A stretch of DNA of 64,000 nucleotides from IMG/VR virus record IMGVR_UViG_3300046660_000513, positions 12,252 through 76,251 of that record. The stretch is one strand, 5' to 3'. How positions within the stretch are numbered: position 1 is the stretch's first letter; each line of letters starts with the position of its first letter. Position numbers and translations under genes: made by a program. The DNA comes from a virus. Shown here piece by piece: positions 1 through 64,000 of the stretch. The notes below the pieces were generated by a model, which had not been told where the DNA came from, searched no databases, and saw only the letters and a program-made list of their open reading frames with translations.

Positions 1-59
1 TCCGTCGCATTCGGCGCCGGGGGCGTGCTGTGGGTGCTGGCAGTTCGGGCAGAGGTCTT

Positions 60-503
60 TCATGCCGGGTCTCCTCCGGAGTCAGCGCGGACGGCGTCGA
101 TGATGATCTTCCGCATTTTCGGTGTCATCTTGGGGTGGAAGGCGAAGAGGATCCGTACGCCGATTTCCCCGTTCTCGGTGGGGATGTCAACGGTGTCGGC
201 ATGGGGTTCCAGACCGTCGGCTCCGAGGTTGACGGCCCAGTCGGATACGTCGGCTGCCCTCGTGAGTAGGGTGTCGATGCTGCGCTGCGCCGCCTCGAAG
301 TCTTCTTGGGGGAGATGGCTCCAAGCACGGCTCATCTCCAGCGGTTCGCCGGTCTCCGGCTCCAAGTCGACGACTGTGGAAGGGATCGGCGTACCGTCCA
401 TCTGCTCTCCGATGCCCATGAAGTCCGGGTCTTCCGTGAGCGTGATGTGCTGCCGGGCGGCTTCGGCGCGGAGGTCGGCGTCGGTGTACGGCTGTTCAGT
501 CAT
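60..503 (-). CDS. hypothetical protein
   Basis: ORF with AGGAG RBS, in leftward gene run. Confidence 0.7.
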   Translation of the reverse strand: MTEQPYTDADLRAEAARQHITLTEDPDFMGIGEQMDGTPIPSTVVDLEPETGEPLEMSRAWSHLPQEDFEAAQRSIDTLLTRAADVSDWAVNLGADGLEPHADTVDIPTENGEIGVRILFAFHPKMTPKMRKIIIDAVRADSGGDPA

Positions 504-579
504 CGTTTATCTCCTGGTGGTATGAGGACGGCCGTCCCGCCACTGGACGAGACGGCCGTTTTGCCGGGTGCGGTGGGTG

Positions 580-1044
580 TCAGAGGGACCCTGCGATCAG
601 GTCCAGAGCGCTGTTCGCTGCCGCCCGCCGTTCGGTGGGGGTCATAGGCACGATGACCCCCAGCATTTTTGCGGCGGTGAGGTCTTCGGTGTCCTGGTTG
701 ACTCCGGCGTTGGCGATTTTCCGGAATTCTTGCGAGGCGAACCCTGGGGTGTCGGGGTTCAGCAGTGACGACGGGAGCCCGCCACCTGTTACCTCGGCCA
801 CGGCGATGCATGCCACGCTCACCATCCGGGCTGTGGTTACGGGGTCTTCTGCCAGAAGGGTCAGCAGCGGGTCTTGACAGGTGGTGCATCCGTCGAGGGC
901 GGCCCCGATGAGGTCCGCGAGGAGTCCGCCGTTTACCGGCAGTCCTCCGAAGTCGTTGGTGTCGTGGTCGAATCCGGTGCTGTGGTCGTGCGTGACGGGT
1001 TCGGGGCGTTCCCGGCGGGGCTTGCTCGGCTTCTGCCGTCCCAT
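580..1044 (-). CDS. hypothetical protein (basic N-terminus, CxxC)
   Basis: ORF with GGAG RBS. Confidence 0.7.
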   Translation of the reverse strand: MGRQKPSKPRRERPEPVTHDHSTGFDHDTNDFGGLPVNGGLLADLIGAALDGCTTCQDPLLTLLAEDPVTTARMVSVACIAVAEVTGGGLPSSLLNPDTPGFASQEFRKIANAGVNQDTEDLTAAKMLGVIVPMTPTERRAAANSALDLIAGSL

Positions 1045-1152
1045 GGGTTTCTCCAGGTTTCTGGGGGTTGTTGGGGCGGTCTGAGGCTATCGGGCGGGTC
1101 TGACACGCCCCGAACCCGCCGCGTGCTGCGACGGGTTCGGTGTGGGGGAGGG

Positions 1153-1491
1153 TCAGCGTGCGTTTTGGTAGCGCGCGGCGTCCTGCTGCATGCCCTGCCA
1201 GACAACTTCGAACATCTGGGCGAGGATCATTTCCCGGGCGCCGAGGTTGCGCTTGTTCTGCGTGTTCGCCTGCACGAAATGCAGCTTGGCGGCGCGCTTC
1301 CGGCGGAGTATGGCGTTGGCGATGGCTTCGTCGGTGGCGTTGCGGAGGCGCCAGTTGCCGATGGTCTGGAGAACGATCCGGAATCCCCAGTTGAAGAGGC
1401 GTTCCGAGTCGGCGGCGGTCATTACGCCCTGTTCGACCTTTTCGGCGAGCATGTTGCGGGCAGCGGTTTCGGTGTTGGCGATGACACGCAT
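1153..1491 (-). CDS. hypothetical protein
   Basis: ORF just downstream of promoter motif at 1521. Confidence 0.7.
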   Translation of the reverse strand: MRVIANTETAARNMLAEKVEQGVMTAADSERLFNWGFRIVLQTIGNWRLRNATDEAIANAILRRKRAAKLHFVQANTQNKRNLGAREMILAQMFEVVWQGMQQDAARYQNAR

Positions 1492-1626
1492 GACGATCCC
1501 CTCGGGTGGTCGAGCTGATGTATCTACTCTAGCAGCTACGGGTTCGCTTGCCTAGCATCATGCAGCCTTTGATGCAGGGATAGCAAACGGGGGCACAGCC
1601 GAAGCCGTACCCCCGTCTCTCGCCGG

Positions 1627-1902
1627 TCACTCCGGCAACAGTCCCAACTCCCGGCACACCCGCACCGCTACCTCTGCGATGGCCGTCGTGGAACCGTCCA
1701 GATGCACCACGCCGTTGCTGGTAGCAGTCCAACGGATGTCGTGGGCATCCCAGCACTCTTGTTCGGTCATCTCACAGTCGATGCCGTTGCACTCGTACGC
1801 CTCAGCCGTCAGGTTCTGTACCAGCCGCTCCCTGAACGCCTCTACAGACACCGGCCGCATCTCCTCGGGCGTAGGCCCGTGGCGCTCCCCGAACCATCCC
1901 AT
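1627..1902 (-). CDS. hypothetical protein
   Basis: ORF; start refined to ATG 1902. Confidence 0.55.
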   Translation of the reverse strand: MGWFGERHGPTPEEMRPVSVEAFRERLVQNLTAEAYECNGIDCEMTEQECWDAHDIRWTATSNGVVHLDGSTTAIAEVAVRVCRELGLLPE

Positions 1903-2047
1903 CAGTCCCACCCTTCCTCGCTGCGCTGCATCCGGGACGTGGACTCCGGCCGCTCCCATAGCTGTTGGTCCAGCTCCCACAACTCCCGCCAGCCCTCCTG
2001 TTCGTTCCAGTCGGGTATCTCCGGGTCCTCATCCGGGTGTCTGCGCC

Positions 2048-2473
2048 TCACTGCTGCTCACTCCCACGCTTGACAACGAACATTCCGCCGCCGATGTTGA
2101 CGACCGTGTCCCCGGGGTGGGCGTACACCACACCACCCCGTGGGCCCCAGCCGACCAGCTCGTACGCTCCGCCAGCACGCCAGCCGCCAACCCATGCGGC
2201 GATCTCGTCCGCGTTGTCCCGGGTCAGCGTGCGGGTGTCCGGCGGGCAGTCGTAGCCGTGCTGGCCGCAGAAGTTGTGACCGCGAGTGCACGGGTTGACG
2301 GGCTCCCGGTGCGCCGTGTCGTCGCCTGTGTGCCCCGCGACAGCTGCCCCGGCAGTGGCCTCCCGGGCACATTCCTGCGCGTACACGTCCAGGATGTCGG
2401 CGAGCTTCTCCGGGTCCATACCGAGCCGTTCGGCTGCTGCCAGTGTCGCCGGGGTGATCCGGTTCTCTTCCAT
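2048..2473 (-). CDS. hypothetical protein
   Basis: ORF with GGAGG RBS. Confidence 0.65.
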   Translation of the reverse strand: MEENRITPATLAAAERLGMDPEKLADILDVYAQECAREATAGAAVAGHTGDDTAHREPVNPCTRGHNFCGQHGYDCPPDTRTLTRDNADEIAAWVGGWRAGGAYELVGWGPRGGVVYAHPGDTVVNIGGGMFVVKRGSEQQ

Positions 2474-2524
2474 GGTTCCTCCTAGGAAAGAAGCCGCCCA
2501 CGAGCTGGACGGCTTCTTACGGGT

Positions 2525-2656
2525 TTATCCGTTCACGGCTACGGCGGCGGCCATACCTCCAAGAAAGCCGATGATGAGTAGCGCCGCGTAGAGAATCAGT
2601 GCGACAGGTATGGCGAGTGTGATCAGGATTGCGCGGCGGACGGTTCGGGCTTTCAC
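2525..2656 (-). CDS. small hydrophobic membrane protein (43 aa)
   Basis: Hand translation MKARTVRRAILITLAIPVALILYAALLIIGF...; below ORF-track cutoff. Confidence 0.55.
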   Translation of the reverse strand: MKARTVRRAILITLAIPVALILYAALLIIGFLGGMAAAVAVNG

Positions 2657-2676
2657 GGCCTCTTCTTCGGTGTCGG

Positions 2677-2778
2677 TCAGTTGTGCCAGAGGCCGATGGC
2701 GAAGCCTGTGGCGATGATCAGGGCTACGGCGCTTCCTGCGATGAGCAGGAGTAGGCAGCCGATTCCTTTGGGGATCAT
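2677..2778 (-). CDS. small hydrophobic protein (33 aa)
   Basis: Hand translation MIPKGIGCLLLLIAGSAVALIIATGF... Confidence 0.5.
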   Translation of the reverse strand: MIPKGIGCLLLLIAGSAVALIIATGFAIGLWHN

Positions 2779-2780
2779 GG

Positions 2781-2912
2781 TCAGTGTGCTCCCGGTGCGA
2801 GCTTGGCGAGGAGACGGCCCAGGCGGGCCGATCCGGCGGGGGAAAGACGCTCGAACTTGATCTTCTGCGTCTTGGGCTGCTGAGGGTTGCGATTGTACGT
2901 CTGGTTAGGCAT
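2781..2912 (-). CDS. small basic protein (43 aa)
   Basis: GGAGG RBS and promoter motif at 2934 directly upstream. Confidence 0.55.
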   Translation of the reverse strand: MPNQTYNRNPQQPKTQKIKFERLSPAGSARLGRLLAKLAPGAH

Positions 2913-2990
2913 GTGAACGCCTCCTAGGGAATGTATCTACCCTAACAGAAGAGGGACGGGAGATCTAGTAGTCTCCCGTCCCCCAGACGC

Positions 2991-3494
2991 TCAGATCGTC
3001 GTCCGTCCCGCGTACTTCCACGTCGCATCGAGAGGGATCCCACCAGGGCAGCGCCCCGGACGGTGTTGGGGGATCTCATCTCCCTTGTCCGAGTAGCCGT
3101 AGCGCGTGAACGGGCACTTGAGGCGGTCGCACTTGCCCTCGGCCGTGAACACGTACCAGGTATCACCCTGGTGAGCGACGACGTCCGAGAGGCTGCTCCC
3201 TGTGGACCACGGATACCAGGCGCCCCAAGACACGTACACCAGCACCGACTTACCGTCTACGTCCAGGCGCCACCTGTACAGGCTCGGGGAGATGCCCGGG
3301 TTACCGGGGTTGTCCCCCTCGCCTGCCGGAACTGCCTCCGCCATGCTGAATGTGCGGGCGTCCGTTCCTACCAGGGACTGGGGGACGTACACCTTCCAGG
3401 TCTCCGCGCGGCGCTCGTCGTACCAGTAGGGGCGTCGTAGCCTGATCTGGGTACCGGCCTTACGGGTCTTGCACAGTGGCTTGTTCCGCTTCAT
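2991..3494 (-). CDS. hypothetical protein
   Basis: ORF downstream of promoter motif at 3513. Confidence 0.65.
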   Translation of the reverse strand: MKRNKPLCKTRKAGTQIRLRRPYWYDERRAETWKVYVPQSLVGTDARTFSMAEAVPAGEGDNPGNPGISPSLYRWRLDVDGKSVLVYVSWGAWYPWSTGSSLSDVVAHQGDTWYVFTAEGKCDRLKCPFTRYGYSDKGDEIPQHRPGRCPGGIPLDATWKYAGRTTI

Positions 3495-3574
3495 CGTTTA
3501 CCCCCTTTGATATATCTACCCTAGCACACGGAAGGGGCGGAAGGCCAGTAGCCCCCGCCCCTTCCGTGCAACGC

Positions 3575-4507
3575 TTACGCGCTCGCCAGCTCCGCCGTCT
3601 CCAGCTCCGGCGACTCGATGGCCTTTACGTACGTCCGGAACATGGAGAGAACCTGCTTACCGACCTGCTGTACGGCCTTCATGACGTCCTCAGGGTCCTT
3701 GCCCGCCCAGGTGGCGATGTAAGGGGCGGAATAAGAGGCCGTCTCCAGTCCGTAGTACTGAGAGACCATGTAGGCGAAACTCTCGGCCACAGTCTCCGCG
3801 ATACCCCGGTGCTCCCGGTACTCCGCCAGGTCCGAGACGTGGTCCGCCAGAATGTGACCGAGTTCGTGAACCAAGGTCTTGGTCTGCTGTGCAGGTGACA
3901 CCCTGTCGCTCACACGCACGACCATCGCCTTGGGGTCGGTGTAGCCGTTCGCGCTGCCCGTGTTGCCGTGCTCGATGGTGTAACCGAGCTTCTCGATCTG
4001 TCCGGCGACGTCGTCCCACATTTCGGCAGGGGCCTCGCCCTGAAGGTGCTTGACAACCTTGGGACGGCTGACCGTGGGCGTGATGAAGTAGGTGGCCGCG
4101 CCCTCGTGCTGCCAAATCGGCTCCGTTTGTGAGACATCGAACTCGGCCTGGAGGCGGAAGCCGACGATCTTTGTTTTGTCTGGATTGCGCTCGTCCTTGG
4201 CCGTGATGGGGGAGGAGACGCGCAGGGACTTGGTGCCCTTCATGGGGAATCTGCCGCGAGCCGCCCAGGCTTTCGAGGTGATCACGGCCGTTGCGTCCGG
4301 GCACTGCGAAAGGATCCAGAGCATGTTGTTGAAGGAGAACCGCGACAGCTCGGTCCCGTTCTTCTCCGTCATGGCCTTGAGGAGCTTGGGCCAGGCGTCG
4401 GAGGTGACGAGTTCCTGCACGGTGTCGGCGAGCTTCTCGTGCAGCTCGTTAGCGAGCTGCTTGGTCTTGCTGGGGGACTTGCTCGCGTAGCGCTTGGCGT
4501 AGGCCAT
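3575..4507 (-). CDS. ArdC-like ssDNA-binding / metallopeptidase (antirestriction-type) protein
   Basis: FSFNNMLWILSQCPDAT...W..RGR..KG ArdC-N-like motif plus HELGH zincin motif. Confidence 0.75.
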   Translation of the reverse strand: MAYAKRYASKSPSKTKQLANELHEKLADTVQELVTSDAWPKLLKAMTEKNGTELSRFSFNNMLWILSQCPDATAVITSKAWAARGRFPMKGTKSLRVSSPITAKDERNPDKTKIVGFRLQAEFDVSQTEPIWQHEGAATYFITPTVSRPKVVKHLQGEAPAEMWDDVAGQIEKLGYTIEHGNTGSANGYTDPKAMVVRVSDRVSPAQQTKTLVHELGHILADHVSDLAEYREHRGIAETVAESFAYMVSQYYGLETASYSAPYIATWAGKDPEDVMKAVQQVGKQVLSMFRTYVKAIESPELETAELASA

Positions 4508-4676
4508 CAGGATCTCCTCGGTTCGGTGTTCCGTCTTGATATATCTACACTAGCACACTACTAGGGTAGATGCGCAAGAGGGATTCACAGCCAAACCGGG
4601 AAGGGACACACCCTCGGTGTGCGAATCGGCTAGAGTTCACACATCAATCCGGTGAATCCGTGGAGAGGGGACACCC

Positions 4677-5165
4677 ATGTCCGATTCTGCAACACCCGCT
4701 GTAAAACCCCGCAACAAGTGGTTTTGGCTGCGCGGGGTACCCGCTACCATCGTGGTCGGCATTCCGGCCGGTACCGGTGTCCAGTACTTCACCGGACTGC
4801 ATGACTCGACCCTGCGCGACCGTATCCAGGGCGGGGTGGCCTGGATCTTCGTATCGGTTGTCACCGGACTCACGGCCTACGCCCTGTACCGGATCAAGGT
4901 CAACATGGCGTACAACCGGCGGCCTTTCACCCCGAAGGACCGGGCGTACTGCAACGGGGCCGCGTGTACTGCACTTCTCGGGGCCGTGGCCATCGCAATC
5001 AGTCAGCTGATCTGGAAGACCCCCACAGGCCACAGCATCGGTTTGGTCGATGTGCTCTCCGCACAGGTGCTCACCTGCATCATCGTGTCCTGGGTCTTGT
5101 TCCTGCTGGCCGAGGTTCACAAGCGGGGTGCCGAGCTGTTCGACGAGCTGGAGCAGGGCGTATGA
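4677..5165 (+). CDS. DUF2975-like membrane protein
   Basis: Four hydrophobic segments, C-terminal G.EL.DELE, coupled to an HTH gene. Confidence 0.55.
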   Translation: MSDSATPAVKPRNKWFWLRGVPATIVVGIPAGTGVQYFTGLHDSTLRDRIQGGVAWIFVSVVTGLTAYALYRIKVNMAYNRRPFTPKDRAYCNGAACTALLGAVAIAISQLIWKTPTGHSIGLVDVLSAQVLTCIIVSWVLFLLAEVHKRGAELFDELEQGV

Positions 5166-5398
5166 CCGAGGCCCTGGAAGAAACAGAGTCGGGGATCACG
5201 ATCCGCCTGGACATTCTGCTGGTGCAACGGAAAATGACGTTGACTCAGCTGGCCGCAGAGGTCGGGATGCACATCAACGCCTTGTCTCGGCTGAAGAACG
5301 GGGACGTCTCGTTCATCAGAATCGAGACTCTGCGGAAGCTCTGCAAGGTGCTGGACTGCCAGCCGGGGGACCTGCTCGTCTACACCGATCACCCGTAG
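5162..5398 (+). CDS. Cro/C1-type (XRE, YozG-like) HTH regulator
   Basis: IRLDILL..RKMTLTQLA..VG....LSRLKNG...TLRKLCKVLDCQPGDLL. Confidence 0.85.
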   Translation: MTEALEETESGITIRLDILLVQRKMTLTQLAAEVGMHINALSRLKNGDVSFIRIETLRKLCKVLDCQPGDLLVYTDHP

Positions 5399-5409
5399 CT
5401 CAGACAGCA

Positions 5410-5448
5410 AAAACGGCCGGTACGGGAGAGATCCCGTACCGGCCGTTT
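5410..5448. terminator. bidirectional intrinsic terminator
   Basis: AAACGGCCGGTACGGGA-GAGA-TCCCGTACCGGCCGTTT hairpin between convergent genes. Confidence 0.75.
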
Positions 5449-5456
5449 GCGTCCTG

Positions 5457-5864
5457 CTAGTCCGGCGCCTTTACCAGCGTCGGTTCGGTCCCCTTGTTCA
5501 TGGCGGCCCGCACCTTCAGGATCAGCTCTCCGATCCGGCCCTCTACCCGGGCGATGTCCTCCGCCGTGTGGGAGTAGGTGTCCTTCTTCATCTGGCCGAG
5601 CCGGTTGCCGGTGTAGTCGATGAACCCCTGAAGGGTGAGCGGCTTGAGCGGCGGGGTGAGAACGTCCCGGCTGGTCAGCATCTCAAACGGCGACGGGCAG
5701 GAACAGCCGCTGTCACTGGCGTAGAACAGCTCACCGGTGGTGATGTCCTGCCAGACGGTCGTCATATCGAACTGATAAGCGTCATCGTCCCAGGAGAGGT
5801 TTCCGATGATCTTCAGGCCGAACTTCTCCGGGCTGCTGAACAGGTCGGGATCGTTGTAACCCAT
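5457..5864 (-). CDS. hypothetical phage protein (DSGCSCPSPF motif)
   Basis: ORF with RBS. Confidence 0.7.
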   Translation of the reverse strand: MGYNDPDLFSSPEKFGLKIIGNLSWDDDAYQFDMTTVWQDITTGELFYASDSGCSCPSPFEMLTSRDVLTPPLKPLTLQGFIDYTGNRLGQMKKDTYSHTAEDIARVEGRIGELILKVRAAMNKGTEPTLVKAPD

Positions 5865-5877
5865 GGACGGCTTCCTT

Positions 5878-6087
5878 TCAGGGGCGGGCGGTGACGAAGG
5901 TTCCCAGGTGGTTGGTGTAGATCAGCCCATCACGCTTGACGAGACGGAAGGCTCGGGCGATGGATACTGTGCTGACGTTGTAGGCCCTCGCTAGCTCTGC
6001 CTGGGTGGGGAGCTGTTGGCCTGCAACATAGGTGTTGTCGGCTATGCAGCGTCGGATCTCGTTGGCGATCTCTACGTACCTTGCCAT
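5878..6087 (-). CDS. GntR-family wHTH regulator, leaderless
   Basis: YVEIA..IR..I....Y..G.QLPT..ELA..YNVS..SI.RA; ATG directly after TAGGGTAGATAC. Confidence 0.85.
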   Translation of the reverse strand: MARYVEIANEIRRCIADNTYVAGQQLPTQAELARAYNVSTVSIARAFRLVKRDGLIYTNHLGTFVTARP

Positions 6088-6174
6088 GTATCTACCCTAT
6101 CACGAGAAAGCCGCCCCAGGGATCCCCCGAGGCGGCTCCTCACATCCGGCAACTAGCCTCCGTCAGGCCACTTG

Positions 6175-7686
6175 CTATCCCCTGACATCGAACCCCCGCC
6201 GCCTGCCGAGGGCCTTGAGAGACGTCGCTCCGGGGTCTCCAGTGGCATCGCTGCCGGTGAGGTGCAGTACCTCGCGGCGGAAGCGGTTATACGCGTCGTC
6301 GGTCTTGGTACCCCAGGAGCCGTCCGCGTACTTCTTGTCGAGGAAGCCCTCCGCAACCAGGGCGTTTTCGACGATCTTGACATCAGCGGGGTACGTCTTG
6401 TGCCCGGTGGCCGCCGGAAGATCCTTCTTGCGGGCCGCGATGATGTTGGACAGGTCAACGACCGGCTTCACAGGCGGCTTCGGCTTCACCGGAGGCTTCG
6501 GAACAACCGGAGCAGACCAGCGGTACGACGCCACGGCCTTGCCGCCACGCGGGTCCTGCGGGTCAGCGGTAGGCGGGCACACGCCGTCTGCGAACTTGGG
6601 GGCGAAGTAGCCAATCACACGGGGCGAGCGGCGCGGGGTGCTGTGAGACCAAACCCCGTTGCCCTGCCCGGCGTCCGTGGATCCGGCCTTGACGGAGTTG
6701 CCACCCTTGGTGAAGACGTTGTCCGCGTCGAACCCGACGACGACCTCCGTGTGCCCGTTGCCGAAGTTGCACCAGGCTCCGATGGACGGGTACTCCGACC
6801 ACTGGCCGTGCTTCTTGGCCCAGTTGGTGAAGACGACCACGTTGTCGACCTTGGGGACGATCCCCGATAAGCCGACCTCGTTGTACATGCACCAGTCCCA
6901 GATGACGCACCAGGCGACCTTGTTCTCCCCGTACTCCTTGCCCCACGGGTTGTCGTTGTTCCAGCCGACGGCCGACTCCCACGTCTCGTAGATCTTCTCC
7001 GGGACGCTCATGACGTGGTTCAGCAGAGTCAGCCACTGCGGTACAGCCGGAGTCGGCGGAGTCGGCGGAGTCGGCGCGGCGGGGGAGGGAACCGCGAGCT
7101 TTGCCCACGCGGTGGCATCACCGTTGAACAGGTTCCGGTCGAGGCCTCCGCTGATCGCGTACTGGTGGATCACCCACGTCTTCCAGCCTGCGATGCTGGG
7201 CTTCCCCGCAGCATGGTTGGGGTCGGCGATCCACAGCGGGTAGGACCGTAGCGTCTCCGCGTCCGTCTTGGAGGCCGCCGCAAGCAGGGCGTTGAGGTAG
7301 CTGGTGTAGGAGTACACCAGGGCCTTGACGCCGGTCTTCGCCTTGATCCGGGCGAGGAACTTGAGCGCGTAGGACATCCGCTGGGCCTGGGTGCCTTCGG
7401 ACGCCTCTAAGTCGAGGGCTAACAGGTCACCGGGCTTGGCCTTGGCCTTGGACAGGAAGAAGTCGGCTTCCTTGACCGGGTCCTGTGTGGGGTGGCCGAA
7501 GTGGTAGTGACCGACCTTCTTTCCTGCGGTGCGGGCGATGGTCACGAATGCATCGTGGTCGGCATCCGCTGTGTGCTCCCCTTCGGAAGCCTTGGCGATG
7601 ACGAAGGCGGCGGTTACGGCTGCGAGGGCAGCGGAGACCGTGGGTATTCCGTTGTTGTTCGAGACGTCGATACCAGATAGAGACAT
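6175..7686 (-). CDS. endolysin: GH25 muramidase + CHAP-like domain + peptidoglycan-binding domain
   Basis: GIDVS, IAKASEG, ALDLE, LDRN (GH25); AWC...GHT (CHAP-like); ADGSWG.KT (PG-binding); start refined to 7686. Confidence 0.85.
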   Translation of the reverse strand: MSLSGIDVSNNNGIPTVSAALAAVTAAFVIAKASEGEHTADADHDAFVTIARTAGKKVGHYHFGHPTQDPVKEADFFLSKAKAKPGDLLALDLEASEGTQAQRMSYALKFLARIKAKTGVKALVYSYTSYLNALLAAASKTDAETLRSYPLWIADPNHAAGKPSIAGWKTWVIHQYAISGGLDRNLFNGDATAWAKLAVPSPAAPTPPTPPTPAVPQWLTLLNHVMSVPEKIYETWESAVGWNNDNPWGKEYGENKVAWCVIWDWCMYNEVGLSGIVPKVDNVVVFTNWAKKHGQWSEYPSIGAWCNFGNGHTEVVVGFDADNVFTKGGNSVKAGSTDAGQGNGVWSHSTPRRSPRVIGYFAPKFADGVCPPTADPQDPRGGKAVASYRWSAPVVPKPPVKPKPPVKPVVDLSNIIAARKKDLPAATGHKTYPADVKIVENALVAEGFLDKKYADGSWGTKTDDAYNRFRREVLHLTGSDATGDPGATSLKALGRRRGFDVRG

Positions 7687-7808
7687 GGAAATGTCCTTTC
7701 GCGCGAATTGGACAAGTGCCAGTCTCTCACGATGGAAATGGCCTATGGAATTAGGATTGGGCATGAAAAAGGGGCCGACCTGTAGTAGGTCGGCCCCTTG
7801 TTCTAGTG

Positions 7809-8198
7809 CTACATCTCAGGCCAGACGATCTTCGGCTCGATGCGGCAGGCCTCTCCGTTTTTCACGTACACCCGCCAGATGTCGGTATTTTCCTCACCCT
7901 CGCACTCCAGGTATCCGACGAAGTCATGTCCCGGGGCGGAATTGACGACGTTCTGAACGTGATCGATCAGGTTGTCGGCCCGGTACTCGTCGATCTCTCG
8001 CATGACCAAGGCAGTTGCCTTACGACGAAAAAGGGGGCCTTCCTCGGTATCGACGGTTTCCTCTTCGATTCGCAAGATCACATCGGGGTCATATCTGCTG
8101 GTGACGTTGTGCGGGGCGTACTTGCTGTCCCTGATTTTGTTCCAGGGGAGCGGCGGCACGATGGTGAACTCGCCGGTCACGTGTGTGCGGTAACCCAT
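7809..8198 (-). CDS. hypothetical phage protein
   Basis: ORF with AGGAGG RBS. Confidence 0.7.
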   Translation of the reverse strand: MGYRTHVTGEFTIVPPLPWNKIRDSKYAPHNVTSRYDPDVILRIEEETVDTEEGPLFRRKATALVMREIDEYRADNLIDHVQNVVNSAPGHDFVGYLECEGEENTDIWRVYVKNGEACRIEPKIVWPEM

Positions 8199-8219
8199 GG
8201 GGCCCTCCTTATCGCCTTT

Positions 8220-8516
8220 TTAGCGGGATTCGTTGCGCCGGAGCAGAACGGATTGCGGAACGGTGTAGGTGCCGATCCAGTGCATTACTTCTGTCGCGGA
8301 TTGCAGGGTGTCCAGGTGCAGGGTGATCCGGTTAGCATCCCATTCCGCGATCTCCTGGAAGGTTTCCGGGAGGAGGCCCCAGAGTTCGATGAGATACGCG
8401 ATGAGGCGGCTGCATTCGTCCTGGGGGAAAGCCAGTTCCGGGTCGGTCTTCTCCTGTACGGCCAGGTCATCGAAGTGGATGGTGAGGGCCCAGCAGTCGG
8501 GTTCGGGTTGGGTCAT
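8220..8516 (-). CDS. hypothetical protein
   Basis: ORF downstream of motif at 8564. Confidence 0.6.
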   Translation of the reverse strand: MTQPEPDCWALTIHFDDLAVQEKTDPELAFPQDECSRLIAYLIELWGLLPETFQEIAEWDANRITLHLDTLQSATEVMHWIGTYTVPQSVLLRRNESR

Positions 8517-8578
8517 GAGGGGCTCCTACGGGTGAGGGTAGATAAGCCATCGTCGTGACGACTTATCTACCCTATCAG

Positions 8579-8965
8579 CTAGTCGGCGATTTTTCCGTGA
8601 AACGTCATCCCCTTGACCCGCTCGTACCGGTCATCGGCGAACGGCAGATACGGGACGTACAAACCCGTGCGCTTGATCCTCTGCGCAAACGCCGCATCCG
8701 TGCTCTCCGGGTACACCCGCTTGTCCGGGATCAAATCCGGCACAAACGCCTTCTCCTGAGCAGCGTGCCTGATGGGAGAGTGGTCCAGCGTGCTGGCGTA
8801 CACGTAACGGTGGATCAGACCGTCCTTCAGGTACACGTGCCAGGACTCCCGGTCGCAGGTGTACCCGTACAACAGAGTCCGGTCGGGCCCCAGGAAGCTG
8901 TGAGCCCAGATCACACGGTCATCCGGCGGCGTCTGGTGCAGCTGCTTGAACTGTTCGCGATTCAC
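8579..8965 (-). CDS. hypothetical phage protein (DRTLLYGYT motif)
   Basis: Overlapping start/stop with upstream gene. Confidence 0.65.
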   Translation of the reverse strand: MNREQFKQLHQTPPDDRVIWAHSFLGPDRTLLYGYTCDRESWHVYLKDGLIHRYVYASTLDHSPIRHAAQEKAFVPDLIPDKRVYPESTDAAFAQRIKRTGLYVPYLPFADDRYERVKGMTFHGKIAD

Positions 8966-9179
8966 TTCGTCCCCTCCGCCAGGTCCCACAGGCGCCGCAC
9001 AGACTCCTCCGCGCGCTTCACGCACTGCTCTTTTTCGACGTACACGTGCCCTCCGGGGCGCGTGTACGTGTTCTTGATCGTGTGGACGTGCACGCCCAGG
9101 AAGTAGACCTGGATATCCTCGTCCTCGCCGGTACGGTCCGGCACCTCACGAAACTCGATGTACGGGTTACTTTCCATGA

Positions 9180-9896
9180 TCACGCCACCTTCTTGATGTG
9201 AGTGAAGATCACGGTCCCGGCAGCGTGGCGGTCAAAGCCCTTCTCGCCCCCGTGATAGGTGAACTCGTAGACACCGGCCGGGATCCGCACGATCTCAGCG
9301 TCCTCATCGAGGTTCTTGACGTCGCCGCCGCGAGCCACCCAGTCCCCGAAGTCAGCGATCGAGTAGGACCATACGGCGCCGTCCACGCCCGCCAGCCGAG
9401 TCCAGCCCTCAGGGGTGCGAGGACCGTCCAGCTCCTCATCCCAGCCGCAGTTCGCGAGGACATACTCACCGTCGCCGGTCTGGAAGAGGTCCGGCCAGGC
9501 GTCCCCGACGAAGCCGAACGCGCAACCCTGCTTGGCGAACTCTTCGACGACCTGTGCCACCCCGAGGTTGCTGGTGTAGTCGGCGAAGCCCTCGCGGCCG
9601 TAGCCGTCGTAGACGGGCCGCAAGTCGTCGTTGATGACGAGCTTTCCGGAGGGCACGTTCAGCCGGATCGTGGTGGTGATGCCGTCGGAGTACTTGCACG
9701 GGTTGTCCACGTGGACGGCATCGTCAGTGATCGTGTAGTGCACGTAGTCGCCGCAGTAGGCGCAGCTGAACAGGTGGCTTACGAGCATGGGGGTGTCTGG
9801 ATTGTCGCCGCCGGTCGGGATCATGGCGACCTTTACGGTGTCTTCGCGAAGAAGTCGGTGGCCGTTGGCCTTGAGGGGGAGAGTTCGAATCGTCAT
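9180..9896 (-). CDS. hypothetical phage protein, leaderless
   Basis: ATG directly after GCTAGGGTAGATAC. Confidence 0.75.
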   Translation of the reverse strand: MTIRTLPLKANGHRLLREDTVKVAMIPTGGDNPDTPMLVSHLFSCAYCGDYVHYTITDDAVHVDNPCKYSDGITTTIRLNVPSGKLVINDDLRPVYDGYGREGFADYTSNLGVAQVVEEFAKQGCAFGFVGDAWPDLFQTGDGEYVLANCGWDEELDGPRTPEGWTRLAGVDGAVWSYSIADFGDWVARGGDVKNLDEDAEIVRIPAGVYEFTYHGGEKGFDRHAAGTVIFTHIKKVA

Positions 9897-10148
9897 GTAT
9901 CTACCCTAGCATATTGACGGCCAAAAGGAAACGGCCCGCCCCTGTTAGGACGAGCCGCCGTAACCGAGGCCGCTACGCGGGAACAGGCTTGCCCTGGGAC
10001 GGGCCAGGCGTCGGCTCCGGTACCTCAGAACAGCCCGAAGCCCCCACGCCCTACGGGGGGTTAAGGGCATGGGGGCTTCGGGAAAGGGCTGGTGAGCGGG
10101 GAGACCTCCCCAGGTTCCCTCTGCACCAGCCGGGCGCTATCTACCGTA

Positions 10149-10436
10149 CTACTGTTTGAGCAGCGGGGGTAGTACACCCTCTGCCCGCAGCTTTTTCCGC
10201 AGCGTCTTCATACGACCCAGACTCGGGATGAAGATGTGCCAGATCTCGGAGTTGTTCCCGCTGGTCTCGGTGCACTTCTGGGCGTTGGCCAGGCTGCGCG
10301 GTGTACCAGGGTGGGACTCTGCCCGCATCATCTGGGCGTCCCATATGGCGTTCAGCTTGTCGTATTTCAGCAGGCCATGCACCGCACAGACGCTTGGGTC
10401 ATCTGTGGTCGTGCCCTTCAAGCGTTGATAGGTCAT
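10149..10436 (-). CDS. hypothetical protein, leaderless
   Basis: ATG directly after TAGGGTAGATAC. Confidence 0.65.
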   Translation of the reverse strand: MTYQRLKGTTTDDPSVCAVHGLLKYDKLNAIWDAQMMRAESHPGTPRSLANAQKCTETSGNNSEIWHIFIPSLGRMKTLRKKLRAEGVLPPLLKQ

Positions 10437-10646
10437 GTATCTACCCTACTCTTTTGGTTCACGAACGATCCAGTACCCTGCGCCAGCTTGCACCTACTAG
10501 TCTCCCCGGCCTACCGTGGTTCACGTAACACGGTTCTACTCCCTGGTGTTCCAACCATCGGGCTGCAACAACGAGAGGCCCGTACGACTGCAACCCTGTT
10601 GGCGCAGGAGTCGTACAGGTCTCTCGTTGTGTTCGGGATCCAGGCG

Positions 10647-10991
10647 TCAGCAGCCCATGCAGCGGTCCCAATCGCCCTTCAGGACGCGCGGACAATGCTC
10701 GTTACAGTGCACACGGATGCGCTCCCCGTCCGGCTCCTCGTGCACGGTGCAGGTACACAGACCCCGGTCGTGGATCCGGATCAACTGTTCCGTGACCTGG
10801 TCGGCAACTCTCCTGGCCCTGTCCGCGTCGCCTCCGAACGTCTCCTGGATGACCTTGGCGGACCGGTGGCTCATCCAGGTATCGACGGGTACGAGACGGT
10901 GAATCAGGGCCGCCAGTTCGCTCTGTGACAGATCGAACCGCATGCGGGGTTCGGTGACGATACGCGGGAGGTACTCGGGGTCTGATGTCAT
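10647..10991 (-). CDS. hypothetical protein, leaderless
   Basis: ATG directly after GCTAGGGTAGAGAC. Confidence 0.6.
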   Translation of the reverse strand: MTSDPEYLPRIVTEPRMRFDLSQSELAALIHRLVPVDTWMSHRSAKVIQETFGGDADRARRVADQVTEQLIRIHDRGLCTCTVHEEPDGERIRVHCNEHCPRVLKGDWDRCMGC

Positions 10992-11425
10992 GTCTCTACC
11001 CTAGCACGTTGAGTAGCCAGCCCCGAGAACATGGCTTGGATCAGGTCACCTGTCTCATCGGAGCTGCGGTCCAGCAACACCAGGGGATCCACCGGACCGA
11101 ATAGATCGTGATAGATCACCTGCAAGCCAAGCATTGTCGCCGGGTTCTGGGTGCGGTACCCGCTGATTCGAGGATCCGAGTTCCGACCGGCCTTCCCTTC
11201 GCGCACGTTGCAGCCCTGACACAACAAGCCTCGAACCAGGGTCGTCCGGTGACAGTGGTCCATTACCAACCGGTCTCTCCGGTACCCGCAGAGAGCACAC
11301 CGGTTGTCTTGCCAAACCGTCAGCAGCTCGCGGGCTTCTGGAAAGCCGTCCTCGGCCAGCGCTGCGACTTGTATCCGGTGATCCTCAGTGACTGCCCAGT
11401 CCCAGCAGGCCGGTTTGCCGTCCAT
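10988..11425 (-). CDS. endonuclease VII-like protein
   Basis: Q..RCALCG...MDHCH.T.LVRGLLC..CN motif. Confidence 0.85.
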   Translation of the reverse strand: MDGKPACWDWAVTEDHRIQVAALAEDGFPEARELLTVWQDNRCALCGYRRDRLVMDHCHRTTLVRGLLCQGCNVREGKAGRNSDPRISGYRTQNPATMLGLQVIYHDLFGPVDPLVLLDRSSDETGDLIQAMFSGLATQRARVET

Positions 11426-11437
11426 CGGTAGTCCCTT

Positions 11438-12187
11438 CTAAGCGGTGAGTTTCAGGGCGTCTTGCCCCAGAGCGACCTTGCGAGCGGTAGCGGGCCACCA
11501 GCACCGTCCGCCGTGGGCGGTGGGGACCTGGTCGGCATTCAAGCCCGCTGCGATCGAGGCCCAGGTTTTTTCCCCGCCGACACGTTCTCCGATAATGCGA
11601 GCGACGACCTCGTGCGGCAGCACGGAGGGTCTGCCCAGACGAACACCGCGTGCCTTGAGAGCGGCCAGAGCCTCCCGGGTGCGGGCCTTGATGAGGTTGC
11701 GCTCCATCTCGGCGAACACGGCTTGGATCTGAAACAACGCGATGCCTCCGGGGGTGGTGAGGTCCACTTCGCCATCGGCGGTGGCCATGGACCAACCCTC
11801 TTCCTGGCACTGGGCAGCCAGGTTGAGCAGATCCTTGGCGCTGCGGGCAAGCCGGTCCACGCGCATGAACAGGAGGACCGATGAAGGACCCTGCTGCATA
11901 CGCTGCAAACAGTTACTAAGCGCCTCTCGGTGCAGGGGAGGGATGGACCCGGAGACACCGTCGTCCACGAACCAACCGTCGTCGGGGATGTACAGGTTCT
12001 GTTTGGCGGCACGTTCTTCAATGCCTGCCTTCTGAGCTTCGAGTCCGGCACCGGATTCGACCTGTTCCTCGGTGGACACTCTCAGGTAACCCAAGGCCAT
12101 AGCTTTGTCTCGATGGATGGCTGTAAGGGCTCGTCGTCTGCGTCGGGGCTTACCTGGAGGTTTGTTCGATTCGGGGTGGGTGATCAT
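11438..12187 (-). CDS. serine recombinase (resolvase/invertase family)
   Basis: YLRVST.EQ catalytic Ser, DGVSG, DRLARS, ER..IKART..AL...G..LGRP. Confidence 0.92.
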   Translation of the reverse strand: MITHPESNKPPGKPRRRRRALTAIHRDKAMALGYLRVSTEEQVESGAGLEAQKAGIEERAAKQNLYIPDDGWFVDDGVSGSIPPLHREALSNCLQRMQQGPSSVLLFMRVDRLARSAKDLLNLAAQCQEEGWSMATADGEVDLTTPGGIALFQIQAVFAEMERNLIKARTREALAALKARGVRLGRPSVLPHEVVARIIGERVGGEKTWASIAAGLNADQVPTAHGGRCWWPATARKVALGQDALKLTA

Positions 12188-12736
12188 GCGTAAACTATAC
12201 GCCCCTTTGGTATACGTGACTCGTCGTCAACTTGTACCTAATTAGGGCAGTTGTCCGAATGAGCCGACAGCTAGCTCCACCCGCTAGCACTTCCTGTACT
12301 AACGCAACTACTAACTACCCACTAGTAACTTCCAAACTAGTACTTGCGCACGCGGGTAGTTGCGGACAACAAACAGCCCCTCCCGAGTCATCGGGAGGGG
12401 CTGTCAGTTCTTCGGCTGCTACCCGATCACTTCGACCGTGGGGCAACCCTTGATGATCTCGGTCAACTCGGCCCGGGTGACGGGGGTTCGGGCCCGGCGG
12501 CCGGTCAGTCCGGCGTGCAACGCTATGGCCGGGGCTTCCAGGACGGTCGGCATGCGGTACCTCCGGGCGCGTACTACCAAGAAGTAGTCCCCGAAGCAGA
12601 GTTCGTCTCCGATCTGGGGGCAGGGGGCACTGAACAGGTTCCAGTTGAAGGTGAGGTATTCCACGTCCTGCGGGGTACTTTGCAGCTTGACGACGACTCG
12701 TACGACGCTCATAGAGAACTCCAGGTCAGAGGGCGG

Positions 12737-13087
12737 TTACTTGAGCCAGGACAGTCGGAGGATGACGCGGAGGTGCATCCGGCCGTACATCAGCTTGAGC
12801 CGGTTCGGTACGTACAGCTGGACCCAGTAGTGCTCCATGAGGACGGCCGCGCACTTCTCCAGTCCGGCGCGCATCTCGGCGGTTGCGGCCTCTTCGTCTT
12901 TTGTGAAGACGTGCCAGATGATCTTGGTTTCGCCTTCGTTGTCTTCGGCGTGCCAGACTTCGAAGCCTGCGCGCTGTTCTTTCCAGGAGTACTCCGGGAT
13001 CCCGAAGCGACGCAGGTAGATGCGGTAGTTGTCCTGCATCATCTTCGAGGTCTTCAGGGTGTGGACCTGGACGGCAATGATCGGCAT
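12737..13087 (-). CDS. hypothetical protein
   Basis: GAGGAG RBS, motif at 13115. Confidence 0.65.
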   Translation of the reverse strand: MPIIAVQVHTLKTSKMMQDNYRIYLRRFGIPEYSWKEQRAGFEVWHAEDNEGETKIIWHVFTKDEEAATAEMRAGLEKCAAVLMEHYWVQLYVPNRLKLMYGRMHLRVILRLSWLK

Positions 13088-13153
13088 GGGGGCTCCTCGG
13101 GCTATTCGGCGATGTATCTACCCTATCACACACTCCGGGTATACTGGAAGTCT

Positions 13154-13300
13154 CCTCAGTTCGTACAACGGCCCGCTCCGGCGGGGACTGCTGACACCTC
13201 GCCCGGGGGCGCCCAAGTATTACCCGGCATGAGATGAATGAAGGCGGTCAGGACACCCCCTGAGGTGGGGGAGACGGGGGTTCGACTCCCCCACTGGGGA
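13154..13300 (+). ncRNA. tRNA-like RNA with ~75-nt structured insertion in the D-loop
   Basis: Acceptor CCTCAGT/ACTGGGG, T-arm GGGGG-TTCGACT-CCCCC, anticodon-like stem CCCCC/GGGGG; TATACT -10 at 13140. Confidence 0.65.
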
Positions 13301-13464
13301 CCGCGTTTCACTCTTACCGAACCTCGGCTAGCACAGCTCAGTGCGCTTGTTCGCATTTTCCCCAACCAGCAAGCAAGTGACGGCATATGACGTACCGTCA
13401 TGCCAGAGGGACGGAACATCCTGTCTTTCGCACACCGTTTTACGACACTGGAGGAGTACCCCCT

Positions 13465-13974
13465 ATGACCACCTCTCAGACGGGGCTCATGTCGTCTGCT
13501 CTCGGTCTGCTCAACAACGACGATGCCGAGCGTGTTGCCGCTTTGGTCGTACGTGACAACGAGGGCGTCACCGACCAGGCCCAGGCTCTCGCCATCGTCG
13601 ACGAGGCGCTGAAGTTCCTCAGCGCCGCCACCACGAGCAAGCCCGGCGACGGCCGCAGGCTGCGCCCCTCGCGCGTCGTCGATATGGGCTGGCACGCCCT
13701 CATCCTGCACACCGAGCTGTACATGACGCTCTGCCACAAGATCGGGCGCTACATCCACCACCGCCCCGAGGGCCCCGAGACGCTGCGTCGTGAGGCCACC
13801 ACCCTCGACATCACCCAGGCCGCGATCCGCGAGGCCGGATACGAGCCCGTCGAATACTTCTGGGGCACCAAGGGCGACACCGAGATCAAGGGTGGCGACT
13901 GCCAACACACCGAGTGCCACCAGGACCCCGGCTGCACCGCGCCTCCCGTGGCCCAGATCGCCGTCGGCGGCTAG
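13465..13974 (+). CDS. glycine-rich-domain (DUF1399-like) protein
   Basis: PS.VVD.GWHALILHT..Y..LC...HH.P motif; GGAGGAG RBS. Confidence 0.7.
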   Translation: MTTSQTGLMSSALGLLNNDDAERVAALVVRDNEGVTDQAQALAIVDEALKFLSAATTSKPGDGRRLRPSRVVDMGWHALILHTELYMTLCHKIGRYIHHRPEGPETLRREATTLDITQAAIREAGYEPVEYFWGTKGDTEIKGGDCQHTECHQDPGCTAPPVAQIAVGG

Positions 13975-14027
13975 TCACGCCGCGTGGGAACAACGGTACA
14001 GTGAGTCACGGTTCCTAGGAGGGGTAC

Positions 14028-14228
14028 ATGAGTGAGACCAGGTGGGTTGATCCCCGGTACGCCGAACTGGTGGACATGTTCGACAAGCTGGTTGCCCGTC
14101 GCCGCCGTCAGGGACCGGTGATGCGATGCCGCGCCTGCACTCACGGCCTCGGGGCCATAGTGATGGTCGACCTCGCAACCAAGAAGCCGATCACCCCGAT
14201 TCGCTGTGCCCGCTGTTCATCCCTGTAG
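14028..14228 (+). CDS. small putative zinc-finger protein
   Basis: Two CxxC motifs, GGAGG RBS. Confidence 0.55.
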   Translation: MSETRWVDPRYAELVDMFDKLVARRRRQGPVMRCRACTHGLGAIVMVDLATKKPITPIRCARCSSL

Positions 14229-14481
14229 GTGGCCTTACGCCCTCTACATCAAAAAGACCCCTCCCGCCGGATGGTCGGGAGGGGTCTTTTTGTCACACGC
14301 CCGCAGGCGTCGGGGAGAACAGACGGCAGTTCAGGCAGAGCCGTCCTTCCACCCAACACTCAGGTATACAGGGCCCGTTGTGCTTGCTTGGCGGCTTGGT
14401 GGTGTAGGCCTTGGTGTTGGTCGAGCGGCAGTTACGACACTGGTGTGGGGTGGCGGGAGTACTCATGACAGGTAGTTTCCC

Positions 14482-15216
14482 CTATGACGTGGGTGGCAGG
14501 AACTGGATAATGTCGATGTCCTGGGGGAGGAACTCGGCGTTGTCGGGGAACCGTTCGCGCCACTTTGGCGGGATAGTCCCCTGGCACCACAGGTTGTTCG
14601 TGGTGACCGTGCGGCCGTCGAAAAACGTGATGCACCAGCGCCGCCCGCCAAAGCCCTTGAAGCCGTGAGACGACGTGTCGAGGCTGATGATGTAGTGCGT
14701 GTGGTCCACGACAACCCGCTGCGTCGGATCATCACCGTCGCGCACCCCGCCGGGTCCCCAGAACCAGTCGGCATGGTCCTCAGAGTCTTCGATCTGTACG
14801 AGGGTTTGTCCATTCGGCGGCAAAGTGGCGGTGATCAGGTGGTTTGTGTTGGTTCCGTCTGCGTTTCCCTGGCTGTACATGCACCGGGCGACCGCTGTGC
14901 CGTCATCGTGATGGGTGAACAGGGGAGCCCCGCGTGAGCTGCCGTGACGCCCTTGGGGCATACGGTCTATGGTTTTCTGGACGGCTTTCCAGAGGGTGTC
15001 TTCCTCCTGCTTCTTGCTGGCGACGAACTCCAGGGTCTGGGTGCCGAGTTCTGTCATGGCGCCTTGGTTGGGGCCGGTGAGTTCCACAAGGCCTTGTGCT
15101 GCGAGGGTAGTCAGGGCTTTCTGCTCGGATGCGTTGTAGGCCGTGATCTTCCCGTGGCTGCGCTGGGCTACTTCTAGCTTCCAGCGTTCATCATGGGTGA
15201 GGTTGATGATGGTCAT
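14482..15216 (-). CDS. hypothetical phage protein (GFGGR...T.NLW.QG.IP motif)
   Basis: ORF downstream of motif at 15243. Confidence 0.7.
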   Translation of the reverse strand: MTIINLTHDERWKLEVAQRSHGKITAYNASEQKALTTLAAQGLVELTGPNQGAMTELGTQTLEFVASKKQEEDTLWKAVQKTIDRMPQGRHGSSRGAPLFTHHDDGTAVARCMYSQGNADGTNTNHLITATLPPNGQTLVQIEDSEDHADWFWGPGGVRDGDDPTQRVVVDHTHYIISLDTSSHGFKGFGGRRWCITFFDGRTVTTNNLWCQGTIPPKWRERFPDNAEFLPQDIDIIQFLPPTS

Positions 15217-15302
15217 GTAGTCCCCCAAGATTACAGATGATGTATCTACCCTAACACTAAGGGGGAGGGCCGTCAAACCCTCCCCCTAGCTCTGACCTGG
15301 GA

Positions 15303-15563
15303 TTAGTCCTCCAGGCCCGTCGCCCACGCGAACAGGGTGGCGAGGTTGACGGCGGCGACCGGCTCCCCGTCTTTCTTGAGGATGACGTGCTGTTCCACGG
15401 TGACGGAACGGGTCGCGTCGGCGGGCCAGAATCCCGCGTTGTCGAACGAGGTGCCGTGGGTGAGGGCCGTGACCTCCTGCTCATCCGGCTCGTGCCAGTC
15501 GGGGCGGACGCCAAGGGTGTTGGCGAGGGCAACCAGCTGGGCCTTTGTGGTGATGCGCTGCAT
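15303..15563 (-). CDS. hypothetical protein
   Basis: GAGGAG RBS, motif at 15589. Confidence 0.7.
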   Translation of the reverse strand: MQRITTKAQLVALANTLGVRPDWHEPDEQEVTALTHGTSFDNAGFWPADATRSVTVEQHVILKKDGEPVAAVNLATLFAWATGLED

Positions 15564-15969
15564 GGGAATCTCCTCGGTGGTGGGTATATATCTACCCTAG
15601 CACATCAGTCGGGGACACGTCGAGACGCCGCCAACAACCAGATACGCACATCCCCCAACTGCGCCGCTGTCATCCGGTCATCCTTCAACACGCCCCGCTC
15701 CTCCAGACGCTCGGCCACCTCCCGGACATTCTCCTCAGCCGTCCGCAACAGAGCGGCCAGCGGGAAACTCCCCAACGGGACAGCAGGCTCCTCGGCCATG
15801 CGACACCTCCAGTCGATATGGCCCACACGCTAGGGGACCCCACTGACAAATGCCGTCCACTGCCGCGTCCGGGTACAAAAATCCACCCCTGACGGCCGTC
15901 AACGTCCTCGCGAGACTCGGGCTGTCAGGGGTGGATCTGGGCAATCGTCTTACACCAGGGGCGAGCCTA

Positions 15970-16242
15970 TCAGGCCCTCCCGTCGATCTGAACGAAGGCC
16001 GTCTCACCGTTGACGGTGAACTCGTAGGGGAGGTAATCGCTCTCGGTCATCTCCCGGCGCTGGATCCTTACAGCGTGAACCGTGGGCGGCTTCACTCCGT
16101 CCCAGGCCAGCAGTTCCCGGGTGAGGTCACTGTCTCCGGCGTAGTAGTCGCCTTCCCACATCTTGGCGTAGTCGCGGAGGGTTCCGGCGACGAGGAGCCC
16201 GTCTCGAATCCACGCGTAGCGCTTCGGTTCGGTGTCGCTCAC
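15970..16242 (-). CDS. hypothetical protein
   Basis: ORF in leftward run. Confidence 0.55.
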   Translation of the reverse strand: MSDTEPKRYAWIRDGLLVAGTLRDYAKMWEGDYYAGDSDLTRELLAWDGVKPPTVHAVRIQRREMTESDYLPYEFTVNGETAFVQIDGRA

Positions 16243-16375
16243 TTGCCGTCTCCGCTCTCAATGTCCCGGTCAAGGTAGGGGTCGTGGCCCATGGGCAGGT
16301 AGCCGTTCTGGTGGCGCCAACTGGCCAGAGTGTCCGGGTGTTCGGCGAACCATTGTTCCCAGATTTCGTCGAAGG

Positions 16376-16759
16376 TCATGCGTCGTCTCCTTCATCGGTG
16401 GGCCGGTAGGGCGGGAAGAGGGCTCCTCCGTCGTCTTCCCAGACGCGGACAGGCAGCTTCATGCGTTCCCTCCGCCGGTACTCTTTGGCCCGCTTTCTCT
16501 GGCGATCCTGTTCCTTGCGCAGGAGCTGCCCGGGTGGGGGTTCCCCGGTTTTGGAACGCCGTCTGCGGGCTGTGCGGGGTTCTGCGAGGTTGTCCTTGCG
16601 GCGCTTCTTGAGCCGGTCGTAGGTGTGCCACCAACCGCAGACGCACTTGTAGGATTTGAACAGGGTTCCAAGGTGTTCGCCCTGGTTGGTGGCCGTGATG
16701 TCGGCCCATTCCTTGTTGAAGTGCTTCAGTTTGCCGGTGGGGCAGTGTCTGCGCTTCAT
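16376..16759 (-). CDS. hypothetical basic protein
   Basis: CPTGK...YKC.CG.WH motif; ATGA overlap with upstream ORF. Confidence 0.6.
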   Translation of the reverse strand: MKRRHCPTGKLKHFNKEWADITATNQGEHLGTLFKSYKCVCGWWHTYDRLKKRRKDNLAEPRTARRRRSKTGEPPPGQLLRKEQDRQRKRAKEYRRRERMKLPVRVWEDDGGALFPPYRPTDEGDDA

Positions 16760-17124
16760 GGATTAGTCGTTGGGAGTCCGTTGCAGGGTCCGGAGCCGGG
16801 TGTGCCGCAGGCGTGATCAGGGCGGGTGCACTTCTGGGGGTCGTTGCGGTGGATGATGGCTTCAGCTGCGATTAGGGCCAGGTTGTAGTGACCCCCCTCG
16901 TACGCCGCGCAGAAGGCATTTTCGATCAGCGTTGCCAGTTCGGGCACGGTGTAGGTGTCGCTGCCGATCGATGGGTATCCGTCGGTGTCTTGGTAAACGA
17001 CGGCCATGCTGACGGTCGGTTCAGGGCGTGCGGATTCTGGGGCGAGGTCACAGTCTCCCCAGGTGTAGGTGTGCTGTTCGGAGCAGGTACGTTTGCAGCC
17101 GCGTTCATACCAGTCGGTGGGCAT
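16756..17124 (-). CDS. hypothetical protein
   Basis: GGAGG RBS, motif at 17154. Confidence 0.65.
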   Translation of the reverse strand: MPTDWYERGCKRTCSEQHTYTWGDCDLAPESARPEPTVSMAVVYQDTDGYPSIGSDTYTVPELATLIENAFCAAYEGGHYNLALIAAEAIIHRNDPQKCTRPDHACGTPGSGPCNGLPTTNP

Positions 17125-17301
17125 AATCCCTCCAAGATCAACTCGGCAAGTTATATCTACCCTACCAGAAATTCTGTTGTAAGGGCTAGCAAAAGAGACG
17201 CCCTAGCCCCTGCCTGAAACAGAGTGGACTAGGGCGTGCGCCGGAAATACGTCCCCGACGAAAAGGGAAGTTAAGTTACTTACAAGTAACTGAGCGGAAC
17301 C

Positions 17302-17559
17302 TTACCGGGACGGCTTCCGCAGCTCGTAGAAGTCATTGCCGAGGCGGATCATGTAGATGGTCCGGTCGTCGTTCTCGATGAGCCGGGCGCTCTTATCGCC
17401 GTCCAGGAGAGCCCAGGCATCGGCGCACTTGGCGGGCTTGGTGGTTCCGGAGGCTGAGTCGTACTTGCGGCAATCGGTGTATGCGTCCCGGATGTTGATC
17501 ACGTACTGGCGCCTGTTGCGGCCAATGGTCGTAGGCATGGGTACATTCTCCCAGGTCAA
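17302..17559 (-). CDS. hypothetical protein
   Basis: Motif variant at 17575 upstream. Confidence 0.55.
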   Translation of the reverse strand: MTWENVPMPTTIGRNRRQYVINIRDAYTDCRKYDSASGTTKPAKCADAWALLDGDKSARLIENDDRTIYMIRLGNDFYELRKPSR

Positions 17560-17825
17560 AGCGTTCGATTGTTGTCTCTACCCTATCGCAAAGCCCCGCC
17601 GACCTGCAAGATCGACGGGGCTTCTGCTACATATGTCTCACACGTTCTCCATGTCGGGCGGAAACTGCTTCTCCCACTCCTCCATGGCACGGGATGCGGC
17701 CTCGTGCTTCGTGCAGAACCCGTCATCACTCTCCGGGTCCGACTCCAGCTCGCACTGTTCCGGAGGGGTATCCGGGTAGCTTCCCCCAACCTGCCAGGTA
17801 CAACCCTCTTCTTCCGGTGCAGTCG

Positions 17826-18308
17826 TCATACGGCGCTCTGACCAGAGGGCCGGGACTGCCCGTCCTGCACGGATACAAAGCCAGCTTCCTCGGCCTCCTG
17901 AAGGTCCCTCTCGAACGCGCGGCCGAGAGTCCACGCGTCGTCGTACTTACCTTCGAACAGCAGCTTCGCGACCTGACCGGCGATGTGGACCTGCGAGAGG
18001 GTCCCGCTGATCCAGTTGAACAGCCAGACGTTACCCGCCTGGTACGTGTGCAGCGGATCCGTCTCATAGCCGCGCATGCAGAAGGTCACGAAGAACTTTT
18101 CCAGCTGGTCCCGCTCGCCCCGGAACGCTTCGATCAAGGAGAGCGACTCCGGGAAGTTCTGGTCTGCGGGCCAGGCAACCATGGAGCCCCCGGCGCTCAT
18201 GCCCATCTTCCAGGAGCCGGAGGTCTTCGCGGTCTTCGGCAGGGTGTCGTAGGGCCACGCGGTGGGGTTCGCGACGTTGGCCGGGATCTGTGGGTTCCGG
18301 TGTGCCAT
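17826..18308 (-). CDS. hypothetical protein
   Basis: ORF with GC3-rich codon pattern. Confidence 0.65.
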   Translation of the reverse strand: MAHRNPQIPANVANPTAWPYDTLPKTAKTSGSWKMGMSAGGSMVAWPADQNFPESLSLIEAFRGERDQLEKFFVTFCMRGYETDPLHTYQAGNVWLFNWISGTLSQVHIAGQVAKLLFEGKYDDAWTLGRAFERDLQEAEEAGFVSVQDGQSRPSGQSAV

Positions 18309-18396
18309 GCCGTGTCCTGTCTCTTGGGTGGTGGGTTGAAACGCTACCGGTACGGTCTGACATCCAGACCGTACCGGCGGGTTTTACACGAGGGCC

Positions 18397-18942
18397 TCAG
18401 GCGCTCTGTACGGGTGCCGCCAGGGCCTTGCGGACCGCCTCGACGACCGGAGCCCCCGCGATGTCCCCGATGGCCTTGAGAGCGGCATCCTGGGCCTGCT
18501 TGACGGCCTTGGCGACCTCACCGTGCAGCTCCTTGCGGACGGCCTCGGCGATGACCTGATCGATCGACTTGGTGTTGCTGTGGTGAGAGTTCCGGTTGGG
18601 CGTCCAAGCCTTCTGCGCTTCGTCCATGATGACGTCCCGCAGCGTAGTAGGCTCCCCGCTCGACTCACCCCAACTGTTCGTCTTCCGGATCGGGTTCTGG
18701 AGAGCCTCCATGATGATCGGGTCCAGCTTCTCCCGGATCATCTCGGTGCGGATCTCGGTGACCCGGGCCTTGAGGCCGGTGTACTCCGGCGCCCGGAACA
18801 CCGCCTCCGCGATGCGCTTGGCAACCTTGTCACCGACGGTCTCCACCCCGTCCGGGTACGACTCCCCGTCCTCATCGACGGAGATGACGTCCGCGACCAC
18901 GGTTGCAAGGGTGATCTCCGGGACAGTTACTACGATTTCCAC
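18397..18942 (-). CDS. hypothetical phage protein (helical)
   Basis: ORF with RBS. Confidence 0.7.
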   Translation of the reverse strand: MEIVVTVPEITLATVVADVISVDEDGESYPDGVETVGDKVAKRIAEAVFRAPEYTGLKARVTEIRTEMIREKLDPIIMEALQNPIRKTNSWGESSGEPTTLRDVIMDEAQKAWTPNRNSHHSNTKSIDQVIAEAVRKELHGEVAKAVKQAQDAALKAIGDIAGAPVVEAVRKALAAPVQSA

Positions 18943-19000
18943 AGTGCTTCCTTTTCAGGATGAGACAGGGGCGGCCGGTTGACCGCCCCTTGAGGGTGGA

Positions 19001-19414
19001 TCAGGCAGCCAACGCGTACTTCGCGGCCAGCACCGCCTTCGCGGCGGCGTACGAGGCCTTACGCGGCTTGTAGGTGTTCAGCAGGGTCTGCACCTGGAGG
19101 GCAGTGAAGTGATACACGATGTGGGACTTGGCCTCCCGTCGCGCCGGATCCCCTGCCCGCCCCGACAGACGAGCCATACGGCCGCCCTTCCCGTCCACGG
19201 TGTTCCGGGTGCGCGTGATCTTCGCGGGCTTCATGCCGGTTCGCTTGGCGACACCTCGCAGGGCGATCACCATGCCCTTGGCGGTCTCGGGGTCGATCTC
19301 CGCCGCGATCATGTGCGTCGCGAGTGAACGGCCGCGCTTGAGGGAGGCGTTGAAGCGCGTGGCGGCGGAACGCTGGCGAAGGGTGCGGCGGTTCTGGCGG
19401 GTGTTGGCAAGCAT
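19001..19414 (-). CDS. hypothetical basic protein
   Basis: GAGGGAG RBS, motif at 19449. Confidence 0.7.
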   Translation of the reverse strand: MLANTRQNRRTLRQRSAATRFNASLKRGRSLATHMIAAEIDPETAKGMVIALRGVAKRTGMKPAKITRTRNTVDGKGGRMARLSGRAGDPARREAKSHIVYHFTALQVQTLLNTYKPRKASYAAAKAVLAAKYALAA

Positions 19415-19498
19415 TTGGGTCTCCCTCGGGTGGTGTCCCTTGCTGATGTATCTACCCTAGCGTACTGCGAGGGTAGATACAAGCGAGACCCCGAGTTT

Positions 19499-20045
19499 CT
19501 AGTCCCAAGACCTGTCGTCCCACTGCACCGTGAGATGCAGCCCCCGGTCGTCCCCGTAGCCCTTGATCTCCGTGCGTACCTTCTGACCGATCGGGCAGAC
19601 CTGCCCTCCCGGCAGATTGACGTACACCAGGCGAGCCCCGTTGTTGAGGTCAACGGTCCGGTCGAACGGTTCCCGCAGCCAGCCCGTGATGCTCCGGCAC
19701 CCGGTACGTCCAACAGGCCAGTTCGAGTGCACGTTCCAGGTCCACCCGTGGATGCGGAGTTCGCACACCGCATCGCCCTTACCGATCCGGAGCGTGGCAT
19801 CGGGGGCTGCCGGGCACTCGTACCGGTCGTGCCCGAAGTCGGGGCCCTGGGACACCATCACATCCCACGACATACCGCACGCACACGTCACCTGCGGGTC
19901 TTCCTTGAGCACACCCCACAGGAAGTCTTCATGCATCGTGTCGTAGGCGTTGGCCAGGTAGAACCGGGCGTCGTCCCGGCAGCCGGGGGAGGCCCCGGTC
20001 ATCGCGGCGTCGATCCAAGTCAGCGGAACATCCTTCTTGTCCATG
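19499..20045 (-). CDS. hypothetical protein
   Basis: ORF; start uncertain. Confidence 0.55.
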
Positions 20046-20222
20046 CTCACCACCCCATAGTGTTCAGTTTGTTCATGAGATCTGCTGTTTCTTCCGGGGT
20101 CAGACATGCAGGCCACCGGCAGGGATGGGTACAGGGGTGGGGCAGTGTCGTACACCCCCGATGGCAGCCGCACTCTTCCCGCTTGTCCGCTGGTTCATCG
20201 GTCGGCTGGGTCACAACCCCTC

Positions 20223-20375
20223 CTAAACGTACTTCCAGTTACGGCGGGTGATGATGTGGCCAATGGTTGTCCGGGACACCTTGTACTTATCGGCCAACTC
20301 CCGCTCCAACACCCCACCTTGGGCGTATTCCTTACGTATCGCCCATACATCCTGCCTGGTGAGCTTTGCGGTCAT
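20223..20375 (-). CDS. stand-alone HTH domain of the type found C-terminal on HNH endonucleases
   Basis: AKLT..DV..IR..Y..GGVL.RELA..Y.VS...I..I..R..W; paralogous to 60412-60567. Confidence 0.7.
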   Translation of the reverse strand: MTAKLTRQDVWAIRKEYAQGGVLERELADKYKVSRTTIGHIITRRNWKYV

Positions 20376-20917
20376 GCCGTCACCACCGTGTAGTTCGGCC
20401 GGAGCCAGAGAACGCTTTCGCAATCCCAGCCGTACATGCTGAGACTCCGGTCTCCCGGGATCCGTGTTGCTGCCTGCCCGTGATCGGTCAGGTAGAGCGC
20501 GGCATACCCGTCGTCGGCCAGCTGTTCCCAGTTGAAGACCGCCCAGAACCCCCCGAGAAAGTCCGGCTCAGCGGCTACCCGGTAGGTCCCGAGGATCGCC
20601 TCCACGTCTGGAAGGCTGTCGATGACCAGGCCCTTGAAGTCAGGGGCTGGGGCGATCTCCAGGAAGCGCGTGTAGTCGTTCTGACCGAAGTCCTCGGACT
20701 GGTAGTACTCAGTCCACGTGGTGGAGATGATCTCCCCGGTGTAATCCACGTCGGTGATAGTTGCCGTCCACAGCCCCCCGGCCAGGGGCTTGGGATCGTA
20801 CGTCGAGTTGATGACGGGCCGAAACTTCTGAGGCTGTGTCAGGGCGAGGTCGTGTTCCATCCCGTGGGCGTAGGCCTGTCGGGGCAGGTCGGCGGCTGTG
20901 ATCGTCGGCAGGGTCAC
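20372..20917 (-). CDS. hypothetical phage protein (KP.GGLWT...YGWDCES motif)
   Basis: Coupled start/stop overlaps. Confidence 0.7.
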   Translation of the reverse strand: MTLPTITAADLPRQAYAHGMEHDLALTQPQKFRPVINSTYDPKPLAGGLWTATITDVDYTGEIISTTWTEYYQSEDFGQNDYTRFLEIAPAPDFKGLVIDSLPDVEAILGTYRVAAEPDFLGGFWAVFNWEQLADDGYAALYLTDHGQAATRIPGDRSLSMYGWDCESVLWLRPNYTVVTA

Positions 20918-21138
20918 TTCGAGCCCTTCTCTGCCAGCAGCTCGATCAGCCGGTCCCGGACAATCTCCGCCTGCGCCCTGCTCAGGGACAGGTAACTCCC
21001 TTCACTGCTGTACTCCGGGTCATCCGGGTCGTGCAGGAACAGGGCGTCGTAGTGACGGTTGCCGTGGATGTTCTCGATGTGCACCTCCCCGCTGTAGAGA
21101 GTTACAACGGGAGTGACGGTGGTGGGCTCTGCTGTCAT
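20914..21138 (-). CDS. hypothetical protein
   Basis: AGGAG RBS, motif at 21163. Confidence 0.65.
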   Translation of the reverse strand: MTAEPTTVTPVVTLYSGEVHIENIHGNRHYDALFLHDPDDPEYSSEGSYLSLSRAQAEIVRDRLIELLAEKGSK

Positions 21139-21234
21139 GACCGGCTCCTGGGGTGTGGGATGTATCTACCCTAACAGAAACGCGGGAGGGGTGTCGAGCC
21201 TCAACAGCCCAACACCCCTCCCGCGAACAGGCGC

Positions 21235-22161
21235 TTACAGGATCTCAGGGATCGGCTCACCCAGCGGGTGGACCATCCGAGACAACGGCTTACCCCGCCG
21301 ATGTGCGTTCCAGGCCCTCACGATGTACCCGATAGCCCGCACATCCTTGACCCGGATGCCCTGGTCACGGTCGCTGCGAACACGCTCCCGCAACGTCAGC
21401 ACCGGACTGCTCTCATCCAGCTTCGCACCCGTCTCGATGGCACCGAAGAACCAGGGAGTGTCCTCCGCGCTGACCTGGTGCAGCAGGAAGTGCGACGTAC
21501 CCAGCACCGACGGGGACAAGGGCTTGAAGGAACGGTGCACCCGCTCCCCGATCTCCGCTGAACGTCGCAGCTCCGGGTACTTCTCCATCGTTTCCGACAG
21601 CTCACCGAACGAAACAGCCTCGCGGAACGACCGGTCTCCGCGTTCCCACAGAGTCACACGGCGCGCAATAGCAGCGAGAGCCTTGGAGTGCGTCTCACCC
21701 CGCAAGGTCAGGTTGTCGGTGTGGGTGCGCTTCTTACCCGCATCCATCGTCTCCTGGGTCTTCAGGGGCAGGTTGAAGATGACCAGCATCTTGACGGGGA
21801 TACCGGCCCTGACGATGGCCCACAGACGGTGCTGGCCGTTCAGGAGGGTCCCGTCGACAGCGATTTGGATGGCTTCGCCGTTCAGCATCCACCTGCCTTC
21901 CGTCATGTCCCGGGCGTACAGCGCAACGGCGCTTTCGGTGAGCCTGCGGTTGCAGACGTTCTTCTTGAGCCACTCCGCAGCTTGTTCCGGTGTGACGTCG
22001 AGAATCTCCGTCAGGATCTCGGGAACGATCAGGGCCTTCTTCGTCTGGAGGCGGGGTGTGCGGGTGGATCCGGTGGTGGCTGCGGCGCGAGTCGGTGCGG
22101 GAATCTTCTTTGCGGCGCTTTTTTGCGATGCAGCAGAAGCTGTCTTGCGGGTGGATGCCAT
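21235..22161 (-). CDS. ParB/Srx-fold (DGQHR-like) domain protein
   Basis: TPE.A..WL..N..NR...YARDM..G.W...NGQHRL.A motif. Confidence 0.7.
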   Translation of the reverse strand: MASTRKTASAASQKSAAKKIPAPTRAAATTGSTRTPRLQTKKALIVPEILTEILDVTPEQAAEWLKKNVCNRRLTESAVALYARDMTEGRWMLNGEAIQIAVDGTLLNGQHRLWAIVRAGIPVKMLVIFNLPLKTQETMDAGKKRTHTDNLTLRGETHSKALAAIARRVTLWERGDRSFREAVSFGELSETMEKYPELRRSAEIGERVHRSFKPLSPSVLGTSHFLLHQVSAEDTPWFFGAIETGAKLDESSPVLTLRERVRSDRDQGIRVKDVRAIGYIVRAWNAHRRGKPLSRMVHPLGEPIPEIL

Positions 22162-22275
22162 AGCTGGCGCGCCTTCCTACTGGGGTTGGGATGTATCTAC
22201 CCTAGATCATACGGAGGGACGGGAGCAAGCACCCCCGTTGATTCGGTCGTAAGCCTTCCACGGTGAGGGCGGCTT

Positions 22276-22540
22276 GGTTACCCCGCGAGGGGTAGAGGCG
22301 AAAGTAACCAGGGGGTCTATCGTTAGCCTGCCTAACGTTTTCAAGATCATCTTTTACCAAACGAATAGACGTTACTCGGACGGTACCCCAAAATTACTCG
22401 GCAAAAAGTAACCCAACTACCCTATCTGACCTGCATGTTTAAAGATCATTACCTGGTTACCCCTGATGTATGCCTGCATGCGCGCGCACGTCATGCGCGC
22501 GGAACACAACACGTCCTTATCTGGATTTGGGGTAACCGGG
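22276..22540 (+). repeat. ori-like element copy 1 (GTTAC/GTAAC-rich)
   Basis: Noncoding, AT-richer, colinear homology with 59655-59923; lies at the strand-switch point. Confidence 0.75.
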
Positions 22541-22594
22541 AAACCGGGGGGTTGGGCCAGGATGGGGCGGGCGTCGTGAACATGATCGCAATGT

Positions 22595-22607
22595 GCTAGG
22601 GTAGATA
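22595..22607 (+). promoter_or_regulatory. representative copy of the ~40-copy promoter motif GCTAGGGTAGATA
   Basis: TGn-TAGGGT extended -10; recurs before accessory genes in their coding orientation. Confidence 0.85.
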
Positions 22608-22644
22608 CGTACTGAAGAGGACACCAGCACTCCGAGGAGACCTC

Positions 22645-22833
22645 ATGAACGAGCAGCGCGATCAGACCGCAGACAAGACGGTCATCGACTCGTATCCGAC
22701 CGAAGACGCGGCGTGGGCTCAGGCGCACAAGTTCGCCGCGACGCTCAAGTCCCGTGGCCTGGCAGCCAAGATGGGTGTCACCGTAAAGAAGGCATCCGGA
22801 GTCTGGTTGATCGTCCTGGTCAAGCGAGGCTAG
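22645..22833 (+). CDS. hypothetical protein
   Basis: GAGGAG RBS, motif upstream. Confidence 0.65.
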   Translation: MNEQRDQTADKTVIDSYPTEDAAWAQAHKFAATLKSRGLAAKMGVTVKKASGVWLIVLVKRG

Positions 22834-22913
22834 GCCCCCGGGGTTGTATCTACCCCCGAGACCTGCTAGTGTAGAGACATCGCAAACGGACACCGAAAAC
22901 ATAGGAGACCGTC

Positions 22914-23270
22914 ATGAGTGACCAGAAGCCTGCTGCTGTTGCCGCCGTCATCGTTCCTGCTGCCGCCATCCGCGCCGGGTACAAGGTCGCGTATCCCGTG
23001 GACGTCAACGGCAAGGAGATCATCAGCCGTGGCGAAGTCTTCTCGTTCCGTCGCGTCGGCCACAACCGCGCGGAGATCACTCTCCTGCACGCCAAGACCG
23101 GCTCGTTCTTCACGAACGTGATCAAGGGCGGCGACCCCGTGCAGGTGCACTCCGACGCTCTCGTTGCTGAGCCCACGGACGCGCTCTCCGTCGCCCTCAT
23201 GGAGCACGTGAAGGAGCTGCTGAAGAGCCAGGCGAGCGACTTTTATTCGATCTTCCCCATCGAGGACTGA
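22914..23270 (+). CDS. hypothetical protein
   Basis: AGGAG RBS, motif variant at 22865. Confidence 0.7.
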   Translation: MSDQKPAAVAAVIVPAAAIRAGYKVAYPVDVNGKEIISRGEVFSFRRVGHNRAEITLLHAKTGSFFTNVIKGGDPVQVHSDALVAEPTDALSVALMEHVKELLKSQASDFYSIFPIED

Positions 23271-23354
23271 CCCCCAGACTCCCCCGCCGTCCGTGACCGT
23301 GCCGGACGGCGGGGTGTTCCTCCTCCCTGCCGCCCTTCAAGAGATAGAGAAATC

Positions 23355-23546
23355 ATGAGACTGTTCCTGCTTCGCCTCGTGCTGCCCATGTCCCTGTTCG
23401 CGGTGGCGCTGACAGTGACCGCGTGTGAGCCGTCCGGGCACTCCCACCCCCACACCACCACGGTCCGGCAGCCCGGCGAGACTCCCAAGACTCCCAAGCC
23501 GTCCAAGCGGGTCACGGTACGCAAGGTGCCGGGCAAGCGCCGGTAA
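23355..23546 (+). CDS. small putative lipoprotein
   Basis: Hydrophobic leader ending VTAC (lipobox-like). Confidence 0.5.
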   Translation: MRLFLLRLVLPMSLFAVALTVTACEPSGHSHPHTTTVRQPGETPKTPKPSKRVTVRKVPGKRR

Positions 23547-23649
23547 TTCCGGACGGATCGGGGGCAAAAGGCGGGGGAGCACAAGCTCTTCCGCCTTTTC
23601 GGCTAGGGTAGATACCCAAAAACTGAACACCACCCCAAGGAGATCAGTC

Positions 23650-23952
23650 ATGGCCCAGTACCCGTATTTGGTCGTTTTCGCGACCGCGACCGACCGCTAC
23701 CCCTACGTTGTGCGTGCCAACGATGCGGTGCAGGCCGCCCGCCGGGGTCGGAGGATGTACGAAGCAGACCAGGGCGAGAACGCCACAGGTGAACTGCTGG
23801 GGCGGGTCCTGGATCTGAATCCGAAGCAGGTGGACGGCAAGTTTCTTCCTCGCCTCAACGGCAAGGTGGTGTCGTCGGATCCTTACGAGACCCCACAACA
23901 GGCTATCGATGCCACGCTGGCGTTCCTCAACACCCGGAGGTCCATCGCATGA
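23650..23952 (+). CDS. hypothetical protein
   Basis: AAGGAG RBS, motif at 23602. Confidence 0.65.
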   Translation: MAQYPYLVVFATATDRYPYVVRANDAVQAARRGRRMYEADQGENATGELLGRVLDLNPKQVDGKFLPRLNGKVVSSDPYETPQQAIDATLAFLNTRRSIA

Positions 23953-24294
23953 CTGAACTGGAGCGGGCCGTACTCCCGTACTTGGGGCATGTGCACGTAG
24001 AACGTACGAAGGCGTGTACGTGCCCTGAGGACAGCTGGGCCCCGTGCGGGGGTCAGTATGCGGGCCGGTACGACGTGGCTTGTCCTCATCACAGGAGGTT
24101 GGGCCCTTGGGGGTCGTCGCACGATCCGTCGGGTTGCCCTAACCAGGATGACCGGGCGCAGCCCCTCACCGTGGAGGGCAACTGACGTGCCGTTAGGGAT
24201 ATTAGGGGGGTTAGGCGGATGGAATCCGATGCTTCCCCGATCCCATTTATGGTAGGGTAGATACATCGTACGAAACACCGTCAAGGAGATCGCT

Positions 24295-24798
24295 ATGCCC
24301 AAGATCGTTGTAAGCGCCGAAGTCGAGAGCCGGATCACCCGGCACGCCGACCCCGACGACATCTGGGATGCAGGCGACACGGCAGGCGAGGTCAGCAACG
24401 TAGAGGCTTTCATCGATCGCCACGACGGCCGTTACTACGGTGAGTCCGTCGCCCGTGAGCTGGACGTGAAGATCGGCGACACCGTGTACGCGGTCGTCGC
24501 GGACTACGAGAGCGGCAGCACCTTCGGCCGCAGCGGCGGGCATGCGACCGTCCTTGATGTCTTCACCACCCTGCTGGAAGCAGAGGGTCTCCTCGAAGCC
24601 GCTCAGGCGCCTCCGGCGAGTGACGACTACAGCGACCGGTACTCGTTCACGCACAACGGCGTGGATTACCACCGGTCTTGGGTCGGTCACTTCGAGAGTC
24701 TCAACAGCCTGGACATCTGGGACATACAGGTCAAGCAGAACCCCCACGACCCGATCAAGAAGGGTCCTGGCCGCTACAGCCTCAAGCGGGGGCATTGA
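24295..24798 (+). CDS. hypothetical phage protein
   Basis: AAGGAG RBS, motif at 24251. Confidence 0.75.
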   Translation: MPKIVVSAEVESRITRHADPDDIWDAGDTAGEVSNVEAFIDRHDGRYYGESVARELDVKIGDTVYAVVADYESGSTFGRSGGHATVLDVFTTLLEAEGLLEAAQAPPASDDYSDRYSFTHNGVDYHRSWVGHFESLNSLDIWDIQVKQNPHDPIKKGPGRYSLKRGH

Positions 24799-24860
24799 AT
24801 CGCCGCATAGATCCCGGGTGTTGCTCACCCGGGATCTATGCTAGGGTAGATACATCAACA

Positions 24861-25008
24861 AGGGCGGAATGGCGAGCGTAGGCCGGTTCGAGTCCGGCCG
24901 TCCCGCAGGTCGCGGGTGTGAGGTTCAATTCCTCTTAACCACGGTGGCAAAAAGTGAGGGGCGCGCCCCCGATGACCGCGCAGAGAGGTTCGAGTCCTCT
25001 CCCGCCCG
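24861..25008 (+). ncRNA. structured RNA with three tRNA T-arm hairpins
   Basis: GGCCGG-TTCGAGT-CCGGCC, GAGG-TTCAATT-CCTC, GAGAGG-TTCGAGT-CCTCTC; ends pair GGGCGG/CCGCCC; promoter motif at 24840. Confidence 0.65.
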
Positions 25009-25046
25009 CGCAAGACTCTCCCCAACTGACCACGGAGGTCACATCC

Positions 25047-25643
25047 ATGAGCACTCCCATGATCACCCTCACCAAGGACAGCGGCCCCGCCGACCTCGAC
25101 GGCGTCACCCACATGGCCATCGGCGTCTCCTGGGACACCACCGCCGGAAGCAGCGGCGGCCCCCTGGGCGCTCTTCGTCGCAAGGTCGGCACTGACCTCG
25201 ACCTGATTGCCGTCGCCATGCAGGGCCCGGACCCGGTGCGTCTCGCAGGCCTCGACTCCCTGGACCCTCTGGGCAACAGCTCCCTGGTGCACAGCGGCGA
25301 CAACCAGACGGGCAAGGGCGAGGGCGACGACGAGATCGTCACGGTCGATTTCGCCAAGGTCCCCGCGAACGTCACCGCGATCGTGTTCATCGCCGCTGCC
25401 TACAAGAAGGGCAGTTCCTTCCAGAAGGCCCGCAACATCAGCTTCAAGGTGTACGACGCCACAGGGGGCAGCAGCACGCAGGTCGCCGACATCTGGCCGT
25501 CCCTTCTCAGTTCGGACAACGGGTGCGCGGTCGCCAAGGCCTTCCGCGTCGGCTCCGGCTGGAAGCTCCAGGTGGTCAACGAGACCGGGAAGATCAAGCA
25601 GGGTGACGAGTTCGCTCTGATGCGGTTCGCCATCAGCAAGTGA
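25047..25643 (+). CDS. TerD-family protein
   Basis: G.SWD...DLDL...HSGDN.TG.GEGDDE.V.VD..KVP motif; GGAGG RBS. Confidence 0.9.
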   Translation: MSTPMITLTKDSGPADLDGVTHMAIGVSWDTTAGSSGGPLGALRRKVGTDLDLIAVAMQGPDPVRLAGLDSLDPLGNSSLVHSGDNQTGKGEGDDEIVTVDFAKVPANVTAIVFIAAAYKKGSSFQKARNISFKVYDATGGSSTQVADIWPSLLSSDNGCAVAKAFRVGSGWKLQVVNETGKIKQGDEFALMRFAISK

Positions 25644-25893
25644 CCGTTTACGACTACGAGCCGGGCGCGGGCCCGGTTGTACCGGTTTGCCCTGACGAGA
25701 ACTGCACGAACACGGAAGACCTCTGGGTTCAGGAGTGCGCCCCCGGCCGTACGTGGGCGTTCTCCAGCAGTGTCTGCGGTCACTGGGGCTTCATCCACAA
25801 AAAGTCCGACGACGCGTGATTCCATAACCCCCGGGGCTTCCGAGCCTCGGGGGTTCGTGCTAGGGTAGATACATCGACTAACAAGGAGACATC

Positions 25894-26202
25894 ATGGCTC
25901 GCTGGGACATCCTCGCAACCCCCGCCAATCTCCCCCTCACCCGTGACCGCCTCGTAAATGCCGTCCAGCACACGGACGGTGTGGACGTCGGTGAGATCGT
26001 CTGGGAGTACGACGGAATGCCCGGCTTCGGCTTCACCGTCGTCGGCAACGAGACCGCCGCGTTCGGCCGGTTCCTCCTGGCGGTCACCCGGATGTTCGAG
26101 GACGACCCGCTGACTCAGATCTTCGTGGACCGCGTGGTCGTGGGGCGCTCTGGGGGCTACAAGAAGGTTGTGTTCTTCCCGGTTCAGCTCCTCAACGACT
26201 GA
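25894..26202 (+). CDS. hypothetical protein
   Basis: AAGGAG RBS, motif at 25859. Confidence 0.7.
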   Translation: MARWDILATPANLPLTRDRLVNAVQHTDGVDVGEIVWEYDGMPGFGFTVVGNETAAFGRFLLAVTRMFEDDPLTQIFVDRVVVGRSGGYKKVVFFPVQLLND

Positions 26203-26284
26203 CCCCATCCCTACCGGCGCCGCCTCTCGAACCAGAGGGGCGGCGCCTAGTACGTTCTACCCTGCAAGAGATAGGCTTGATCCT

Positions 26285-27217
26285 GTGTCCGAAAAACTTG
26301 AGGCAGCGCTCGAATGGCTGGCAGACGGCTACGTCCTGACCAAGCTGCACGGCGTGACGCGTCGTGGAAACTGCTCCTGTGGCGGGGGCTGCGGCAAGCG
26401 TGTAGGCAAGCATCCTGTTTTTAAGGACCCGCACGGGGAGCACGCGATCCGCACCCCCGAGCAAGCTGAGGATGCCTTCGGAAGCGGGCTCTATAACCCT
26501 GGCCTCGTGACAGGCAGTCCCACCGGCGTCGTCGTGTTGGACGTGGACACCGACGACGGCAAGGTGGGCCGGGAGTCCCTGGAGAGGCTGGCGGCGGCGC
26601 ACGGCTGGGACGATCTGGAGGCCACCCGGCAGCACCGGACTGGCGGGGGCGGGACGCAATACCTCTTCACGTATAAGGGCCCTGCGTTGAAGACAACGCT
26701 GTCGGTTCTCGGGCCGGATCTGGACTTCAAGGCGGGGGACGGCGGGGCGTTCATCGTGCTTCCTCCGTCGCGCAGTGCTAAGGGCTTGTACGAGGTGCTG
26801 TCGGACGACCCTATCCAGAAGGCCCCCAGCTGGCTCCTGAAGCTCTGTGAGAGACAGAGTGATCCGACGGGCCGTGAAGGTACCGTGCAGGCCTCCAGCG
26901 TGGCGTACACGGCTCCTCCAGACGCTGCGACGGCCCAACGCTGGGACTACTACGCGGAGCGGGTCATCTGGGAGGCCCGGGACAAGCTCCGGGATCTCCA
27001 GACCGCCCGGAGCGGGTGGACGATGGGGATCTTTTCCGCCTGCTGCACGATCTTCGAAATAGCTAACTCCCCCTGGAACACGGTCAGCGTCCGGGAAGCG
27101 GAGCGGCTGATCAGGCAGGTACTGCCGACCGTGACGGACGGATCTGACTTCAATCCGTGGGACGTGGTTGAGCAGGCAAAGCGCAGAACAGCGGGCAGGG
27201 GACGGCCCGCCCCCTGA
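26285..27217 (+). CDS. bifunctional DNA primase/polymerase (prim-pol) domain protein
   Basis: CSC...C...GKHP, N.GLVTG, VVLDVD, T.GGG.QYLF, FIVLPPS motifs. Confidence 0.88.
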   Translation: MSEKLEAALEWLADGYVLTKLHGVTRRGNCSCGGGCGKRVGKHPVFKDPHGEHAIRTPEQAEDAFGSGLYNPGLVTGSPTGVVVLDVDTDDGKVGRESLERLAAAHGWDDLEATRQHRTGGGGTQYLFTYKGPALKTTLSVLGPDLDFKAGDGGAFIVLPPSRSAKGLYEVLSDDPIQKAPSWLLKLCERQSDPTGREGTVQASSVAYTAPPDAATAQRWDYYAERVIWEARDKLRDLQTARSGWTMGIFSACCTIFEIANSPWNTVSVREAERLIRQVLPTVTDGSDFNPWDVVEQAKRRTAGRGRPAP

Positions 27218-27241
27218 CCCTGGATGGCTTGGGAGGGTGTA

Positions 27242-27610
27242 ATGGATTTTACGGCGGATCAAATTGCGCACGTAGTACACGAGGCGAACCGGGTGTTACA
27301 GCGGATCACGGGGGATGCGGTGCTGTCGCGGTCCTGGTGGGAGGCCCCGCAGGTTCAGCGGGAGGGTCTTGTACACGGGGTGCAGAAGGCCCTTGAAGGG
27401 GCGACTCCTGAGGAGCTGCATGAGGAGTGGGTGCGGTATCGGGCGGCTCGGGGGTGGAAGTACGGTCGTTTGAAGGATGAGCATGCCCGGACTCATCCGT
27501 GCATGGTTCCTTTTGATCAGCTTCCTCCGGAACAGCAGATGAAAGACCGGTTGTTCCACGCGATTGTGCATACGTTGGCTGGTCATCTGGTTTCGGTTGA
27601 AAAAGCCTAG
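27242..27610 (+). CDS. RyR-domain phage protein
   Basis: HEEW......GWKYG..KD....THPCMVPF.QLP..Q..KD.LF. Confidence 0.8.
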   Translation: MDFTADQIAHVVHEANRVLQRITGDAVLSRSWWEAPQVQREGLVHGVQKALEGATPEELHEEWVRYRAARGWKYGRLKDEHARTHPCMVPFDQLPPEQQMKDRLFHAIVHTLAGHLVSVEKA

Positions 27611-27682
27611 TTGCTACCCCCTAGTACACTGTGCTAGGGTAGATATATCGCAAGGAGGAATACCTACCCCAAGGAGATCCCC

Positions 27683-28192
27683 GTGTCCTCACCTCTGCTG
27701 CTTCTCGATGTCGATGGTGTTTTGTCCCCCACCTTCGCGACGCACAAGCCCCAGGGCTACAACGCGTTCCAGGTCATGCGTGCGGAGCTGGGGGTTTTCC
27801 GGCCGCAGCTCCGACGGATATGGCTGAACAAGAACCACGGGACGTGGCTCAAGGCGCTCGACGTCGACATGGTCTGGGCCACAGCGTGGGAGGCTGCCGC
27901 GAACTGGGAGATCGGACCCCGTATCGGCCTGGGCCCCATGGATCACATCACCTTCAGCAACAGGACATTTCAGCGCAATCTGGATGGGTCGCACTGGAAG
28001 CTGGATGACTTGATGCTGAACGCGGACGGGCGCCCTTTCGTATGGGTAGACGATGGCATCTCAGGCGCCGACACGGTGCGCGTGGCCCTGGAGTACCCGG
28101 CGCCTGCGCTTCTGTACCGTGTCGACCCGCGATGGGGGCTCACCTTGGACGATATGACGAGTATCTGGCAGTGGATCGATGTCGTGTCGTGA
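27683..28192 (+). CDS. HAD-family phosphatase (Swiss-Army-knife RNA-repair type)
   Basis: LLDVDGVL, WATAWE..AN, K, FVWVDD. Confidence 0.8.
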   Translation: MSSPLLLLDVDGVLSPTFATHKPQGYNAFQVMRAELGVFRPQLRRIWLNKNHGTWLKALDVDMVWATAWEAAANWEIGPRIGLGPMDHITFSNRTFQRNLDGSHWKLDDLMLNADGRPFVWVDDGISGADTVRVALEYPAPALLYRVDPRWGLTLDDMTSIWQWIDVVS

Positions 28193-28307
28193 CGGGGGAT
28201 GCACAGTCCGTAGCAGGGAAGCCTGTCAGCTCCAGCTGACGGGCTTTTTTGCGCGTAAGATCTGTTTTTAACTAGGGTAGATAAACTTATTTAGCGAGGG
28301 GCGCAAC

Positions 28308-28541
28308 ATGGATCTGTCAAGGCTTGAGGCGGTTGACCCGGTGAACGCGGTGGATCCGAATGAGTTGCTGCGCAGGCTGAGGGAGGCCTGTCAGCAGACA
28401 ATGACGGACCTGGACGACCCGGTGACTGCGGAGGATGTACCAGCCAACGAGGCGGGTATGGCGACACTTTTCTTGCAGCTTGACGACTGGGTTGCCCGGG
28501 GAGGTTTTCTCCCGCAGGCGTGGCAGGACTCAGCCGAATAA
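28308..28541 (+). CDS. hypothetical protein (LDDW..RGGFLP.W motif)
   Basis: Motif at 28271, RBS. Confidence 0.7.
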   Translation: MDLSRLEAVDPVNAVDPNELLRRLREACQQTMTDLDDPVTAEDVPANEAGMATLFLQLDDWVARGGFLPQAWQDSAE

Positions 28542-28707
28542 ATGTGCTAGGGTAGATCTATCCGCGTGAGGCAGGTTGGCGGTCGAATCGAAGCACCCTA
28601 TCGCACAAACGAGGGATAGCTCACAAGTTCGACCCAAATCACCCATAAACAGGCCTGACCCCGGTGTAATACCGGGGTCAAGTTGTGTTCCGAACAAGGA
28701 GCTACCC

Positions 28708-29184
28708 ATGCGCAAAATCGCTGGCACCGCTGTGTCCCTCTCCCTGGCGGGAGGGCTGGTCCTCTCCGCCGCAGCAGACTCTCAGGCAGCCCCCTCGCTA
28801 CGGTCCAGAGCTGAGGCCATAGCCGAAAAACAGATCGGCGACCCCTATCGATGGGGCGCCACAGGCCCTAACGCCTTCGACTGCTCCGGCCTGGTGAAGT
28901 ACTCGTTCAGCAAGGCCGGAAAAACGATTCCCCGCACTGCCCAGCAGCAGTACAACGCCTCGCATCACGAGTCCTGGCGGTCCCGCACGAAGGGAGACAT
29001 CGTGGCCATCGGCACCTCGGCCCGCCGCATCACGCACATCGGGATCTACGTGGGGTACTGGAAGGGCAAGAGCTGGATGGTGAACGCCAGCTCCGGCCGG
29101 ACGACCAAGCACGAGGTCATGATCGCCCCGATCAATTGGTACCTCGGCGGCGGTCGTCACACGTACTACGGGCGGATCAGCTGA
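28708..29184 (+). CDS. secreted NlpC/P60 cell-wall peptidase
   Basis: Signal peptide; G.PY.WGA.GP.AFDCSG, PRTA..Q, GD, HIGIY. Confidence 0.9.
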   Translation: MRKIAGTAVSLSLAGGLVLSAAADSQAAPSLRSRAEAIAEKQIGDPYRWGATGPNAFDCSGLVKYSFSKAGKTIPRTAQQQYNASHHESWRSRTKGDIVAIGTSARRITHIGIYVGYWKGKSWMVNASSGRTTKHEVMIAPINWYLGGGRHTYYGRIS

Positions 29185-29333
29185 GCAGGGTTTGATGCAG
29201 TAGACTCGCAGCGTTCCTACACCGCGCAGGACGCTACAAACCTGACGTGACCAGCGGAAAGACGGGCGGAACATCTCAGGATGTTCCGCCCGTTGCTGTT
29301 CTCCCCTACTAGGCCATGAGATAGGGTAGATAT

Positions 29334-29882
29334 ATGACTGACTCGTCCCCACTGTCTCCGCAGGAAACCAAGGTAGTCCGGCTCCTGGCTGAAGGACTGA
29401 CGCCGACTGCGATAGCCGCTTATCTGGGTCTTCGGTCCAGCGGAACCGCGTCTCACTACATGGGCCGCATCCGCACGAAGCTGGGGGTACAGACGAACGA
29501 ACAGGCCGTAGCGTATCTGGCCTGGTACCACCCGAAAGTCCTCGCAGGCTGCATGATCAAGCACGGCACGCTGCAAGCCCTGGACTGGCACGATGAGCAC
29601 GAGATCCCGTTGTGCCGGATGTGCCAGGCACTCACGGACATCCGGGCGGCCCGCGTGAAGATGCCCGGGAAGCGGCCTGGTCCGAAGCGAGGCACGACGT
29701 ACCAGCGTCTGAAGCCGGTGGATTCGCTCGTGCCGTCCGGGGCTCCGATGGAGCACGGGACCATCGAGATGGCCCGCAGGCATATCCGCAGTAAAGACCG
29801 GATCAACGATCTGACGTGCGGGTGCCGGGAGGCGTATCAGGAGTGGTGGCGGGAGTATCAGCGGGCCCGCAACGCGAGTTGA
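29334..29882 (+). CDS. LuxR-type HTH regulator with HGT/Cys repeats, leaderless
   Basis: LS.QE..V..LLAEG.T...IA..LG....T...Y...I..KLGV; ATG directly after motif. Confidence 0.75.
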   Translation: MTDSSPLSPQETKVVRLLAEGLTPTAIAAYLGLRSSGTASHYMGRIRTKLGVQTNEQAVAYLAWYHPKVLAGCMIKHGTLQALDWHDEHEIPLCRMCQALTDIRAARVKMPGKRPGPKRGTTYQRLKPVDSLVPSGAPMEHGTIEMARRHIRSKDRINDLTCGCREAYQEWWREYQRARNAS

Positions 29883-29995
29883 CGGACGACCCCCGGACAG
29901 GCAGGCAGTGGCCCTTGTCCGGGGGTTTTGCGTTTCCTTCACGTCGTATGCTAGGGTAGATATATCAGTCGGGCACCAGAACCGAGGAGACCGTG

Positions 29996-30292
29996 ATGAC
30001 TGTCAAGCTGCTGGCGATCGACCCCTACGACTGCGGGTGCAACGAGTGCATGACCGGCGAGTACAAGCCTCTGATGAGTGCGACGGATGACGACATCGCG
30101 GATCTGCTGGCGGGGCGTCTGCGGGACAACACCTATGGCGGGTCGCTGGACGTCTCGGTGAACTACCGGACCAGCAAGGGCAGCCACTCCCGGATGACGC
30201 TGGAAATCGACAGCGTCACGGTGACGTACACGGACTACGACGGCTCCGAGAGGACGTGGAGCCCCGACCCGTACCGCGCGGGTCTGGCGTAG
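29996..30292 (+). CDS. hypothetical protein (CGC.EC.TGEY.PL)
   Basis: GAGGAG RBS, motif at 29950. Confidence 0.7.
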   Translation: MTVKLLAIDPYDCGCNECMTGEYKPLMSATDDDIADLLAGRLRDNTYGGSLDVSVNYRTSKGSHSRMTLEIDSVTVTYTDYDGSERTWSPDPYRAGLA

Positions 30293-30379
30293 TAGTTCGG
30301 TAAGGGGGCGGGTTGTGTACTCGCTTCCCTTGCTGTTAGGGTAGATATAACGCAGGACACCGAAACCGAGGAGACCGCG

Positions 30380-30619
30380 ATGGACGCCACCGAGATGTTC
30401 GCCTTCCAGTACCGCGAGGAAAACGGCTACCTGCCGGACGAGGTCTACATTCCCACCGACGAAGACGACTTCTCGGACCCCGACCAGCGCGAGATCATCA
30501 CCATGGTCATGGAGCAGTACCGCCTGACCAACGAGGCCCGCCGTGCCGATCGCGACCGGCAGCGCATCGCGTCCCTTGAGCAGCTCCTCACCGACCACGG
30601 AATCGAGATTCCCGAATGA
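30380..30619 (+). CDS. hypothetical protein
   Basis: GAGGAG RBS, motif at 30335. Confidence 0.7.
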   Translation: MDATEMFAFQYREENGYLPDEVYIPTDEDDFSDPDQREIITMVMEQYRLTNEARRADRDRQRIASLEQLLTDHGIEIPE

Positions 30620-30864
30620 GCACCCTGGAGTTCCGAGACACCCAGCGCGCGGACGAAATCAGCCTCCGCGACTACATCCAAATCCGGGACGATCACGGCG
30701 AGTGGATCCAAGGCAAGGTCACCGAACTCGCCCTGCATGGCGAGACGTACGAAACCATTCTCATCACGCTCCTGGTGACAGATCCTCCGCGTCTCGTCCG
30801 GATCCGCCGTTTGCCCGGCGACTCCATCAGCTACTCCCTCTACGGCCCCGAGGACACCCTGTGA
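30616..30864 (+). CDS. hypothetical protein
   Basis: ATGA overlap. Confidence 0.6.
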   Translation: MSTLEFRDTQRADEISLRDYIQIRDDHGEWIQGKVTELALHGETYETILITLLVTDPPRLVRIRRLPGDSISYSLYGPEDTL

Positions 30865-31394
30865 CTGATCAGCCGTCCCGTTTCCACGCCTCCCCCGCCC
30901 AGATCGACGCGTTCCTCCGTCAGAATTTTGCCGAGGACGTTCTCCTGAACTTCTACCGCGCCGCCGGGGATGAGGTGCTGGACGAAGTACGGACCAGCGC
31001 CCAGACGTTCAAGAGTCTCAAGGCGCAAGGGCAGGCCAAGCACGCGTACCTGGCGGCGATCGACGACACCATGGACTACGTCTGGGATGACCGGTACTTC
31101 CCGGCCAAGCTACCGAACCTGGCCACCTACGACCGGCCGTTCAACCTGCCCCGGACCGTGCAGGACTGGGGTCGCGAGTTCCTTCCTTGCACAAAGTGCG
31201 GTGGTCCTCCTGAGGACCACATCGGATGGGACCGGCGTCACCTGTACACCACGGCCTCCCCGGACCCCGCCCCGACGGCAGACGTACCCTCTCCCTGCTA
31301 CCGCAAGAAGGTGCACGAGCCTCACAAGTGGCTGAAGGGCCGTCGCGCGGTCCAGTGCCCCGGACATCCGATTGAGGAGAACCCTGATGTCTGA
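30861..31394 (+). CDS. hypothetical protein
   Basis: GTGA overlap with upstream stop. Confidence 0.6.
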   Translation: MTDQPSRFHASPAQIDAFLRQNFAEDVLLNFYRAAGDEVLDEVRTSAQTFKSLKAQGQAKHAYLAAIDDTMDYVWDDRYFPAKLPNLATYDRPFNLPRTVQDWGREFLPCTKCGGPPEDHIGWDRRHLYTTASPDPAPTADVPSPCYRKKVHEPHKWLKGRRAVQCPGHPIEENPDV

Positions 31395-31746
31395 GCCCAC
31401 CGCCGCACAGCAGCTAATCGAGTACATCGACAGCGCTCACCTGGACCCCGAGTACGTGGAAACCCTGATCGACAAGATCGCCTCAAAGGCCATTGAGGGG
31501 GCCCGGGACCGCATGGTGAAGTCCGTGTGGAAGCAGATGTGGCCGAACGCGCAGAAGGACCGCCAGGGCCTCAGCCAGGCCTATGTTGGTGGCTGGGACG
31601 ACGCGACAGCGACCGCCGTGGACAACATCAAGAACGCCTGGCTTCACACCTGCGGCGAGTGCGAGCAGCCCATCGGCTACACCGGATCCCGGTGGGCGCA
31701 CGAAACCCACCCTGACGACAACCACGACGCCCGCCCCGTCCGATAG
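31387..31746 (+). CDS. hypothetical protein
   Basis: GAGGAG RBS. Confidence 0.65.
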   Translation: MSEPTAAQQLIEYIDSAHLDPEYVETLIDKIASKAIEGARDRMVKSVWKQMWPNAQKDRQGLSQAYVGGWDDATATAVDNIKNAWLHTCGECEQPIGYTGSRWAHETHPDDNHDARPVR

Positions 31747-32076
31747 GAATGCGGCTGTGTGCGGAAAGCAGTAAGCAAGCTAGACTGGTACCACCCACCC
31801 GTCCTCTTTCCGAGGGCGGGTTTTTTCTTGCCCAGAGGAGAACCACTGTGACTATGGAAGAAGCAATGCGCAGGGTCACCGGTGTCATCCTCCACCCTGT
31901 CTTCGAAAAAGCCCGCCCCGATATCGTCGTAGCGCCCGGCCCTAACCGCACGGTCTCCGTGAACGGCCCGAGAGACCACCTGGACGGCATTTCACGGGCC
32001 CTAACCCGCACCGGCTTAGAGATAGTCCGTCCCGCCCCTGCGACACTCGTAGTCGTATTCTGAAGGCTTCGGAAAG

Positions 32077-32643
32077 ATGCCTTCCACTGTCCCGCCTCCC
32101 GCCCACGAACAGAAAATTCTGCTACGCGCCCGGGAGGTCGCTTTGATCGTCAATACACCGCAGCCGGGGGATATCGGCTTAACGTCCATTACCGGATTCG
32201 TCGGCGGACTCATACGGGTGGGTCAGTTATGTAACGGCGACGGATGGTCCCATTACGAGCACGCATTCATCGTCCTGGAAGACGGAATGCTGATCGAAGC
32301 CATGCCCGGCGGAGCGCAGATCGTTTCCCTGAACGAATACGACGACCGCGACGTCCTTTACGTGCGCCCCGCCGGTCTCACCGACGCCGACCGGAAGCGG
32401 GTATGCGAGGTGGCCCGGAAGTTCGAAGGCGTCGAATACTCATTCGTCGACTATGCGGCTATCGCGGCTCATCGGTTGCATCTCCCGATTCCCGGACTGC
32501 GGGATTTCGTGGCCGATACGGGTCATATGATTTGCTCGCAGTTGGTCGACCGCGCTTACGCCCAGGCTGGAATCAAGCTGTTCTCAGACTCGCGTTGGGA
32601 CGGCTGGGTGACCCCCGGCGCGCTGTACAAGCGCCTCGCCTGA
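32077..32643 (+). CDS. permuted papain-like (YiiX/NlpC-P60-like) enzyme
   Basis: PGDI, H..HAFI, IEA, Y, ICSQLV..AY with His before Cys. Confidence 0.75.
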   Translation: MPSTVPPPAHEQKILLRAREVALIVNTPQPGDIGLTSITGFVGGLIRVGQLCNGDGWSHYEHAFIVLEDGMLIEAMPGGAQIVSLNEYDDRDVLYVRPAGLTDADRKRVCEVARKFEGVEYSFVDYAAIAAHRLHLPIPGLRDFVADTGHMICSQLVDRAYAQAGIKLFSDSRWDGWVTPGALYKRLA

Positions 32644-32766
32644 CGGCAGTACGCTGACACGACGAAGCCCGCTCCTCGTTCCAGGGGGAGCGGGCTTCGT
32701 CGGTTCGGAACGGGTTCGGAACTGGTTCGGAACTGGGGCACCGTTCAGGTTCGGGCGTCCCGCTGT

Positions 32767-33984
32767 TCAGGTTCCCGTTCCGGTGCTCGGTTCCAGTTCC
32801 AGATCGAAGAGGTCTGACGCGTTCGGAACGCGGGCCTTGTTCCGGTTCCACTCGGCCTTGGCCTCCTTGAGCCGGTGGTGCGCGGTGGTCCGGGGGATCT
32901 CCGGGTGGTGGGTCTTGATCACCTTGAGGTCCACGCCGTCGATTCCGAACTGTTCCAGAAGTTCCATCACCTGCCTGACCTGCGCTTTCTTCTTGGTCGC
33001 CCGATCCGTGATGTTCGCGGTTCCAGTTCGCGGTTCCGGTTCAGGTTGTTCCGGTTCAGGTTCCGGTTCCAGTTCAGACGGCAGTTCAGGTTCCGGTTCA
33101 GGTTCGACCCGTTCCGGTTCAGGTTCGAAGTTCCAGTTCCGATTCAACAGTTCCAGTTCCCGTTCCAGTTCCATCGGGATCCCTACGGGTTCCTCCAGGT
33201 ACGGTTCCGGTTCAAGTTCAAGTTCCGGTTCGGGATCCGGCACTATGTCCGCCCCCGCCACCTGTTCCAGTTCCAACGCTTCCTGAACGGGGCCAGGCGC
33301 CGCCATCAGTTCCGGAACACCTGCCGGTGCCGTCTCTCCCATCCGCAGCCGCACCCGCTGGACCATCGTTGTCTTCCGGCGCCATCCTCGCCCGTGCTTG
33401 TCCTTCAGTTCCGCCCTGGCCATGAGCCGCTGGCTTTCCAGCCGCAGCCCTGTCCGGTAGGAGGTGACCTCCCACAGGACCATCCGCCTCCACAGGCGGG
33501 CCGTGGAGAACGGGTCCAGGATCCACCGGGACTTTCTCACTCGTTCCATGCGGCGCCCGGTAACGGCTCCGATGAGTGCCCGGTATACGTGTGCGGCAAT
33601 TTCTGAACAGACCACCCACAGCAGTGGGAGGGATCCGTGTCCAATCTGCGGTGCGAGACCGTCCCGGGCGGCGGAAATGTTCAGGTATACGGTCACCGCT
33701 GTGAGGGCCCACGGAACAGCCCGGACCCATCCGAGCGGCATATCGGCTCGAATCAGCAGGAGGTGGGCGAGGGAGAATACGGGGATGGCTATGTCAACGG
33801 CTACGGGGAGAATCCAGAAGGGATGAAATCCCCATTCCTGTGCTTGTTGTCCGACCGTATCGAAGGATGCGAGGAGGCCGAGTGTGCCGACGCCGAAAGC
33901 GCCAATGATCACCGTTACCAGTAGCTTGCGTTCGAAGGGCAACAAGTCGGGGATCTTGTTGTCGGGGGGCGGATCTGACGTCAT
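32767..33984 (-). CDS. DUF2637 (Spd-like) membrane protein with EP-repeat linker and C-terminal HTH-like region
   Basis: Four TM segments (SF.....A...P.AVD), P..TARLWRRM.LWE, PEPE repeats. Confidence 0.75.
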   Translation of the reverse strand: MTSDPPPDNKIPDLLPFERKLLVTVIIGAFGVGTLGLLASFDTVGQQAQEWGFHPFWILPVAVDIAIPVFSLAHLLLIRADMPLGWVRAVPWALTAVTVYLNISAARDGLAPQIGHGSLPLLWVVCSEIAAHVYRALIGAVTGRRMERVRKSRWILDPFSTARLWRRMVLWEVTSYRTGLRLESQRLMARAELKDKHGRGWRRKTTMVQRVRLRMGETAPAGVPELMAAPGPVQEALELEQVAGADIVPDPEPELELEPEPYLEEPVGIPMELERELELLNRNWNFEPEPERVEPEPEPELPSELEPEPEPEQPEPEPRTGTANITDRATKKKAQVRQVMELLEQFGIDGVDLKVIKTHHPEIPRTTAHHRLKEAKAEWNRNKARVPNASDLFDLELEPSTGTGT

Positions 33985-34094
33985 TTCGCATATCCTTTCG
34001 GGTAGATCAAGTGGTGGTAGTCTAGCACTTTTATGCAGGTCAGAGACGGCTATAGCCGCCCACTGCTGGACGGCTATAGACCCTGATTCACCAG

Positions 34095-34778
34095 TCAGGA
34101 ACGGTGCTTTTTCCGAGGAAGATCAGGAAGCCACCAGTCCAGTACCGCATCAAGGAAATCCGACCGGGACGGGAACTCATACCCCTTCCAGAGGGTGTCA
34201 ATGACAGCCAGCTCCTGCCGGGAGGGCCGGAAAGGCTGCTGTGCCGTCTGTTTGATCCTCCCGCGCGCAGACCGACGGCCCTCCACCTCCCCGAACAGAC
34301 TGCCTGAATCGTCTTCATCGGGCTGGAGCCGCGCGAGGGCCCTTTCCCGGATTTTGAAGAAGGCCCCGGCGTTGTTCGCGGCATTCACAGCCCGGCGGAC
34401 CACCACAGCGTTAGTGGGGGTCCGGCCCGTCTCCTGACTCTTGGCCGCCTGATACGCGTCAAACCGTTCCTGTACGTCCAAGGAGATGTTGACCGCGCAC
34501 TGCATGGTCAGTTTTCCCGTCGTCCCGAGGTCCGGGAACGGGAGGGTGATCGGGTCCGGCTGTCGGGCGCTCTCCGCCGGGACGGGTTGCGCGGGTACCA
34601 GAACGGCTTCAGGCGTCTCCGGATCGGGTACGACAGCCGGTTCCTCAGGGACGACCGGCGGAGGCGCTACAGGGGTCTCTGGAGGCTGTGCAACGCGGGG
34701 TTTCTCCCGCTGGGGCCGACGGGCGAAAGCTGCCGCCAGATCCGGATCATCCGGGAGCCCGCCAATTCGGTCGGTCAT
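34095..34778 (-). CDS. putative partition adaptor / centromere-binding protein
   Basis: Translationally coupled downstream of ParA; Pro-rich N-terminus, RHH-like C-terminus. Confidence 0.55.
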   Translation of the reverse strand: MTDRIGGLPDDPDLAAAFARRPQREKPRVAQPPETPVAPPPVVPEEPAVVPDPETPEAVLVPAQPVPAESARQPDPITLPFPDLGTTGKLTMQCAVNISLDVQERFDAYQAAKSQETGRTPTNAVVVRRAVNAANNAGAFFKIRERALARLQPDEDDSGSLFGEVEGRRSARGRIKQTAQQPFRPSRQELAVIDTLWKGYEFPSRSDFLDAVLDWWLPDLPRKKHRS

Positions 34779-35746
34779 GCCGCGTCCGCCTCATCGTCCA
34801 GGGCGAACCACGTCTGCACGACTTCCATCGCAAGTGACTGGTAGTCCCCGGCGAGCGCCCGGATCGACGGCAGCAGCTTGGGGTCCACATCCTTGGAGTT
34901 CCTCAGCTCCTGCGGCACCTTGCCCAGCTCACGGCACTTCACGGCCGCAGCCTCTACATGGCGGATGGCCTGATCGAACACTGGAGCGGTGCCCTGGAGA
35001 TCCCGTTCCAACTGCTCCTTGATGTTCTTCTGCACCTTGGTAGCCGACGTGTTCGTGGAGAACAGGACGACACCCAGCAGCCGCAGAAGCGGGTTCAAAT
35101 CCAGTGCGGTGACGAACCGTCGGGCCACGACCCGGAGCCCCTTACGGGACGAAGGATCCGACTTGGAGGGGATGAGAACCATGTCCCCGGACGTGAGCGC
35201 CTGTAGCTGGAGAACGTCCGAGCCGGGTGCCACGTCGAGGATGATGCAGTCGAACTCCTCGCGCAGCGGGTCGATCGCAGCCGCGTACATGCCCATCCAC
35301 GCGGTGCGGTCCTCGGACTCGCCCTGGGCTCCGGCGATACGCCGCTGTACGTACAGCTCTTCAACCACGTTCTCCAGTTCGGTGCCACCCGGGACGACGT
35401 ACAGGTTCGGGCGTGCGGTGCCGGTGGGGACCAGGGGCTTGCCCTCCAGGATGGCGGCAGCTTGAGCGGCGCCGTTGTCGTCGAGGGCTGATTTGGTGAT
35501 GCCGAGGTCTTCGCAGTTGTTGCCCTGTTCGTCCATCTCGATGAGCAGGGTCTTTTTGCCGATGGCGGCGAGGGCTACAGCGAGAGCGGCGGCTGTGGAT
35601 GATTTGCCGACGCCTCCCTTGCCGTTGACGATGACGATGATCTTGCGGAGCAGGTCGCCGTTTTCGATGAGCTGGAGTCGGCGGCGGAGCGCCTTCTTCA
35701 CCGTGTCGAGCTGGACCAGCGTGATGCTGGCTTGGATGGTTGGCAT
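34775..35746 (-). CDS. parA: ParA-family partition ATPase
   Basis: KGGVGKSS deviant Walker A, D.QGN, IILDVAP. Confidence 0.92.
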   Translation of the reverse strand: MPTIQASITLVQLDTVKKALRRRLQLIENGDLLRKIIVIVNGKGGVGKSSTAAALAVALAAIGKKTLLIEMDEQGNNCEDLGITKSALDDNGAAQAAAILEGKPLVPTGTARPNLYVVPGGTELENVVEELYVQRRIAGAQGESEDRTAWMGMYAAAIDPLREEFDCIILDVAPGSDVLQLQALTSGDMVLIPSKSDPSSRKGLRVVARRFVTALDLNPLLRLLGVVLFSTNTSATKVQKNIKEQLERDLQGTAPVFDQAIRHVEAAAVKCRELGKVPQELRNSKDVDPKLLPSIRALAGDYQSLAMEVVQTWFALDDEADAA

Positions 35747-35974
35747 GGGGATGACTTCCTGTGACGGGTTGGGGTCGGGCCAGTCCCAGAGGCTACACAG
35801 GATGAGGGGAGATACAACGGTGACGGGTCGTTATGTACTCGTATGGGAGATCCCACGCACAAAAAAGGCCCGGCACGGGGCCGGGCCTTCGGTGTTCGGT
35901 ACGGGGTCGGCGCTTAGCACGCTAGTGGACACAGCCATTAGCACGGGTATTAGCAGTCTGGCGGGTGTCTACGC

Positions 35975-36622
35975 CTACGGCTTGAGGGGCTCCCAGCAGC
36001 CGCAACCAGTACGACAGTGGGTGTGCTGGCGAGTATTCGGGTCCCAGTGACTGGCGAGGACGTGCCCGCACCCGCGACGCTCACAAACCGGTGGATCGTC
36101 TACCGGGTAAAGGTTTTTGTTGTGCTCGACGTGCTTCGGATCCCGGTCGTCCCCGTATTCCTCCATAAGCCGCTGCCGGGTGACAACCTGTATTCCCAGG
36201 GAGTCAAGTAGAACGGCGCATTGCATACAGGGTTCATCCGTACAGAAAGATGTGGCCCCCCGCAGGGCCGCCTTCCCCACTGCCTCGATGGCCTGAAGGA
36301 CGGCGTTGTGTTCTGCGTGTATCCCGCTACACCTCCAGCCCGGCTGGTTGTAGTCCCCGCCGGGCGGGACCTCTTCCTTCGTGCGTAGACCGCGCTCACA
36401 GCCCTTTTCCTCGAAGGAGCAGTGGGGCTTTCCGGGGCCGGTGCCGTTGTAGCCGGTACCGAGGATGCGGGGCGGGGTTCCTCCGACGATCACCGCGCCG
36501 ACGTGGCGCCGAACGCAGATGGCCATCTCGGCTTCGGCGTAGGCGTGCCCCAGGTTGATCCGGTCCCGGAGTTCCTTGCGCTGCCGCTTGTATTCCGGGC
36601 CGCGCTCGACAGGGGGTTCCAT
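35975..36622 (-). CDS. dCMP/cytidine deaminase-family protein
   Basis: C.RR.VGAVIV, TGYNG, HAE.NA, PCxxC. Confidence 0.88.
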   Translation of the reverse strand: MEPPVERGPEYKRQRKELRDRINLGHAYAEAEMAICVRRHVGAVIVGGTPPRILGTGYNGTGPGKPHCSFEEKGCERGLRTKEEVPPGGDYNQPGWRCSGIHAEHNAVLQAIEAVGKAALRGATSFCTDEPCMQCAVLLDSLGIQVVTRQRLMEEYGDDRDPKHVEHNKNLYPVDDPPVCERRGCGHVLASHWDPNTRQHTHCRTGCGCWEPLKP

Positions 36623-36684
36623 GGCTTTCTCCGTTTCACGAAGAGGGGCCGCACGGTTTCCCGTACAGCCCTCTCAGGGTTGTC

Positions 36685-37722
36685 TTACAGCCCCTCAGCG
36701 ATCTTGTGCAGTTCCTGCACGGGACCGGTCTCCAGCTGGTCCGTCCACTCGGTCGGCCACTCGACTCCGGCAGCGCCACGGATGTTGCCCGCGATCGCCG
36801 CGAGGGAGTCGCTGTCCCCGTTCGAGACGGCCGCCCGCTGGAGAACCTGAACCGGCTCGTCCCAGAGACCGACGGTGCACAGCATCGCCCCGGCAAGCGC
36901 CTCGGGAGCCGTCCAGCCCTCGCCCGTGATCTGGCAGGGGTCGGAGTCTCCGGCCCATCCGTGGTTCAGGGCGTCCCTCGCGGACAGCAGGTAGCCCTTG
37001 CACAGCTCGTATCCGGCCCGCAGGTATGCCTTGCTGGAGCCGTACTCGGACTGCCCCCACAGATCCCCGAGAACGCGGGTGGGGTAGGTGCCCGGTGCCC
37101 GGCAGATCTCGATCAACAGGTCCAGGATCTCCCGGCCTTCCATGCCATCGTAGGCGCCGAGGATTGCAGCCACCGTGAGCGCGGCCGAGGCCAGTGCTGC
37201 CGGGTGAGCGTGCGTGATGGCAGCCGACAGGTAGGCCAGGTGGATGGGGGACTCGTACAGGTCGTTGGACAGTGCGATCGGTGCGACGCGCATGTTGGCG
37301 CCGCATCCCATGGTGTTGATGTCCGTGGCGTCCTGCCAGGTGTAGCCGTCGCGCAGCATGTCGCAGGCACGCATGCAGGCGTTGCCGGGCGCCCGGTGGT
37401 TGTCAGGGTGCTGCGACCAGTAGACGTACTTACTGACCAGCTCGTCCGCGAAGCTCTCCGTGTACGTCCCGAGGTTGCTGGGTCGCATCTGAAGGAGGGC
37501 CCGGCCGGTGGCGATGGTCATCTGGGTGTCGTCGGAGATGAGTACCTTGCCGTCGGCGTCGCGGTAGCACTTGGCGTGGGGGGCGTTGTCAAAGTCGGCG
37601 GTCTGCCAGTTCCGGCCGGGAAGGAAGTTCAGGATGTCGCTGGTGCGGTTGAACTCGCGGCTGTAGCCGAGGGCGTCTCCGAGGGCGCCTCCGATAAGCG
37701 AGGAAAGGGCCTTGTCATTCAA
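36685..37722 (-). CDS. ADP-ribosylglycohydrolase (DraG/ARH family)
   Basis: GGALGDALG, SDDTQM, GCGA.MR..P, TH.HP, GDSDS; motif at 37755. Confidence 0.92.
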   Translation of the reverse strand: MNDKALSSLIGGALGDALGYSREFNRTSDILNFLPGRNWQTADFDNAPHAKCYRDADGKVLISDDTQMTIATGRALLQMRPSNLGTYTESFADELVSKYVYWSQHPDNHRAPGNACMRACDMLRDGYTWQDATDINTMGCGANMRVAPIALSNDLYESPIHLAYLSAAITHAHPAALASAALTVAAILGAYDGMEGREILDLLIEICRAPGTYPTRVLGDLWGQSEYGSSKAYLRAGYELCKGYLLSARDALNHGWAGDSDPCQITGEGWTAPEALAGAMLCTVGLWDEPVQVLQRAAVSNGDSDSLAAIAGNIRGAAGVEWPTEWTDQLETGPVQELHKIAEGL

Positions 37723-37795
37723 GGGTGCTCCTAGGGCGGGTGGCTGGGTTGATGTATCTACCCTAGCACACTTGTGAAATGATGCGCAAGCGTGG

Positions 37796-38011
37796 TCAGT
37801 CCGACTGCCGGGCAATCGCCGCGTTTGCCCACATCATGACGCCCTCCAGATGTGTCATCGCAAGCGCCTTCTCCCGCCCATCCGGCACGAGGAGGTTGAG
37901 CGCCACAGCAAGCGTCAGACATTGAGCCCTCACCTGCTCGTGCTGCTCCCTCCGGTCTTGCGTCGCCGTTGGGTGAAACGCGAACCTGTTCTCCAGCTCA
38001 ACGGGATCCAT
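37796..38011 (-). CDS. Tad1/Acb2-like small helical protein (putative immune-signal sponge)
   Basis: GREKALAMTHLEGVMMWANAAIA resembles the Tad1 helix RE.A.ALTH.EEA.MW.N. Confidence 0.6.
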   Translation of the reverse strand: MDPVELENRFAFHPTATQDRREQHEQVRAQCLTLAVALNLLVPDGREKALAMTHLEGVMMWANAAIARQSD

Positions 38012-38013
38012 GA

Positions 38014-38565
38014 TCAATTTCCTCTCTTCGCTTCCAGGTACATCAGGTACTCGTGCACCCGACGGTTCCACCGGGCGTCTTCCAGCGCGTTGTGCTCCCC
38101 AGCCAGCTGCCCCGGCAGCTTCGGATTCCCGAGGCGTACGGCCTCCTGCTTGAGGTCACCCGTGTACATCGGAACACCCTCCGGCAGGTCGATCATCCGG
38201 CCCCACAGCTGAGCCAGCGCTACATGGTCATACGCGCTGTACCAACCGAACAGCTGCGGAGAGGCGAACTGAGTGATGAACTTCCGGACGCCCTCCGCCA
38301 GATCCTTCTTGGACCCCAGGAACCCGCTGTCCGGGTGCTCCTCATCCCACTCCAGCCCCCACATGAACACCCCGTTCCACCGCTTCAGCGGGAGCGAAGG
38401 CACCACATGCTCAAGCAGCCAGTCGTGCTTAGCTATTCGGTGCAGCGGGGCCTCTCGGTTGATGCCATAGAAGTGATGCCCGCCCTCGGAAACCAGGCCG
38501 ATGCTGATCAGTTCGATGGTGGCCCCGTCCTCCAGGAACTCCGTGTCGATGTAGAGGCGTGTCAT
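38014..38565 (-). CDS. DEDDh 3'-5' exoribonuclease (RNase AS / Rv2179c-like)
   Basis: DTEF.EDG..I.LISIG, AYD.V.L.QLWG.M..LP, HNAL.DA. Confidence 0.85.
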   Translation of the reverse strand: MTRLYIDTEFLEDGATIELISIGLVSEGGHHFYGINREAPLHRIAKHDWLLEHVVPSLPLKRWNGVFMWGLEWDEEHPDSGFLGSKKDLAEGVRKFITQFASPQLFGWYSAYDHVALAQLWGRMIDLPEGVPMYTGDLKQEAVRLGNPKLPGQLAGEHNALEDARWNRRVHEYLMYLEAKRGN

Positions 38566-38745
38566 CAGATCCCCTCCAGATACGCGTCAAGGGCCTGCTC
38601 GCCTCCGCTGCGGAGAACGTGCAGACCCTGCTCTATGTCGGTCGGATAGGTGGCGGCGTACGCGGCGAACCAGACGTCATCGGCGGCCGGGCCCAGGTAC
38701 CAGAGTGCCGCCGTGAGAATGGCATCCCGGAGAGCTGTCCGGGTG

Positions 38746-39177
38746 TTATTCATCGGTCTTCTTGCGGGGTCCATAGCCGCCCGGCTTGCGTCGCAGCGCA
38801 TTTCGGGTCTCCCGCCAAGCCGCCTTGTGCTCCTGACAGGGGGAGCAAGGGCACTTGTACCGCATCCATCCGGTGGTCGTACCGTGCGTGAAACCGGTCA
38901 TCTCGTCACCGGTCTTGCGCTCATGGCACGGCTTGCAGAGCAGTTGGCACTTAGCCAGCTCCGCAAGAACATCACCGCGCTTCAACGACATGTTGTCGCT
39001 GATCTCCATGGTCTTTTGCGCACGGTCAATGTGATCCACCTGAAGACGTTCGGTAGCACCGCAGCGCACGCACTTACCGCCCAGGTGGTCATATATCGCC
39101 TGACGACGCTTGTGGTAGTAGTCCCGGTGGTACCCCTGCGGGTCCGCCAGGTAGCGGGGGAGGGGATTGGTAGTCAC
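38746..39177 (-). CDS. HNH endonuclease
   Basis: LGGKC..CG...L.VDHID...KCQLLC..CH..KT; starts 2 nt after the tRNA. Confidence 0.85.
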   Translation of the reverse strand: MTTNPLPRYLADPQGYHRDYYHKRRQAIYDHLGGKCVRCGATERLQVDHIDRAQKTMEISDNMSLKRGDVLAELAKCQLLCKPCHERKTGDEMTGFTHGTTTGWMRYKCPCSPCQEHKAAWRETRNALRRKPGGYGPRKKTDE

Positions 39178-39178
39178 G

Positions 39179-39253
39179 TGCCGCCGGTGGGATTCGAACC
39201 CACACTGACCGGGACTTGAATCCGGTGCCTTCTGCCAATTGGGCTACGGCGGC
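39179..39253 (-). tRNA. tRNA-Leu(CAA), short variable arm
   Basis: GCCGCCG/CGGCGGC acceptor, loop TT-CAA-GT, GTGGG-TTCGAAT-CCCAC T-arm, discriminator A. Confidence 0.88.
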
Positions 39254-39364
39254 TGGTCCTGCAACAAACGTTGTGAGGTGGTGATTATGCCGGTCAGAGT
39301 ACGGCTGAGGGGGACCGCCGTCAACAGTCCCCCTCTAGCACCCGAACCCGAGAAGATCCTAGCA

Positions 39365-40186
39365 CTACTCCAGTTCAAGCCGCCCACCGGGGACCTCGGT
39401 CTGACCTACCATCGCCTGCCGACCGGCAACGGTTCCGTGGTCCCAGCCGTCGGTACTCCACTGACCGCCTGAACGGGCACTCCGGAGTTTGAGATCTTCG
39501 AACATCCGGGCAATCCGGGCTGCGGTGTCGACAAGAACGACCTGGTATCCCCGGCCTGCCTCCTGGACGGCATCCGCCCGCTTGAGCCGGATCCGCTCGG
39601 CTGCTTCTACGTAGAACGCCAGGCAGAACGACCTACGCCGCGCGCGGATCTCGGAGTTGAGGTGCCGCACGAAGTCCTTGGGGTCTGCCCCGTCGTTCTT
39701 CATGGCTGTGATGAGGCGTTGGATGTGGGTGATGGACGGGTCTTGCCGGGTCTCCGCGATGTACTTGATGTTCGCGTTGACTTCTTGCAGCATCAGGGAC
39801 GGGAGCAGCACCTTGAGAATTTCCATGGTCGACTCGGTGGCGTAGGCGACGAGTTCCTCTTGCTCTCCCTTCTTTCCGTATGGGATGCGACGGGCGTATC
39901 CTCGGCCGCCCATGGCCTCCAGTACTTCGATGACGCCGTAGCCCCGGGTCGTGTTGAGGCCGTAGGACGTCGGGTAGGTGAAGGTGTGGATGACGATGTC
40001 TTCCCGCTGGTATTGCCCGTTGTGCGGGTTCAGCTTCGTGGCGTCGACCCGGTGTTTGTTCGCGAGCCGGTACACCCGGTCCATGGCGAGATCGCGCTCA
40101 TCCTGCGACGTACCGGGGTCTTCGGCGAGACGGAGCAGGGATTCGATCTGTTCCCGGATGCGCTCGGGGCTCGTGTTCTTGGCCAT
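39365..40186 (-). CDS. DUF2786-like domain protein
   Basis: N-terminal I..LL.LAE..T..E...A......L..K motif. Confidence 0.6.
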   Translation of the reverse strand: MAKNTSPERIREQIESLLRLAEDPGTSQDERDLAMDRVYRLANKHRVDATKLNPHNGQYQREDIVIHTFTYPTSYGLNTTRGYGVIEVLEAMGGRGYARRIPYGKKGEQEELVAYATESTMEILKVLLPSLMLQEVNANIKYIAETRQDPSITHIQRLITAMKNDGADPKDFVRHLNSEIRARRRSFCLAFYVEAAERIRLKRADAVQEAGRGYQVVLVDTAARIARMFEDLKLRSARSGGQWSTDGWDHGTVAGRQAMVGQTEVPGGRLELE

Positions 40187-40325
40187 GGTTCCTCGGAAGT
40201 GATGGGGGTTAGTTACCCCAGAGTACCAGGATAGATAGATCTTGAAATAGGTGTTGTAGATCTTCCCGGGGGCGTGCTAGTGTAGATACATCGCAAGACG
40301 GAGACACCAAACCGAGGAGACTTCC

Positions 40326-40820
40326 GTGGCCACCACCTTCGCCCCCAAGATGATCAGCCCCAAGCAGTCCGCCTACATCGCCTCCCTCATCGAGTCGCGC
40401 ACGGCGCCCCAGGGTCTGATCGGGCGATTCACGGAGGACATGACCGCGACGTCGGCGTCGGACCTGATCGAGAAGCTCCTCAAGTGCCCGTGGAAGAACG
40501 ACAAGCCCCAGGTCAAGAAGTCGCCGAAGGTCACGGAGATCGTTCCCGAGGGCTTCTACTGCCACGACGAGAAGTACTACAAGGTCCAGACCTCCAAGAC
40601 CTCGGGCAAGCGCTACGCGAAGATCTGGACCGGCAAGAGCTGGAGCTACAACGCGGGCGGGATCTACCAGCTGACCTTGGCCGACAAGATGACGGCTGAG
40701 CAGGCCAAGAAGTTCGGCAAGAAGACAGGCAACTGCATTTGCTGCGGCCGACTCCTTACCGTCAAGGCTTCGGTTGAAGCGGGAATTGGGCCCGTATGCG
40801 CTGAAAAGTACGGATTCTAA
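40326..40820 (+). CDS. DUF6011-like zinc-binding protein
   Basis: G.C..CGR.LT...SV..GIGPVC; motif at 40276. Confidence 0.75.
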   Translation: MATTFAPKMISPKQSAYIASLIESRTAPQGLIGRFTEDMTATSASDLIEKLLKCPWKNDKPQVKKSPKVTEIVPEGFYCHDEKYYKVQTSKTSGKRYAKIWTGKSWSYNAGGIYQLTLADKMTAEQAKKFGKKTGNCICCGRLLTVKASVEAGIGPVCAEKYGF

Positions 40821-41206
40821 CCTAGATGTTCTATTCGGGAAGGGCTCTCGGGCCCTTCCCACCTTCATAGGAGACACCATGCGTAAGCGCCTGTATGGGA
40901 CCCGATTCACCACCGGCTGCGGCCACTCCTGGCGCCGCCGCTACCCGAAGTGGACGGTCCGCGACCTGGGTGGGGCCTCCACCGACTGCGCGGCCTGCGG
41001 AGAGCTGCTGATGATCCCGGCCGAACAGTTCGAGGGCCAGAACCCCGCCGCGTTCCCGGTAAACGTACACATGCCCCTGTTCCACCTGTACCTCCACCAG
41101 CAGGACGCGCGGTGGCCTGCCGACGGCGGGGGAACCGGCTTCGCGGAGTTCTGATCCCAACTGGGGGCCTTCGGGCCCCCCTTTCACCCATTTGAGAGGA
41201 AACCCC

Positions 41207-41752
41207 ATGGAAGACATGATCAACTGGCCAGGCACTCTGGACTACGAGGACTCAGGGGAGGGCGGCCTGTTCGCCTGGATGATCGTGCCTGAGTTCATCA
41301 GTTCCGGCGAGGCGTACGGCGCCAACGTCTACGGCAACAACTGCCACGTGGACGTGGACGCGTACCTGTCCCGGCCCCGGGTCATGCTCAAGTCCCCCGA
41401 CGTGTGCGTGAGTCCCGAGGGGCGCAAGGTATTCGAGCCGTACAACCACCGGGACAGCTGGTTCAACCAGTCCATGAGGCTGGACCGAATGGTTCGGGAG
41501 TATCTGGGGGAGGACCGGGAGCGCGGGTTGCGGCAGGGTCTGATTCAGTCGCTCGGCGCGGACGACATCAGTGTTCCGATGCTGGCGTCCGTGTTCCTCG
41601 GGTCGACGGGCCAGAGCCTCTACAGCCACCGTCAGGGCGGTTACTTCGCGGTGACGAAGAACGATCTGACCCTGAACGGGAAGACGCTGTATAACGCGTT
41701 CCAGCAGGCGTTCGGCGTCGATCCGATCATCCTGACGTTTTTGGACACATGA
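41207..41752 (+). CDS. hypothetical protein
   Basis: GAGG RBS. Confidence 0.65.
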   Translation: MEDMINWPGTLDYEDSGEGGLFAWMIVPEFISSGEAYGANVYGNNCHVDVDAYLSRPRVMLKSPDVCVSPEGRKVFEPYNHRDSWFNQSMRLDRMVREYLGEDRERGLRQGLIQSLGADDISVPMLASVFLGSTGQSLYSHRQGGYFAVTKNDLTLNGKTLYNAFQQAFGVDPIILTFLDT

Positions 41753-41822
41753 CCGTACCGGGGAGGGGGCCATTTGCGGTTCCCCTCCCCGTTCGCTAGG
41801 GTAGATATAACCCAACCCGGAG

Positions 41823-43058
41823 ATGATCATGGCCGACTTTTCTAAGCACCAAACCGAATCGGACATCAGGCAGGAGATGCGACGGCTCCAGTCGGACCGG
41901 ATCCGGACGAAGAGGGCTCTCAAGGACGCGGCCCAGGGGATGCGAGCCCGTCCGGGCCTGGCTCCCCCGCAAAGCATGATGGACATGTTCCCCCACGCCA
42001 CACACCCGTGGACGGCTGCCAAGTTTGTATCCGAGCTGGAACGCCGACACTTCGGAGCGGTCGAGTGGCTCGAAAATGCCGGATGGGAGCCGGTCGCTGA
42101 TGCCTTGCTCGGGGATGACGGGAAGATGCCCGAGGTTCCCATGACGGTGAGTTCCGTCCTCCAGTATCACCTTCAGATGACCGCGCAGGAGGTCGCAGTA
42201 CACCGCCTGTGGGGGCGATACAAGGTCGTGTTCGATGTCCACCCCGGGCTCACCCGTCATCTGCGGTCGTCCAGCAGCGACAAGTTCCCGCCGATGGTGC
42301 TCCAGAGCCTGACCCACATCAACCCGGTGGTGTTCCTGGAAGAGCCGGTAAGCCTGCGGGACTCGGCAGGCAAACCGGTCCGGTTGATCGGCTGGTACGT
42401 CGCGGGCATGAGTGCGCGTAAGGGGTATATCGACACCACTGATCCGCGCGCGCAGTCGTTTCATCTGACCACCATCTCTGAGGTGCTGAGCCAGGACGAA
42501 AAGGAAGTGATCGACTGGGACCACTGCCGGATCACGCTGCCCGTCACGGGATCTGACGCCACGGTGGGCGAACTCATTGAGCAGGCCCTCGATGCGTTCC
42601 AGTGGGACCCCACAGTGTCCGGGCAGACCCAGGAATTGCAGCGACAGTTCATCTCGGACTTGCTGTACGTGGCCGTGCCGCACATGTTGTACCTCGTGTC
42701 CCAGGGGCTGGAGACCCAGCCGAAGCCGTTCCACACCCCGGCGGCACCGAAGAAAAACAGCTGGGAAAAGAAGCGAGGTGGCGGAAAGGTGATCCGGCAG
42801 CTGGTGGGGTTCCGTACGGGACCCGCGCTGGCGGCCATGGACCGTTGGGGGGACGACGTTTCAGAGAGCCGTGAACCCCGGGGGCTTCAGGGGCTGCGGA
42901 GGTCTCCTGTGGCGCATATGAGGCGGGCGCACTTTCACACGTTCCTGGCGGGTCCCCGGGATGCGCCGGAGCGCGAGAAGCGGGTGAAGTGGCTTCCTCC
43001 GATTCCGGTCAACGCGGAGGGTTCGCCTACGGAGACCGTGGCGGTGAAGATCAAGTAG
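41823..43058 (+). CDS. hypothetical phage protein (C-terminal H.RR.H.H motif)
   Basis: Long ORF, motif at 41795. Confidence 0.75.
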   Translation: MIMADFSKHQTESDIRQEMRRLQSDRIRTKRALKDAAQGMRARPGLAPPQSMMDMFPHATHPWTAAKFVSELERRHFGAVEWLENAGWEPVADALLGDDGKMPEVPMTVSSVLQYHLQMTAQEVAVHRLWGRYKVVFDVHPGLTRHLRSSSSDKFPPMVLQSLTHINPVVFLEEPVSLRDSAGKPVRLIGWYVAGMSARKGYIDTTDPRAQSFHLTTISEVLSQDEKEVIDWDHCRITLPVTGSDATVGELIEQALDAFQWDPTVSGQTQELQRQFISDLLYVAVPHMLYLVSQGLETQPKPFHTPAAPKKNSWEKKRGGGKVIRQLVGFRTGPALAAMDRWGDDVSESREPRGLQGLRRSPVAHMRRAHFHTFLAGPRDAPEREKRVKWLPPIPVNAEGSPTETVAVKIK

Positions 43059-43138
43059 GACTGGGGGAGGGGACACTTGATGTCCCCTCCCCCTAGTGTT
43101 AGGGTAGATACAACGTAATCGACCGAGGAGACGGCCCC

Positions 43139-43384
43139 ATGACCGCACGTAAGACGGACTACTCCACCACCCGCCCGGACGGCATGGAGTTCATCTGTAA
43201 CCGGTGGGTATTCGCTGGTGACAAGGGCTACCGCGTCAAGCCCAACGACGACGGTCACGGCGACGACGGCACGTTCAACGTGTACTCGTACGCGCACACG
43301 CAGGAGCGAGTGGTCGGCACCTTCGGCATGAACTTGACAGAGGACGCGGCGCACGAACTGGCCGCGTCCCTCGCAAAGCGTTAG
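43139..43384 (+). CDS. hypothetical protein
   Basis: GAGGAG RBS, motif at 43098. Confidence 0.7.
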   Translation: MTARKTDYSTTRPDGMEFICNRWVFAGDKGYRVKPNDDGHGDDGTFNVYSYAHTQERVVGTFGMNLTEDAAHELAASLAKR

Positions 43385-43447
43385 AGCCCGGATACGCCGA
43401 AGGGGCGGAGAGTCGGAAGACTCCCGCCCCTTCGGCGTGCATACGGC

Positions 43448-43981
43448 TTAGTAGTTGCCGTTGCTGAGGATCTCGCCGGTCTTGTCATACACCGTGACGA
43501 GACCGTTCTTGCTGTCCTTGCCCCGGCTGGTCTGCCAGTCGGTGAACGCACTGGCAAGCAGCTTGCCGTCACTCCCGTGCGGGCCCATCAGACCGCCGCT
43601 GTAGTCGGTGTAAATGTCGGCGGTGTCCAGGATGTCGTTCTTCTTGTCGGCACCCTGGATCTTGGTGACGTGCTTCACGGCGGCCTGCTCGGTGGCGGTC
43701 CCGTTCTTGTTCACGTACGCCTTGAACGCCTGCACCGGGGTTTGTGCGGGCGCCGCGTCCTTGCCAGCGGTCAGGGTCGGCCGGGCGTTGTGGGAGGGAG
43801 CGGAGTCGTCTGACGTGCCCTTGCTGCCGTTGGAAGAAGCGGCGACCGCGACAACCCCGACTGCGACAAAGCCGATGAAGGCGTACAGGCAGCCCTTGCC
43901 CTTGCGCTTCTTCGGCTCCGGCTGCGGCGCGTACTGCGGCGCGGGGTACTGGGGCGGCTGCTGCGGTTCCTGCTGAGACAT
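43448..43981 (-). CDS. membrane-anchored extracytoplasmic protein
   Basis: PQ-rich N-terminus, KKRKGKGC + TM helix; stop TAA is the reverse complement of TTA at 43448. Confidence 0.75.
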   Translation of the reverse strand: MSQQEPQQPPQYPAPQYAPQPEPKKRKGKGCLYAFIGFVAVGVVAVAASSNGSKGTSDDSAPSHNARPTLTAGKDAAPAQTPVQAFKAYVNKNGTATEQAAVKHVTKIQGADKKNDILDTADIYTDYSGGLMGPHGSDGKLLASAFTDWQTSRGKDSKNGLVTVYDKTGEILSNGNY

Positions 43982-44216
43982 GCGGGGTTCCCCCTGAGGT
44001 GAGTTGGGGCCTGCGGGCGCATGGCGGCACAACAGGCGGAGAGCAGCATACGGTATTGACCGAGGCCGTTCAATCTACCCTCTCACCCCGAGCCATTTGC
44101 AGGCCTATTTGCAGGACTTGTTGTAGGCTCCCGTAAACGTGATCGGTAAGCTACCGTGAACATCACCGAACACAATCAGGCCTCATATGCCGGACCTGTA
44201 GCACCTGTAGGGGATC

Positions 44217-44483
44217 ATGAGCCTCATAGACGATCTGGTGAGCATCGAATCCCGGCGCGGTACCTATCCCGGGCCGCAGTGCACCGTCGCAAAGATCATG
44301 GGACAGATCAGCGAAGACGACCGCGCCCAGTTGTGCCGGGTCCTGGACAACCCCGACGTCCCCGGGTCTGTCATCGCCGGGGCTCTTACCCGCAACGGGT
44401 ATCCCGTCGCCGACAAAACGGTTCTGCGCCATCGCAAGCGTGGTACGTCCTCCGGCTGCCACTGCCCCAAGGAAGACGCGTGA
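44217..44483 (+). CDS. small conserved phage protein, first gene of packaging-side operon
   Basis: C...HR..G..C.C motif, coupled to next gene. Confidence 0.65.
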   Translation: MSLIDDLVSIESRRGTYPGPQCTVAKIMGQISEDDRAQLCRVLDNPDVPGSVIAGALTRNGYPVADKTVLRHRKRGTSSGCHCPKEDA

Positions 44484-45730
44484 GCAGCGGTCTCTCCGGC
44501 GACCTGGAGGCCTTACTGCGCCTCCCCGTCGGTCAAGCGGGACCCTCCAGCACCGGACACGTCCCCACAGCCGCTGTCGGCCGGGAATGGCAGCCCGGAG
44601 TCGCATTCAACGCTGACGGGGCCATGACCGTCGTCACCGCCCCCACCACGACCAGCCCGCAAGACCCCCAGGCCTGGAAAGCTGCCGTCGAAGAACTCGG
44701 CCTCGCAGTCCCCGAAGGCTGGACCGTCCAGCTTGCCGAAGCCAAGTACGATCCAGCCGCCTGGCACCGGGACGCCCAGGGCGAAGAAGCCGTCACCCGG
44801 CCGGTATGGCGGCTGAAGTTCCGGGTTGCTCCGTCCTCTCTGGCCGGGTACGGCGCGGAGGATGTCGCGACGATGGTTCGGGACGCCATGCGCATCAAAC
44901 GCACCCCACGGCCCCCTGTAGCCCCGTCTCGGGGCCTTGTAGTCGCCTACTCCGACCCCCAGACGGGCAAAGTCGACCGCAGGGGCGGCACGCCAGAGCT
45001 GATCGCCCGCATCGCGGAGAAGTTCGACCGGCTCCAGGACCACGTCAGAGACCTCAAGACCCTCGGCCGTCCGGTGGACTCCGCCTACTGGATGGATGCC
45101 GGGGACTGCGTCGAAGGTCAGCAGAACGTCGCCTCGCAGCTTGCCACGAACGATCTGACCATGACGGAAATGGTCCGGCTGCACCGCAGGCTGACGTTCG
45201 ATGGACTGTCTCGGCTGGCCCGGCAGTTCGACTCCGTAACGGCTGCGGTGTGCGCGTCCAACCACGCCCAGCACCGCATCAACGGCAAGGTCGTCGGACC
45301 GCCGTCCGACGACTGGGGCATCGAGACGATGCAGCAGGTTGCCGACGCCTTCAACTGCAACCCGGACTCCTTCGGTCACGTCAAGTTCATCCTGCCTGAG
45401 AAATGGGAGGAGACCGTGAGCGTGGACGTCGCCGGAACAGTCGTAGGTCTTTCCCACGGTCACCAGGTGCGTGGTCCCGGCAAGGTTGTGGACTGGTGGC
45501 GCGGCCAGACGTTCGGAGAGCAGCCGGTAGCCGCCGCGAAAATCCTTCTGACCGGGCATTTCCACCACTTCCGGGCGGAAGAGGTCGGCTCCGGCAAGCT
45601 GTGGGTACAAGCCCCGGCCCTGGACAACGGGTCTTCCTGGTACGCCAATCGCACCGGCGACGACTCCCGGGCGGGTCTGCTGGTGTTCTCCGTAGGTGCG
45701 GACGGCTGGTCCGACCTTGTCATTCTCTGA
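44480..45730 (+). CDS. metallophosphoesterase-like (Mre11-like) protein
   Basis: SDPQ.GK, GD.VEG, SNH, HGH, GHFHH motifs. Confidence 0.8.
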   Translation: MSSGLSGDLEALLRLPVGQAGPSSTGHVPTAAVGREWQPGVAFNADGAMTVVTAPTTTSPQDPQAWKAAVEELGLAVPEGWTVQLAEAKYDPAAWHRDAQGEEAVTRPVWRLKFRVAPSSLAGYGAEDVATMVRDAMRIKRTPRPPVAPSRGLVVAYSDPQTGKVDRRGGTPELIARIAEKFDRLQDHVRDLKTLGRPVDSAYWMDAGDCVEGQQNVASQLATNDLTMTEMVRLHRRLTFDGLSRLARQFDSVTAAVCASNHAQHRINGKVVGPPSDDWGIETMQQVADAFNCNPDSFGHVKFILPEKWEETVSVDVAGTVVGLSHGHQVRGPGKVVDWWRGQTFGEQPVAAAKILLTGHFHHFRAEEVGSGKLWVQAPALDNGSSWYANRTGDDSRAGLLVFSVGADGWSDLVIL

Positions 45731-45744
45731 GAGGGGTATCCGCT

Positions 45745-46074
45745 GTGTCTCATGACGACGCTGAATCCGAGGGCGAAGAGCTGGCGCTCCCTCCGGGGAT
45801 GCTGCCCCTGATCCAGATCCAGGAACCGGAGGGCGACGCACTTCGGTGGACCCCCACCACGTTCTTGATTGACCTGTTCATGGCGTTCGCCGGGGTGCTG
45901 GAAGCCATCGCCGGTTTCTACGGAGACCAGGCACGCTCCCTCGCCGCGCGGGCCTCCCTCAAGGAAGAGCTGAAGGACCGGGACATCCGGCAGCGCATCA
46001 AGACGGAGGAACGTCTCCGGATGCAGCTGCACACCCTGGAGGACATCTCGTACTTACCCGAGGCCCAAGAGTGA
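45745..46074 (+). CDS. hypothetical protein
   Basis: GAGGGG RBS, GTG start. Confidence 0.55.
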   Translation: MSHDDAESEGEELALPPGMLPLIQIQEPEGDALRWTPTTFLIDLFMAFAGVLEAIAGFYGDQARSLAARASLKEELKDRDIRQRIKTEERLRMQLHTLEDISYLPEAQE

Positions 46075-46248
46075 TAGCCTAGTTCTCCGCAGTCAGGATC
46101 GCACCCCATGGCGGTCAGGTCTGCTTCCACGAACCCCGGTCTCTTACGAGCAGACCGGGGTTTCGTCATTTCCGGCATTCCCCCAGCTCTTGACTGTTCC
46201 GTACAATGATCAGACAAGTGAGCATTGACCGGGGAAAGAGGATAAGGC

Positions 46249-47955
46249 GTGGCGCGTAACGCATGGGCGGACAGACTCGCCACGCTCTACGAATTACAGG
46301 CGAAAAAGGACTCCCACCGGAACCCCGCCGTATGGGTAAACGACATCCTCGGCGAAGACATGTGGTCCATGCAGACCGCCATTTGCGAGAGTGTCCGGGA
46401 CCACCGATTCACAGCCGTCCAGTCCTGCCACGCCGCAGGCAAGTCCCACCTTGCCTCCCGCCTCTCAGCCTGGTGGATCGCCACCACACCCATGGAAGAA
46501 GTCTTCCTCGTCACCACGGCGCCCACCGCCCGTCAGGTGGCCTCCATCCTCTGGCGCTATATCCAGCGCGCCCACAACCTCGCCAAAGAGCGCGGATTCA
46601 CCATCCCCGGCCAGATCCTCTCCTCGCCGATCCCGTCCTGGAAAATCAACGGTGAACTAGTCGGCATCGGGCAGAAGCCGCCGGACAAGGAAGACTCGGC
46701 CTTCCAGGGTTTCCACGCCGAAAAGATCCTCGTTGTCATCGACGAAGCGTGCGGCGTCGACCGGTCCATCTGGGACGCCGTGGACTCCCTCGTCACCAAC
46801 GAGTCGTCCCGGGTCCTCGCCATCGGGAACCCCACCGACCCCGCGTCACACTTCCGGCAGGTGTGCTCCCCTGAGTCCCCGCTAGGCGAGAAATGGAACA
46901 AGATCCGCATCGACGCCCTGCGGTCCCCGCTGATGACCGAAGAGGCCTGCTCCCGGTACCCCCGCCTGGTGGAGTACATGAAGGAGGAAGGGATCCCCTT
47001 CGCCACCGAAGAGGTCTCCCCGACGCTCCAGAAGACGCTGGTGGGCCCGACCTGGGTCTATGAATCCATGGTGGGCTGGGGCAAAGACTCCAGCCTGTTC
47101 AAGTCCAAAGTGCGGGCCGAGTTCCCCGAAACGTCCTCCGAGGGCGTTATCCCGCTGGCCTGGGCAGAAGCCGCCATGGCCCGGTGGGAGAAATGGCGGG
47201 ACGGGACCTACATCATCGACCCGGACACCGAAGAACCCGTGTGCCTGATCGAACCGCGCGCCCAGCAGATCGGCGAGATCGTCATCGGTGCGGACATCTC
47301 CGACGGCGGCGAGGATGAGACAGTCGCCGCGATCCGGCAGGGCGAGGTGATCCGTGAACTGATCGCGTTCCCCTCCAAGGACCCGCTGACCACCGCAGAC
47401 GACCTCCAGGTGATCGCGGCCAAGCACGGGGCCCCGACGAACGCCAAGTACATCGTGGACGGTATCGGCGTCGGCTCCGGTGTCGTGGCCAAGCTGCGCC
47501 GGGACTCCCAGGACACGTACGCGTTCATCGCGGCGGCCAACAGCGGTCGCAAGGACACCACCCAGAAAATGTCGTTCATCAACGACAGGGCGGCGGCCTG
47601 GTGGAACCTGCGCGAGATTCTGAACCCGGCCCGTAAGGGCGGCGCTGTTGCCGCGTTCCCCCGGGACGACAAGCTGCTTGCGGAACTGACCTGCCCCCGG
47701 TTCGACACACAGCCCGGTACCCCGAAGTACAAAATCGAGAAGAAGGAAGACATCAGAACCCGGCTGGGGCGGTCGACCGACCGGGCAGACGCCGTGATTC
47801 AGGCGTTCTGGCTGCCTTCTGCGGTACCGGGCCCTGAGGAATTGAAGGACAACGCCTGGAAGGCTTCCGAGGAACGCTACATCGGCAACGATGATTCAGA
47901 GGCCGTGGTGGAAAAGTGGGATACGGCCTCGGATATGGAACTCTCAGGCTGGTAA
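46249..47955 (+). CDS. terL: terminase large subunit
   Basis: SCHAAGKS Walker A, TAPT, VIDEA Walker B, IGNP, GADIS..G.D nuclease, S.DRADA. Confidence 0.92.
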   Translation: MARNAWADRLATLYELQAKKDSHRNPAVWVNDILGEDMWSMQTAICESVRDHRFTAVQSCHAAGKSHLASRLSAWWIATTPMEEVFLVTTAPTARQVASILWRYIQRAHNLAKERGFTIPGQILSSPIPSWKINGELVGIGQKPPDKEDSAFQGFHAEKILVVIDEACGVDRSIWDAVDSLVTNESSRVLAIGNPTDPASHFRQVCSPESPLGEKWNKIRIDALRSPLMTEEACSRYPRLVEYMKEEGIPFATEEVSPTLQKTLVGPTWVYESMVGWGKDSSLFKSKVRAEFPETSSEGVIPLAWAEAAMARWEKWRDGTYIIDPDTEEPVCLIEPRAQQIGEIVIGADISDGGEDETVAAIRQGEVIRELIAFPSKDPLTTADDLQVIAAKHGAPTNAKYIVDGIGVGSGVVAKLRRDSQDTYAFIAAANSGRKDTTQKMSFINDRAAAWWNLREILNPARKGGAVAAFPRDDKLLAELTCPRFDTQPGTPKYKIEKKEDIRTRLGRSTDRADAVIQAFWLPSAVPGPEELKDNAWKASEERYIGNDDSEAVVEKWDTASDMELSGW

Positions 47956-48012
47956 GGCGAAAATCCTGAATGTTAGCATAAGCCGGACAGATGCATAGAC
48001 TAGGGGAGCACC

Positions 48013-49569
48013 GTGGCGGATGAGCAGTTAAATGGCAGCGACCTGCCTGCGGGCAGCGCGCTTGCCAATTATGCCTCGGACTACCTGAACAAACCCCTGA
48101 CCAAGACCGTCAACGGCGCCCCTGATGTAATCCTGGACGCCGAAGAAGGCAGCCTCTACACCTGGGCCGACTCCCTCGCCGCATCGTGGTCCGGCATACC
48201 CGGACGCATCCTCCTCGACGAGAATGAATTCGAAAGCCTCTCGTTCGATGAAATGCTCAGCCGGGACGGCAAGGCCCGCACCATTCAGCAGGTGCTCACC
48301 CTGCCCATCCGCTCCGCCCCGTGGAAAATCCTTCCGGGTCCCGGAGACAGCGGAGAGGCCGCCTTCGTACAGGCCGCGCTGACCAAGCCCGCCAACCAGG
48401 GGGGTATGAAGACCCCGATGCGGCTGCTCATCGCCCAGGCACTGTCCGCGCGCACGAACCGGAAAGCCTGTTTCGAGAAGGTCTTCACCGAACGGGACGG
48501 CAAGATCGTCTACGAGCGCCTCGCGTTCCGGCCCTCCCCGACGACAGCCATCGCCCGCGACCCGAAGACAGGGGCTTTCCGGGGGTTCCGGCAGCGCCCC
48601 GTAGCTGTGGGCGGTGAGATCTGGCCGGACATCTGGATCGACATCCCCGCGCAGTACTCCTGGGTGCACCTGAACAACCAGCACATCAACGCCGCGCGCG
48701 GGCACTCCGACATGGAACTGATCTACTGGCTGCACGACAAGAAGCAGAAAGTGCTGTTCCTTTGGGCGACGTTCCTGGAGGCGAACGCGCTCGGCCGCTA
48801 CGTGGTGCAGGCTGAGGATGAGACTCGGGCCAAGCAGTACGCACAGGCCCTGCGGTACGTCAAAAACGGCGGTGTCCTCGGCACTTCCAATGAGATCAAG
48901 GTAGAAACCCTGGAGCTGGGCACCGGTGCGGCCGGGCTGTTCAAGGACTTCATCGACTACCTGGACAACCAGATGGCGGCCTCGGTCCTCGCGGGGTTCA
49001 CCAACCTCCCGGACAGTCCCGGCGGTTCCTACGCGCTGTCCAAAGACCAGTCCGACTTCTTCCTCCAGTCCCTCACAGGTACCGCCAAGGAGCTGGCAGA
49101 GTCCATCACGAACTACGTGATCGCCGACCTGGTGATGTACAACTACGGGCCGAAGGGCGTTTGCCCGACCTTTGAGTTCGGTCCGCTGTCTGAGGGCGAC
49201 TTGGAGACGGTCAAGGCGCTGCTGCTCGGATTCGGCACAACGCCGACGGAACTCCGGGTGCCGCAGGCATTCATGACCGAGCTGACCAAGATGATGGGCA
49301 CCTATCTTGACATGCCCATGGATGAGGTCAACAAGGAATTCCAGCAGCTGGAAGAGCGCATCGACCAGCGAATGGACCTGGAGCTGGAGACAAAGAAGGC
49401 CGGTCTCGATGCCCAGAAGCAGATGGCCGCGCAGGGTGGTCCTCAGGCCGGAGCTGCGGTAGGCGCCGCGAATCAGCAGAAAAAAGCTGAGATGGCGAAG
49501 GCCGGGGCCAAGATCAACAAGGCTGCACAGATGGTCAAGCAAAAGGCCGCAGCCGCCAAGGGCAAATAA
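48013..49569 (+). CDS. portal protein (Mu gp29/DUF935-like)
   Basis: Position after TerL; FEKV, GSYALS, L..YNYG...P.F motifs. Confidence 0.85.
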   Translation: MADEQLNGSDLPAGSALANYASDYLNKPLTKTVNGAPDVILDAEEGSLYTWADSLAASWSGIPGRILLDENEFESLSFDEMLSRDGKARTIQQVLTLPIRSAPWKILPGPGDSGEAAFVQAALTKPANQGGMKTPMRLLIAQALSARTNRKACFEKVFTERDGKIVYERLAFRPSPTTAIARDPKTGAFRGFRQRPVAVGGEIWPDIWIDIPAQYSWVHLNNQHINAARGHSDMELIYWLHDKKQKVLFLWATFLEANALGRYVVQAEDETRAKQYAQALRYVKNGGVLGTSNEIKVETLELGTGAAGLFKDFIDYLDNQMAASVLAGFTNLPDSPGGSYALSKDQSDFFLQSLTGTAKELAESITNYVIADLVMYNYGPKGVCPTFEFGPLSEGDLETVKALLLGFGTTPTELRVPQAFMTELTKMMGTYLDMPMDEVNKEFQQLEERIDQRMDLELETKKAGLDAQKQMAAQGGPQAGAAVGAANQQKKAEMAKAGAKINKAAQMVKQKAAAAKGK

Positions 49570-49653
49570 AAAACCGAACCCCGCCAGGAGCCAAGCTCAA
49601 CCGGCGGGGTTCGATCACCCAACCACCCAAAATGGATATTACTGGGAGGGTGC

Positions 49654-50283
49654 ATGTCGGAGCAAGCTCAGCAAAAGGCCCAAAGCGAATCTTCACAACA
49701 GGATGCCGAGATTGCTGCTGTCGTCGCCATTCTGGTAGCGGGTCCGCCCCTCATTACCGCAATGAAGGCCATTTCAGTTGCAGCGAAACTCCCCAAAAAG
49801 CTAGTACTAGCCCTACTAGCCATCATCAAGTACAAACCAGGCAAAAAGGCACAGGCCAAGGGATCCGGCCCCGTCACAGCCGCCCTGAAAAAGAACATGC
49901 GCTACCGGGCCGCCTACCTCATCAACGCCGCACAGAGACTGGCCGCAGCCCCCGACCTGGAAGCAGCCATCGCCCGGGAAAAAACGCTGTTTGCCGCCCA
50001 CAAGGAGGCCTCAGCACGCCGCACCGCAGCAGCGAAAGCCTCCGTAGCCATGGCCACCACCAGCCACAGCCCCGTCCTGGGATGGGGCGGCATCCTCGAC
50101 AACCGCACCACCCCGGACTGCCGCTGGCTCATCGGGAAAAACTATTCCGTCGACAACCCGCCCGAAGGACTCCACCCCGGCGCCCGGCACCCGCGCTGCC
50201 GGTGCTACCCAACTCCGTCCTACCCCGGAAAACCGGTCGTCACAGAACTCCCGGCACACCTCAGCGGGAATTCTCCCCTATAG
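49654..50283 (+). CDS. MuF-like head morphogenesis protein
   Basis: D.RTT..C ... HPRCRC motif after portal. Confidence 0.85.
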   Translation: MSEQAQQKAQSESSQQDAEIAAVVAILVAGPPLITAMKAISVAAKLPKKLVLALLAIIKYKPGKKAQAKGSGPVTAALKKNMRYRAAYLINAAQRLAAAPDLEAAIAREKTLFAAHKEASARRTAAAKASVAMATTSHSPVLGWGGILDNRTTPDCRWLIGKNYSVDNPPEGLHPGARHPRCRCYPTPSYPGKPVVTELPAHLSGNSPL

Positions 50284-50368
50284 GTACTAGCCTCCCAGAT
50301 TGACGAATAAACAGGTAGTTTGGTATCCGGCATGCCTGCTGAAAACACGCGCGCAAGGAGACCTCACT

Positions 50369-50692
50369 ATGGCTACCGCCTTAACTGTCCTTTCTGCCTC
50401 CAATGGTGGCCTGTCCACCTTTACCACCGTCGCAGCGGACACCACCGGGAACACGTTCTCGAATGACGGCCGCACCTGGCTGTTCATCGACGGGGGCGCC
50501 GCCGGTGGCACGCTCATCGTGAAGTCCAACGCCATTCTCCCCACGGGCCTGGTCGTTCCGGACAAGACGTACACCATCGCCGCGACCACCACGTACCTCC
50601 TCGACCCGTCGGACTTTCCGTACGTCGTCACCGGCGACACCGTGAAGGTCACCGCGTCCGTCACCACGATCAAGCTCGCCGCGTTCCACTAA
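50369..50692 (+). CDS. small beta-rich virion protein
   Basis: AAGGAG RBS, head module position. Confidence 0.7.
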   Translation: MATALTVLSASNGGLSTFTTVAADTTGNTFSNDGRTWLFIDGGAAGGTLIVKSNAILPTGLVVPDKTYTIAATTTYLLDPSDFPYVVTGDTVKVTASVTTIKLAAFH

Positions 50693-50721
50693 ACACGCCG
50701 TAACTCCTTGGAGCGCAGGAC

Positions 50722-51888
50722 ATGAGTGCAGAGACTGGGGCGTTAGCGACCACCCCGCATCCGTTAGGAAAGCCGAACGGACCGGGTCTTTTCGGAAACA
50801 AGTCGTTGAGCCTCCCGCCGTATGTGCAAAACGTGGCCCAGAGCCTTATGGAGAAGCGCGGGATGGATCGCTCCCGGGCAATCGCCACGGCCATCGGAGT
50901 CATGAAGAACTGGGCATCCGGGCAGGGGAAGGTGCACCCCGAGGTCCGTGCTGCGGCAGGCGCGGCCCTGGCGGAGTGGGAAGCCGCAAAAATGAAGGCC
51001 CACGCCACCCCCAACAAGGGCGCTGTGAGCCTGTCCCAGCCGATGACTCTCCTGCGCTCCATCCTGGACGGCTCCACTGCGGTGGAACTGGCGCAGACCG
51101 CCACAGAGCCCTCAGGAGGCCCGAAGCCCGCCAAGGCCCCGGCCAAGCAGGACAAGAAGGCCCAGCAAGACCAGCAGCAGACCAAGCACCAGCTGCCTCC
51201 GGGCGCTACAGGCTGGAAGCATGGGTGGATTCCTGTCGATTCGTCCGGAAAAGCTGTCGGTCCATCGCAGATGAACAAGTCTGCGCAGGAGATCAAGGAC
51301 ATGACGGGCCACGACCAGGCCACCAAGGACGCGATCGCCTCCGCGTACCACAACAAGTCAGTTGCTGACGGCAAGAAAGCCGCCACAAAGGCCAAGTCCG
51401 CCAAGAAGAAGGCGGACGCCGCCGCCAAGCATGCCGCAAAGGCCAAGACCGCAGCCGCCAAGAAGGCGCTCCGGGCCAAGGTAGTCGCCGCGAAGAAGGC
51501 TGCGGTGGCTGCCAAGAGGAATGCCGCAGCTATCGCGAAAAACAAGGCTGCGAAGACGAAGGCCCGTCAGAAGCTGGTCACTCAGGCCACCCGGCAGGCG
51601 CTCGCGGACAAGAAGGCGGGCCGGTCGCTGACGCCGTCACAGGTCCGGCTGCTGGACGCGTACAACTCTCAGCAGGCCTCGCAGCTGGACAACCTGCGTA
51701 ACAACGTGTCGCTGTCTCAGCCGGTTGGCGGGGAATCCCAGGTCACTGTCCCTACGGGTTCTTCGCAGGACGGCCCTCGTAGCACGGTAAACAGCCTGCT
51801 CTCCTCGGTTCCGAAGCGGAAGCTCGCGGATGCCGCGCTGAAGGCTCAGAAGACGCGGCGTGATCGCCGCAGGAAGGGCGGGAAGTGA
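50722..51888 (+). CDS. Lys/Ala-rich putative internal head protein
   Basis: Histone-like AAKK repeats, WKHGWI motif. Confidence 0.75.
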   Translation: MSAETGALATTPHPLGKPNGPGLFGNKSLSLPPYVQNVAQSLMEKRGMDRSRAIATAIGVMKNWASGQGKVHPEVRAAAGAALAEWEAAKMKAHATPNKGAVSLSQPMTLLRSILDGSTAVELAQTATEPSGGPKPAKAPAKQDKKAQQDQQQTKHQLPPGATGWKHGWIPVDSSGKAVGPSQMNKSAQEIKDMTGHDQATKDAIASAYHNKSVADGKKAATKAKSAKKKADAAAKHAAKAKTAAAKKALRAKVVAAKKAAVAAKRNAAAIAKNKAAKTKARQKLVTQATRQALADKKAGRSLTPSQVRLLDAYNSQQASQLDNLRNNVSLSQPVGGESQVTVPTGSSQDGPRSTVNSLLSSVPKRKLADAALKAQKTRRDRRRKGGK

Positions 51889-54800
51889 ACACGCAGGAGT
51901 ACGAGTTAGCATTCGTAACGGTTTTACCGTCGGGTGCTCACGAAGTTCAGCCCCATACGCTGGACTTTTCCAAGAACCCCGCCGGAGCGTTAGCATTCCG
52001 ATACAAGCACGGCTGGATCTTGATCAACCCCCTGATCCCTTCCCGGGGACTCAGCGGCGGCGGTCTCGCCCGGCAGCACGGCCACCTCTCCGGCGGCTAC
52101 ACCACCGGCCACTTCCACAAGGGCGCCGACGGCAAGGTCCACTTCAAGGCCGCCAACCGGTACGCCGACAAGGCGGACTGGGAGAAGGAAGTCAGGGCCG
52201 GGGCGGCGGGCGTCGTCGCCAAGCAGGAAGCAGCGAAGGCGGCTGTCCAGAAGGCCGAGGACGCCACCAACCTCACGGAGAAGCTGGCCGGGGAGAAGGC
52301 CCCCAAGGCGGCTCAGGCTGCGGCTCACGCGGCTGCTGCGGCGGCTCACCAGGACGCTGTGAAGCACTTCCAGGCAATGGGTCAGGACGGCCTCAAGTCC
52401 GGGGTGTTGACGCACTCGGCACACAGCGCGATCCACTCCTCCAAGGCGGGCCAGCTGGAGGCCGCCGCCAAGGCGGAGAAGCTCCAGAAGCAGGTACAGC
52501 GCAAGGAGCTGGCTACCGGCCTGTCGAAGAAGGCCAACGATCTCAGCGCCTCGACGAAGGAGTCCACGGCACTCCCGAAGGAGAAGGCAGCGCTTCACCA
52601 GAAGGCTGCGGCATCCCACCTGGCGGCCCAGAAGGCGAACGAGGCAGCCGGGAACCACTACGTCGCCGACGCCCACGGGAAGGCCGCCGCCAAGCACGAG
52701 GCGATTGCTGCACACCAGCTGGAGAAGCACAAGCAGCTGGAGCACGGAGCAGGTGTCAAGTCGAACAAGGCTGCAACCGCCTCCAAGAGCGCGAAGATAG
52801 CGGGCGAAGAGGGTGACTCGTTCCCCTCTCAGCTTGCCGCGCACCAGAACGCCTCAACCGCGCACGAAGAGGCCGCCACCGCGCACAAGATCCTCGGGAA
52901 CACCAAGGTTGCGCAGGACCACCTGACCAGCAAGATGAGCCACAACACGGCCATTGCCCAGCTGAAGGAGAAGCAGGCCGCGCACGAGGCGACGACGGCT
53001 GAGAACGACAAGCTGAAAGGCGCCGCCAACGCGGCGTACCAGAAGGCCATCGGCATGCCCGAGGACACGGTGTCCCAGAAGGTGGCCAAGGTCGTCGCTC
53101 TCAAGGAGGCGTCCCAGAAGACTGGCGCTGCCATGCAGCACGGCGCGAAGCACGACCTGCCCGACGATCACCTGATAACGGCGAAGCACGAACAGATGAC
53201 CGATTTCGCCAAGCAGTTGAAGGGCGAGATCGAGCAGGCGCACAAGGCCAAGGTCGAAGAGCAGAAGGCCCAGGCCAAGCTGAACCAGGCGGCGTTCGAC
53301 GCCTCCGACACGGCCAAGACCGCGTCTCAAAAGGCGAACAGCTCCGGCACCCTCGCTGACCACTGGGCGGCTCACGATGCCCACCAGGCAGCTGGGGAGG
53401 CAGCAGGAACGGCGGGCCACGGGTCGGACATTCAGCAGTATCACGCGAAGCAGCAGGAAGCGCACCTGGACAAGATCGCGAAGATCCAGGAAGAGCAGGA
53501 AGCTGAGGCCGAGAAGGCGAAAGCGGCCAAGAAGGCTGCGATGGTCAAGGCGCTCGACCTGTCGGACGCTGCCAAAAAGGCCAGCATTGCCGCTGAAAAC
53601 ACGCCGCACGGCAAGGCCCTGATCGGCAAGCACCTGGACGCCGCAGCCGCTCACCTGGACGCCTCCGAAGCGGCGAAGAACGCTACCGCCGGGACAAAGC
53701 TCGCTGAGCACCACAAGGACTTGGCGAAGGAGCACACCGAGACCGCCAAGAAGCTCGCGACGGACATTGCGGACGCCAACCAGAAGGCCGGGGACTTCTT
53801 CAACAACGGCGACGACGCCGAAACCTTCGGCGACACGAGCGCAGCGGCCCACAACTACAAGAAGGCCGCCGAGCAAGCCGAACTGGCGGGCAACCCCGCA
53901 ATGAAGGTCAATGCTCTGCACGCCCTTGCCACGCTCACCGGGACGAAGGAAGACCACAAGGAGGCCGCCAAGGCTGCCCTGAAGGCCCTGGTAGCGGAGA
54001 ACAAGAAGAGCAACCCCAGCACCTTCTATCAGAACAAGTACGAGCACCTCTCCGAGGAGCACCTTGCCGCGATCGACAAGATCGGCGAGACCGACCAGCA
54101 CGCCACAGCCAAGGCGGACGCCTACAAGGCAGCAGCTGACGAGGTGGACAAGGCGACTCAGAAGGTCATCACCTCTGCCGGGCTTGGTGCGCAGCCGCAG
54201 GCAGACGCCCACTACGGGGCAGCCCAGGCCCACCAGGTGGCTGCGGAGGCCGCCAAATCGGCGGGGCTGAAGAAAGAAGCTAAGTCGCACGCGGAACAGG
54301 TGTCTGCGCACACCCTTACTGGCAACAAGAAGCAGGCAGAGGCCAACCTCAAGAAGAAGATGACCCAGGAGAAGGCCGAGAAGCAGGCGGTCCAGGAACC
54401 GGCCGCTTCGGGGGAAAAGCCGCTCAAGCCGGTAGGCGAGCTGACCAACACCGGCCGCACCCTCGGGACGCACGGCTCTCAGTTGATGAAGGACGAAGCC
54501 GGAAACGAATGGCTGAAGAAGACCGACGACTACAGCCGTGTTCTGGACCCTGCCATCGCGTCCCTTCAGCGCAAGATCGGCATGGACACCCCGGTGTTCG
54601 TCAAGACCAAGGAGGGGCACCTCCAGGGCATGCTTCCGGATGCCAAGGACGCGTTCCCTAACGGCAACTTCGATCCGGAGAAGCTGTCCGAAGAAGACCT
54701 CGCCAAGATGCTCCAGCACCAGGTGCTGGACTACGTCACCGGGAACCAGGACACCCACTCCGGCCAGTGGCTGCGAACCTCGGACGGCAAACTGATCCAG

Positions 54801-57404
54801 ATCGACCAGGGTCAAGCGTTCAAGTTCGGTGTCGGCAAGGGCAGCGGCGGTTCAGGCAAGGGCGACCCGACGACAACGTACCCGCCGATCGGGGCGAATT
54901 CCCCGATCTATCCGAAGCTGTGGCACGCGGCCGAAGCGGGCAAAATCCATATCCCGGACCCGAGCGGGGACAACGACTTCGCCAAGACCATCAAGGCGAT
55001 TCAGGACATGCCGGACGAACAGTTCAAGGCGCTGTTCAAGCCGTACGCCGTCCAGGCGATGAAGAACGGCCACAACCCCGGCGGGCACACCACCGTGGAC
55101 GGCTTCCTCAACGACATCGCGGAGCACAAGAGCAAGATCGGCAGCGACTTCCAGAAGCTCTATGACGAGCTCCCGGCGAACGCGAAGAGCGGTGCGCCTG
55201 AGGCGCCTGCCAGCCCGGGTCCTAACCTGGTAACTGGTTCGGAGCCGGGCAAGAAGGCGAATGCCCTGGAGGCCATCAAAACCTACGCCGTCTCCGCGAA
55301 GGGCCAGCCGATGGCGCCCTGGATGCACCAGATGGCCAAGGAAGCCGGTCTCTCCGACGCGGAGATCCACAAGGCGTTCCAGGACGGCCCGAAGGAGATC
55401 GCCCTCAAGGAGGTCGCAACCCAGGCCGCCAACGGCACCGTGCTGGGAAGCGGCGCGATCACCAAGGCCAAGGAGGCAGGCGCATCCCTCGACGAGATCC
55501 ACAAGGTCATGCAGGACGCCAAGGCCGCCAAGACCGCCGCACCGACCGCCGGACCGTCCGAGAAGGAGAAGGCTCTCAAGGCCCTCGCCGAGCACGAACA
55601 CCACAACAACATCGGTGCGTGGACGTACACAAAGAGCGACAAACTGGAAAATGCGGCCAAGGAGGCAGGCGCCTCCCCGCAGGAAATCCAGACCGCCTTC
55701 GAAAAGCCTCAGGAGGTCTTGAATGCGCTGTCCGAGGCCCCGGCTTCAACGCCGTCCGCTCCGGAACCGTCGGGGCTGTCTGCGAAGCACGCTGCTCTGA
55801 AGACCCTGGCCGAGTACTCGGACAACCCGCCGGACAACTGGTCTCTGAAGGAGTACCAGAAGCTCAAGGAAGCTGCCGCCGGAGCAGGCGCCAGCAATGA
55901 CGAGCTGAACGCCGCACAGTACACACCGGGGACGTTCCTGAAGAACCTCCCGGCCATGGCTGCCGCCGAGCCGTCCGCTCCGGCAACCCCTGCGGCGCCC
56001 AGCGCCCCGGCGGGCCCCAAGGTGGATCCGTTCAAGCCGAAGGCCAAATGGTCCAAGGGCGTTGCGGGCCTCGCGTATCCCGGAGGCGAAAAGAAGCAGA
56101 CGGATGTCTTGGCAGGCCCGAAGGGGCTCGTGGTCCACAAGGCCACCACGGGTACCGGCTGGTCCGTGTCGTCCTCGGACGGCCTCAACATGGGCGGCGT
56201 CAAGTTCAAGACGCAGAAGGAAGCCAAGCTCGCTGCCGAGTGGATGGCGAAGAACCACGGCGCCCCCGGGTCGATCACGACCGAGAGCCACAAGGAATGG
56301 GCTGCCGCGAACCCGGAGAAGAACACGGCGTTCAAACAGGGGATCAACGCCAGCCAGTGGAACAAGGACGCTCAGGCGGAGCTGGACAAGCACAACGGCG
56401 TAACCCCGATCACGTCTGCTGCTCCGGCATCGCCGGAAGCGACTGCGTCCGCGACGCCACATATCGCGTACACCGGTCTCAGCAACGACAAGGTGGCCAA
56501 CGCGCAGCTGCTCAAGAAGCTGTACAACCAGGCGAACAGCCCGAACGCCACGGCAGCCGACAAGGCGGCGTACGTACAGGCGAAGTACGACTGGGACCAC
56601 AAGCACTCCAGCCCCTTCGATCCCAGCAAGGTGCTGCTGCCGGGCCAGCTTCCCGAGATGGGCAGCACGCCGAACCCGCAGAAGGGGAAGAAGCCGTACC
56701 CGGTCACGCCCGGCTACCAGGGATGGAAGCCGTACAACCCGGCCGAGGGAAGCACTCACGGGATCGCCACTACGGACCGCACCAAGCTGGCCGAGATCAC
56801 GAAGCATCAGTGGTCAGACAGCACCTACCAGGCGGGATTCAGGTCGGCGTCGACCAACGAGAGCCTGCACGGGGACTGGAAGCCGAACTACAAGGACGCC
56901 GGGTCGGGGTCTGGTCCGTATATCTACTCCACGGGCAGCTACACCTCCATCAATCAGCAGCTGCGCGGCGACAAGAAGAAGGGCATCGCGCCGTTCGGCC
57001 CCACGGGCGGCAAGTGGGATGACGTGATTGCCCACATGGACACGGCGTTCGACGACGTACCGCCGCTGGACCGCGACATTGTCCTGTCCCGCAAGATGTA
57101 TGGCGGTGGTCCCTTCCCGACGTCGCCCCCTGCCCCGCCGATGAAGCCGGGTGAGGAGTACATCGACCACGGGTACAACTCCACGTCGAAGACCCGCGAG
57201 GTCTGGAGCGGTGACACGCACATGGAGATCCGTGTGCCGAAGGGCGCCAAGGTATTGGACCTGAACCACTCCTACGGTTCGGACAACGCCACGGAGCACG
57301 AGGTCTTGCTGAACCGGGAAAGCAAGTTCAGGGTGATCGAGGACACGACGTCTACGTGGCAGGGGCAGAAGGTCCGTCACATCATCGTAGAGCTGGTTCC
57401 GTAG
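51885..57404 (+). CDS. 1839-aa polyvalent virion protein: His/Ala helical repeats + HipA/PI4K-like kinase domain + VIP2-like ADP-ribosyltransferase
   Basis: LDY..GN.D.H ... IDQG (kinase-like); Y..IN..LR, LSR, YNSTS, E.EVLL (R-S-E ART). Confidence 0.85.
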   Translation: MNTQEYELAFVTVLPSGAHEVQPHTLDFSKNPAGALAFRYKHGWILINPLIPSRGLSGGGLARQHGHLSGGYTTGHFHKGADGKVHFKAANRYADKADWEKEVRAGAAGVVAKQEAAKAAVQKAEDATNLTEKLAGEKAPKAAQAAAHAAAAAAHQDAVKHFQAMGQDGLKSGVLTHSAHSAIHSSKAGQLEAAAKAEKLQKQVQRKELATGLSKKANDLSASTKESTALPKEKAALHQKAAASHLAAQKANEAAGNHYVADAHGKAAAKHEAIAAHQLEKHKQLEHGAGVKSNKAATASKSAKIAGEEGDSFPSQLAAHQNASTAHEEAATAHKILGNTKVAQDHLTSKMSHNTAIAQLKEKQAAHEATTAENDKLKGAANAAYQKAIGMPEDTVSQKVAKVVALKEASQKTGAAMQHGAKHDLPDDHLITAKHEQMTDFAKQLKGEIEQAHKAKVEEQKAQAKLNQAAFDASDTAKTASQKANSSGTLADHWAAHDAHQAAGEAAGTAGHGSDIQQYHAKQQEAHLDKIAKIQEEQEAEAEKAKAAKKAAMVKALDLSDAAKKASIAAENTPHGKALIGKHLDAAAAHLDASEAAKNATAGTKLAEHHKDLAKEHTETAKKLATDIADANQKAGDFFNNGDDAETFGDTSAAAHNYKKAAEQAELAGNPAMKVNALHALATLTGTKEDHKEAAKAALKALVAENKKSNPSTFYQNKYEHLSEEHLAAIDKIGETDQHATAKADAYKAAADEVDKATQKVITSAGLGAQPQADAHYGAAQAHQVAAEAAKSAGLKKEAKSHAEQVSAHTLTGNKKQAEANLKKKMTQEKAEKQAVQEPAASGEKPLKPVGELTNTGRTLGTHGSQLMKDEAGNEWLKKTDDYSRVLDPAIASLQRKIGMDTPVFVKTKEGHLQGMLPDAKDAFPNGNFDPEKLSEEDLAKMLQHQVLDYVTGNQDTHSGQWLRTSDGKLIQIDQGQAFKFGVGKGSGGSGKGDPTTTYPPIGANSPIYPKLWHAAEAGKIHIPDPSGDNDFAKTIKAIQDMPDEQFKALFKPYAVQAMKNGHNPGGHTTVDGFLNDIAEHKSKIGSDFQKLYDELPANAKSGAPEAPASPGPNLVTGSEPGKKANALEAIKTYAVSAKGQPMAPWMHQMAKEAGLSDAEIHKAFQDGPKEIALKEVATQAANGTVLGSGAITKAKEAGASLDEIHKVMQDAKAAKTAAPTAGPSEKEKALKALAEHEHHNNIGAWTYTKSDKLENAAKEAGASPQEIQTAFEKPQEVLNALSEAPASTPSAPEPSGLSAKHAALKTLAEYSDNPPDNWSLKEYQKLKEAAAGAGASNDELNAAQYTPGTFLKNLPAMAAAEPSAPATPAAPSAPAGPKVDPFKPKAKWSKGVAGLAYPGGEKKQTDVLAGPKGLVVHKATTGTGWSVSSSDGLNMGGVKFKTQKEAKLAAEWMAKNHGAPGSITTESHKEWAAANPEKNTAFKQGINASQWNKDAQAELDKHNGVTPITSAAPASPEATASATPHIAYTGLSNDKVANAQLLKKLYNQANSPNATAADKAAYVQAKYDWDHKHSSPFDPSKVLLPGQLPEMGSTPNPQKGKKPYPVTPGYQGWKPYNPAEGSTHGIATTDRTKLAEITKHQWSDSTYQAGFRSASTNESLHGDWKPNYKDAGSGSGPYIYSTGSYTSINQQLRGDKKKGIAPFGPTGGKWDDVIAHMDTAFDDVPPLDRDIVLSRKMYGGGPFPTSPPAPPMKPGEEYIDHGYNSTSKTREVWSGDTHMEIRVPKGAKVLDLNHSYGSDNATEHEVLLNRESKFRVIEDTTSTWQGQKVRHIIVELVP

Positions 57405-57441
57405 TTAGACCGCGTGTGCTAGTATTAGGGTAGATAAGGAG

Positions 57442-57660
57442 ATGAGGACCATGGCCACCAATACGGCCGCCAACGGCGCGACCCCTGACCTCTGCGACAA
57501 CGTGGAGTTCATCGTCGGGCCCGACGACGTCACCCCGGAGATCACCGCGAAGCTCGCCGCTGACCAGAAGCGTCAGATGGCCGCAGGAAAGCGGCTGATC
57601 CTGGAAGAAAAGGTGGAGGCCGAACGGGCACGGCGCGCGAAGGCTGGCCAGGGCGGCTGA
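57442..57660 (+). CDS. small hypothetical protein
   Basis: Promoter motif at 57424, RBS, terminator after. Confidence 0.65.
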   Translation: MRTMATNTAANGATPDLCDNVEFIVGPDDVTPEITAKLAADQKRQMAAGKRLILEEKVEAERARRAKAGQGG

Positions 57661-57676
57661 TCTCCCGCCAGGCAAA

Positions 57677-57712
57677 CAGAGAACCCCCGGACACCCGTCC
57701 GGGGGTTCTCTG
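57677..57712. terminator. bidirectional terminator
   Basis: CAGAGAACCCCCGGAC-ACCC-GTCCGGGGGTTCTCTG between convergent genes. Confidence 0.8.
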
Positions 57713-57723
57713 CGTATCTGGAC

Positions 57724-59568
57724 TCAGCTGGCCCGGTTGCGCAAGATCTCCACCTTGTCCCCGGTGAGCTGCCAGCCCTTCAGAGACTTCCCGGTGGCCT
57801 TGTTCTTGATCACTTTCTCCTCGAACCCGGCAACCTTGGCCTGCGCCACGAACGCGGAAGCCGAGTGCACCCGGTCCTCGATCTTGTTCCCCATGAAAGC
57901 CCTCCAGGCGTCCGCCAGAGTGCGCGGATGAATGAAGATCGCATCACCCTGCATGTCCTCGGTGCGGTAGAACGCCGGAGCCGTCACGAACGACTTGCCA
58001 GAAATCTTGATCGGCTCGAACGCCGCCAGCCCATGCCCCGCCCAGTCTCCGTACTCGTGCAGGGCCCACGGCAGAACATCCGTGGTCAGAGCGTTGTCCC
58101 AGGAGTTCGCATACTTCAAGTCCTCCTGAACCCACGCCCACACACGCTCATAGGTAGAACCCTTCTTGCCCCACGCCTTCGGATCCCCCAGAAGATGATC
58201 CACGAAGCACGCCCCCGCCAGAAGGACCGCGTACTTGTCCCCGAGGCGCCCCGGGCACGGCTTCGTCTCATCGATCAGAGCCTCCACGTCGTCCAGCCAG
58301 CGCAGGATCTCCGCCACGACCGTCCCCGCCATCGCGGCCATACCCTGGGCGCCCGGATACTTGCGCATCAAGGACGTCACGTCGGTCCACTGCGACAGAT
58401 GCTCACGGCCGGGGATCTGGGACTTCCGGTTGGTGGGGTCCGTCAGCTCCAGCAGGATGATCCGGTCCGCCAACGCCTTCTGAGACTTCAGGCCCAAGTG
58501 CTCCCCGGTCAGCAGAATCGTTCCTGTCATGTGGGAGTGCTGCGACGCCTTGAACCCCGACTCGTGCGACCGCATCATCTTCGTGCCGTCCGACGTCGAC
58601 AGCCGCAGCATCTCAAAAACCACCTTCGGTTCATCCAGGTCGTCTATGTGCACGAACCCGGACCGGGTGGAAGCGATCTTCTGCCGGACATCCGGCACCG
58701 TGCCCTGCGACGGACCCGAGGTATTGCCCGTGAGGATCTGCCGGAGCATCGAGAGCGCCCCCGTCGTCTTACCTGACCCGGACGGCGCCTCCACGGCCAT
58801 CACCGGGAAATGGGACGTGTGCTGAATGATCCCGGACTGGACCAGGGACATGACCATCCACGCCGCCACAACCGCGAGAGGCGTTTCGTCATGGAACGTC
58901 AGCACCTGGGACAGAACATCCTTGACCTCGGCCAGACCGTTCTTCGCCATCCCGTAGGAGAACGGGGCATCCCCCGACGTCGACAGCTGAGCCGACGGAC
59001 GGTACGGGGCCGCCAGGTCAAACTTCGTCTCTCCGGGCCTCAGAATGCCCTCGTGTGACACGAACACGTTCAAGTCAGGGTGGTACCCCAGCTGGTCCAC
59101 GATCGTCGCCTCAGGCGGATTCTGGGCGTTGATGTACCGCAGCAGCCGGACCCCCTGGGACACGCCACCACCCAGAGCACCGTCCGGGCACATCACCGAC
59201 ACACCCGCCGACGTCAGCCACAACGTCAGCTTGCGCGGATCCGCGAGCGTTTTCTCATCCAGAATCCGACGGAGTTCCTTCCCATCAGCCTGACGGACAA
59301 TCACGACATCCCAGGCCCGGCGCTCCGTCGTATCATCCGCGATGATCCCAAGCGCCCTGATGTCAAAGTTTCCGTACGGCTCCTCGTCATAGATGTACTT
59401 ACCCGACTCCGTAGGGTCCTTCGCACGCGTACGAACGTGGACCACGCCCTCCTGCGAGCAGAGCCAGCCCGTATCAAGATCAGCGTTAGTAACAAGGGTG
59501 GAGGCAACAGGCGTGTCGGTTGCCTGGGGGGTGCTAGGGGAGATAGTCTCAGACACAGAGAGATGCAC
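57724..59568 (-). CDS. P-loop NTPase, probable primase-associated replicative helicase (DUF927-like)
   Basis: FPV..VEAPSGSGKTT Walker A, VHIDD Walker B, LTGE, DR. Confidence 0.7.
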   Translation of the reverse strand: MHLSVSETISPSTPQATDTPVASTLVTNADLDTGWLCSQEGVVHVRTRAKDPTESGKYIYDEEPYGNFDIRALGIIADDTTERRAWDVVIVRQADGKELRRILDEKTLADPRKLTLWLTSAGVSVMCPDGALGGGVSQGVRLLRYINAQNPPEATIVDQLGYHPDLNVFVSHEGILRPGETKFDLAAPYRPSAQLSTSGDAPFSYGMAKNGLAEVKDVLSQVLTFHDETPLAVVAAWMVMSLVQSGIIQHTSHFPVMAVEAPSGSGKTTGALSMLRQILTGNTSGPSQGTVPDVRQKIASTRSGFVHIDDLDEPKVVFEMLRLSTSDGTKMMRSHESGFKASQHSHMTGTILLTGEHLGLKSQKALADRIILLELTDPTNRKSQIPGREHLSQWTDVTSLMRKYPGAQGMAAMAGTVVAEILRWLDDVEALIDETKPCPGRLGDKYAVLLAGACFVDHLLGDPKAWGKKGSTYERVWAWVQEDLKYANSWDNALTTDVLPWALHEYGDWAGHGLAAFEPIKISGKSFVTAPAFYRTEDMQGDAIFIHPRTLADAWRAFMGNKIEDRVHSASAFVAQAKVAGFEEKVIKNKATGKSLKGWQLTGDKVEILRNRAS

Positions 59569-59654
59569 CTCTCGCTACACCCCCCGACCTGCGACCGGTC
59601 GGGGGGTTCTTACGTTTGTAGGGCAGACCCTAACACGTGGATCACGGCTGACGT

Positions 59655-59923
59655 GGTTACCCCCGAGGACGTAACCGACCGAGTAACTTGATCTTGGTCG
59701 TTCGCCTGTCTAACGATTTGAAGATCATCTTTTACCAAACCCATGGACGTTACGCAGCGGGTACCTTTAAGTTACTTGGCAAAAAGTAACCCAAATACGC
59801 CCTCTGACCTGCATGTTTAATGATCATTACCTGGTTACCTGTGATTTGCATGCCCATACGTGCGCGCATGCGCCTGCGTACGCGCGATGTGTCGTGTCCA
59901 TATTTTCAAAACGGGTAACCGGG
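59655..59923 (+). repeat. ori-like element copy 2 (GTTAC/GTAAC-rich)
   Basis: Colinear homology with 22276-22540; directly upstream of the helicase-like gene. Confidence 0.75.
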
Positions 59924-60088
59924 CTCCGAGGGCTCCGAGAGCCCTGCACGTGGTCGGCTTCAAACTTGCTGCATCGAAGCCTGTGTGGTTCCTGCGGGGA
60001 AGCCTGCGACCAGAAACGTAGAATGGCCAGTACCAACGGAGTCGCAACCGTCGTACTGGCCATCTCTACGCCCTAGGAGGGCTCTCCC

Positions 60089-60567
60089 ATGCTACCGCCT
60101 GGCTACACCGTGCTCGAAGACGGCACGATCCTGGGTAAAAAGGGCATGCCCTTGAAACTCGGTACAGATCGCTACGGCTACAGCCAGTTCAGCGTTCGTG
60201 TAAACGGTAAGAGGAAGACCTTCACAGCCCATAAAGCAGTGTGCGAAGCCTTCCACGGTCCGAAGCCGTTCCCGGAAGCCCAGGTACGTCACATCAATGG
60301 TGTGAAATCGGACAATCGGGCATCAAATCTCCGATGGGGGACACCCTTGGAGAACACAGAAGACAAACGCCTGCACGGGGTGGCTCGGGGTGCTGCACAC
60401 GAGGGCGCCGGAACCATAACGCCAAGTTGACAGAGCAGCAGGTCCGGGACATCCGAGCCCGCTACTCCGCTGGCGGGGTTCTTCAACGAGAGCTAGCCAA
60501 GGAGTTCGGGGTCAGTGCGCGGACCATTTGCGTGATCCTTCAGAGGAAGATGTGGGCACACATCTGA
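60089..60567 (+). pseudogene. HNH endonuclease with frameshift before its C-terminal HTH
   Basis: H..VC.AFHG...VRHING...DNR..NL.WGT..EN in one frame; NHNAKLTE..V..IR in another, junction near 60410. Confidence 0.75.
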
Positions 60568-60733
60568 AATAGCCCGTATTACCGGTCCCCCGGTTAGCGG
60601 CCATCCAATGGTGCTACCGGGGGCCTTCCCTTTTCTCCTCTTGCTTGATTCGGTGGCCGATGCTAGGCAATACTAGGATCATTGGCTAGTATTAGGCGCA
60701 GTCACGATTTCAGGACAGAGCGAGGTAAAGAGG

Positions 60734-62362
60734 ATGGCGGAACGCGAATTACTGTTATCCCCTCAGGATGACGGTGATGCCGTCGAGCTGTCTTCCCGGG
60801 TATACCGCAAGCGGATTCTTCCGCTGGCTACCATCAACTACCGTGGTCGAAAGATCTCGTTTGACGCGCAGTACCTCACCGACCTGGCGCAGTCCTTCAA
60901 CTCAGGGGCCTACGATCAGGTCGCCTTCATGCTGGCCGACACGAACAACGCCCACACGCTGGACCCTGAGAGGTTCCGTGGCGAGGTGCAGGGTGTGGAG
61001 GTCGGGGACGACGGTCTGTACGCCACGATCCAGGTCACCCCTGAAGCCGCCAAGGTGCTGGAGCAGAACCCGAAATTAGGTGTCTCTGCGCGCATCCTCG
61101 AAAACTACGAGCGCTCGGACGGGAAGCAATTCCCCCGGGCGCTTCAACATGTCCTTGGCACTTTGGACCCGGTTATCCCCGGGCTAGGTAGCTGGGAAGA
61201 GGTTGCCCTGTCCAACGGAATCGACCCGGGCAACGTGATTGACCTGTCCGAACATTCCTATGAGGAGTTGGAGCCCGTGGCAACCCGCCAGGAACATTTA
61301 CAGCAGGTGGCTGCGGCTACCGACATGACCGTGGAAGACCTCGAAGCGCTCGGGATGACGGATGACGAGTTGGCGATTTTCGCCTCCGCGTTCGTCGAGG
61401 ATGCGCCCGCAGCCGAGATCGCAGCCGATACCGGCGACGACGAGCTGATCGAAGAGCCCGGCGAGCAGGCCGGTCTTCTTGACGTGTCTGACGACACCGA
61501 CGAACTTCCTTCCGAGGCGGAGATCGAGGCGGCCGTCGAGGCGCTCTCCGACGAGGAGCTGACCGCTCTGGCCGCCGAACTCGGCATCCCTGCCGACGAG
61601 GAGCTGGAGACGGGCGAGGAGGAGGCCACGGCGGAGGCCACGGCGGAGGCCGAGGCTGAGACCGAGGCCATTGCCGAGGAGACCGTCGAGACTCCTGCCG
61701 AACCGACGGACGCCGAACTGGCGGAGCGTCTGGGTACCGGTGAGTTCGGCAGCGGGCTGGAAGACCCGATCGCCGCCGATCCGGACCTGAGCGATCTGTC
61801 TGACGAAGACCTGGCGAAGATGACCGAGATGTGGGAGACCGCCCACAATCTCGATGAGGCTGCCGCGACCGAGGAAGCTGCCGCCGTTGCTGCGGAGGCT
61901 GCCGAATCTTCGGCGACTGCCGAGGAGACTGCCGGGACTGTGGCGGAAGCCACGGAGGTTCCGCAGCTTGTCGGTGCGGGCTCGGTCTCCCTGTCCAACG
62001 AGGCGGGTCCGGAGGTTGTGGCCCTGTCCAACCAGGTGGCGACGCTTCAGCAGCAGTTGGCGATCCAGGGGTTCGACGCCCTCAAGCGGGAGTACGTCCG
62101 CCAGGGCGTTCCTTCAGCTCTGGTCGACCTGGCCCGTCCGATTCTCGTCGCCGGGCAGGCTCTGGAGTTCTCCAACAGCACTGGTGACCGCGTCGATCCT
62201 GCGGCCATCGTGAAGCAGCTTCTAGATTCCGCCACCGGCTATATCGATCTGGCTCGTGAACGCGGCCACAGCTACTCGCCGGAGGCCGAGGACAAGGCGG
62301 CGATGCAGGCCGAGGACGACAAGCGTCTTGCCTCCCTGTGGGGCGAGCAGTACGGCAACTGA
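60734..62362 (+). CDS. capsid maturation protease / scaffold protein
   Basis: N-terminal H...GVSA...HV..T..P protease-like domain, long acidic scaffold-like region, upstream of capsid genes. Confidence 0.8.
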   Translation: MAERELLLSPQDDGDAVELSSRVYRKRILPLATINYRGRKISFDAQYLTDLAQSFNSGAYDQVAFMLADTNNAHTLDPERFRGEVQGVEVGDDGLYATIQVTPEAAKVLEQNPKLGVSARILENYERSDGKQFPRALQHVLGTLDPVIPGLGSWEEVALSNGIDPGNVIDLSEHSYEELEPVATRQEHLQQVAAATDMTVEDLEALGMTDDELAIFASAFVEDAPAAEIAADTGDDELIEEPGEQAGLLDVSDDTDELPSEAEIEAAVEALSDEELTALAAELGIPADEELETGEEEATAEATAEAEAETEAIAEETVETPAEPTDAELAERLGTGEFGSGLEDPIAADPDLSDLSDEDLAKMTEMWETAHNLDEAAATEEAAAVAAEAAESSATAEETAGTVAEATEVPQLVGAGSVSLSNEAGPEVVALSNQVATLQQQLAIQGFDALKREYVRQGVPSALVDLARPILVAGQALEFSNSTGDRVDPAAIVKQLLDSATGYIDLARERGHSYSPEAEDKAAMQAEDDKRLASLWGEQYGN

Positions 62363-62400
62363 CCGGGGCTCCCGGCAGCAACTCTCAAAGGAGATAGATC

Positions 62401-62862
62401 ATGGGTTTGAGCCCCGTCTTCAAGCACGGTTCACCGCAGACTTTCCAGGTCATCAGCTCCGGCACCGTTCGTGCGGGCCGTCTGGTGGAGTACGTCACGG
62501 AGTCCAGCACCACCAAGGTCCAGGAAGCCGCCGTGACCAGCCTCAAGGTGGCCGGTGTCGCGATCGATGACGCCATCGGTACGTCGACTCCGGGTGCGGA
62601 CATCACGTACGGCACGGGCGTCACCCGTCGCGCCTACGACACGTCCACGATGGTCGACACCATCGGCGTTTCCACGTGCGGCGTCTGGAACCTGGTCGCG
62701 GGTGCTGCCGTCGCCGCGTTCGATGTTCTCAAGGCTGGCGCTGCGGGGACCGTCGTGACCTGGGTGTCCGGTACCGACTCACCGGCGGCCATCATCGGGA
62801 TTGCGCAGGCCGCGATCTCCAACGGAGCCACCGGCCCCGTTTCGCTTCGTCTCGGCGTCTGA
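62401..62862 (+). CDS. head decoration / cement protein
   Basis: Small beta-rich protein (AGVA..DA, IG.A) between scaffold and MCP. Confidence 0.7.
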   Translation: MGLSPVFKHGSPQTFQVISSGTVRAGRLVEYVTESSTTKVQEAAVTSLKVAGVAIDDAIGTSTPGADITYGTGVTRRAYDTSTMVDTIGVSTCGVWNLVAGAAVAAFDVLKAGAAGTVVTWVSGTDSPAAIIGIAQAAISNGATGPVSLRLGV

Positions 62863-62902
62863 TCCGTCCGAGCTGAACAGATCTAGAAAGGACGACTGAG
62901 AC

Positions 62903-63823
62903 ATGCCTCAGACCACTGTCGGTACCGTTTCTTCGAACGATGGCTTCCGCCTCACAGTCAACACGCTGCTCAAGCGGCCGACTGTCATCCGGGAGCGCAT
63001 TCTCCGGCTGGCTGACCAGCAGTTCATCACGGACACCGTCTTACGCAAGGTGCAGGACGTGCCGTCTGGCGTTGTTCTGTACAACGAGTCGACTCCGCTG
63101 TACGCCAACGGCGGCCCGTCGGTCGTCGCGGAAGGCGGCGAGATCCCGCTGATCACGGCGAACCTCGGCATCGGCAAGGCGGCCCGCACCATCAAGCGCG
63201 CCTTCGGTATCGAGTTCACCGAGGAGATGCGCCGTCGCAACGACATGGACCGCGTCAACACCTCGATCGCGCAGGTCGTCAACTCCATGAAGGCGGCGTG
63301 GGAGGACGCGTTCCTCTCTTCGGCCATCGCGGGTCTCGCGTCGACTGCTTCCGGTACCGCGTGGGCGACTGCCACGGACGTCCGGTCCACGCTCGCGAAC
63401 GCGATGCTGGCGATCCAGCTCGCTGACGCGGAGTCCACGGACCAGACGGGCGTGCAGAAGTTCGGGTTCGAGCCCGACACTTTGATCCTGCATCACGCCC
63501 GTGCGATGGACCTGGCGCTCAACAGCGACATGAACAAGTACTTCGTCGGCTCCGGCTCCCCGAACTCCGCGTACGCGGACAAGCTGACCCTTCCGGGTCT
63601 GCTCTTCGGCCAGTTCAAGGTCGTCAAGTCGTGGCGTGTCCCCACCAACTCCGCGATCCTCCTGGAGGCCGGGACCATCGGTGGTATCGCCGACGAGCGT
63701 GCGTTGGACGTGACGCCGCTGGAGCACAACAGCACCAACGAAACCTGGCGCTGCAATGTGGTGAGGCAGAGCGCGATCTTCCTGGACCAGCCGAAGGCCG
63801 GTCGCGTCATCACCGGCATCTGA
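62903..63823 (+). CDS. major capsid protein (HK97 fold)
   Basis: VAEGGEIP, G.EFTEE..RRN, PDTL, DQPKA...ITGI; size and position. Confidence 0.85.
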   Translation: MPQTTVGTVSSNDGFRLTVNTLLKRPTVIRERILRLADQQFITDTVLRKVQDVPSGVVLYNESTPLYANGGPSVVAEGGEIPLITANLGIGKAARTIKRAFGIEFTEEMRRRNDMDRVNTSIAQVVNSMKAAWEDAFLSSAIAGLASTASGTAWATATDVRSTLANAMLAIQLADAESTDQTGVQKFGFEPDTLILHHARAMDLALNSDMNKYFVGSGSPNSAYADKLTLPGLLFGQFKVVKSWRVPTNSAILLEAGTIGGIADERALDVTPLEHNSTNETWRCNVVRQSAIFLDQPKAGRVITGI

Positions 63824-63874
63824 TCAAGCAGTTACCCGGCACGGCGACTACACATCGAAGGAGTTACACCAGTC

Positions 63875-64000
63875 ATGGCTGAAGAGAACGTTCTGTTCCG
63901 CGTCACCCGGCCGAACACGTCGATCTTCCACCCGGACCGGGCGGTCAGCCTGCTCCCGGTGCAGACCGGCGGCGAGATCGAGCTTCCTCTCACGACCGCG
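63875..64000 (+). CDS. partial virion gene (truncated by window end)
   Basis: AAGGAG RBS and ATG at 63875. Confidence 0.55.
   Translation, partial: MAEENVLFRVTRPNTSIFHPDRAVSLLPVQTGGEIELPLTTA

Follow-up and report, generated by a model that had tools for sequence, protein, structure and literature searches.

A conserved RNA gene of soil actinophages that joins the top half of a tRNA to two further tRNA corner modules

We analyzed a 64,000-nucleotide stretch of viral DNA (hereafter the window) and are highly confident that positions 24862-25007 of its plus strand constitute a real conserved RNA gene of soil actinophages. The gene is 146 bases long and encodes the top half of a tRNA in which the anticodon part has been swapped for two further tRNA corner modules. 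With these corner modules in place of an anticodon part, the RNA cannot decode. About 25 homologues were found in IMG/VR, in soil and rhizosphere contigs, in cultured Streptomyces phages and in Streptomyces genomes. The best explanation, to which as a whole chain we give an even chance, is that the RNA would be a non-decoding tRNA mimic, matured by tRNA enzymes and acting in trans on the host machinery that recognizes tRNAs. An earlier note had singled out this locus from a reading of the DNA alone; its observation is confirmed and its interpretation is partly supported.

Architecture of the RNA

Three canonical T-arm hairpins can be read directly from the DNA, enclosed by a terminal stem of 6 bp, which adjoins the last T-arm as the acceptor stem does in a tRNA (all parts of the RNA are given on the plus strand). 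The 5′ strand of this acceptor-like stem (P1), GGGCGG, lies at 24862-24867 and its 3′ strand, CCGCCC, at 25002-25007, directly after the third T-arm (T3). The earlier note had proposed this pairing and its place after a T-arm correctly but had set the start at 24861, one base before the true one at 24862. Across 23 distinct sequences, 99.3% of P1 cells are paired and five of the six pairs have two-sided changes, which supports both strands by covariation. T3 is itself a 6-bp T-arm (GAGAGG-UUCGAGU-CCUCUC, 24983-25001), 100% paired and co-varying at three of its six pairs. P1 and T3 are contiguous and form a 12-bp coaxial stack that is 99-100% paired, with covariation at 8 of 12 pairs. Beyond the stack come a discriminator-like G and then a C (25008-25009), without an encoded CCA. 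Among the 23 members examined, 20 have A and three have G immediately after P1, 22 have C at the position beyond it, and an encoded CCA is absent from all.

Between the 5′ strand of P1 and the body of the RNA lies J1 (A-AUGGCGA, 24868-24875), a loop that replaces the D-arm and in which A24868 and the GG at 24871-24872 are invariant in our alignments. This GG may be the analogue of G18/G19 for the T3 loop. The next helix, P2, takes the position of the anticodon stem and pairs GCGT (24876-24879) with GCGC (24978-24981), the former followed by a single A and the latter by A24982. P2 was identified by RNAalifold and is supported by covariation: it is 100% paired, and two of its four pairs co-vary, reading ACGT/GCGT in homologue L018 and AGGT/GCCT in homologue L019.

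P2 opens into a junction that bears two further T-arms (T1 and T2) and three other hairpins (H2, a mini hairpin and H4). T1 is a canonical T-arm (GGCCGG-UUCGAGU-CCGGCC, 24881-24899) that co-varies at three of five pairs. It is followed by H2 (CCCGC-AGGUC-GCGGG, 24902-24916), which co-varies at all four of its scored pairs and is D-arm-like in carrying a GG in its loop. T2 is a shorter T-arm (GAGG-UUCAAUU-CCUC, 24920-24934) with two-sided changes at three of four pairs, and the mini hairpin (CCA-CGG-UGG, 24939-24947) consists of 3 bp, all co-varying, and a YGG loop. An A-rich linker leads from the mini hairpin to H4, a variable arm (24954-24977) with the tip GGGG-CGCGC-CCCC. H4 ranges among members from 12 nt, as a 4-bp tetraloop hairpin, to an arm of about 42 nt; at its foot are two conserved base pairs without covariation, and a UGA/GAUGA internal loop in the window's copy may be K-turn-like, as the arm may also be in homologue L015.

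Much of this layout had been anticipated. The three T-arms (24881-24899, 24920-24934 and 24983-25001) are those described in the earlier note, its GGGG-CGCG-CCCC hairpin is present at 24958-24969 as the tip of H4, and the anticodon arm that it reported missing is absent from both the sequence and the consensus structure, which has no D-stem either. A proposed GGTC/GACC pairing is not supported, as its positions fall in the H2 loop and the variable arm and show no covariation.

The T-arm word GGTTCRANTCC occurs six times in the 64-kb window, compared with 0.36 expected from shuffles, and three of the six copies fall within 113 nt at the RNA locus. The folding energy of the single sequence is ordinary (z = -0.27). 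Because this z-score is uninformative, the case for the RNA rests on comparative evidence.

Homologues and covariation

A BLAST search of 50,697 phage records identified homologues in four cultured Streptomyces phages of about 186 kb, Quantum, Kradal, EhyElimayoE and Satis. In these four phages the homologue is located in an unannotated gap right after a ten-tRNA array. Exact-pattern scans identified 17 IMG/VR contigs with a homologue and more contigs from soil and rhizosphere metagenomes, while a scan of 185,579 species genomes gave a single positive, a Streptomyces. Among 151 sampled Streptomyces genomes, two had model matches, one in a phage-like context and the other in a chromosomal context and without the 5′ strand of P1. 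The RNA is rare in host chromosomes. At present the gene is unannotated or, in phage Kradal, overlapped by a spurious 38-aa CDS.

We built a covariance model (R1) from 15 sequences (alignment A1). The model scores 24 members at 61-159 bits and ordinary tRNAs at no more than 23 bits, and model searches found one full copy per record in 16 of 16 records, eight of which are at least 90% complete. Another RNA of the window, at 13154, had been linked to this one by equal length; the agreement is coincidental, the model matching only a T-arm there (14 bits, E 0.46).

The structure is conserved at the homologues. Of all pair cells in the 23 distinct sequences, 98.9% hold a standard pair, and two-sided changes are seen at 20 of the 29 pairs. 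None of 500 shuffles reached the observed values of pairing and covariation. When the 3′ partners were slid by 1-3 columns as a register control, 46-61% of cells were paired and three to seven pairs had two-sided changes. P1, P2, T1, H2, T2, the mini hairpin and T3 are each supported by covariation.

No Rfam 15 family was found at the gathering threshold over the whole window, nor at permissive E-values at the RNA locus or at five homologous loci. In the full-text literature that we searched, no description of the family came to light; the 8,495 candidate RNAs that Fremin et al. 2023 (PMC10690425) report from IMG/VR may include it.

T-loops and their proposed GG partners

The three T-arms are accompanied by three GG elements. 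J1 carries an invariant GG, the H2 loop has a GG wherever H2 exists, and the mini-hairpin loop is YGG in most members (TGA in homologue L008). The T2 loop keeps the T-loop consensus only in members with a mini hairpin: where this hairpin is missing, in the Quantum type and in homologue L010, the consensus of T2 is lost too. We compared the last G of the mini loop (column 92) with the C56-like position of T2 (column 70) and found C-G in 16 sequences, U-A in one and a broken combination in none. The sole departure from C-G among these 17 sequences is homologue L008, in which a C-to-U change in the T2 loop is accompanied by a G-to-A change in the mini loop. A natural 99-nt deletion variant (homologue L024), with T1 fused to T2 and the H2 hairpin absent, retains two T-loops and two GG elements.

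The joint occurrence of these motifs and the double change in homologue L008 are thus suggestive of a model in which each T-loop would dock its own GG partner, T3 with J1, T1 with H2 and T2 with the mini hairpin, in a contact of the G19-C56 type. If every T-loop has its own GG partner, the RNA looks like three elbows and not like an elbow receptor.

This bears on an interpretation put forward when the locus was first noticed. A double T-loop platform stacks on the tRNA elbow in T-box stem I, in RNase P and in the L1 stalk, and the present RNA had been suggested as one that may bind tRNAs likewise. Two of its T-loops would then interdigitate into a flat platform, against which the elbow of a tRNA, from host or phage, would stack. 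We consider such a tRNA-binding RNA very unlikely, even though it contains several T-loops within a small molecule and the interdigitated T-loop motif is a known tRNA elbow receptor (PMC4919913). Each of its T-loops belongs to a complete T-arm of the tRNA type, T-loop and GG-partner counts go together across the natural variants, and the double change of homologue L008 couples a T-loop to a GG element. The RNA also has no specifier or anticodon-reading element, and its genes occupy tRNA slots and not leaders. We retain the description of the RNA as three elbows, with a GG partner that appears to belong to each T-loop.

Promoter and terD in the window

A phage promoter-type motif, CTAGGGTAGAT, lies at 24841-24851 on the plus strand, 10 nt ahead of where the RNA begins. 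With at most two mismatches it has 47 matches in the window, compared with 7.4 expected, and its strand tracks gene direction. A promoter motif had already been noted at this site, with a putative transcription start at 24854 and a 7-nt leader. Between the stop codon of the upstream ORF (24798) and the motif is a perfect 14-bp inverted repeat with a 5-nt loop (24807-24839, plus strand), which could be an operator or else a terminator that lacks a U-tract. An inverted copy of the promoter motif with two mismatches is present on the minus strand at 24834-24844.

Downstream of the RNA lies terD (25047-25643, plus strand), which encodes a 198-aa protein (Pfam TerD, E 2.3e-17). We found neither a promoter motif nor a plus-strand terminator-like site between the RNA and terD, and the next copy of CTAGGGTAGAT is at 25860, beyond terD. 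Judging from this arrangement, terD is probably co-transcribed with the RNA in the window but lies outside the conserved unit. The 13 sequencing runs linked to window positions 24300-25700 are all of rhizosphere DNA, which speaks neither for nor against expression. The link to TerD suggested earlier is not upheld, since terD is downstream of the RNA in this window only. In the closest relative, homologue L015, the promoter motif is also found upstream and the next gene encodes a tyrosine integrase; other homologues are in tRNA arrays or antisense to their neighbors. A BLAST search for TerD next to homologues found none, a weak result given its mis-framed query, and the view of terD as a non-conserved neighbor draws mainly on gene context examined locus by locus.

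The integrase of homologue L015 lies 590 nt downstream of the RNA, and we considered whether the RNA marks an attP. This was rejected because conservation and covariation extend over the whole RNA and are not limited to a tRNA 3′ end, and because most carriers have no integrase nearby.

The position of the RNA in the 5′ region of terD, and the fact that three T-arms could in principle derive from three tRNAs, raise the question of whether the locus is a cis-regulatory leader specific to terD or the decaying remnant of a three-tRNA array. We give almost no credence to either. ARAGORN detects no tRNA over the RNA locus or over any homologue scanned, so that the three intact tRNAs which a remnant would lead one to look for at homologous loci are not there, and 24 of 24 members instead fit one model. 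The homologues are all of one architecture with compensatory changes, and they occur in otherwise unrelated phages. As to a leader, terD follows the RNA in this window alone, and downstream genes differ in every locus. Over the whole window, ARAGORN reports a single tRNA, a tRNA-Leu at 39178-39253.

Genomic context of the homologues

At least seven loci have the RNA inside a tRNA array or next to one, in the orientation of the tRNAs. It starts 2 nt past a tRNA-Pro in homologue L017 and 10 nt past a tRNA-Leu in homologue L003, is flanked by tRNA-Pro and tRNA-Leu in homologue L010, and is adjoined by tRNAs in homologues L006, L019 and L032. In four further loci (L009, L012, L014 and L018) the RNA is convergent with or antisense to its neighbors. 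No conserved neighboring protein was found within 4 kb of the RNA across loci. The RNA behaves as an independent gene that is mobile, single-copy and tRNA-like. The earlier idea of a tRNA mimic agrees well with these data, which describe a structured RNA with a tRNA-like acceptor/T-arm frame and a GG-bearing loop in place of the D-arm, found in the slots of tRNA genes in phage arrays.

tRNA-like structures can also serve purely as processing signals, as do the t-elements of plant mitochondria and the acceptor/T-arm minihelices between phage early genes. By analogy, the RNA would be a punctuation element that recruits RNase P and RNase Z to set and stabilize the ends of neighboring RNAs, here the terD mRNA, and would have no function in trans. 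In the window the RNA follows a promoter motif and precedes terD, and no plus-strand terminator-like site intervenes, as would suit such an element; moreover, a 42-nt acceptor/T-arm minihelix of the same frame is found elsewhere on the contig of homologue L014/L021. Such a minihelix would do as a processing signal; the RNA nevertheless has about 100 nt of conserved, co-varying internal structure (T1, H2, T2 and the mini hairpin). Several loci also offer no mRNA to punctuate, the RNA being convergent with its neighbors or antisense to them, and the RNA is present once per genome and not repeated between genes. We therefore judge a role confined to processing to be unlikely, and favor the tRNA mimic acting in trans.

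Carrier phages and the search for a protein partner

The carriers are otherwise unrelated phages of 43-186 kb. We compared the proteins of 11 carrier genomes of 24-160 kb (assembled from retrieved stretches) and found no family common to all; across these genomes the RNA nevertheless keeps a mean column identity of about 67%. The widest cluster, tail-fibre-like, is present in 6 of the 11, and the other wide clusters are an NlpC/P60 lysin and DUF6011.

TROVE/Ro60 proteins are encoded by 4 of the 11 carriers tested and by four of the five large carrier phages. This raises the possibility of a Y RNA of the YrlA type, partner of a Ro60/Rsr protein, and the order of T-arm, stem-loop and second hairpin recalls the T, AS and D order of YrlA as depicted in PMC4201824. 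Nevertheless, we consider a Y RNA highly improbable. TROVE is missing from this virus record and from five further carriers, four of which are at least 92% complete, as well as from one complete 160-kb carrier; in phages that have TROVE genes, these are 10-41 kb from the RNA and never adjacent. The exact Ro-binding word GNCGAAN0-1G is absent from all 24 members; the relaxed form GNCGAR appears in 10 of 24, at no shared position and never on a conserved helix. The Rfam YrlA family (RF02553) has no match at E up to 10, and the ends of the RNA are in the position of an acceptor and not of a Ro-binding stem.

Other proteins of RNA metabolism gave no consistent picture. TROVE, RtcB, SmpB and RNA ligase (PF09414) are absent from this virus record, which is 59% complete, and no RNA ligase was found in five other carriers. 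Proteins related to tRNA show no consistent linkage to the RNA.

Two isolated observations are recorded here. An RNA ligase lies 4 kb from the RNA copy of Streptomyces sp. NPDC102441 only, and the window encodes a weak HAD_SAK_2 (RNA-repair-type HAD) protein at 27683-28192, with relatives in only three carriers.

Proposed function

We propose the following steps for a tRNA mimic acting in trans. Occurrence in tRNA arrays, a tRNA-type frame and the missing encoded CCA together suggest maturation by RNase P, a 3′ nuclease and the CCA-adding enzyme. The source transcripts would come from the RNA's own promoter in this window and from tRNA arrays elsewhere. Host RNase P would cut the RNA from these phage transcripts at G24862, a 3′ tRNA-processing nuclease would trim it, and the CCA-adding enzyme would then add CCA. 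Folded through its three T-loop/GG docks, the RNA would display three tRNA-elbow-like corners. In trans it may then act as a tRNA look-alike that occupies a conserved host factor reading the top half, T-arm or elbow of tRNAs. Candidate targets include a tRNA-targeting defence or toxin enzyme, a tRNA-sensing regulator and a T-arm modification enzyme.

The decoy step is the weak one in this chain. Strong conservation of the RNA across phages without common proteins makes a conserved host-encoded partner likely. The conserved sequences of the T2 and T3 stems could be equally compatible with a cis or processing role.

A bolder version of the proposal, which we put forward tentatively and hold to be doubtful, is that a three-elbow tRNA mimic on an acceptor frame has spread horizontally among unrelated actinophages by neutralizing or hijacking a host factor that recognizes the T-arm or elbow. 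If true, the RNA could for example divert, as a decoy, an immune nuclease or toxin that targets tRNAs, or it could block the sensing of uncharged tRNAs. As the carriers have no protein in common, the RNA is a candidate RNA-based factor of host takeover or counter-defence.

Independently of its function, the family offers a clean and strongly co-varying actinophage case of a non-tRNA RNA tied to phage tRNA clusters, a kind long known from examples such as T4 rnaC and rnaD. It is within reach of experiment, as four of its carriers are cultured phages for which Streptomyces lividans or S. griseofuscus serves as host. Modules have been lost or fused in natural variants, which can act as ready-made mutants, and the small size of the RNA makes it attractive for structure determination.

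Comparison with known RNAs

The RNA shares with canonical tRNA (RF00005) the 12-bp acceptor/T-arm stack, the UUCRANU T-loop, a GG element 5′ of the body and a purine discriminator, as well as placement in tRNA arrays with tRNA-like spacing and no encoded CCA. It differs in having no D-stem, anticodon arm or anticodon, in having two extra T-arms with GG hairpins of their own, and in dividing the stack into 6 and 6 bp in contrast to the 7 and 5 bp of tRNA. A search of the tRNA clan (CL00001) at E up to 10 gave tRNA-Sec as its sole match, with 17.8 bits and through a non-conserved pairing.

Like this family, the YrlA and Y RNAs (RF02553) are non-decoding and contain tRNA-like T- and D-type hairpins. 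The RNA described here differs from YrlA in lacking the Ro-binding helix and motif and any linkage to rsr, and in ending in the acceptor position. According to Chen et al. 2014 (PMC4201824), some YrlA RNAs are substrates of RNase P and of the CCA-adding enzyme, and YrlA is also found in phages.

The double T-loop elbow receptors, namely T-box stem I, the RNase P S-domain and the 23S L1 stalk, resemble the RNA in combining more than one T-loop in a compact domain and in their relation to the tRNA elbow. In those receptors, however, the T-loops are 5-nt motifs located in bulges or loops and paired with one another, whereas those of the present family are full T-arm hairpins, each seemingly forming an elbow with a GG loop.

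The genomic niche of the family recalls species 1 and 2 of phage T4 (rnaC and rnaD), small stable non-tRNA RNAs that lie in the phage tRNA cluster and are matured together with the tRNAs. Host phylum and architecture differ, and we know of no sequence or structural similarity between them and this family. Both T4 RNAs are named in PMC9697503.

The tRNA-like domain of tmRNA (SsrA) also combines an acceptor stem and T-arm with a stemless, GG-bearing analogue of the D-loop, and here too a helix leads from the position of the anticodon stem into a large insert. Unlike tmRNA, the RNA has no G3:U70 (pair 3 of its acceptor is G-C, A-U, U-A or C-G, never G-U), no mRNA-like reading frame and no pseudoknot ring, and it is only about 146 nt long.

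This topology, in which a stemless D-loop is combined with a helix in place of the anticodon stem, would also suit an RNA that is charged: CCA would be added, a synthetase that ignores the anticodon would aminoacylate it, and the product would be used by the ribosome as in tmRNA or by an aminoacyl-tRNA-dependent transferase. An acceptor/T-arm stack is the minimal substrate of the CCA-adding enzyme, EF-Tu and several synthetases; in the RNA all 12 bp of this stack are intact, and the discriminator is A in most members (20 of 23). On the other hand, acceptor pairs 1-5 vary freely and G3:U70 is missing, so there is no conserved acceptor identity set. There is also no reading frame and no resume codon, SmpB was not found in this virus record, and Rfam tmRNA models score no higher than about 15 bits, with a T-arm as the matched part. 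A chargeable RNA is thus distinctly unlikely in our view, and the non-decoding mimic remains the reading we prefer. Taken together, the RNA lacks the defining features of tRNA, tmRNA and YrlA, and its frame is closest to that of the tRNA-like domain of tmRNA.

Copies and annotation of the three-T-arm RNA in other genomes

The three-T-arm RNA, a non-decoding and tRNA-framed RNA gene of soil actinophages, overlaps annotated protein-coding sequence in cultured Streptomyces phages. In Kradal, gene 206 (L039:497-613) is annotated as a 38-aa "hypothetical protein" and covers the RNA gene's 3' portion; a similar CDS is annotated over the RNA gene of EhyElimayoE. Because the RNA covaries, the 38-aa CDS is probably spurious. 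We also found a chromosomal copy in Streptomyces genome G054 (contig 1, 393932-394072; L037:9933-10073), which lacks both the 5' strand of the acceptor-like end stem P1 and the GG-containing D-replacement loop J1. This copy adjoins a truncated Oxidored_FMN gene and may be the remnant of a prophage or the scar of an old integration.

Other conserved and tRNA-like elements

Within the tRNA arrays of large actinophages, a second conserved and unannotated element of about 125 nt directly adjoins the three-T-arm RNA (L001:3155-3285, L003:5003-5130, L006:1460-1590 and L010:7385-7497), lying downstream of it at three loci and upstream at one. Its invariant core consists of GAGGCCAA followed, after 6 or 7 nt, by TGATCCGCGTGGCGGC. 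The element has no match in Rfam at E values up to 1 and is not present in the window.

A 42-nt acceptor/T-arm minihelix (L014:5741-5782, the same site as L021:8770-8811) has the sequence GGGCGG-A-ACGGTTCACG-GGAGGG TTCGATT CCCTCC-CCGCCC and scores 33.8 bits against the covariance model of the three-T-arm RNA family, a full member of which is found on the same contig. The window itself holds a second tRNA-like RNA at 13154-13300 (+), with an acceptor stem and the T-arm GGGGG-TTCGACT-CCCCC, for which ARAGORN makes no call. An inverted copy of the phage promoter-type motif lies upstream of it. We rejected this RNA as a relative of the three-T-arm RNA, the match being to the T-arm only (14 bits). 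A lone exact T-arm word, GGTTCAAATCC, occurs at 35092-35102 (+), not within any called tRNA.

Between the upstream ORF and the promoter motif of the three-T-arm RNA, a perfect 14-bp inverted repeat (24807-24839, +) overlaps an inverted copy of that motif with two mismatches (24834-24844). The repeat, after which there is no T-run, might serve as a terminator or else as an operator.

Protein genes accompanying the RNA

TROVE (Ro60-like) proteins of 564-638 aa are encoded by four of the five large phages carrying the RNA (G159:47311-47511, G160:84451-84687, G161:60341-60502 and PQ412544.1:85927-86148), at 10-41 kb from it; TROVE is absent from the smaller carriers and from one complete 160-kb carrier. 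In the window, a gene for a 128-aa RyR-domain protein (27224-27610, +; Pfam PF02026, E 3.4e-11) directly follows the Prim-Pol gene. Located 2.7 kb downstream of the three-T-arm RNA, the gene at 27683-28192 (+) encodes a 169-aa protein, with relatives in two other carrier genomes (G152 and G165), that matches Pfam HAD_SAK_2, the HAD domain found in RNA-repair proteins of the "Swiss Army Knife" type (E 7.6e-07; 30 bits, with the cut-off at 27.5).

What the first reader, a model, noticed from the sequence alone, without database searches (positions are those of the whole stretch)
44480..63823. Morphogenesis and lysis genes carry rare TTA codons, mostly near their 5' ends: possible bldA-gated phage production
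Seen, in-frame TTA: metallophosphoesterase codon 12 (44513), TerL codon 16 (46294), portal codon 6 (48028), 50369 gene codon 5, 50722 gene codons 8 and 15, giant ART gene codons 8, 14, 36 (51906, 51924, 51990), protease codons 6 and 8 (60749, 60755) plus 61076 and 61298, MCP codon 47 (63041). The endolysin has three (minus strand, 7420, 7408, 6868). By eye I found none in parA, resolvase, prim-pol or the helicase. Other TTA genes (RyR 27296, 32077 gene) lack the early promoter motif. Known: in Streptomyces TTA is the rarest codon and is read by the developmentally regulated bldA tRNA-Leu(UAA). Inference: the element could persist as a plasmid in vegetative hyphae while virion assembly and lysis are translationally licensed when bldA tRNA accumulates, i.e. 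a codon-encoded developmental switch.
Basis: partly seen in the sequence, partly recalled or inferred. Interest (0 to 1): 0.88.

Follow-up and report, generated by a model that had tools for sequence, protein, structure and literature searches.

The report
Rare TTA codons gate phage late genes
In an uncultured ~125-kb phage family of Streptomyces-like soil bacteria, the rarest leucine codon (TTA) is kept out of about 150 early genes but maintained by selection near the start of most virion and lysis genes, so particle production probably depends on the host's developmentally regulated bldA tRNA.

Summary
Every listed TTA is in frame at the stated coordinates. One was missed: codon 104 of the 45745 gene.

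- **Rarity:** TTA is the rarest sense codon.
- **Gene class:** In the 76-kb record, 10 of 13 virion/lysis genes carry TTA against 2 of 117 others (p=7e-11). In a 97%-complete relative the split is 20/35 against 4/157. There TTA also marks the holin and two remote tail-spike genes.
- **Position:** At codons 2-20 of late genes, TTA makes up 23-34% of leucine codons. In other genes it is 0-0.4%.
- **Specificity:** The excess is frame-specific, and CTA, CTT, TTG and AGA do not share it.
- **Conservation:** TTA is conserved across about 9 lineages at roughly 77% nucleotide identity, with nearby replacement when a site is lost.
- **No phage decoder:** No phage tRNA reads UUA. The only phage tRNA has anticodon CAA.
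- **Host:** TerD (81-87% identity) and the endolysin point to Streptomycetaceae, where bldA is the only UUA decoder.

Best reading (about 0.55): a codon-encoded, bldA-dependent translational gate on the late programme.

Caveats:
- bldA dependence is untested.
- The 5' ends of late genes are under general synonymous constraint.
- Two MAGs labelled Bacillota hold relatives.

The scan has seen TTA partitions in other phages, but at least two of those carry their own tRNA-Leu(UAA). This counts as a new variant of a known kind.

The parts
6175..7686 (-). Endolysin (GH25 plus a Streptomyces-phage-type C-terminal half). In-frame TTA at codons 89, 93 and 273 (7420-7422, 7408-7410, 6868-6870). It lies 37 kb from the virion block, inside the early region.
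   Evidence: Pfam and PHROG. TTA positions. Codons 93 and 273 are conserved in G1. Homologues are in Streptomycetaceae.
7766..7799 (-). Terminator-like hairpin (13-bp stem followed by UUUUU). It sits between the preceding early-operon gene and the endolysin, insulating the endolysin from the early promoter at 8564-8577.
   Evidence: Fold gives -31.5 kcal/mol, z = -7.5; sequence. The consensus scanner did not list it.
27224..27610 (+). RyR-domain gene, a TTA-bearing exception outside the late set. TTA at codon 25 (27296-27298).
   Evidence: PF02026 and phrog_5154 at E=5e-35. The TTA is conserved in G1.
32077..32643 (+). phrog_1128 / C92-like gene, the second exception. TTA at codons 35 and 51.
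   Evidence: Codon 35 is conserved in G1 and G2.
39178..39253 (-). The only phage tRNA. Its anticodon is CAA (reads UUG, not UUA). It is 76 nt with a short variable loop.
   Evidence: ARAGORN and Rfam. A permissive Rfam scan of the 97%-complete relative finds no other tRNA.
44480..45730 (+). Exonuclease / metallophosphoesterase-like gene (phrog_284) at the head of the TTA block. TTA at codon 12 (44513).
   Evidence: The TTA is kept in G1 and moved to codon 5 in G2, but is absent in five other lineages.
45745..46074 (+). Small gene with TTA at codon 104 (46054-46056).
   Evidence: Codon 104 is TTA in 8 of 11 sequences, and L005/L006 carry TTA at codon 95 instead.
46249..47955 (+). Large terminase. 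TTA at codon 16 (46294).
   Evidence: tblastn. TTA is present in 14 of 14 sequences that include the N-terminus.
48013..49569 (+). Portal (Portal_Mu / DUF935). TTA at codon 6 (48028).
   Evidence: TTA in 14 of 15 sequences; L015 carries TTA at codon 13 instead.
49654..50283 (+). MuF-like head morphogenesis gene. It has no TTA in the window, but 5 of 9 related lineages carry TTA at codon 14, 27, 52, 54 or 74.
50369..50692 (+). Small head-module gene. TTA at codon 5.
   Evidence: TTA in 14 of 14 sequences.
50722..51888 (+). Head-module gene. TTA at codons 8 and 15.
   Evidence: The start is supported by homology from residue 1. Codon 8 is TTA in 12 of 14 sequences.
51885..57404 (+). Giant 1839-aa protein with a C-terminal ADP-ribosyltransferase domain. 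TTA at codons 8, 14 and 36.
   Evidence: PF03496. The G1 orthologue carries TTA at codons 6, 33 and 43.
57724..59445 (-). DNA primase/polymerase (phrog_5177) embedded in the block on the opposite strand. It has no TTA, which makes it an internal control.
60734..62362 (+). TTA at codons 6, 8, 115 and 189.
   Evidence: No Pfam or PHROG hit. Codon 115 is conserved in G1 and G2, codon 189 in G2, and codons 6 and 8 alternate between TTA and TTG.
62401..62862 (+). Scaffolding protein. No TTA.
   Evidence: phrog_673.
62903..63823 (+). Major capsid protein. TTA at codon 47 (63041).
   Evidence: tblastn. TTA is conserved in G1 and G2.
1521..43110 (.). Early regulon. 33 of the 35 copies of the promoter-like motif TGCTAGGGTAGATA lie here, and none lies between 43110 and 57423. 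This gives a classification of early genes that is independent of TTA.
   Evidence: 35 matches against 0.1 expected.

Best explanation
This is a codon-encoded translational gate on the phage's late programme.

The phage is about 125 kb, has 63% GC, and most probably infects Streptomycetaceae. It keeps the leucine codon UUA out of its early, replication and maintenance genes. It maintains at least one UUA, usually within the first 20 codons, in most virion and lysis genes, wherever they sit in the genome.

The phage has no tRNA for UUA, so these mRNAs can only be read by the host's single tRNA-Leu(UAA), the bldA product. When that tRNA is scarce or poorly modified (young vegetative hyphae), ribosomes would stall a few codons after initiation. 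A stall there blocks further loading, so little terminase, portal, capsid, tail, holin or endolysin is made. Meanwhile the UUA-free early genes replicate and partition the DNA. When bldA tRNA becomes available, the late proteins are made and particles are released.

Shown:
- the codon pattern;
- its frame specificity, class specificity and 5' bias;
- its evolutionary maintenance;
- the lack of a phage decoder;
- the Streptomycetaceae affinity.

Inferred:
- ribosome stalling;
- dependence on bldA;
- coupling to host development;
- plasmid-like persistence.
For: **Class specificity**
- 10 of 13 late genes carry TTA against 2 of 117 others in the record.
- In the 97%-complete relative G1 the split is 20/35 against 4/157, p=4e-14.
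- TTA follows function rather than location:
  - Carrying TTA: the endolysin (37 kb from the virion block, behind its own terminator), the holin, and two tail-spike genes 20 kb past the tail block (codons 3 and 7 in both).
  - TTA-free: a prim-pol gene inside the block and the SNF2 helicase just after the holin.
- The TTA set is complementary to the early-promoter regulon.

**5' bias**
- In G1 late genes, TTA/Leu is 10/32 at codons 2-10, 4/27 at codons 11-20 and 6/679 beyond codon 100.
- The rise is 13.6x for TTA against 1.2-2.7x for most A/T-ending codons (ATA 4.6x; AGA 5.8x from one codon). CTA and CTT are not enriched.

**Frame specificity**
- TTA trinucleotides at late codons 2-20 number 14, 1 and 2 in frames 0, 1 and 2.
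- No shared flanking motif is visible by eye.

**Selection**
- P(same codon | same amino acid), G0 against G2: TTA 8/11, against TTG 9%, CTA 8%, CTT 10% (p=1e-5).
- G0 against G1: 14/17 against about 32%.
- Retention at single sites: TerL codon 16 in 14/14, portal in 14/15 plus one relocated, the 50369 gene in 14/14.
- Lost sites are replaced nearby, for example portal codon 6 to 13, exonuclease codon 12 to 5, and codon 104 to 95 in the 45745 gene.

**No phage decoder**
- The only tRNA is tRNA(CAA), in G0, G1 and G2. This holds even at Rfam E<=1.
- TTG is not enriched in late genes.

**Host**
- TerD is 81-87% identical to chromosomal TerD of hundreds of Streptomyces, Kitasatospora and Streptacidiphilus.
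- The endolysin is 47-51% identical over its full length to Streptomyces proteins, and its C-terminal half up to 76% to Kitasatospora and Streptomyces proteins.
- Among isolated phages, TerL, MCP and prim-pol match Streptomyces phages best; the endolysin's C-terminal half also matches mainly their lysins.

**Literature**
- bldA is the only UUA tRNA in S. coelicolor (PMC2000904).
- TTA bias towards gene starts is seen in streptomycetes but not in other actinobacteria (PMC4255298).

**Against an expression-level ramp**
- Low-copy proteins (TerL, portal, tail spikes) carry conserved early TTAs, while the scaffold has none and MCP has a single one at codon 47.
Against: - There is no experimental or RNA evidence at all.
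- The real host is not isolated. Two independent MAGs labelled Bacillota/Firmicutes contain contigs of this phage family. One of them is a genuine Spo0A-bearing Firmicute of similar GC.
- Non-preferred codons at codons 2-20 of late genes are generally conserved: 54% of lineage cells against 77% for TTA. Site conservation at 5' ends is therefore only modestly TTA-specific.
- The gate is incomplete. Three of the 13 late genes in the record lack TTA (scaffold, MuF, and the truncated last ORF), as do 15 of 35 in G1.
- The exonuclease gene's TTA is lost in most lineages.
- Two or three non-late genes (RyR, phrog_1128) carry conserved TTAs.
- From my own knowledge: how strictly bldA tRNA limits UUA decoding in young hyphae is debated, and varies with species and medium.
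- The closest isolated relatives (for example Streptomyces phage Stuff) have no TTA at all, so such a gate is not needed for this virion type.
Confidence: 0.55

Rival explanations
1. Kinetic throttle or ramp without a developmental meaning. UUA is simply the slowest codon available and is placed early in late mRNAs. There it could space ribosomes, delay or damp late protein synthesis, or suppress leaky translation of read-through transcripts. None of this would track host development.
For: Late genes show a general 5' rise in A/T-ending and rare codons (AT3 0.29 against 0.16; ATA 4.6x). Non-preferred codons at late 5' ends are generally conserved. The mechanism would still rest on scarce tRNA-Leu(UAA).
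Against: The TTA rise (13.6x) far exceeds the general ramp, and the other AT-rich leucine codons are not enriched. Early genes have a ramp but 1 TTA in 231 leucine codons at codons 2-20. TTA presence does not follow expected expression level: TerL and portal have it, the scaffold does not, and MCP has one only at codon 47. TTA is also conserved deep inside genes (60734 gene codons 115 and 189, endolysin codon 273, MCP codon 47).
Confidence: 0.15
2. The host is not a streptomycete. It could be a high-GC spore-forming Bacillota, as the MAG labels suggest. In that case the TTA pattern is a rare-tRNA gate or adaptation unrelated to bldA.
For: A 15.9-kb contig with 91% TerL identity sits in a MAG titled 'Bacillota bacterium'. 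That MAG has about 60-63% GC, tRNA arrays and Spo0A, and no WhiB. A second MAG labelled Firmicutes holds a portal at 83% identity. The phage lacks WhiB.
Against: Phage contigs are often binned by composition alone. No TerD homologue was found in that MAG, whereas phage TerD is 81-87% identical to Streptomycetaceae TerD. Named relatives of the endolysin are almost all Streptomycetaceae, and its C-half matches mostly Streptomyces-phage lysins, though its GH25 half also hits other phyla. Among isolated phages, TerL, MCP and prim-pol match Streptomyces phages best; MCP and prim-pol hit only actinobacterial phages. DUF2637 and Rv2179c-like families are present. None of 200 genomes of the MAG's class has a related portal. 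In a rough ORF sample of that MAG, TTA is not especially rare (0.19%).
Confidence: 0.08
3. tRNA titration as host manipulation. Abundant late mRNAs loaded with UUA soak up the scarce bldA tRNA, or trigger ppGpp. That would starve host TTA genes such as adpA and antibiotic-cluster activators, and so blunt development-linked containment of infection.
For: [quoted passage not shown] TTA occurs in many highly transcribed late genes.
Against: Titration needs many UUA codons anywhere in abundant mRNAs. It does not need one or two near the start of low-copy genes. The most abundant proteins (MCP, scaffold) carry one or none. The 5' bias is not explained.
Confidence: 0.07
4. The phage supplies its own decoder. 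The unusual class-I-shaped tRNA with anticodon CAA would read UUA after modification of C34 (lysidine-like) or by C-A wobble. That would make a phage-autonomous early-to-late timer, as in phages that carry a tRNA for their late-gene codons.
For: The tRNA is conserved in all three large genomes, with compensatory stem changes and an invariant CAA anticodon. It lacks the long variable arm of bacterial tRNA-Leu. Other phages seen in this scan with TTA partitions carry their own tRNA-Leu(UAA).
Against: C34 pairs with G. No such modification is known for a Leu tRNA (my own knowledge). The phage has 106 TTG codons that the tRNA can serve directly. Nothing in the sequence indicates UUA reading.
Confidence: 0.05
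5. No function. TTAs accumulate in late genes through AT-biased mutation and relaxed selection, or arrived with a horizontally acquired lower-GC module.
For: The phage has 63% GC against roughly 72% for streptomycete hosts (the host figure is from my own knowledge), so AT-ward pressure is plausible. A Saccharopolyspora phage-plasmid has 7 TTAs, all in its structural module, without 5' bias.
Against: Late and early genes have the same GC3 (0.80-0.88). TTA is retained like a preferred codon across lineages, while other non-preferred codons turn over. The 5' concentration, frame specificity and compensatory relocation are not expected under drift.
Confidence: 0.03

Closest known systems
Streptomyces bldA regulon: rare TTA codons read only by the developmentally significant tRNA-Leu(UAA)
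   Same: TTA is the rarest codon. It is absent from growth or 'early' genes and present in a functionally coherent set. It is biased towards gene starts, which is a streptomycete hallmark (PMC4255298). The only decoder available is the host's single tRNA (PMC2000904).
   Different: Here the TTA set is a virus's virion and lysis genes, not host regulators or secondary-metabolite genes. TTA is present in most genes of the module rather than in one regulator per pathway. Dependence on bldA is not tested.
Streptomyces contractile injection systems (eCIS / phage tail-like particles) cited together with bldA and TTA codons
   Same: These are phage-derived structural gene clusters in Streptomyces. 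The papers describing them discuss TTA codons and bldA (PMC8505568 and PMC10020575, listed; I did not read them in detail).
   Different: They are host-domesticated particles, not a replicating phage. I did not check how many of their genes carry TTA or where in the genes it lies.
Phage phiHau3 / StrepC.1 terminase UUA sites (Smith et al. 2013; Antonov et al. 2023, PMC10732093)
   Same: A Streptomyces phage packaging gene carries UUA, and this was proposed as a sensor of the host's growth stage.
   Different: In Hau3 the UUAs precede 7-10-nt frame-breaking inserts and are proposed to trigger translational bypassing when the tRNA is absent. Only 3 of 100 terminases had this arrangement. Here all ORFs are continuous and colinear with relatives, and UUA is spread over about 20 late genes. 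The same paper states that Streptomyces phage genomes usually lack UUA entirely.
Phage-encoded tRNAs matched to late-gene codons
   Same: Early and late genes use different codons, and a rare codon is concentrated in structural genes.
   Different: The defining element, a phage tRNA cognate to the enriched codon, is absent. The phage's only tRNA reads UUG, which is not enriched in late genes.
Papillomavirus late (L1/L2) genes, whose codon usage restricts capsid synthesis to differentiated cells (from memory, not checked here)
   Same: The concept is the same: capsid protein translation is tied to the host cell's differentiation state through codon and tRNA matching.
   Different: That is a eukaryotic virus with a whole-gene codon bias, not one or two sentinel codons near the start. 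There is no shared ancestry or machinery.

Membership tests
bldA/TTA translational control (works-like test) | The host belongs to Streptomycetaceae, where one tRNA-Leu(UAA) decodes UUA. | tested here: met
   By inference only. TerD is 81-87% identical to Streptomycetaceae TerD. Named endolysin relatives are almost all Streptomycetaceae. TerL, MCP and prim-pol have Streptomyces phages as nearest isolates. The counter-signal is two Bacillota-labelled MAGs. The single-decoder statement comes from PMC2000904.
bldA/TTA translational control (works-like test) | TTA is very rare and excluded from genes needed for growth or early functions. | tested here: met
   TTA is the rarest sense codon. In-frame TTA runs at 0.37-0.67 per 1000 positions in non-late genes, against about 0.7-2.4 out of frame. 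There is none in ParA, resolvase, either prim-pol gene, or helicase.
bldA/TTA translational control (works-like test) | TTA is positionally biased towards gene starts. | tested here: met
   TTA/Leu is 31% at codons 2-10 against 0.9% beyond codon 100. In the record the contrast is 10/29 against 8/403.
bldA/TTA translational control (works-like test) | Expression of the TTA genes requires bldA and is restored by recoding. | not testable with these tools
   This needs reporters or phage growth in wild-type and bldA-mutant hosts.
Phage tRNA / late-codon matching (T4 type) | The phage encodes a tRNA cognate to the codon enriched in late genes. | tested here: not met
   Only tRNA(CAA) is found in G0, G1 (97% complete) and G2. 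TTG is not enriched in late genes or at 5' ends.
UUA-triggered translational bypassing (phiHau3 type) | UUA is followed by a short frame-disrupting non-coding block inside the gene. | tested here: not met
   All TTA genes are single open frames that align colinearly with relatives through the TTA sites.
Generic 5' rare-codon / AT ramp | All A/T-ending or rare codons rise similarly at 5' ends, in step with expression level. | tested here: inconclusive
   A ramp exists: 1.2-2.7x for most codons, ATA 4.6x. TTA is an outlier at 13.6x. CTA and CTT stay flat. Early genes ramp without TTA. The pattern does not follow expected protein abundance.

The most novel reading that the evidence does not exclude
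The phage uses the host's developmental tRNA as its lysis-or-persistence switch. With ParA, a resolvase and an early-promoter regulon free of UUA, it would replicate and segregate as an episome in vegetative hyphae. It would make particles only in compartments where bldA tRNA is active, at the onset of aerial growth and mycelial autolysis. That would be a decision circuit written in synonymous codons rather than in a repressor. It would also show that UUA rarity in streptomycetes can be exploited by a virus, not only serve as a barrier against viruses.
Probability: 0.3. Interest if true: 0.9.

Novelty: new variant of a known kind. Interest (0 to 1): 0.8.

Why it matters
Published work holds that Streptomyces phages usually avoid UUA altogether (PMC10732093). 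It has also been proposed that UUA rarity may have evolved partly as a check on phage gene expression (PMC2000904).

This phage family does the opposite. It maintains UUA in a targeted way, in the genes that commit the cell to particle production and lysis. If the gate works as inferred, it is the first clear case of a phage reading its host's developmental state through one tRNA.

Two further consequences follow:
- It would explain how a large phage could coexist with a growing mycelium.
- It gives a simple, portable test system: 20-codon leaders that should be bldA-dependent.

It also offers a sequence signature for mining other viruses and mobile elements: a rare codon that is in frame, 5'-biased, class-specific and conserved, with no cognate viral tRNA.

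Tried and rejected
- **Nucleotide search:** Megablast of the TerL-portal DNA against isolated phages found nothing.
- **Low-stringency ARAGORN with introns:** It gave only implausible hits and was discarded.
- **Shared motif around TTA:** None was seen by eye among about 85 listed contexts.
- **Late promoter motif:** Inspection of the regions upstream of late genes found none.
- **WhiB in the phage genomes:** None found.
- **Related prophage portals:** None in 200 genomes of the Bacillota MAG's class.
- **tRNA-Leu(UAA) in that MAG:** Not found among 53 tRNA hits, but the MAG is incomplete, so this says nothing.
- **RNA evidence:** No RNA holder was listed among the public runs. All holders are rhizosphere metagenome DNA.
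- **The look-up of encoding contigs:** I therefore could not inspect the 95-165-kb Streptomyces isolate contigs that encode the nearest TerD and endolysin homologues.
- **PLSDB:** It holds no close relative.
  - The 130-kb Streptomyces sp. MBT27 plasmid (TerL 28% identity) has only 3 TTAs in the 50 kb examined, all in non-structural genes.
  - The Saccharopolyspora pogona phage-plasmid has 7 TTAs, all in the structural module, without 5' bias.
- **Terminator scanner:** It listed nothing upstream of the endolysin, although folding shows a strong hairpin plus U-run.
- **Smith et al. 2013:** The paper (PMC3807479) is not held.
- **Structure and complex prediction:** Not used, because they do not bear on a codon-level claim.

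Full report
**What the DNA is**

The window is bases 12252-76251 of a 76,251-bp IMG/VR virus record that CheckV rates 59% complete, with 63% GC. Public runs that hold it are rhizosphere metagenomes.

The region from 44.5 kb to 64 kb is a head module. It holds:
- an exonuclease-like gene and a small ORF;
- large terminase, a Mu-type portal and a MuF-like protein;
- two small or medium ORFs;
- a 1839-aa protein ending in an ADP-ribosyltransferase domain;
- an opposite-strand DNA primase/polymerase;
- a 542-aa protein of no known family;
- the scaffold and the major capsid protein.

The rest of the window holds about 100 mostly small genes. They include ParA, a resolvase, a second Prim-Pol, TerD, an ADP-ribosylglycohydrolase, a deaminase and a GH25 endolysin. 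There are 35 copies of a promoter-like motif, TGCTAGGGTAGATA, and none lies between 43110 and 57423 (lead from earlier notes of this scan).

Fourteen IMG/VR relatives share 85-91% TerL identity and about 77% nucleotide identity. I fetched two large ones whole: G1 (124,939 bp, 97% complete) and G2 (89,483 bp).

**The observation**

I called genes with a self-trained codon model that was made neutral to TTA. I then curated the calls with family hits. One further TTA was missed (45745 gene, codon 104).

TTA is the rarest sense codon in the record, at 18-21 of about 20,400 codons.

| Measure (whole record) | Late genes | Other genes | p |
|---|---|---|---|
| Genes with TTA | 10 of 13 | 2 of 117 | 7e-11 |
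| TTA among leucine codons | 18 of 432 | 3 of 1244 | 1e-8 |
| TTA among leucine codons at codons 2-20 | 10 of 29 | 0 of 197 | - |

Within late genes, TTA/Leu is 10/29 at codons 2-20 and 8/403 elsewhere (p=1e-8). Codons of similar rarity (AGA, CTA, ATA, CCA) show no late-block enrichment.

**The pattern follows function, not map position**

In G1, 20 of 35 virion/lysis genes carry TTA against 4 of 157 others (p=4e-14). The set extends through the tail genes, the tape measure (codons 16, 74, 84) and a holin.

It also includes two tail-spike genes that lie 20 kb beyond the tail block. Both begin with TTA at codons 3 and 7.

The controls go the other way. The SNF2 helicase directly after the holin has no TTA. 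Neither does the primase/polymerase embedded in the head module.

The endolysin lies 37 kb away among early operons. It is separated from the upstream early promoter by a strong hairpin plus U-run.

**Is this only the usual AT-rich 5' end?**

Partly, but not mainly. Late genes do have a 5' ramp. AT3 is 0.29 at codons 2-10 against 0.16 in gene bodies. Most A/T-ending codons rise 1.2-2.7x, ATA rises 4.6x, and AGA 5.8x on a single codon.

TTA rises 13.6x, from 1.7% to 23% of leucine codons. The other AT-rich leucine codons, CTA and CTT, do not rise. Early genes have a milder ramp and only 1 TTA in 231 leucine codons at codons 2-20.

The excess is confined to the reading frame. At late codons 2-20, TTA trinucleotides number 14, 1 and 2 in frames 0, 1 and 2. 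No common flanking motif is visible by eye. The signal is therefore read by ribosomes, not by a DNA- or RNA-binding factor.

**Evolutionary maintenance**

Given a conserved amino acid, the window's codon is retained as follows:

| Comparison | TTA | Other non-preferred Leu codons (TTG, CTA, CTT) | Preferred CTG |
|---|---|---|---|
| G0 against G2 | 8 of 11 | 8-10% (p=1e-5) | 74% |
| G0 against G1 | 14 of 17 | about 32% (p=8e-5) | 85% |

Across one representative per lineage:
- TerL codon 16 is TTA in all 14 sequences that have the N-terminus.
- Portal codon 6 is TTA in 14 of 15, and the exception has TTA at codon 13.
- The 50369 gene's codon 5 is TTA in 14 of 14.
- The 50722 gene's codon 8 is TTA in 12 of 14.

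Losses tend to be matched by nearby gains. Examples are the exonuclease gene (codon 12 to 5), the 45745 gene (codon 104 to 95), and MuF, which has codon 14, 27, 52, 54 or 74 in different lineages.

An honest caveat applies. Non-preferred codons in codons 2-20 of late genes are conserved in general, at 54% of lineage cells against 23% in gene bodies. TTA's 77% at 5' ends is therefore only modestly above its neighbours. In gene bodies the contrast is strong: 83% against 23%.

**No phage decoder**

ARAGORN and Rfam find one tRNA in each of G0, G1 and G2, always with anticodon CAA. A permissive Rfam scan (E<=1) of the whole 125-kb relative adds nothing. TTG, the codon that tRNA reads, shows no late or 5' enrichment.

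This separates the case from other TTA partitions that this scan has seen in phages, at least two of which carry their own tRNA-Leu(UAA). The tRNA itself is odd. It is 76 nt with a short variable loop instead of the long arm of bacterial tRNA-Leu, and it evolves fast with compensatory changes.

**Host**

Evidence for Streptomycetaceae:
- The phage TerD protein is 81-87% identical to chromosomal TerD of hundreds of Streptomyces, Kitasatospora, Streptacidiphilus and Peterkaempfera. The gene has the highest GC3 in the window, as expected for a recent host-derived gene.
- The endolysin's full-length relatives (47-51%) are in Streptomyces isolates. Its C-terminal half reaches 76% identity with Kitasatospora and Streptomyces proteins and 44% with Streptomyces phage lysins.
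- Among isolates, TerL, MCP and prim-pol match Streptomyces phages best.

Evidence against:
- One GTDB MAG titled 'Bacillota bacterium' holds a 15.9-kb contig of this family. It is a real Firmicute: it has Spo0A and tRNA arrays, and no WhiB was found.
- A second MAG labelled Firmicutes holds a related portal.

That MAG has no detectable TerD. None of 200 genomes of its class has a related portal. I read these two cases as binning by similar composition.

**Mechanism**

In streptomycetes bldA is the only tRNA for UUA (PMC2000904). A bias of TTA towards gene starts is a feature of streptomycete genomes but not of other actinobacteria (PMC4255298).

The most economical reading is that late-protein synthesis in this phage family is conditional on bldA tRNA supply. 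A stall within the first 5-16 codons would also block further initiation. That makes the gate sharp and cheap (inference).

It would let UUA-free early, replication and partition functions run while terminase, portal, tails, holin and endolysin wait.

An expression-level ramp is less likely. Low-copy proteins carry the best-conserved early TTAs, while the scaffold has none and MCP has one at codon 47.

Drift or relaxed selection is contradicted by the conservation, the frame specificity and the 5' bias. Hau3-type bypassing does not apply, because all frames are continuous (PMC10732093).

**Novelty**

The library holds no report of a phage whose late genes carry a conserved TTA set. Antonov et al. 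state that Streptomyces phage genomes usually lack UUA entirely. The nearest isolated relative I checked, Streptomyces phage Stuff, has none in 15,565 codons. A 2026 paper merely lists nine TTA genes in phage CW39 and speculates about bldA.

I therefore class this as a new variant of a known kind of control. It is well supported at the sequence level and untested functionally.

Noticed in passing
window 13154-13302 (+): A tRNA-like element that ARAGORN and Rfam do not call. It has a 7-bp acceptor stem, a perfect T-arm (GGGGG-TTCGACT-CCCCC), an anticodon-like hairpin readable as GAG, and A-CC after the acceptor stem. A structured insert of about 80 nt sits where the D-arm should be. It would not read UUA.
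   Followed up: partly
window 39178-39253 (-); G1 45897-45972; G2 35371-35453: The phage tRNA with anticodon CAA is class-I shaped in G0 and G1 (76 nt, 5-nt variable loop) and 83 nt in G2. Its stems differ between genomes with compensatory changes, while CAA and the discriminator A are kept. Its amino-acid identity and its role are open.
   Followed up: partly
L010, L011, L012, at the point matching window 46446/46447 (TerL codon ~66): Three relatives carry an insertion of about 1 kb inside the terminase gene. It could be an intein, an intron or a homing-endonuclease insertion. The N-terminal exon still has TTA at codon 16.
   Followed up: no
window 1521-59545: There are 35 copies of TGCTAGGGTAGATA (0.1 expected) heading early operons on both strands. 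The motif looks like an extended -10 of the TGN-TANNNT type. Two copies lie inside the late block, at 57423 (before a 69-aa ORF) and at 59532.
   Followed up: partly
window 59600-60700: About 1.1 kb between the primase/polymerase gene and the 60734 gene has no confident gene call. It lies downstream of an early-type motif at 59532, so it may encode an RNA or atypical small ORFs.
   Followed up: no
window 25047-25643 (+): A TerD gene 81-87% identical to chromosomal TerD of Streptomycetaceae, with GC3 of 0.90. It looks like a recently captured host gene and is a strong marker of the host.
   Followed up: yes
L034 (JAQBPS010000646.1) and protein P0130: Contigs of this phage family sit in two MAGs labelled Bacillota/Firmicutes. 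This is probably mis-binning of a phage with similar GC, and is worth flagging for those MAGs.
   Followed up: partly
G1 108085-110598 and 110665-113970 (L026:8085-13970): Two adjacent pectate-lyase-fold tail-spike genes lie far from the tail block. They share an N-terminus (MPLP.GL..TV) with TTA at codons 3 and 7. The second ends in a polysaccharide-deacetylase / K1-lyase-like domain.
   Followed up: partly
L074 (Saccharopolyspora pogona plasmid NZ_CP031143.1, 36103-86102): An 86-kb circular phage-plasmid with ParA and a TerL 40% identical to the window's. All 7 TTA codons in the 50 kb examined lie in the 22-kb stretch spanning the structural module, with one just upstream of it, and show no 5' bias.
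   Followed up: partly
window 36685-37815 (-) and 51885-57404 (+): An ADP-ribosylglycohydrolase without TTA lies in the early region. The ADP-ribosyltransferase domain sits at the end of the TTA-bearing giant head protein. The two could form a writer/eraser pair split across the two codon classes.
   Followed up: no
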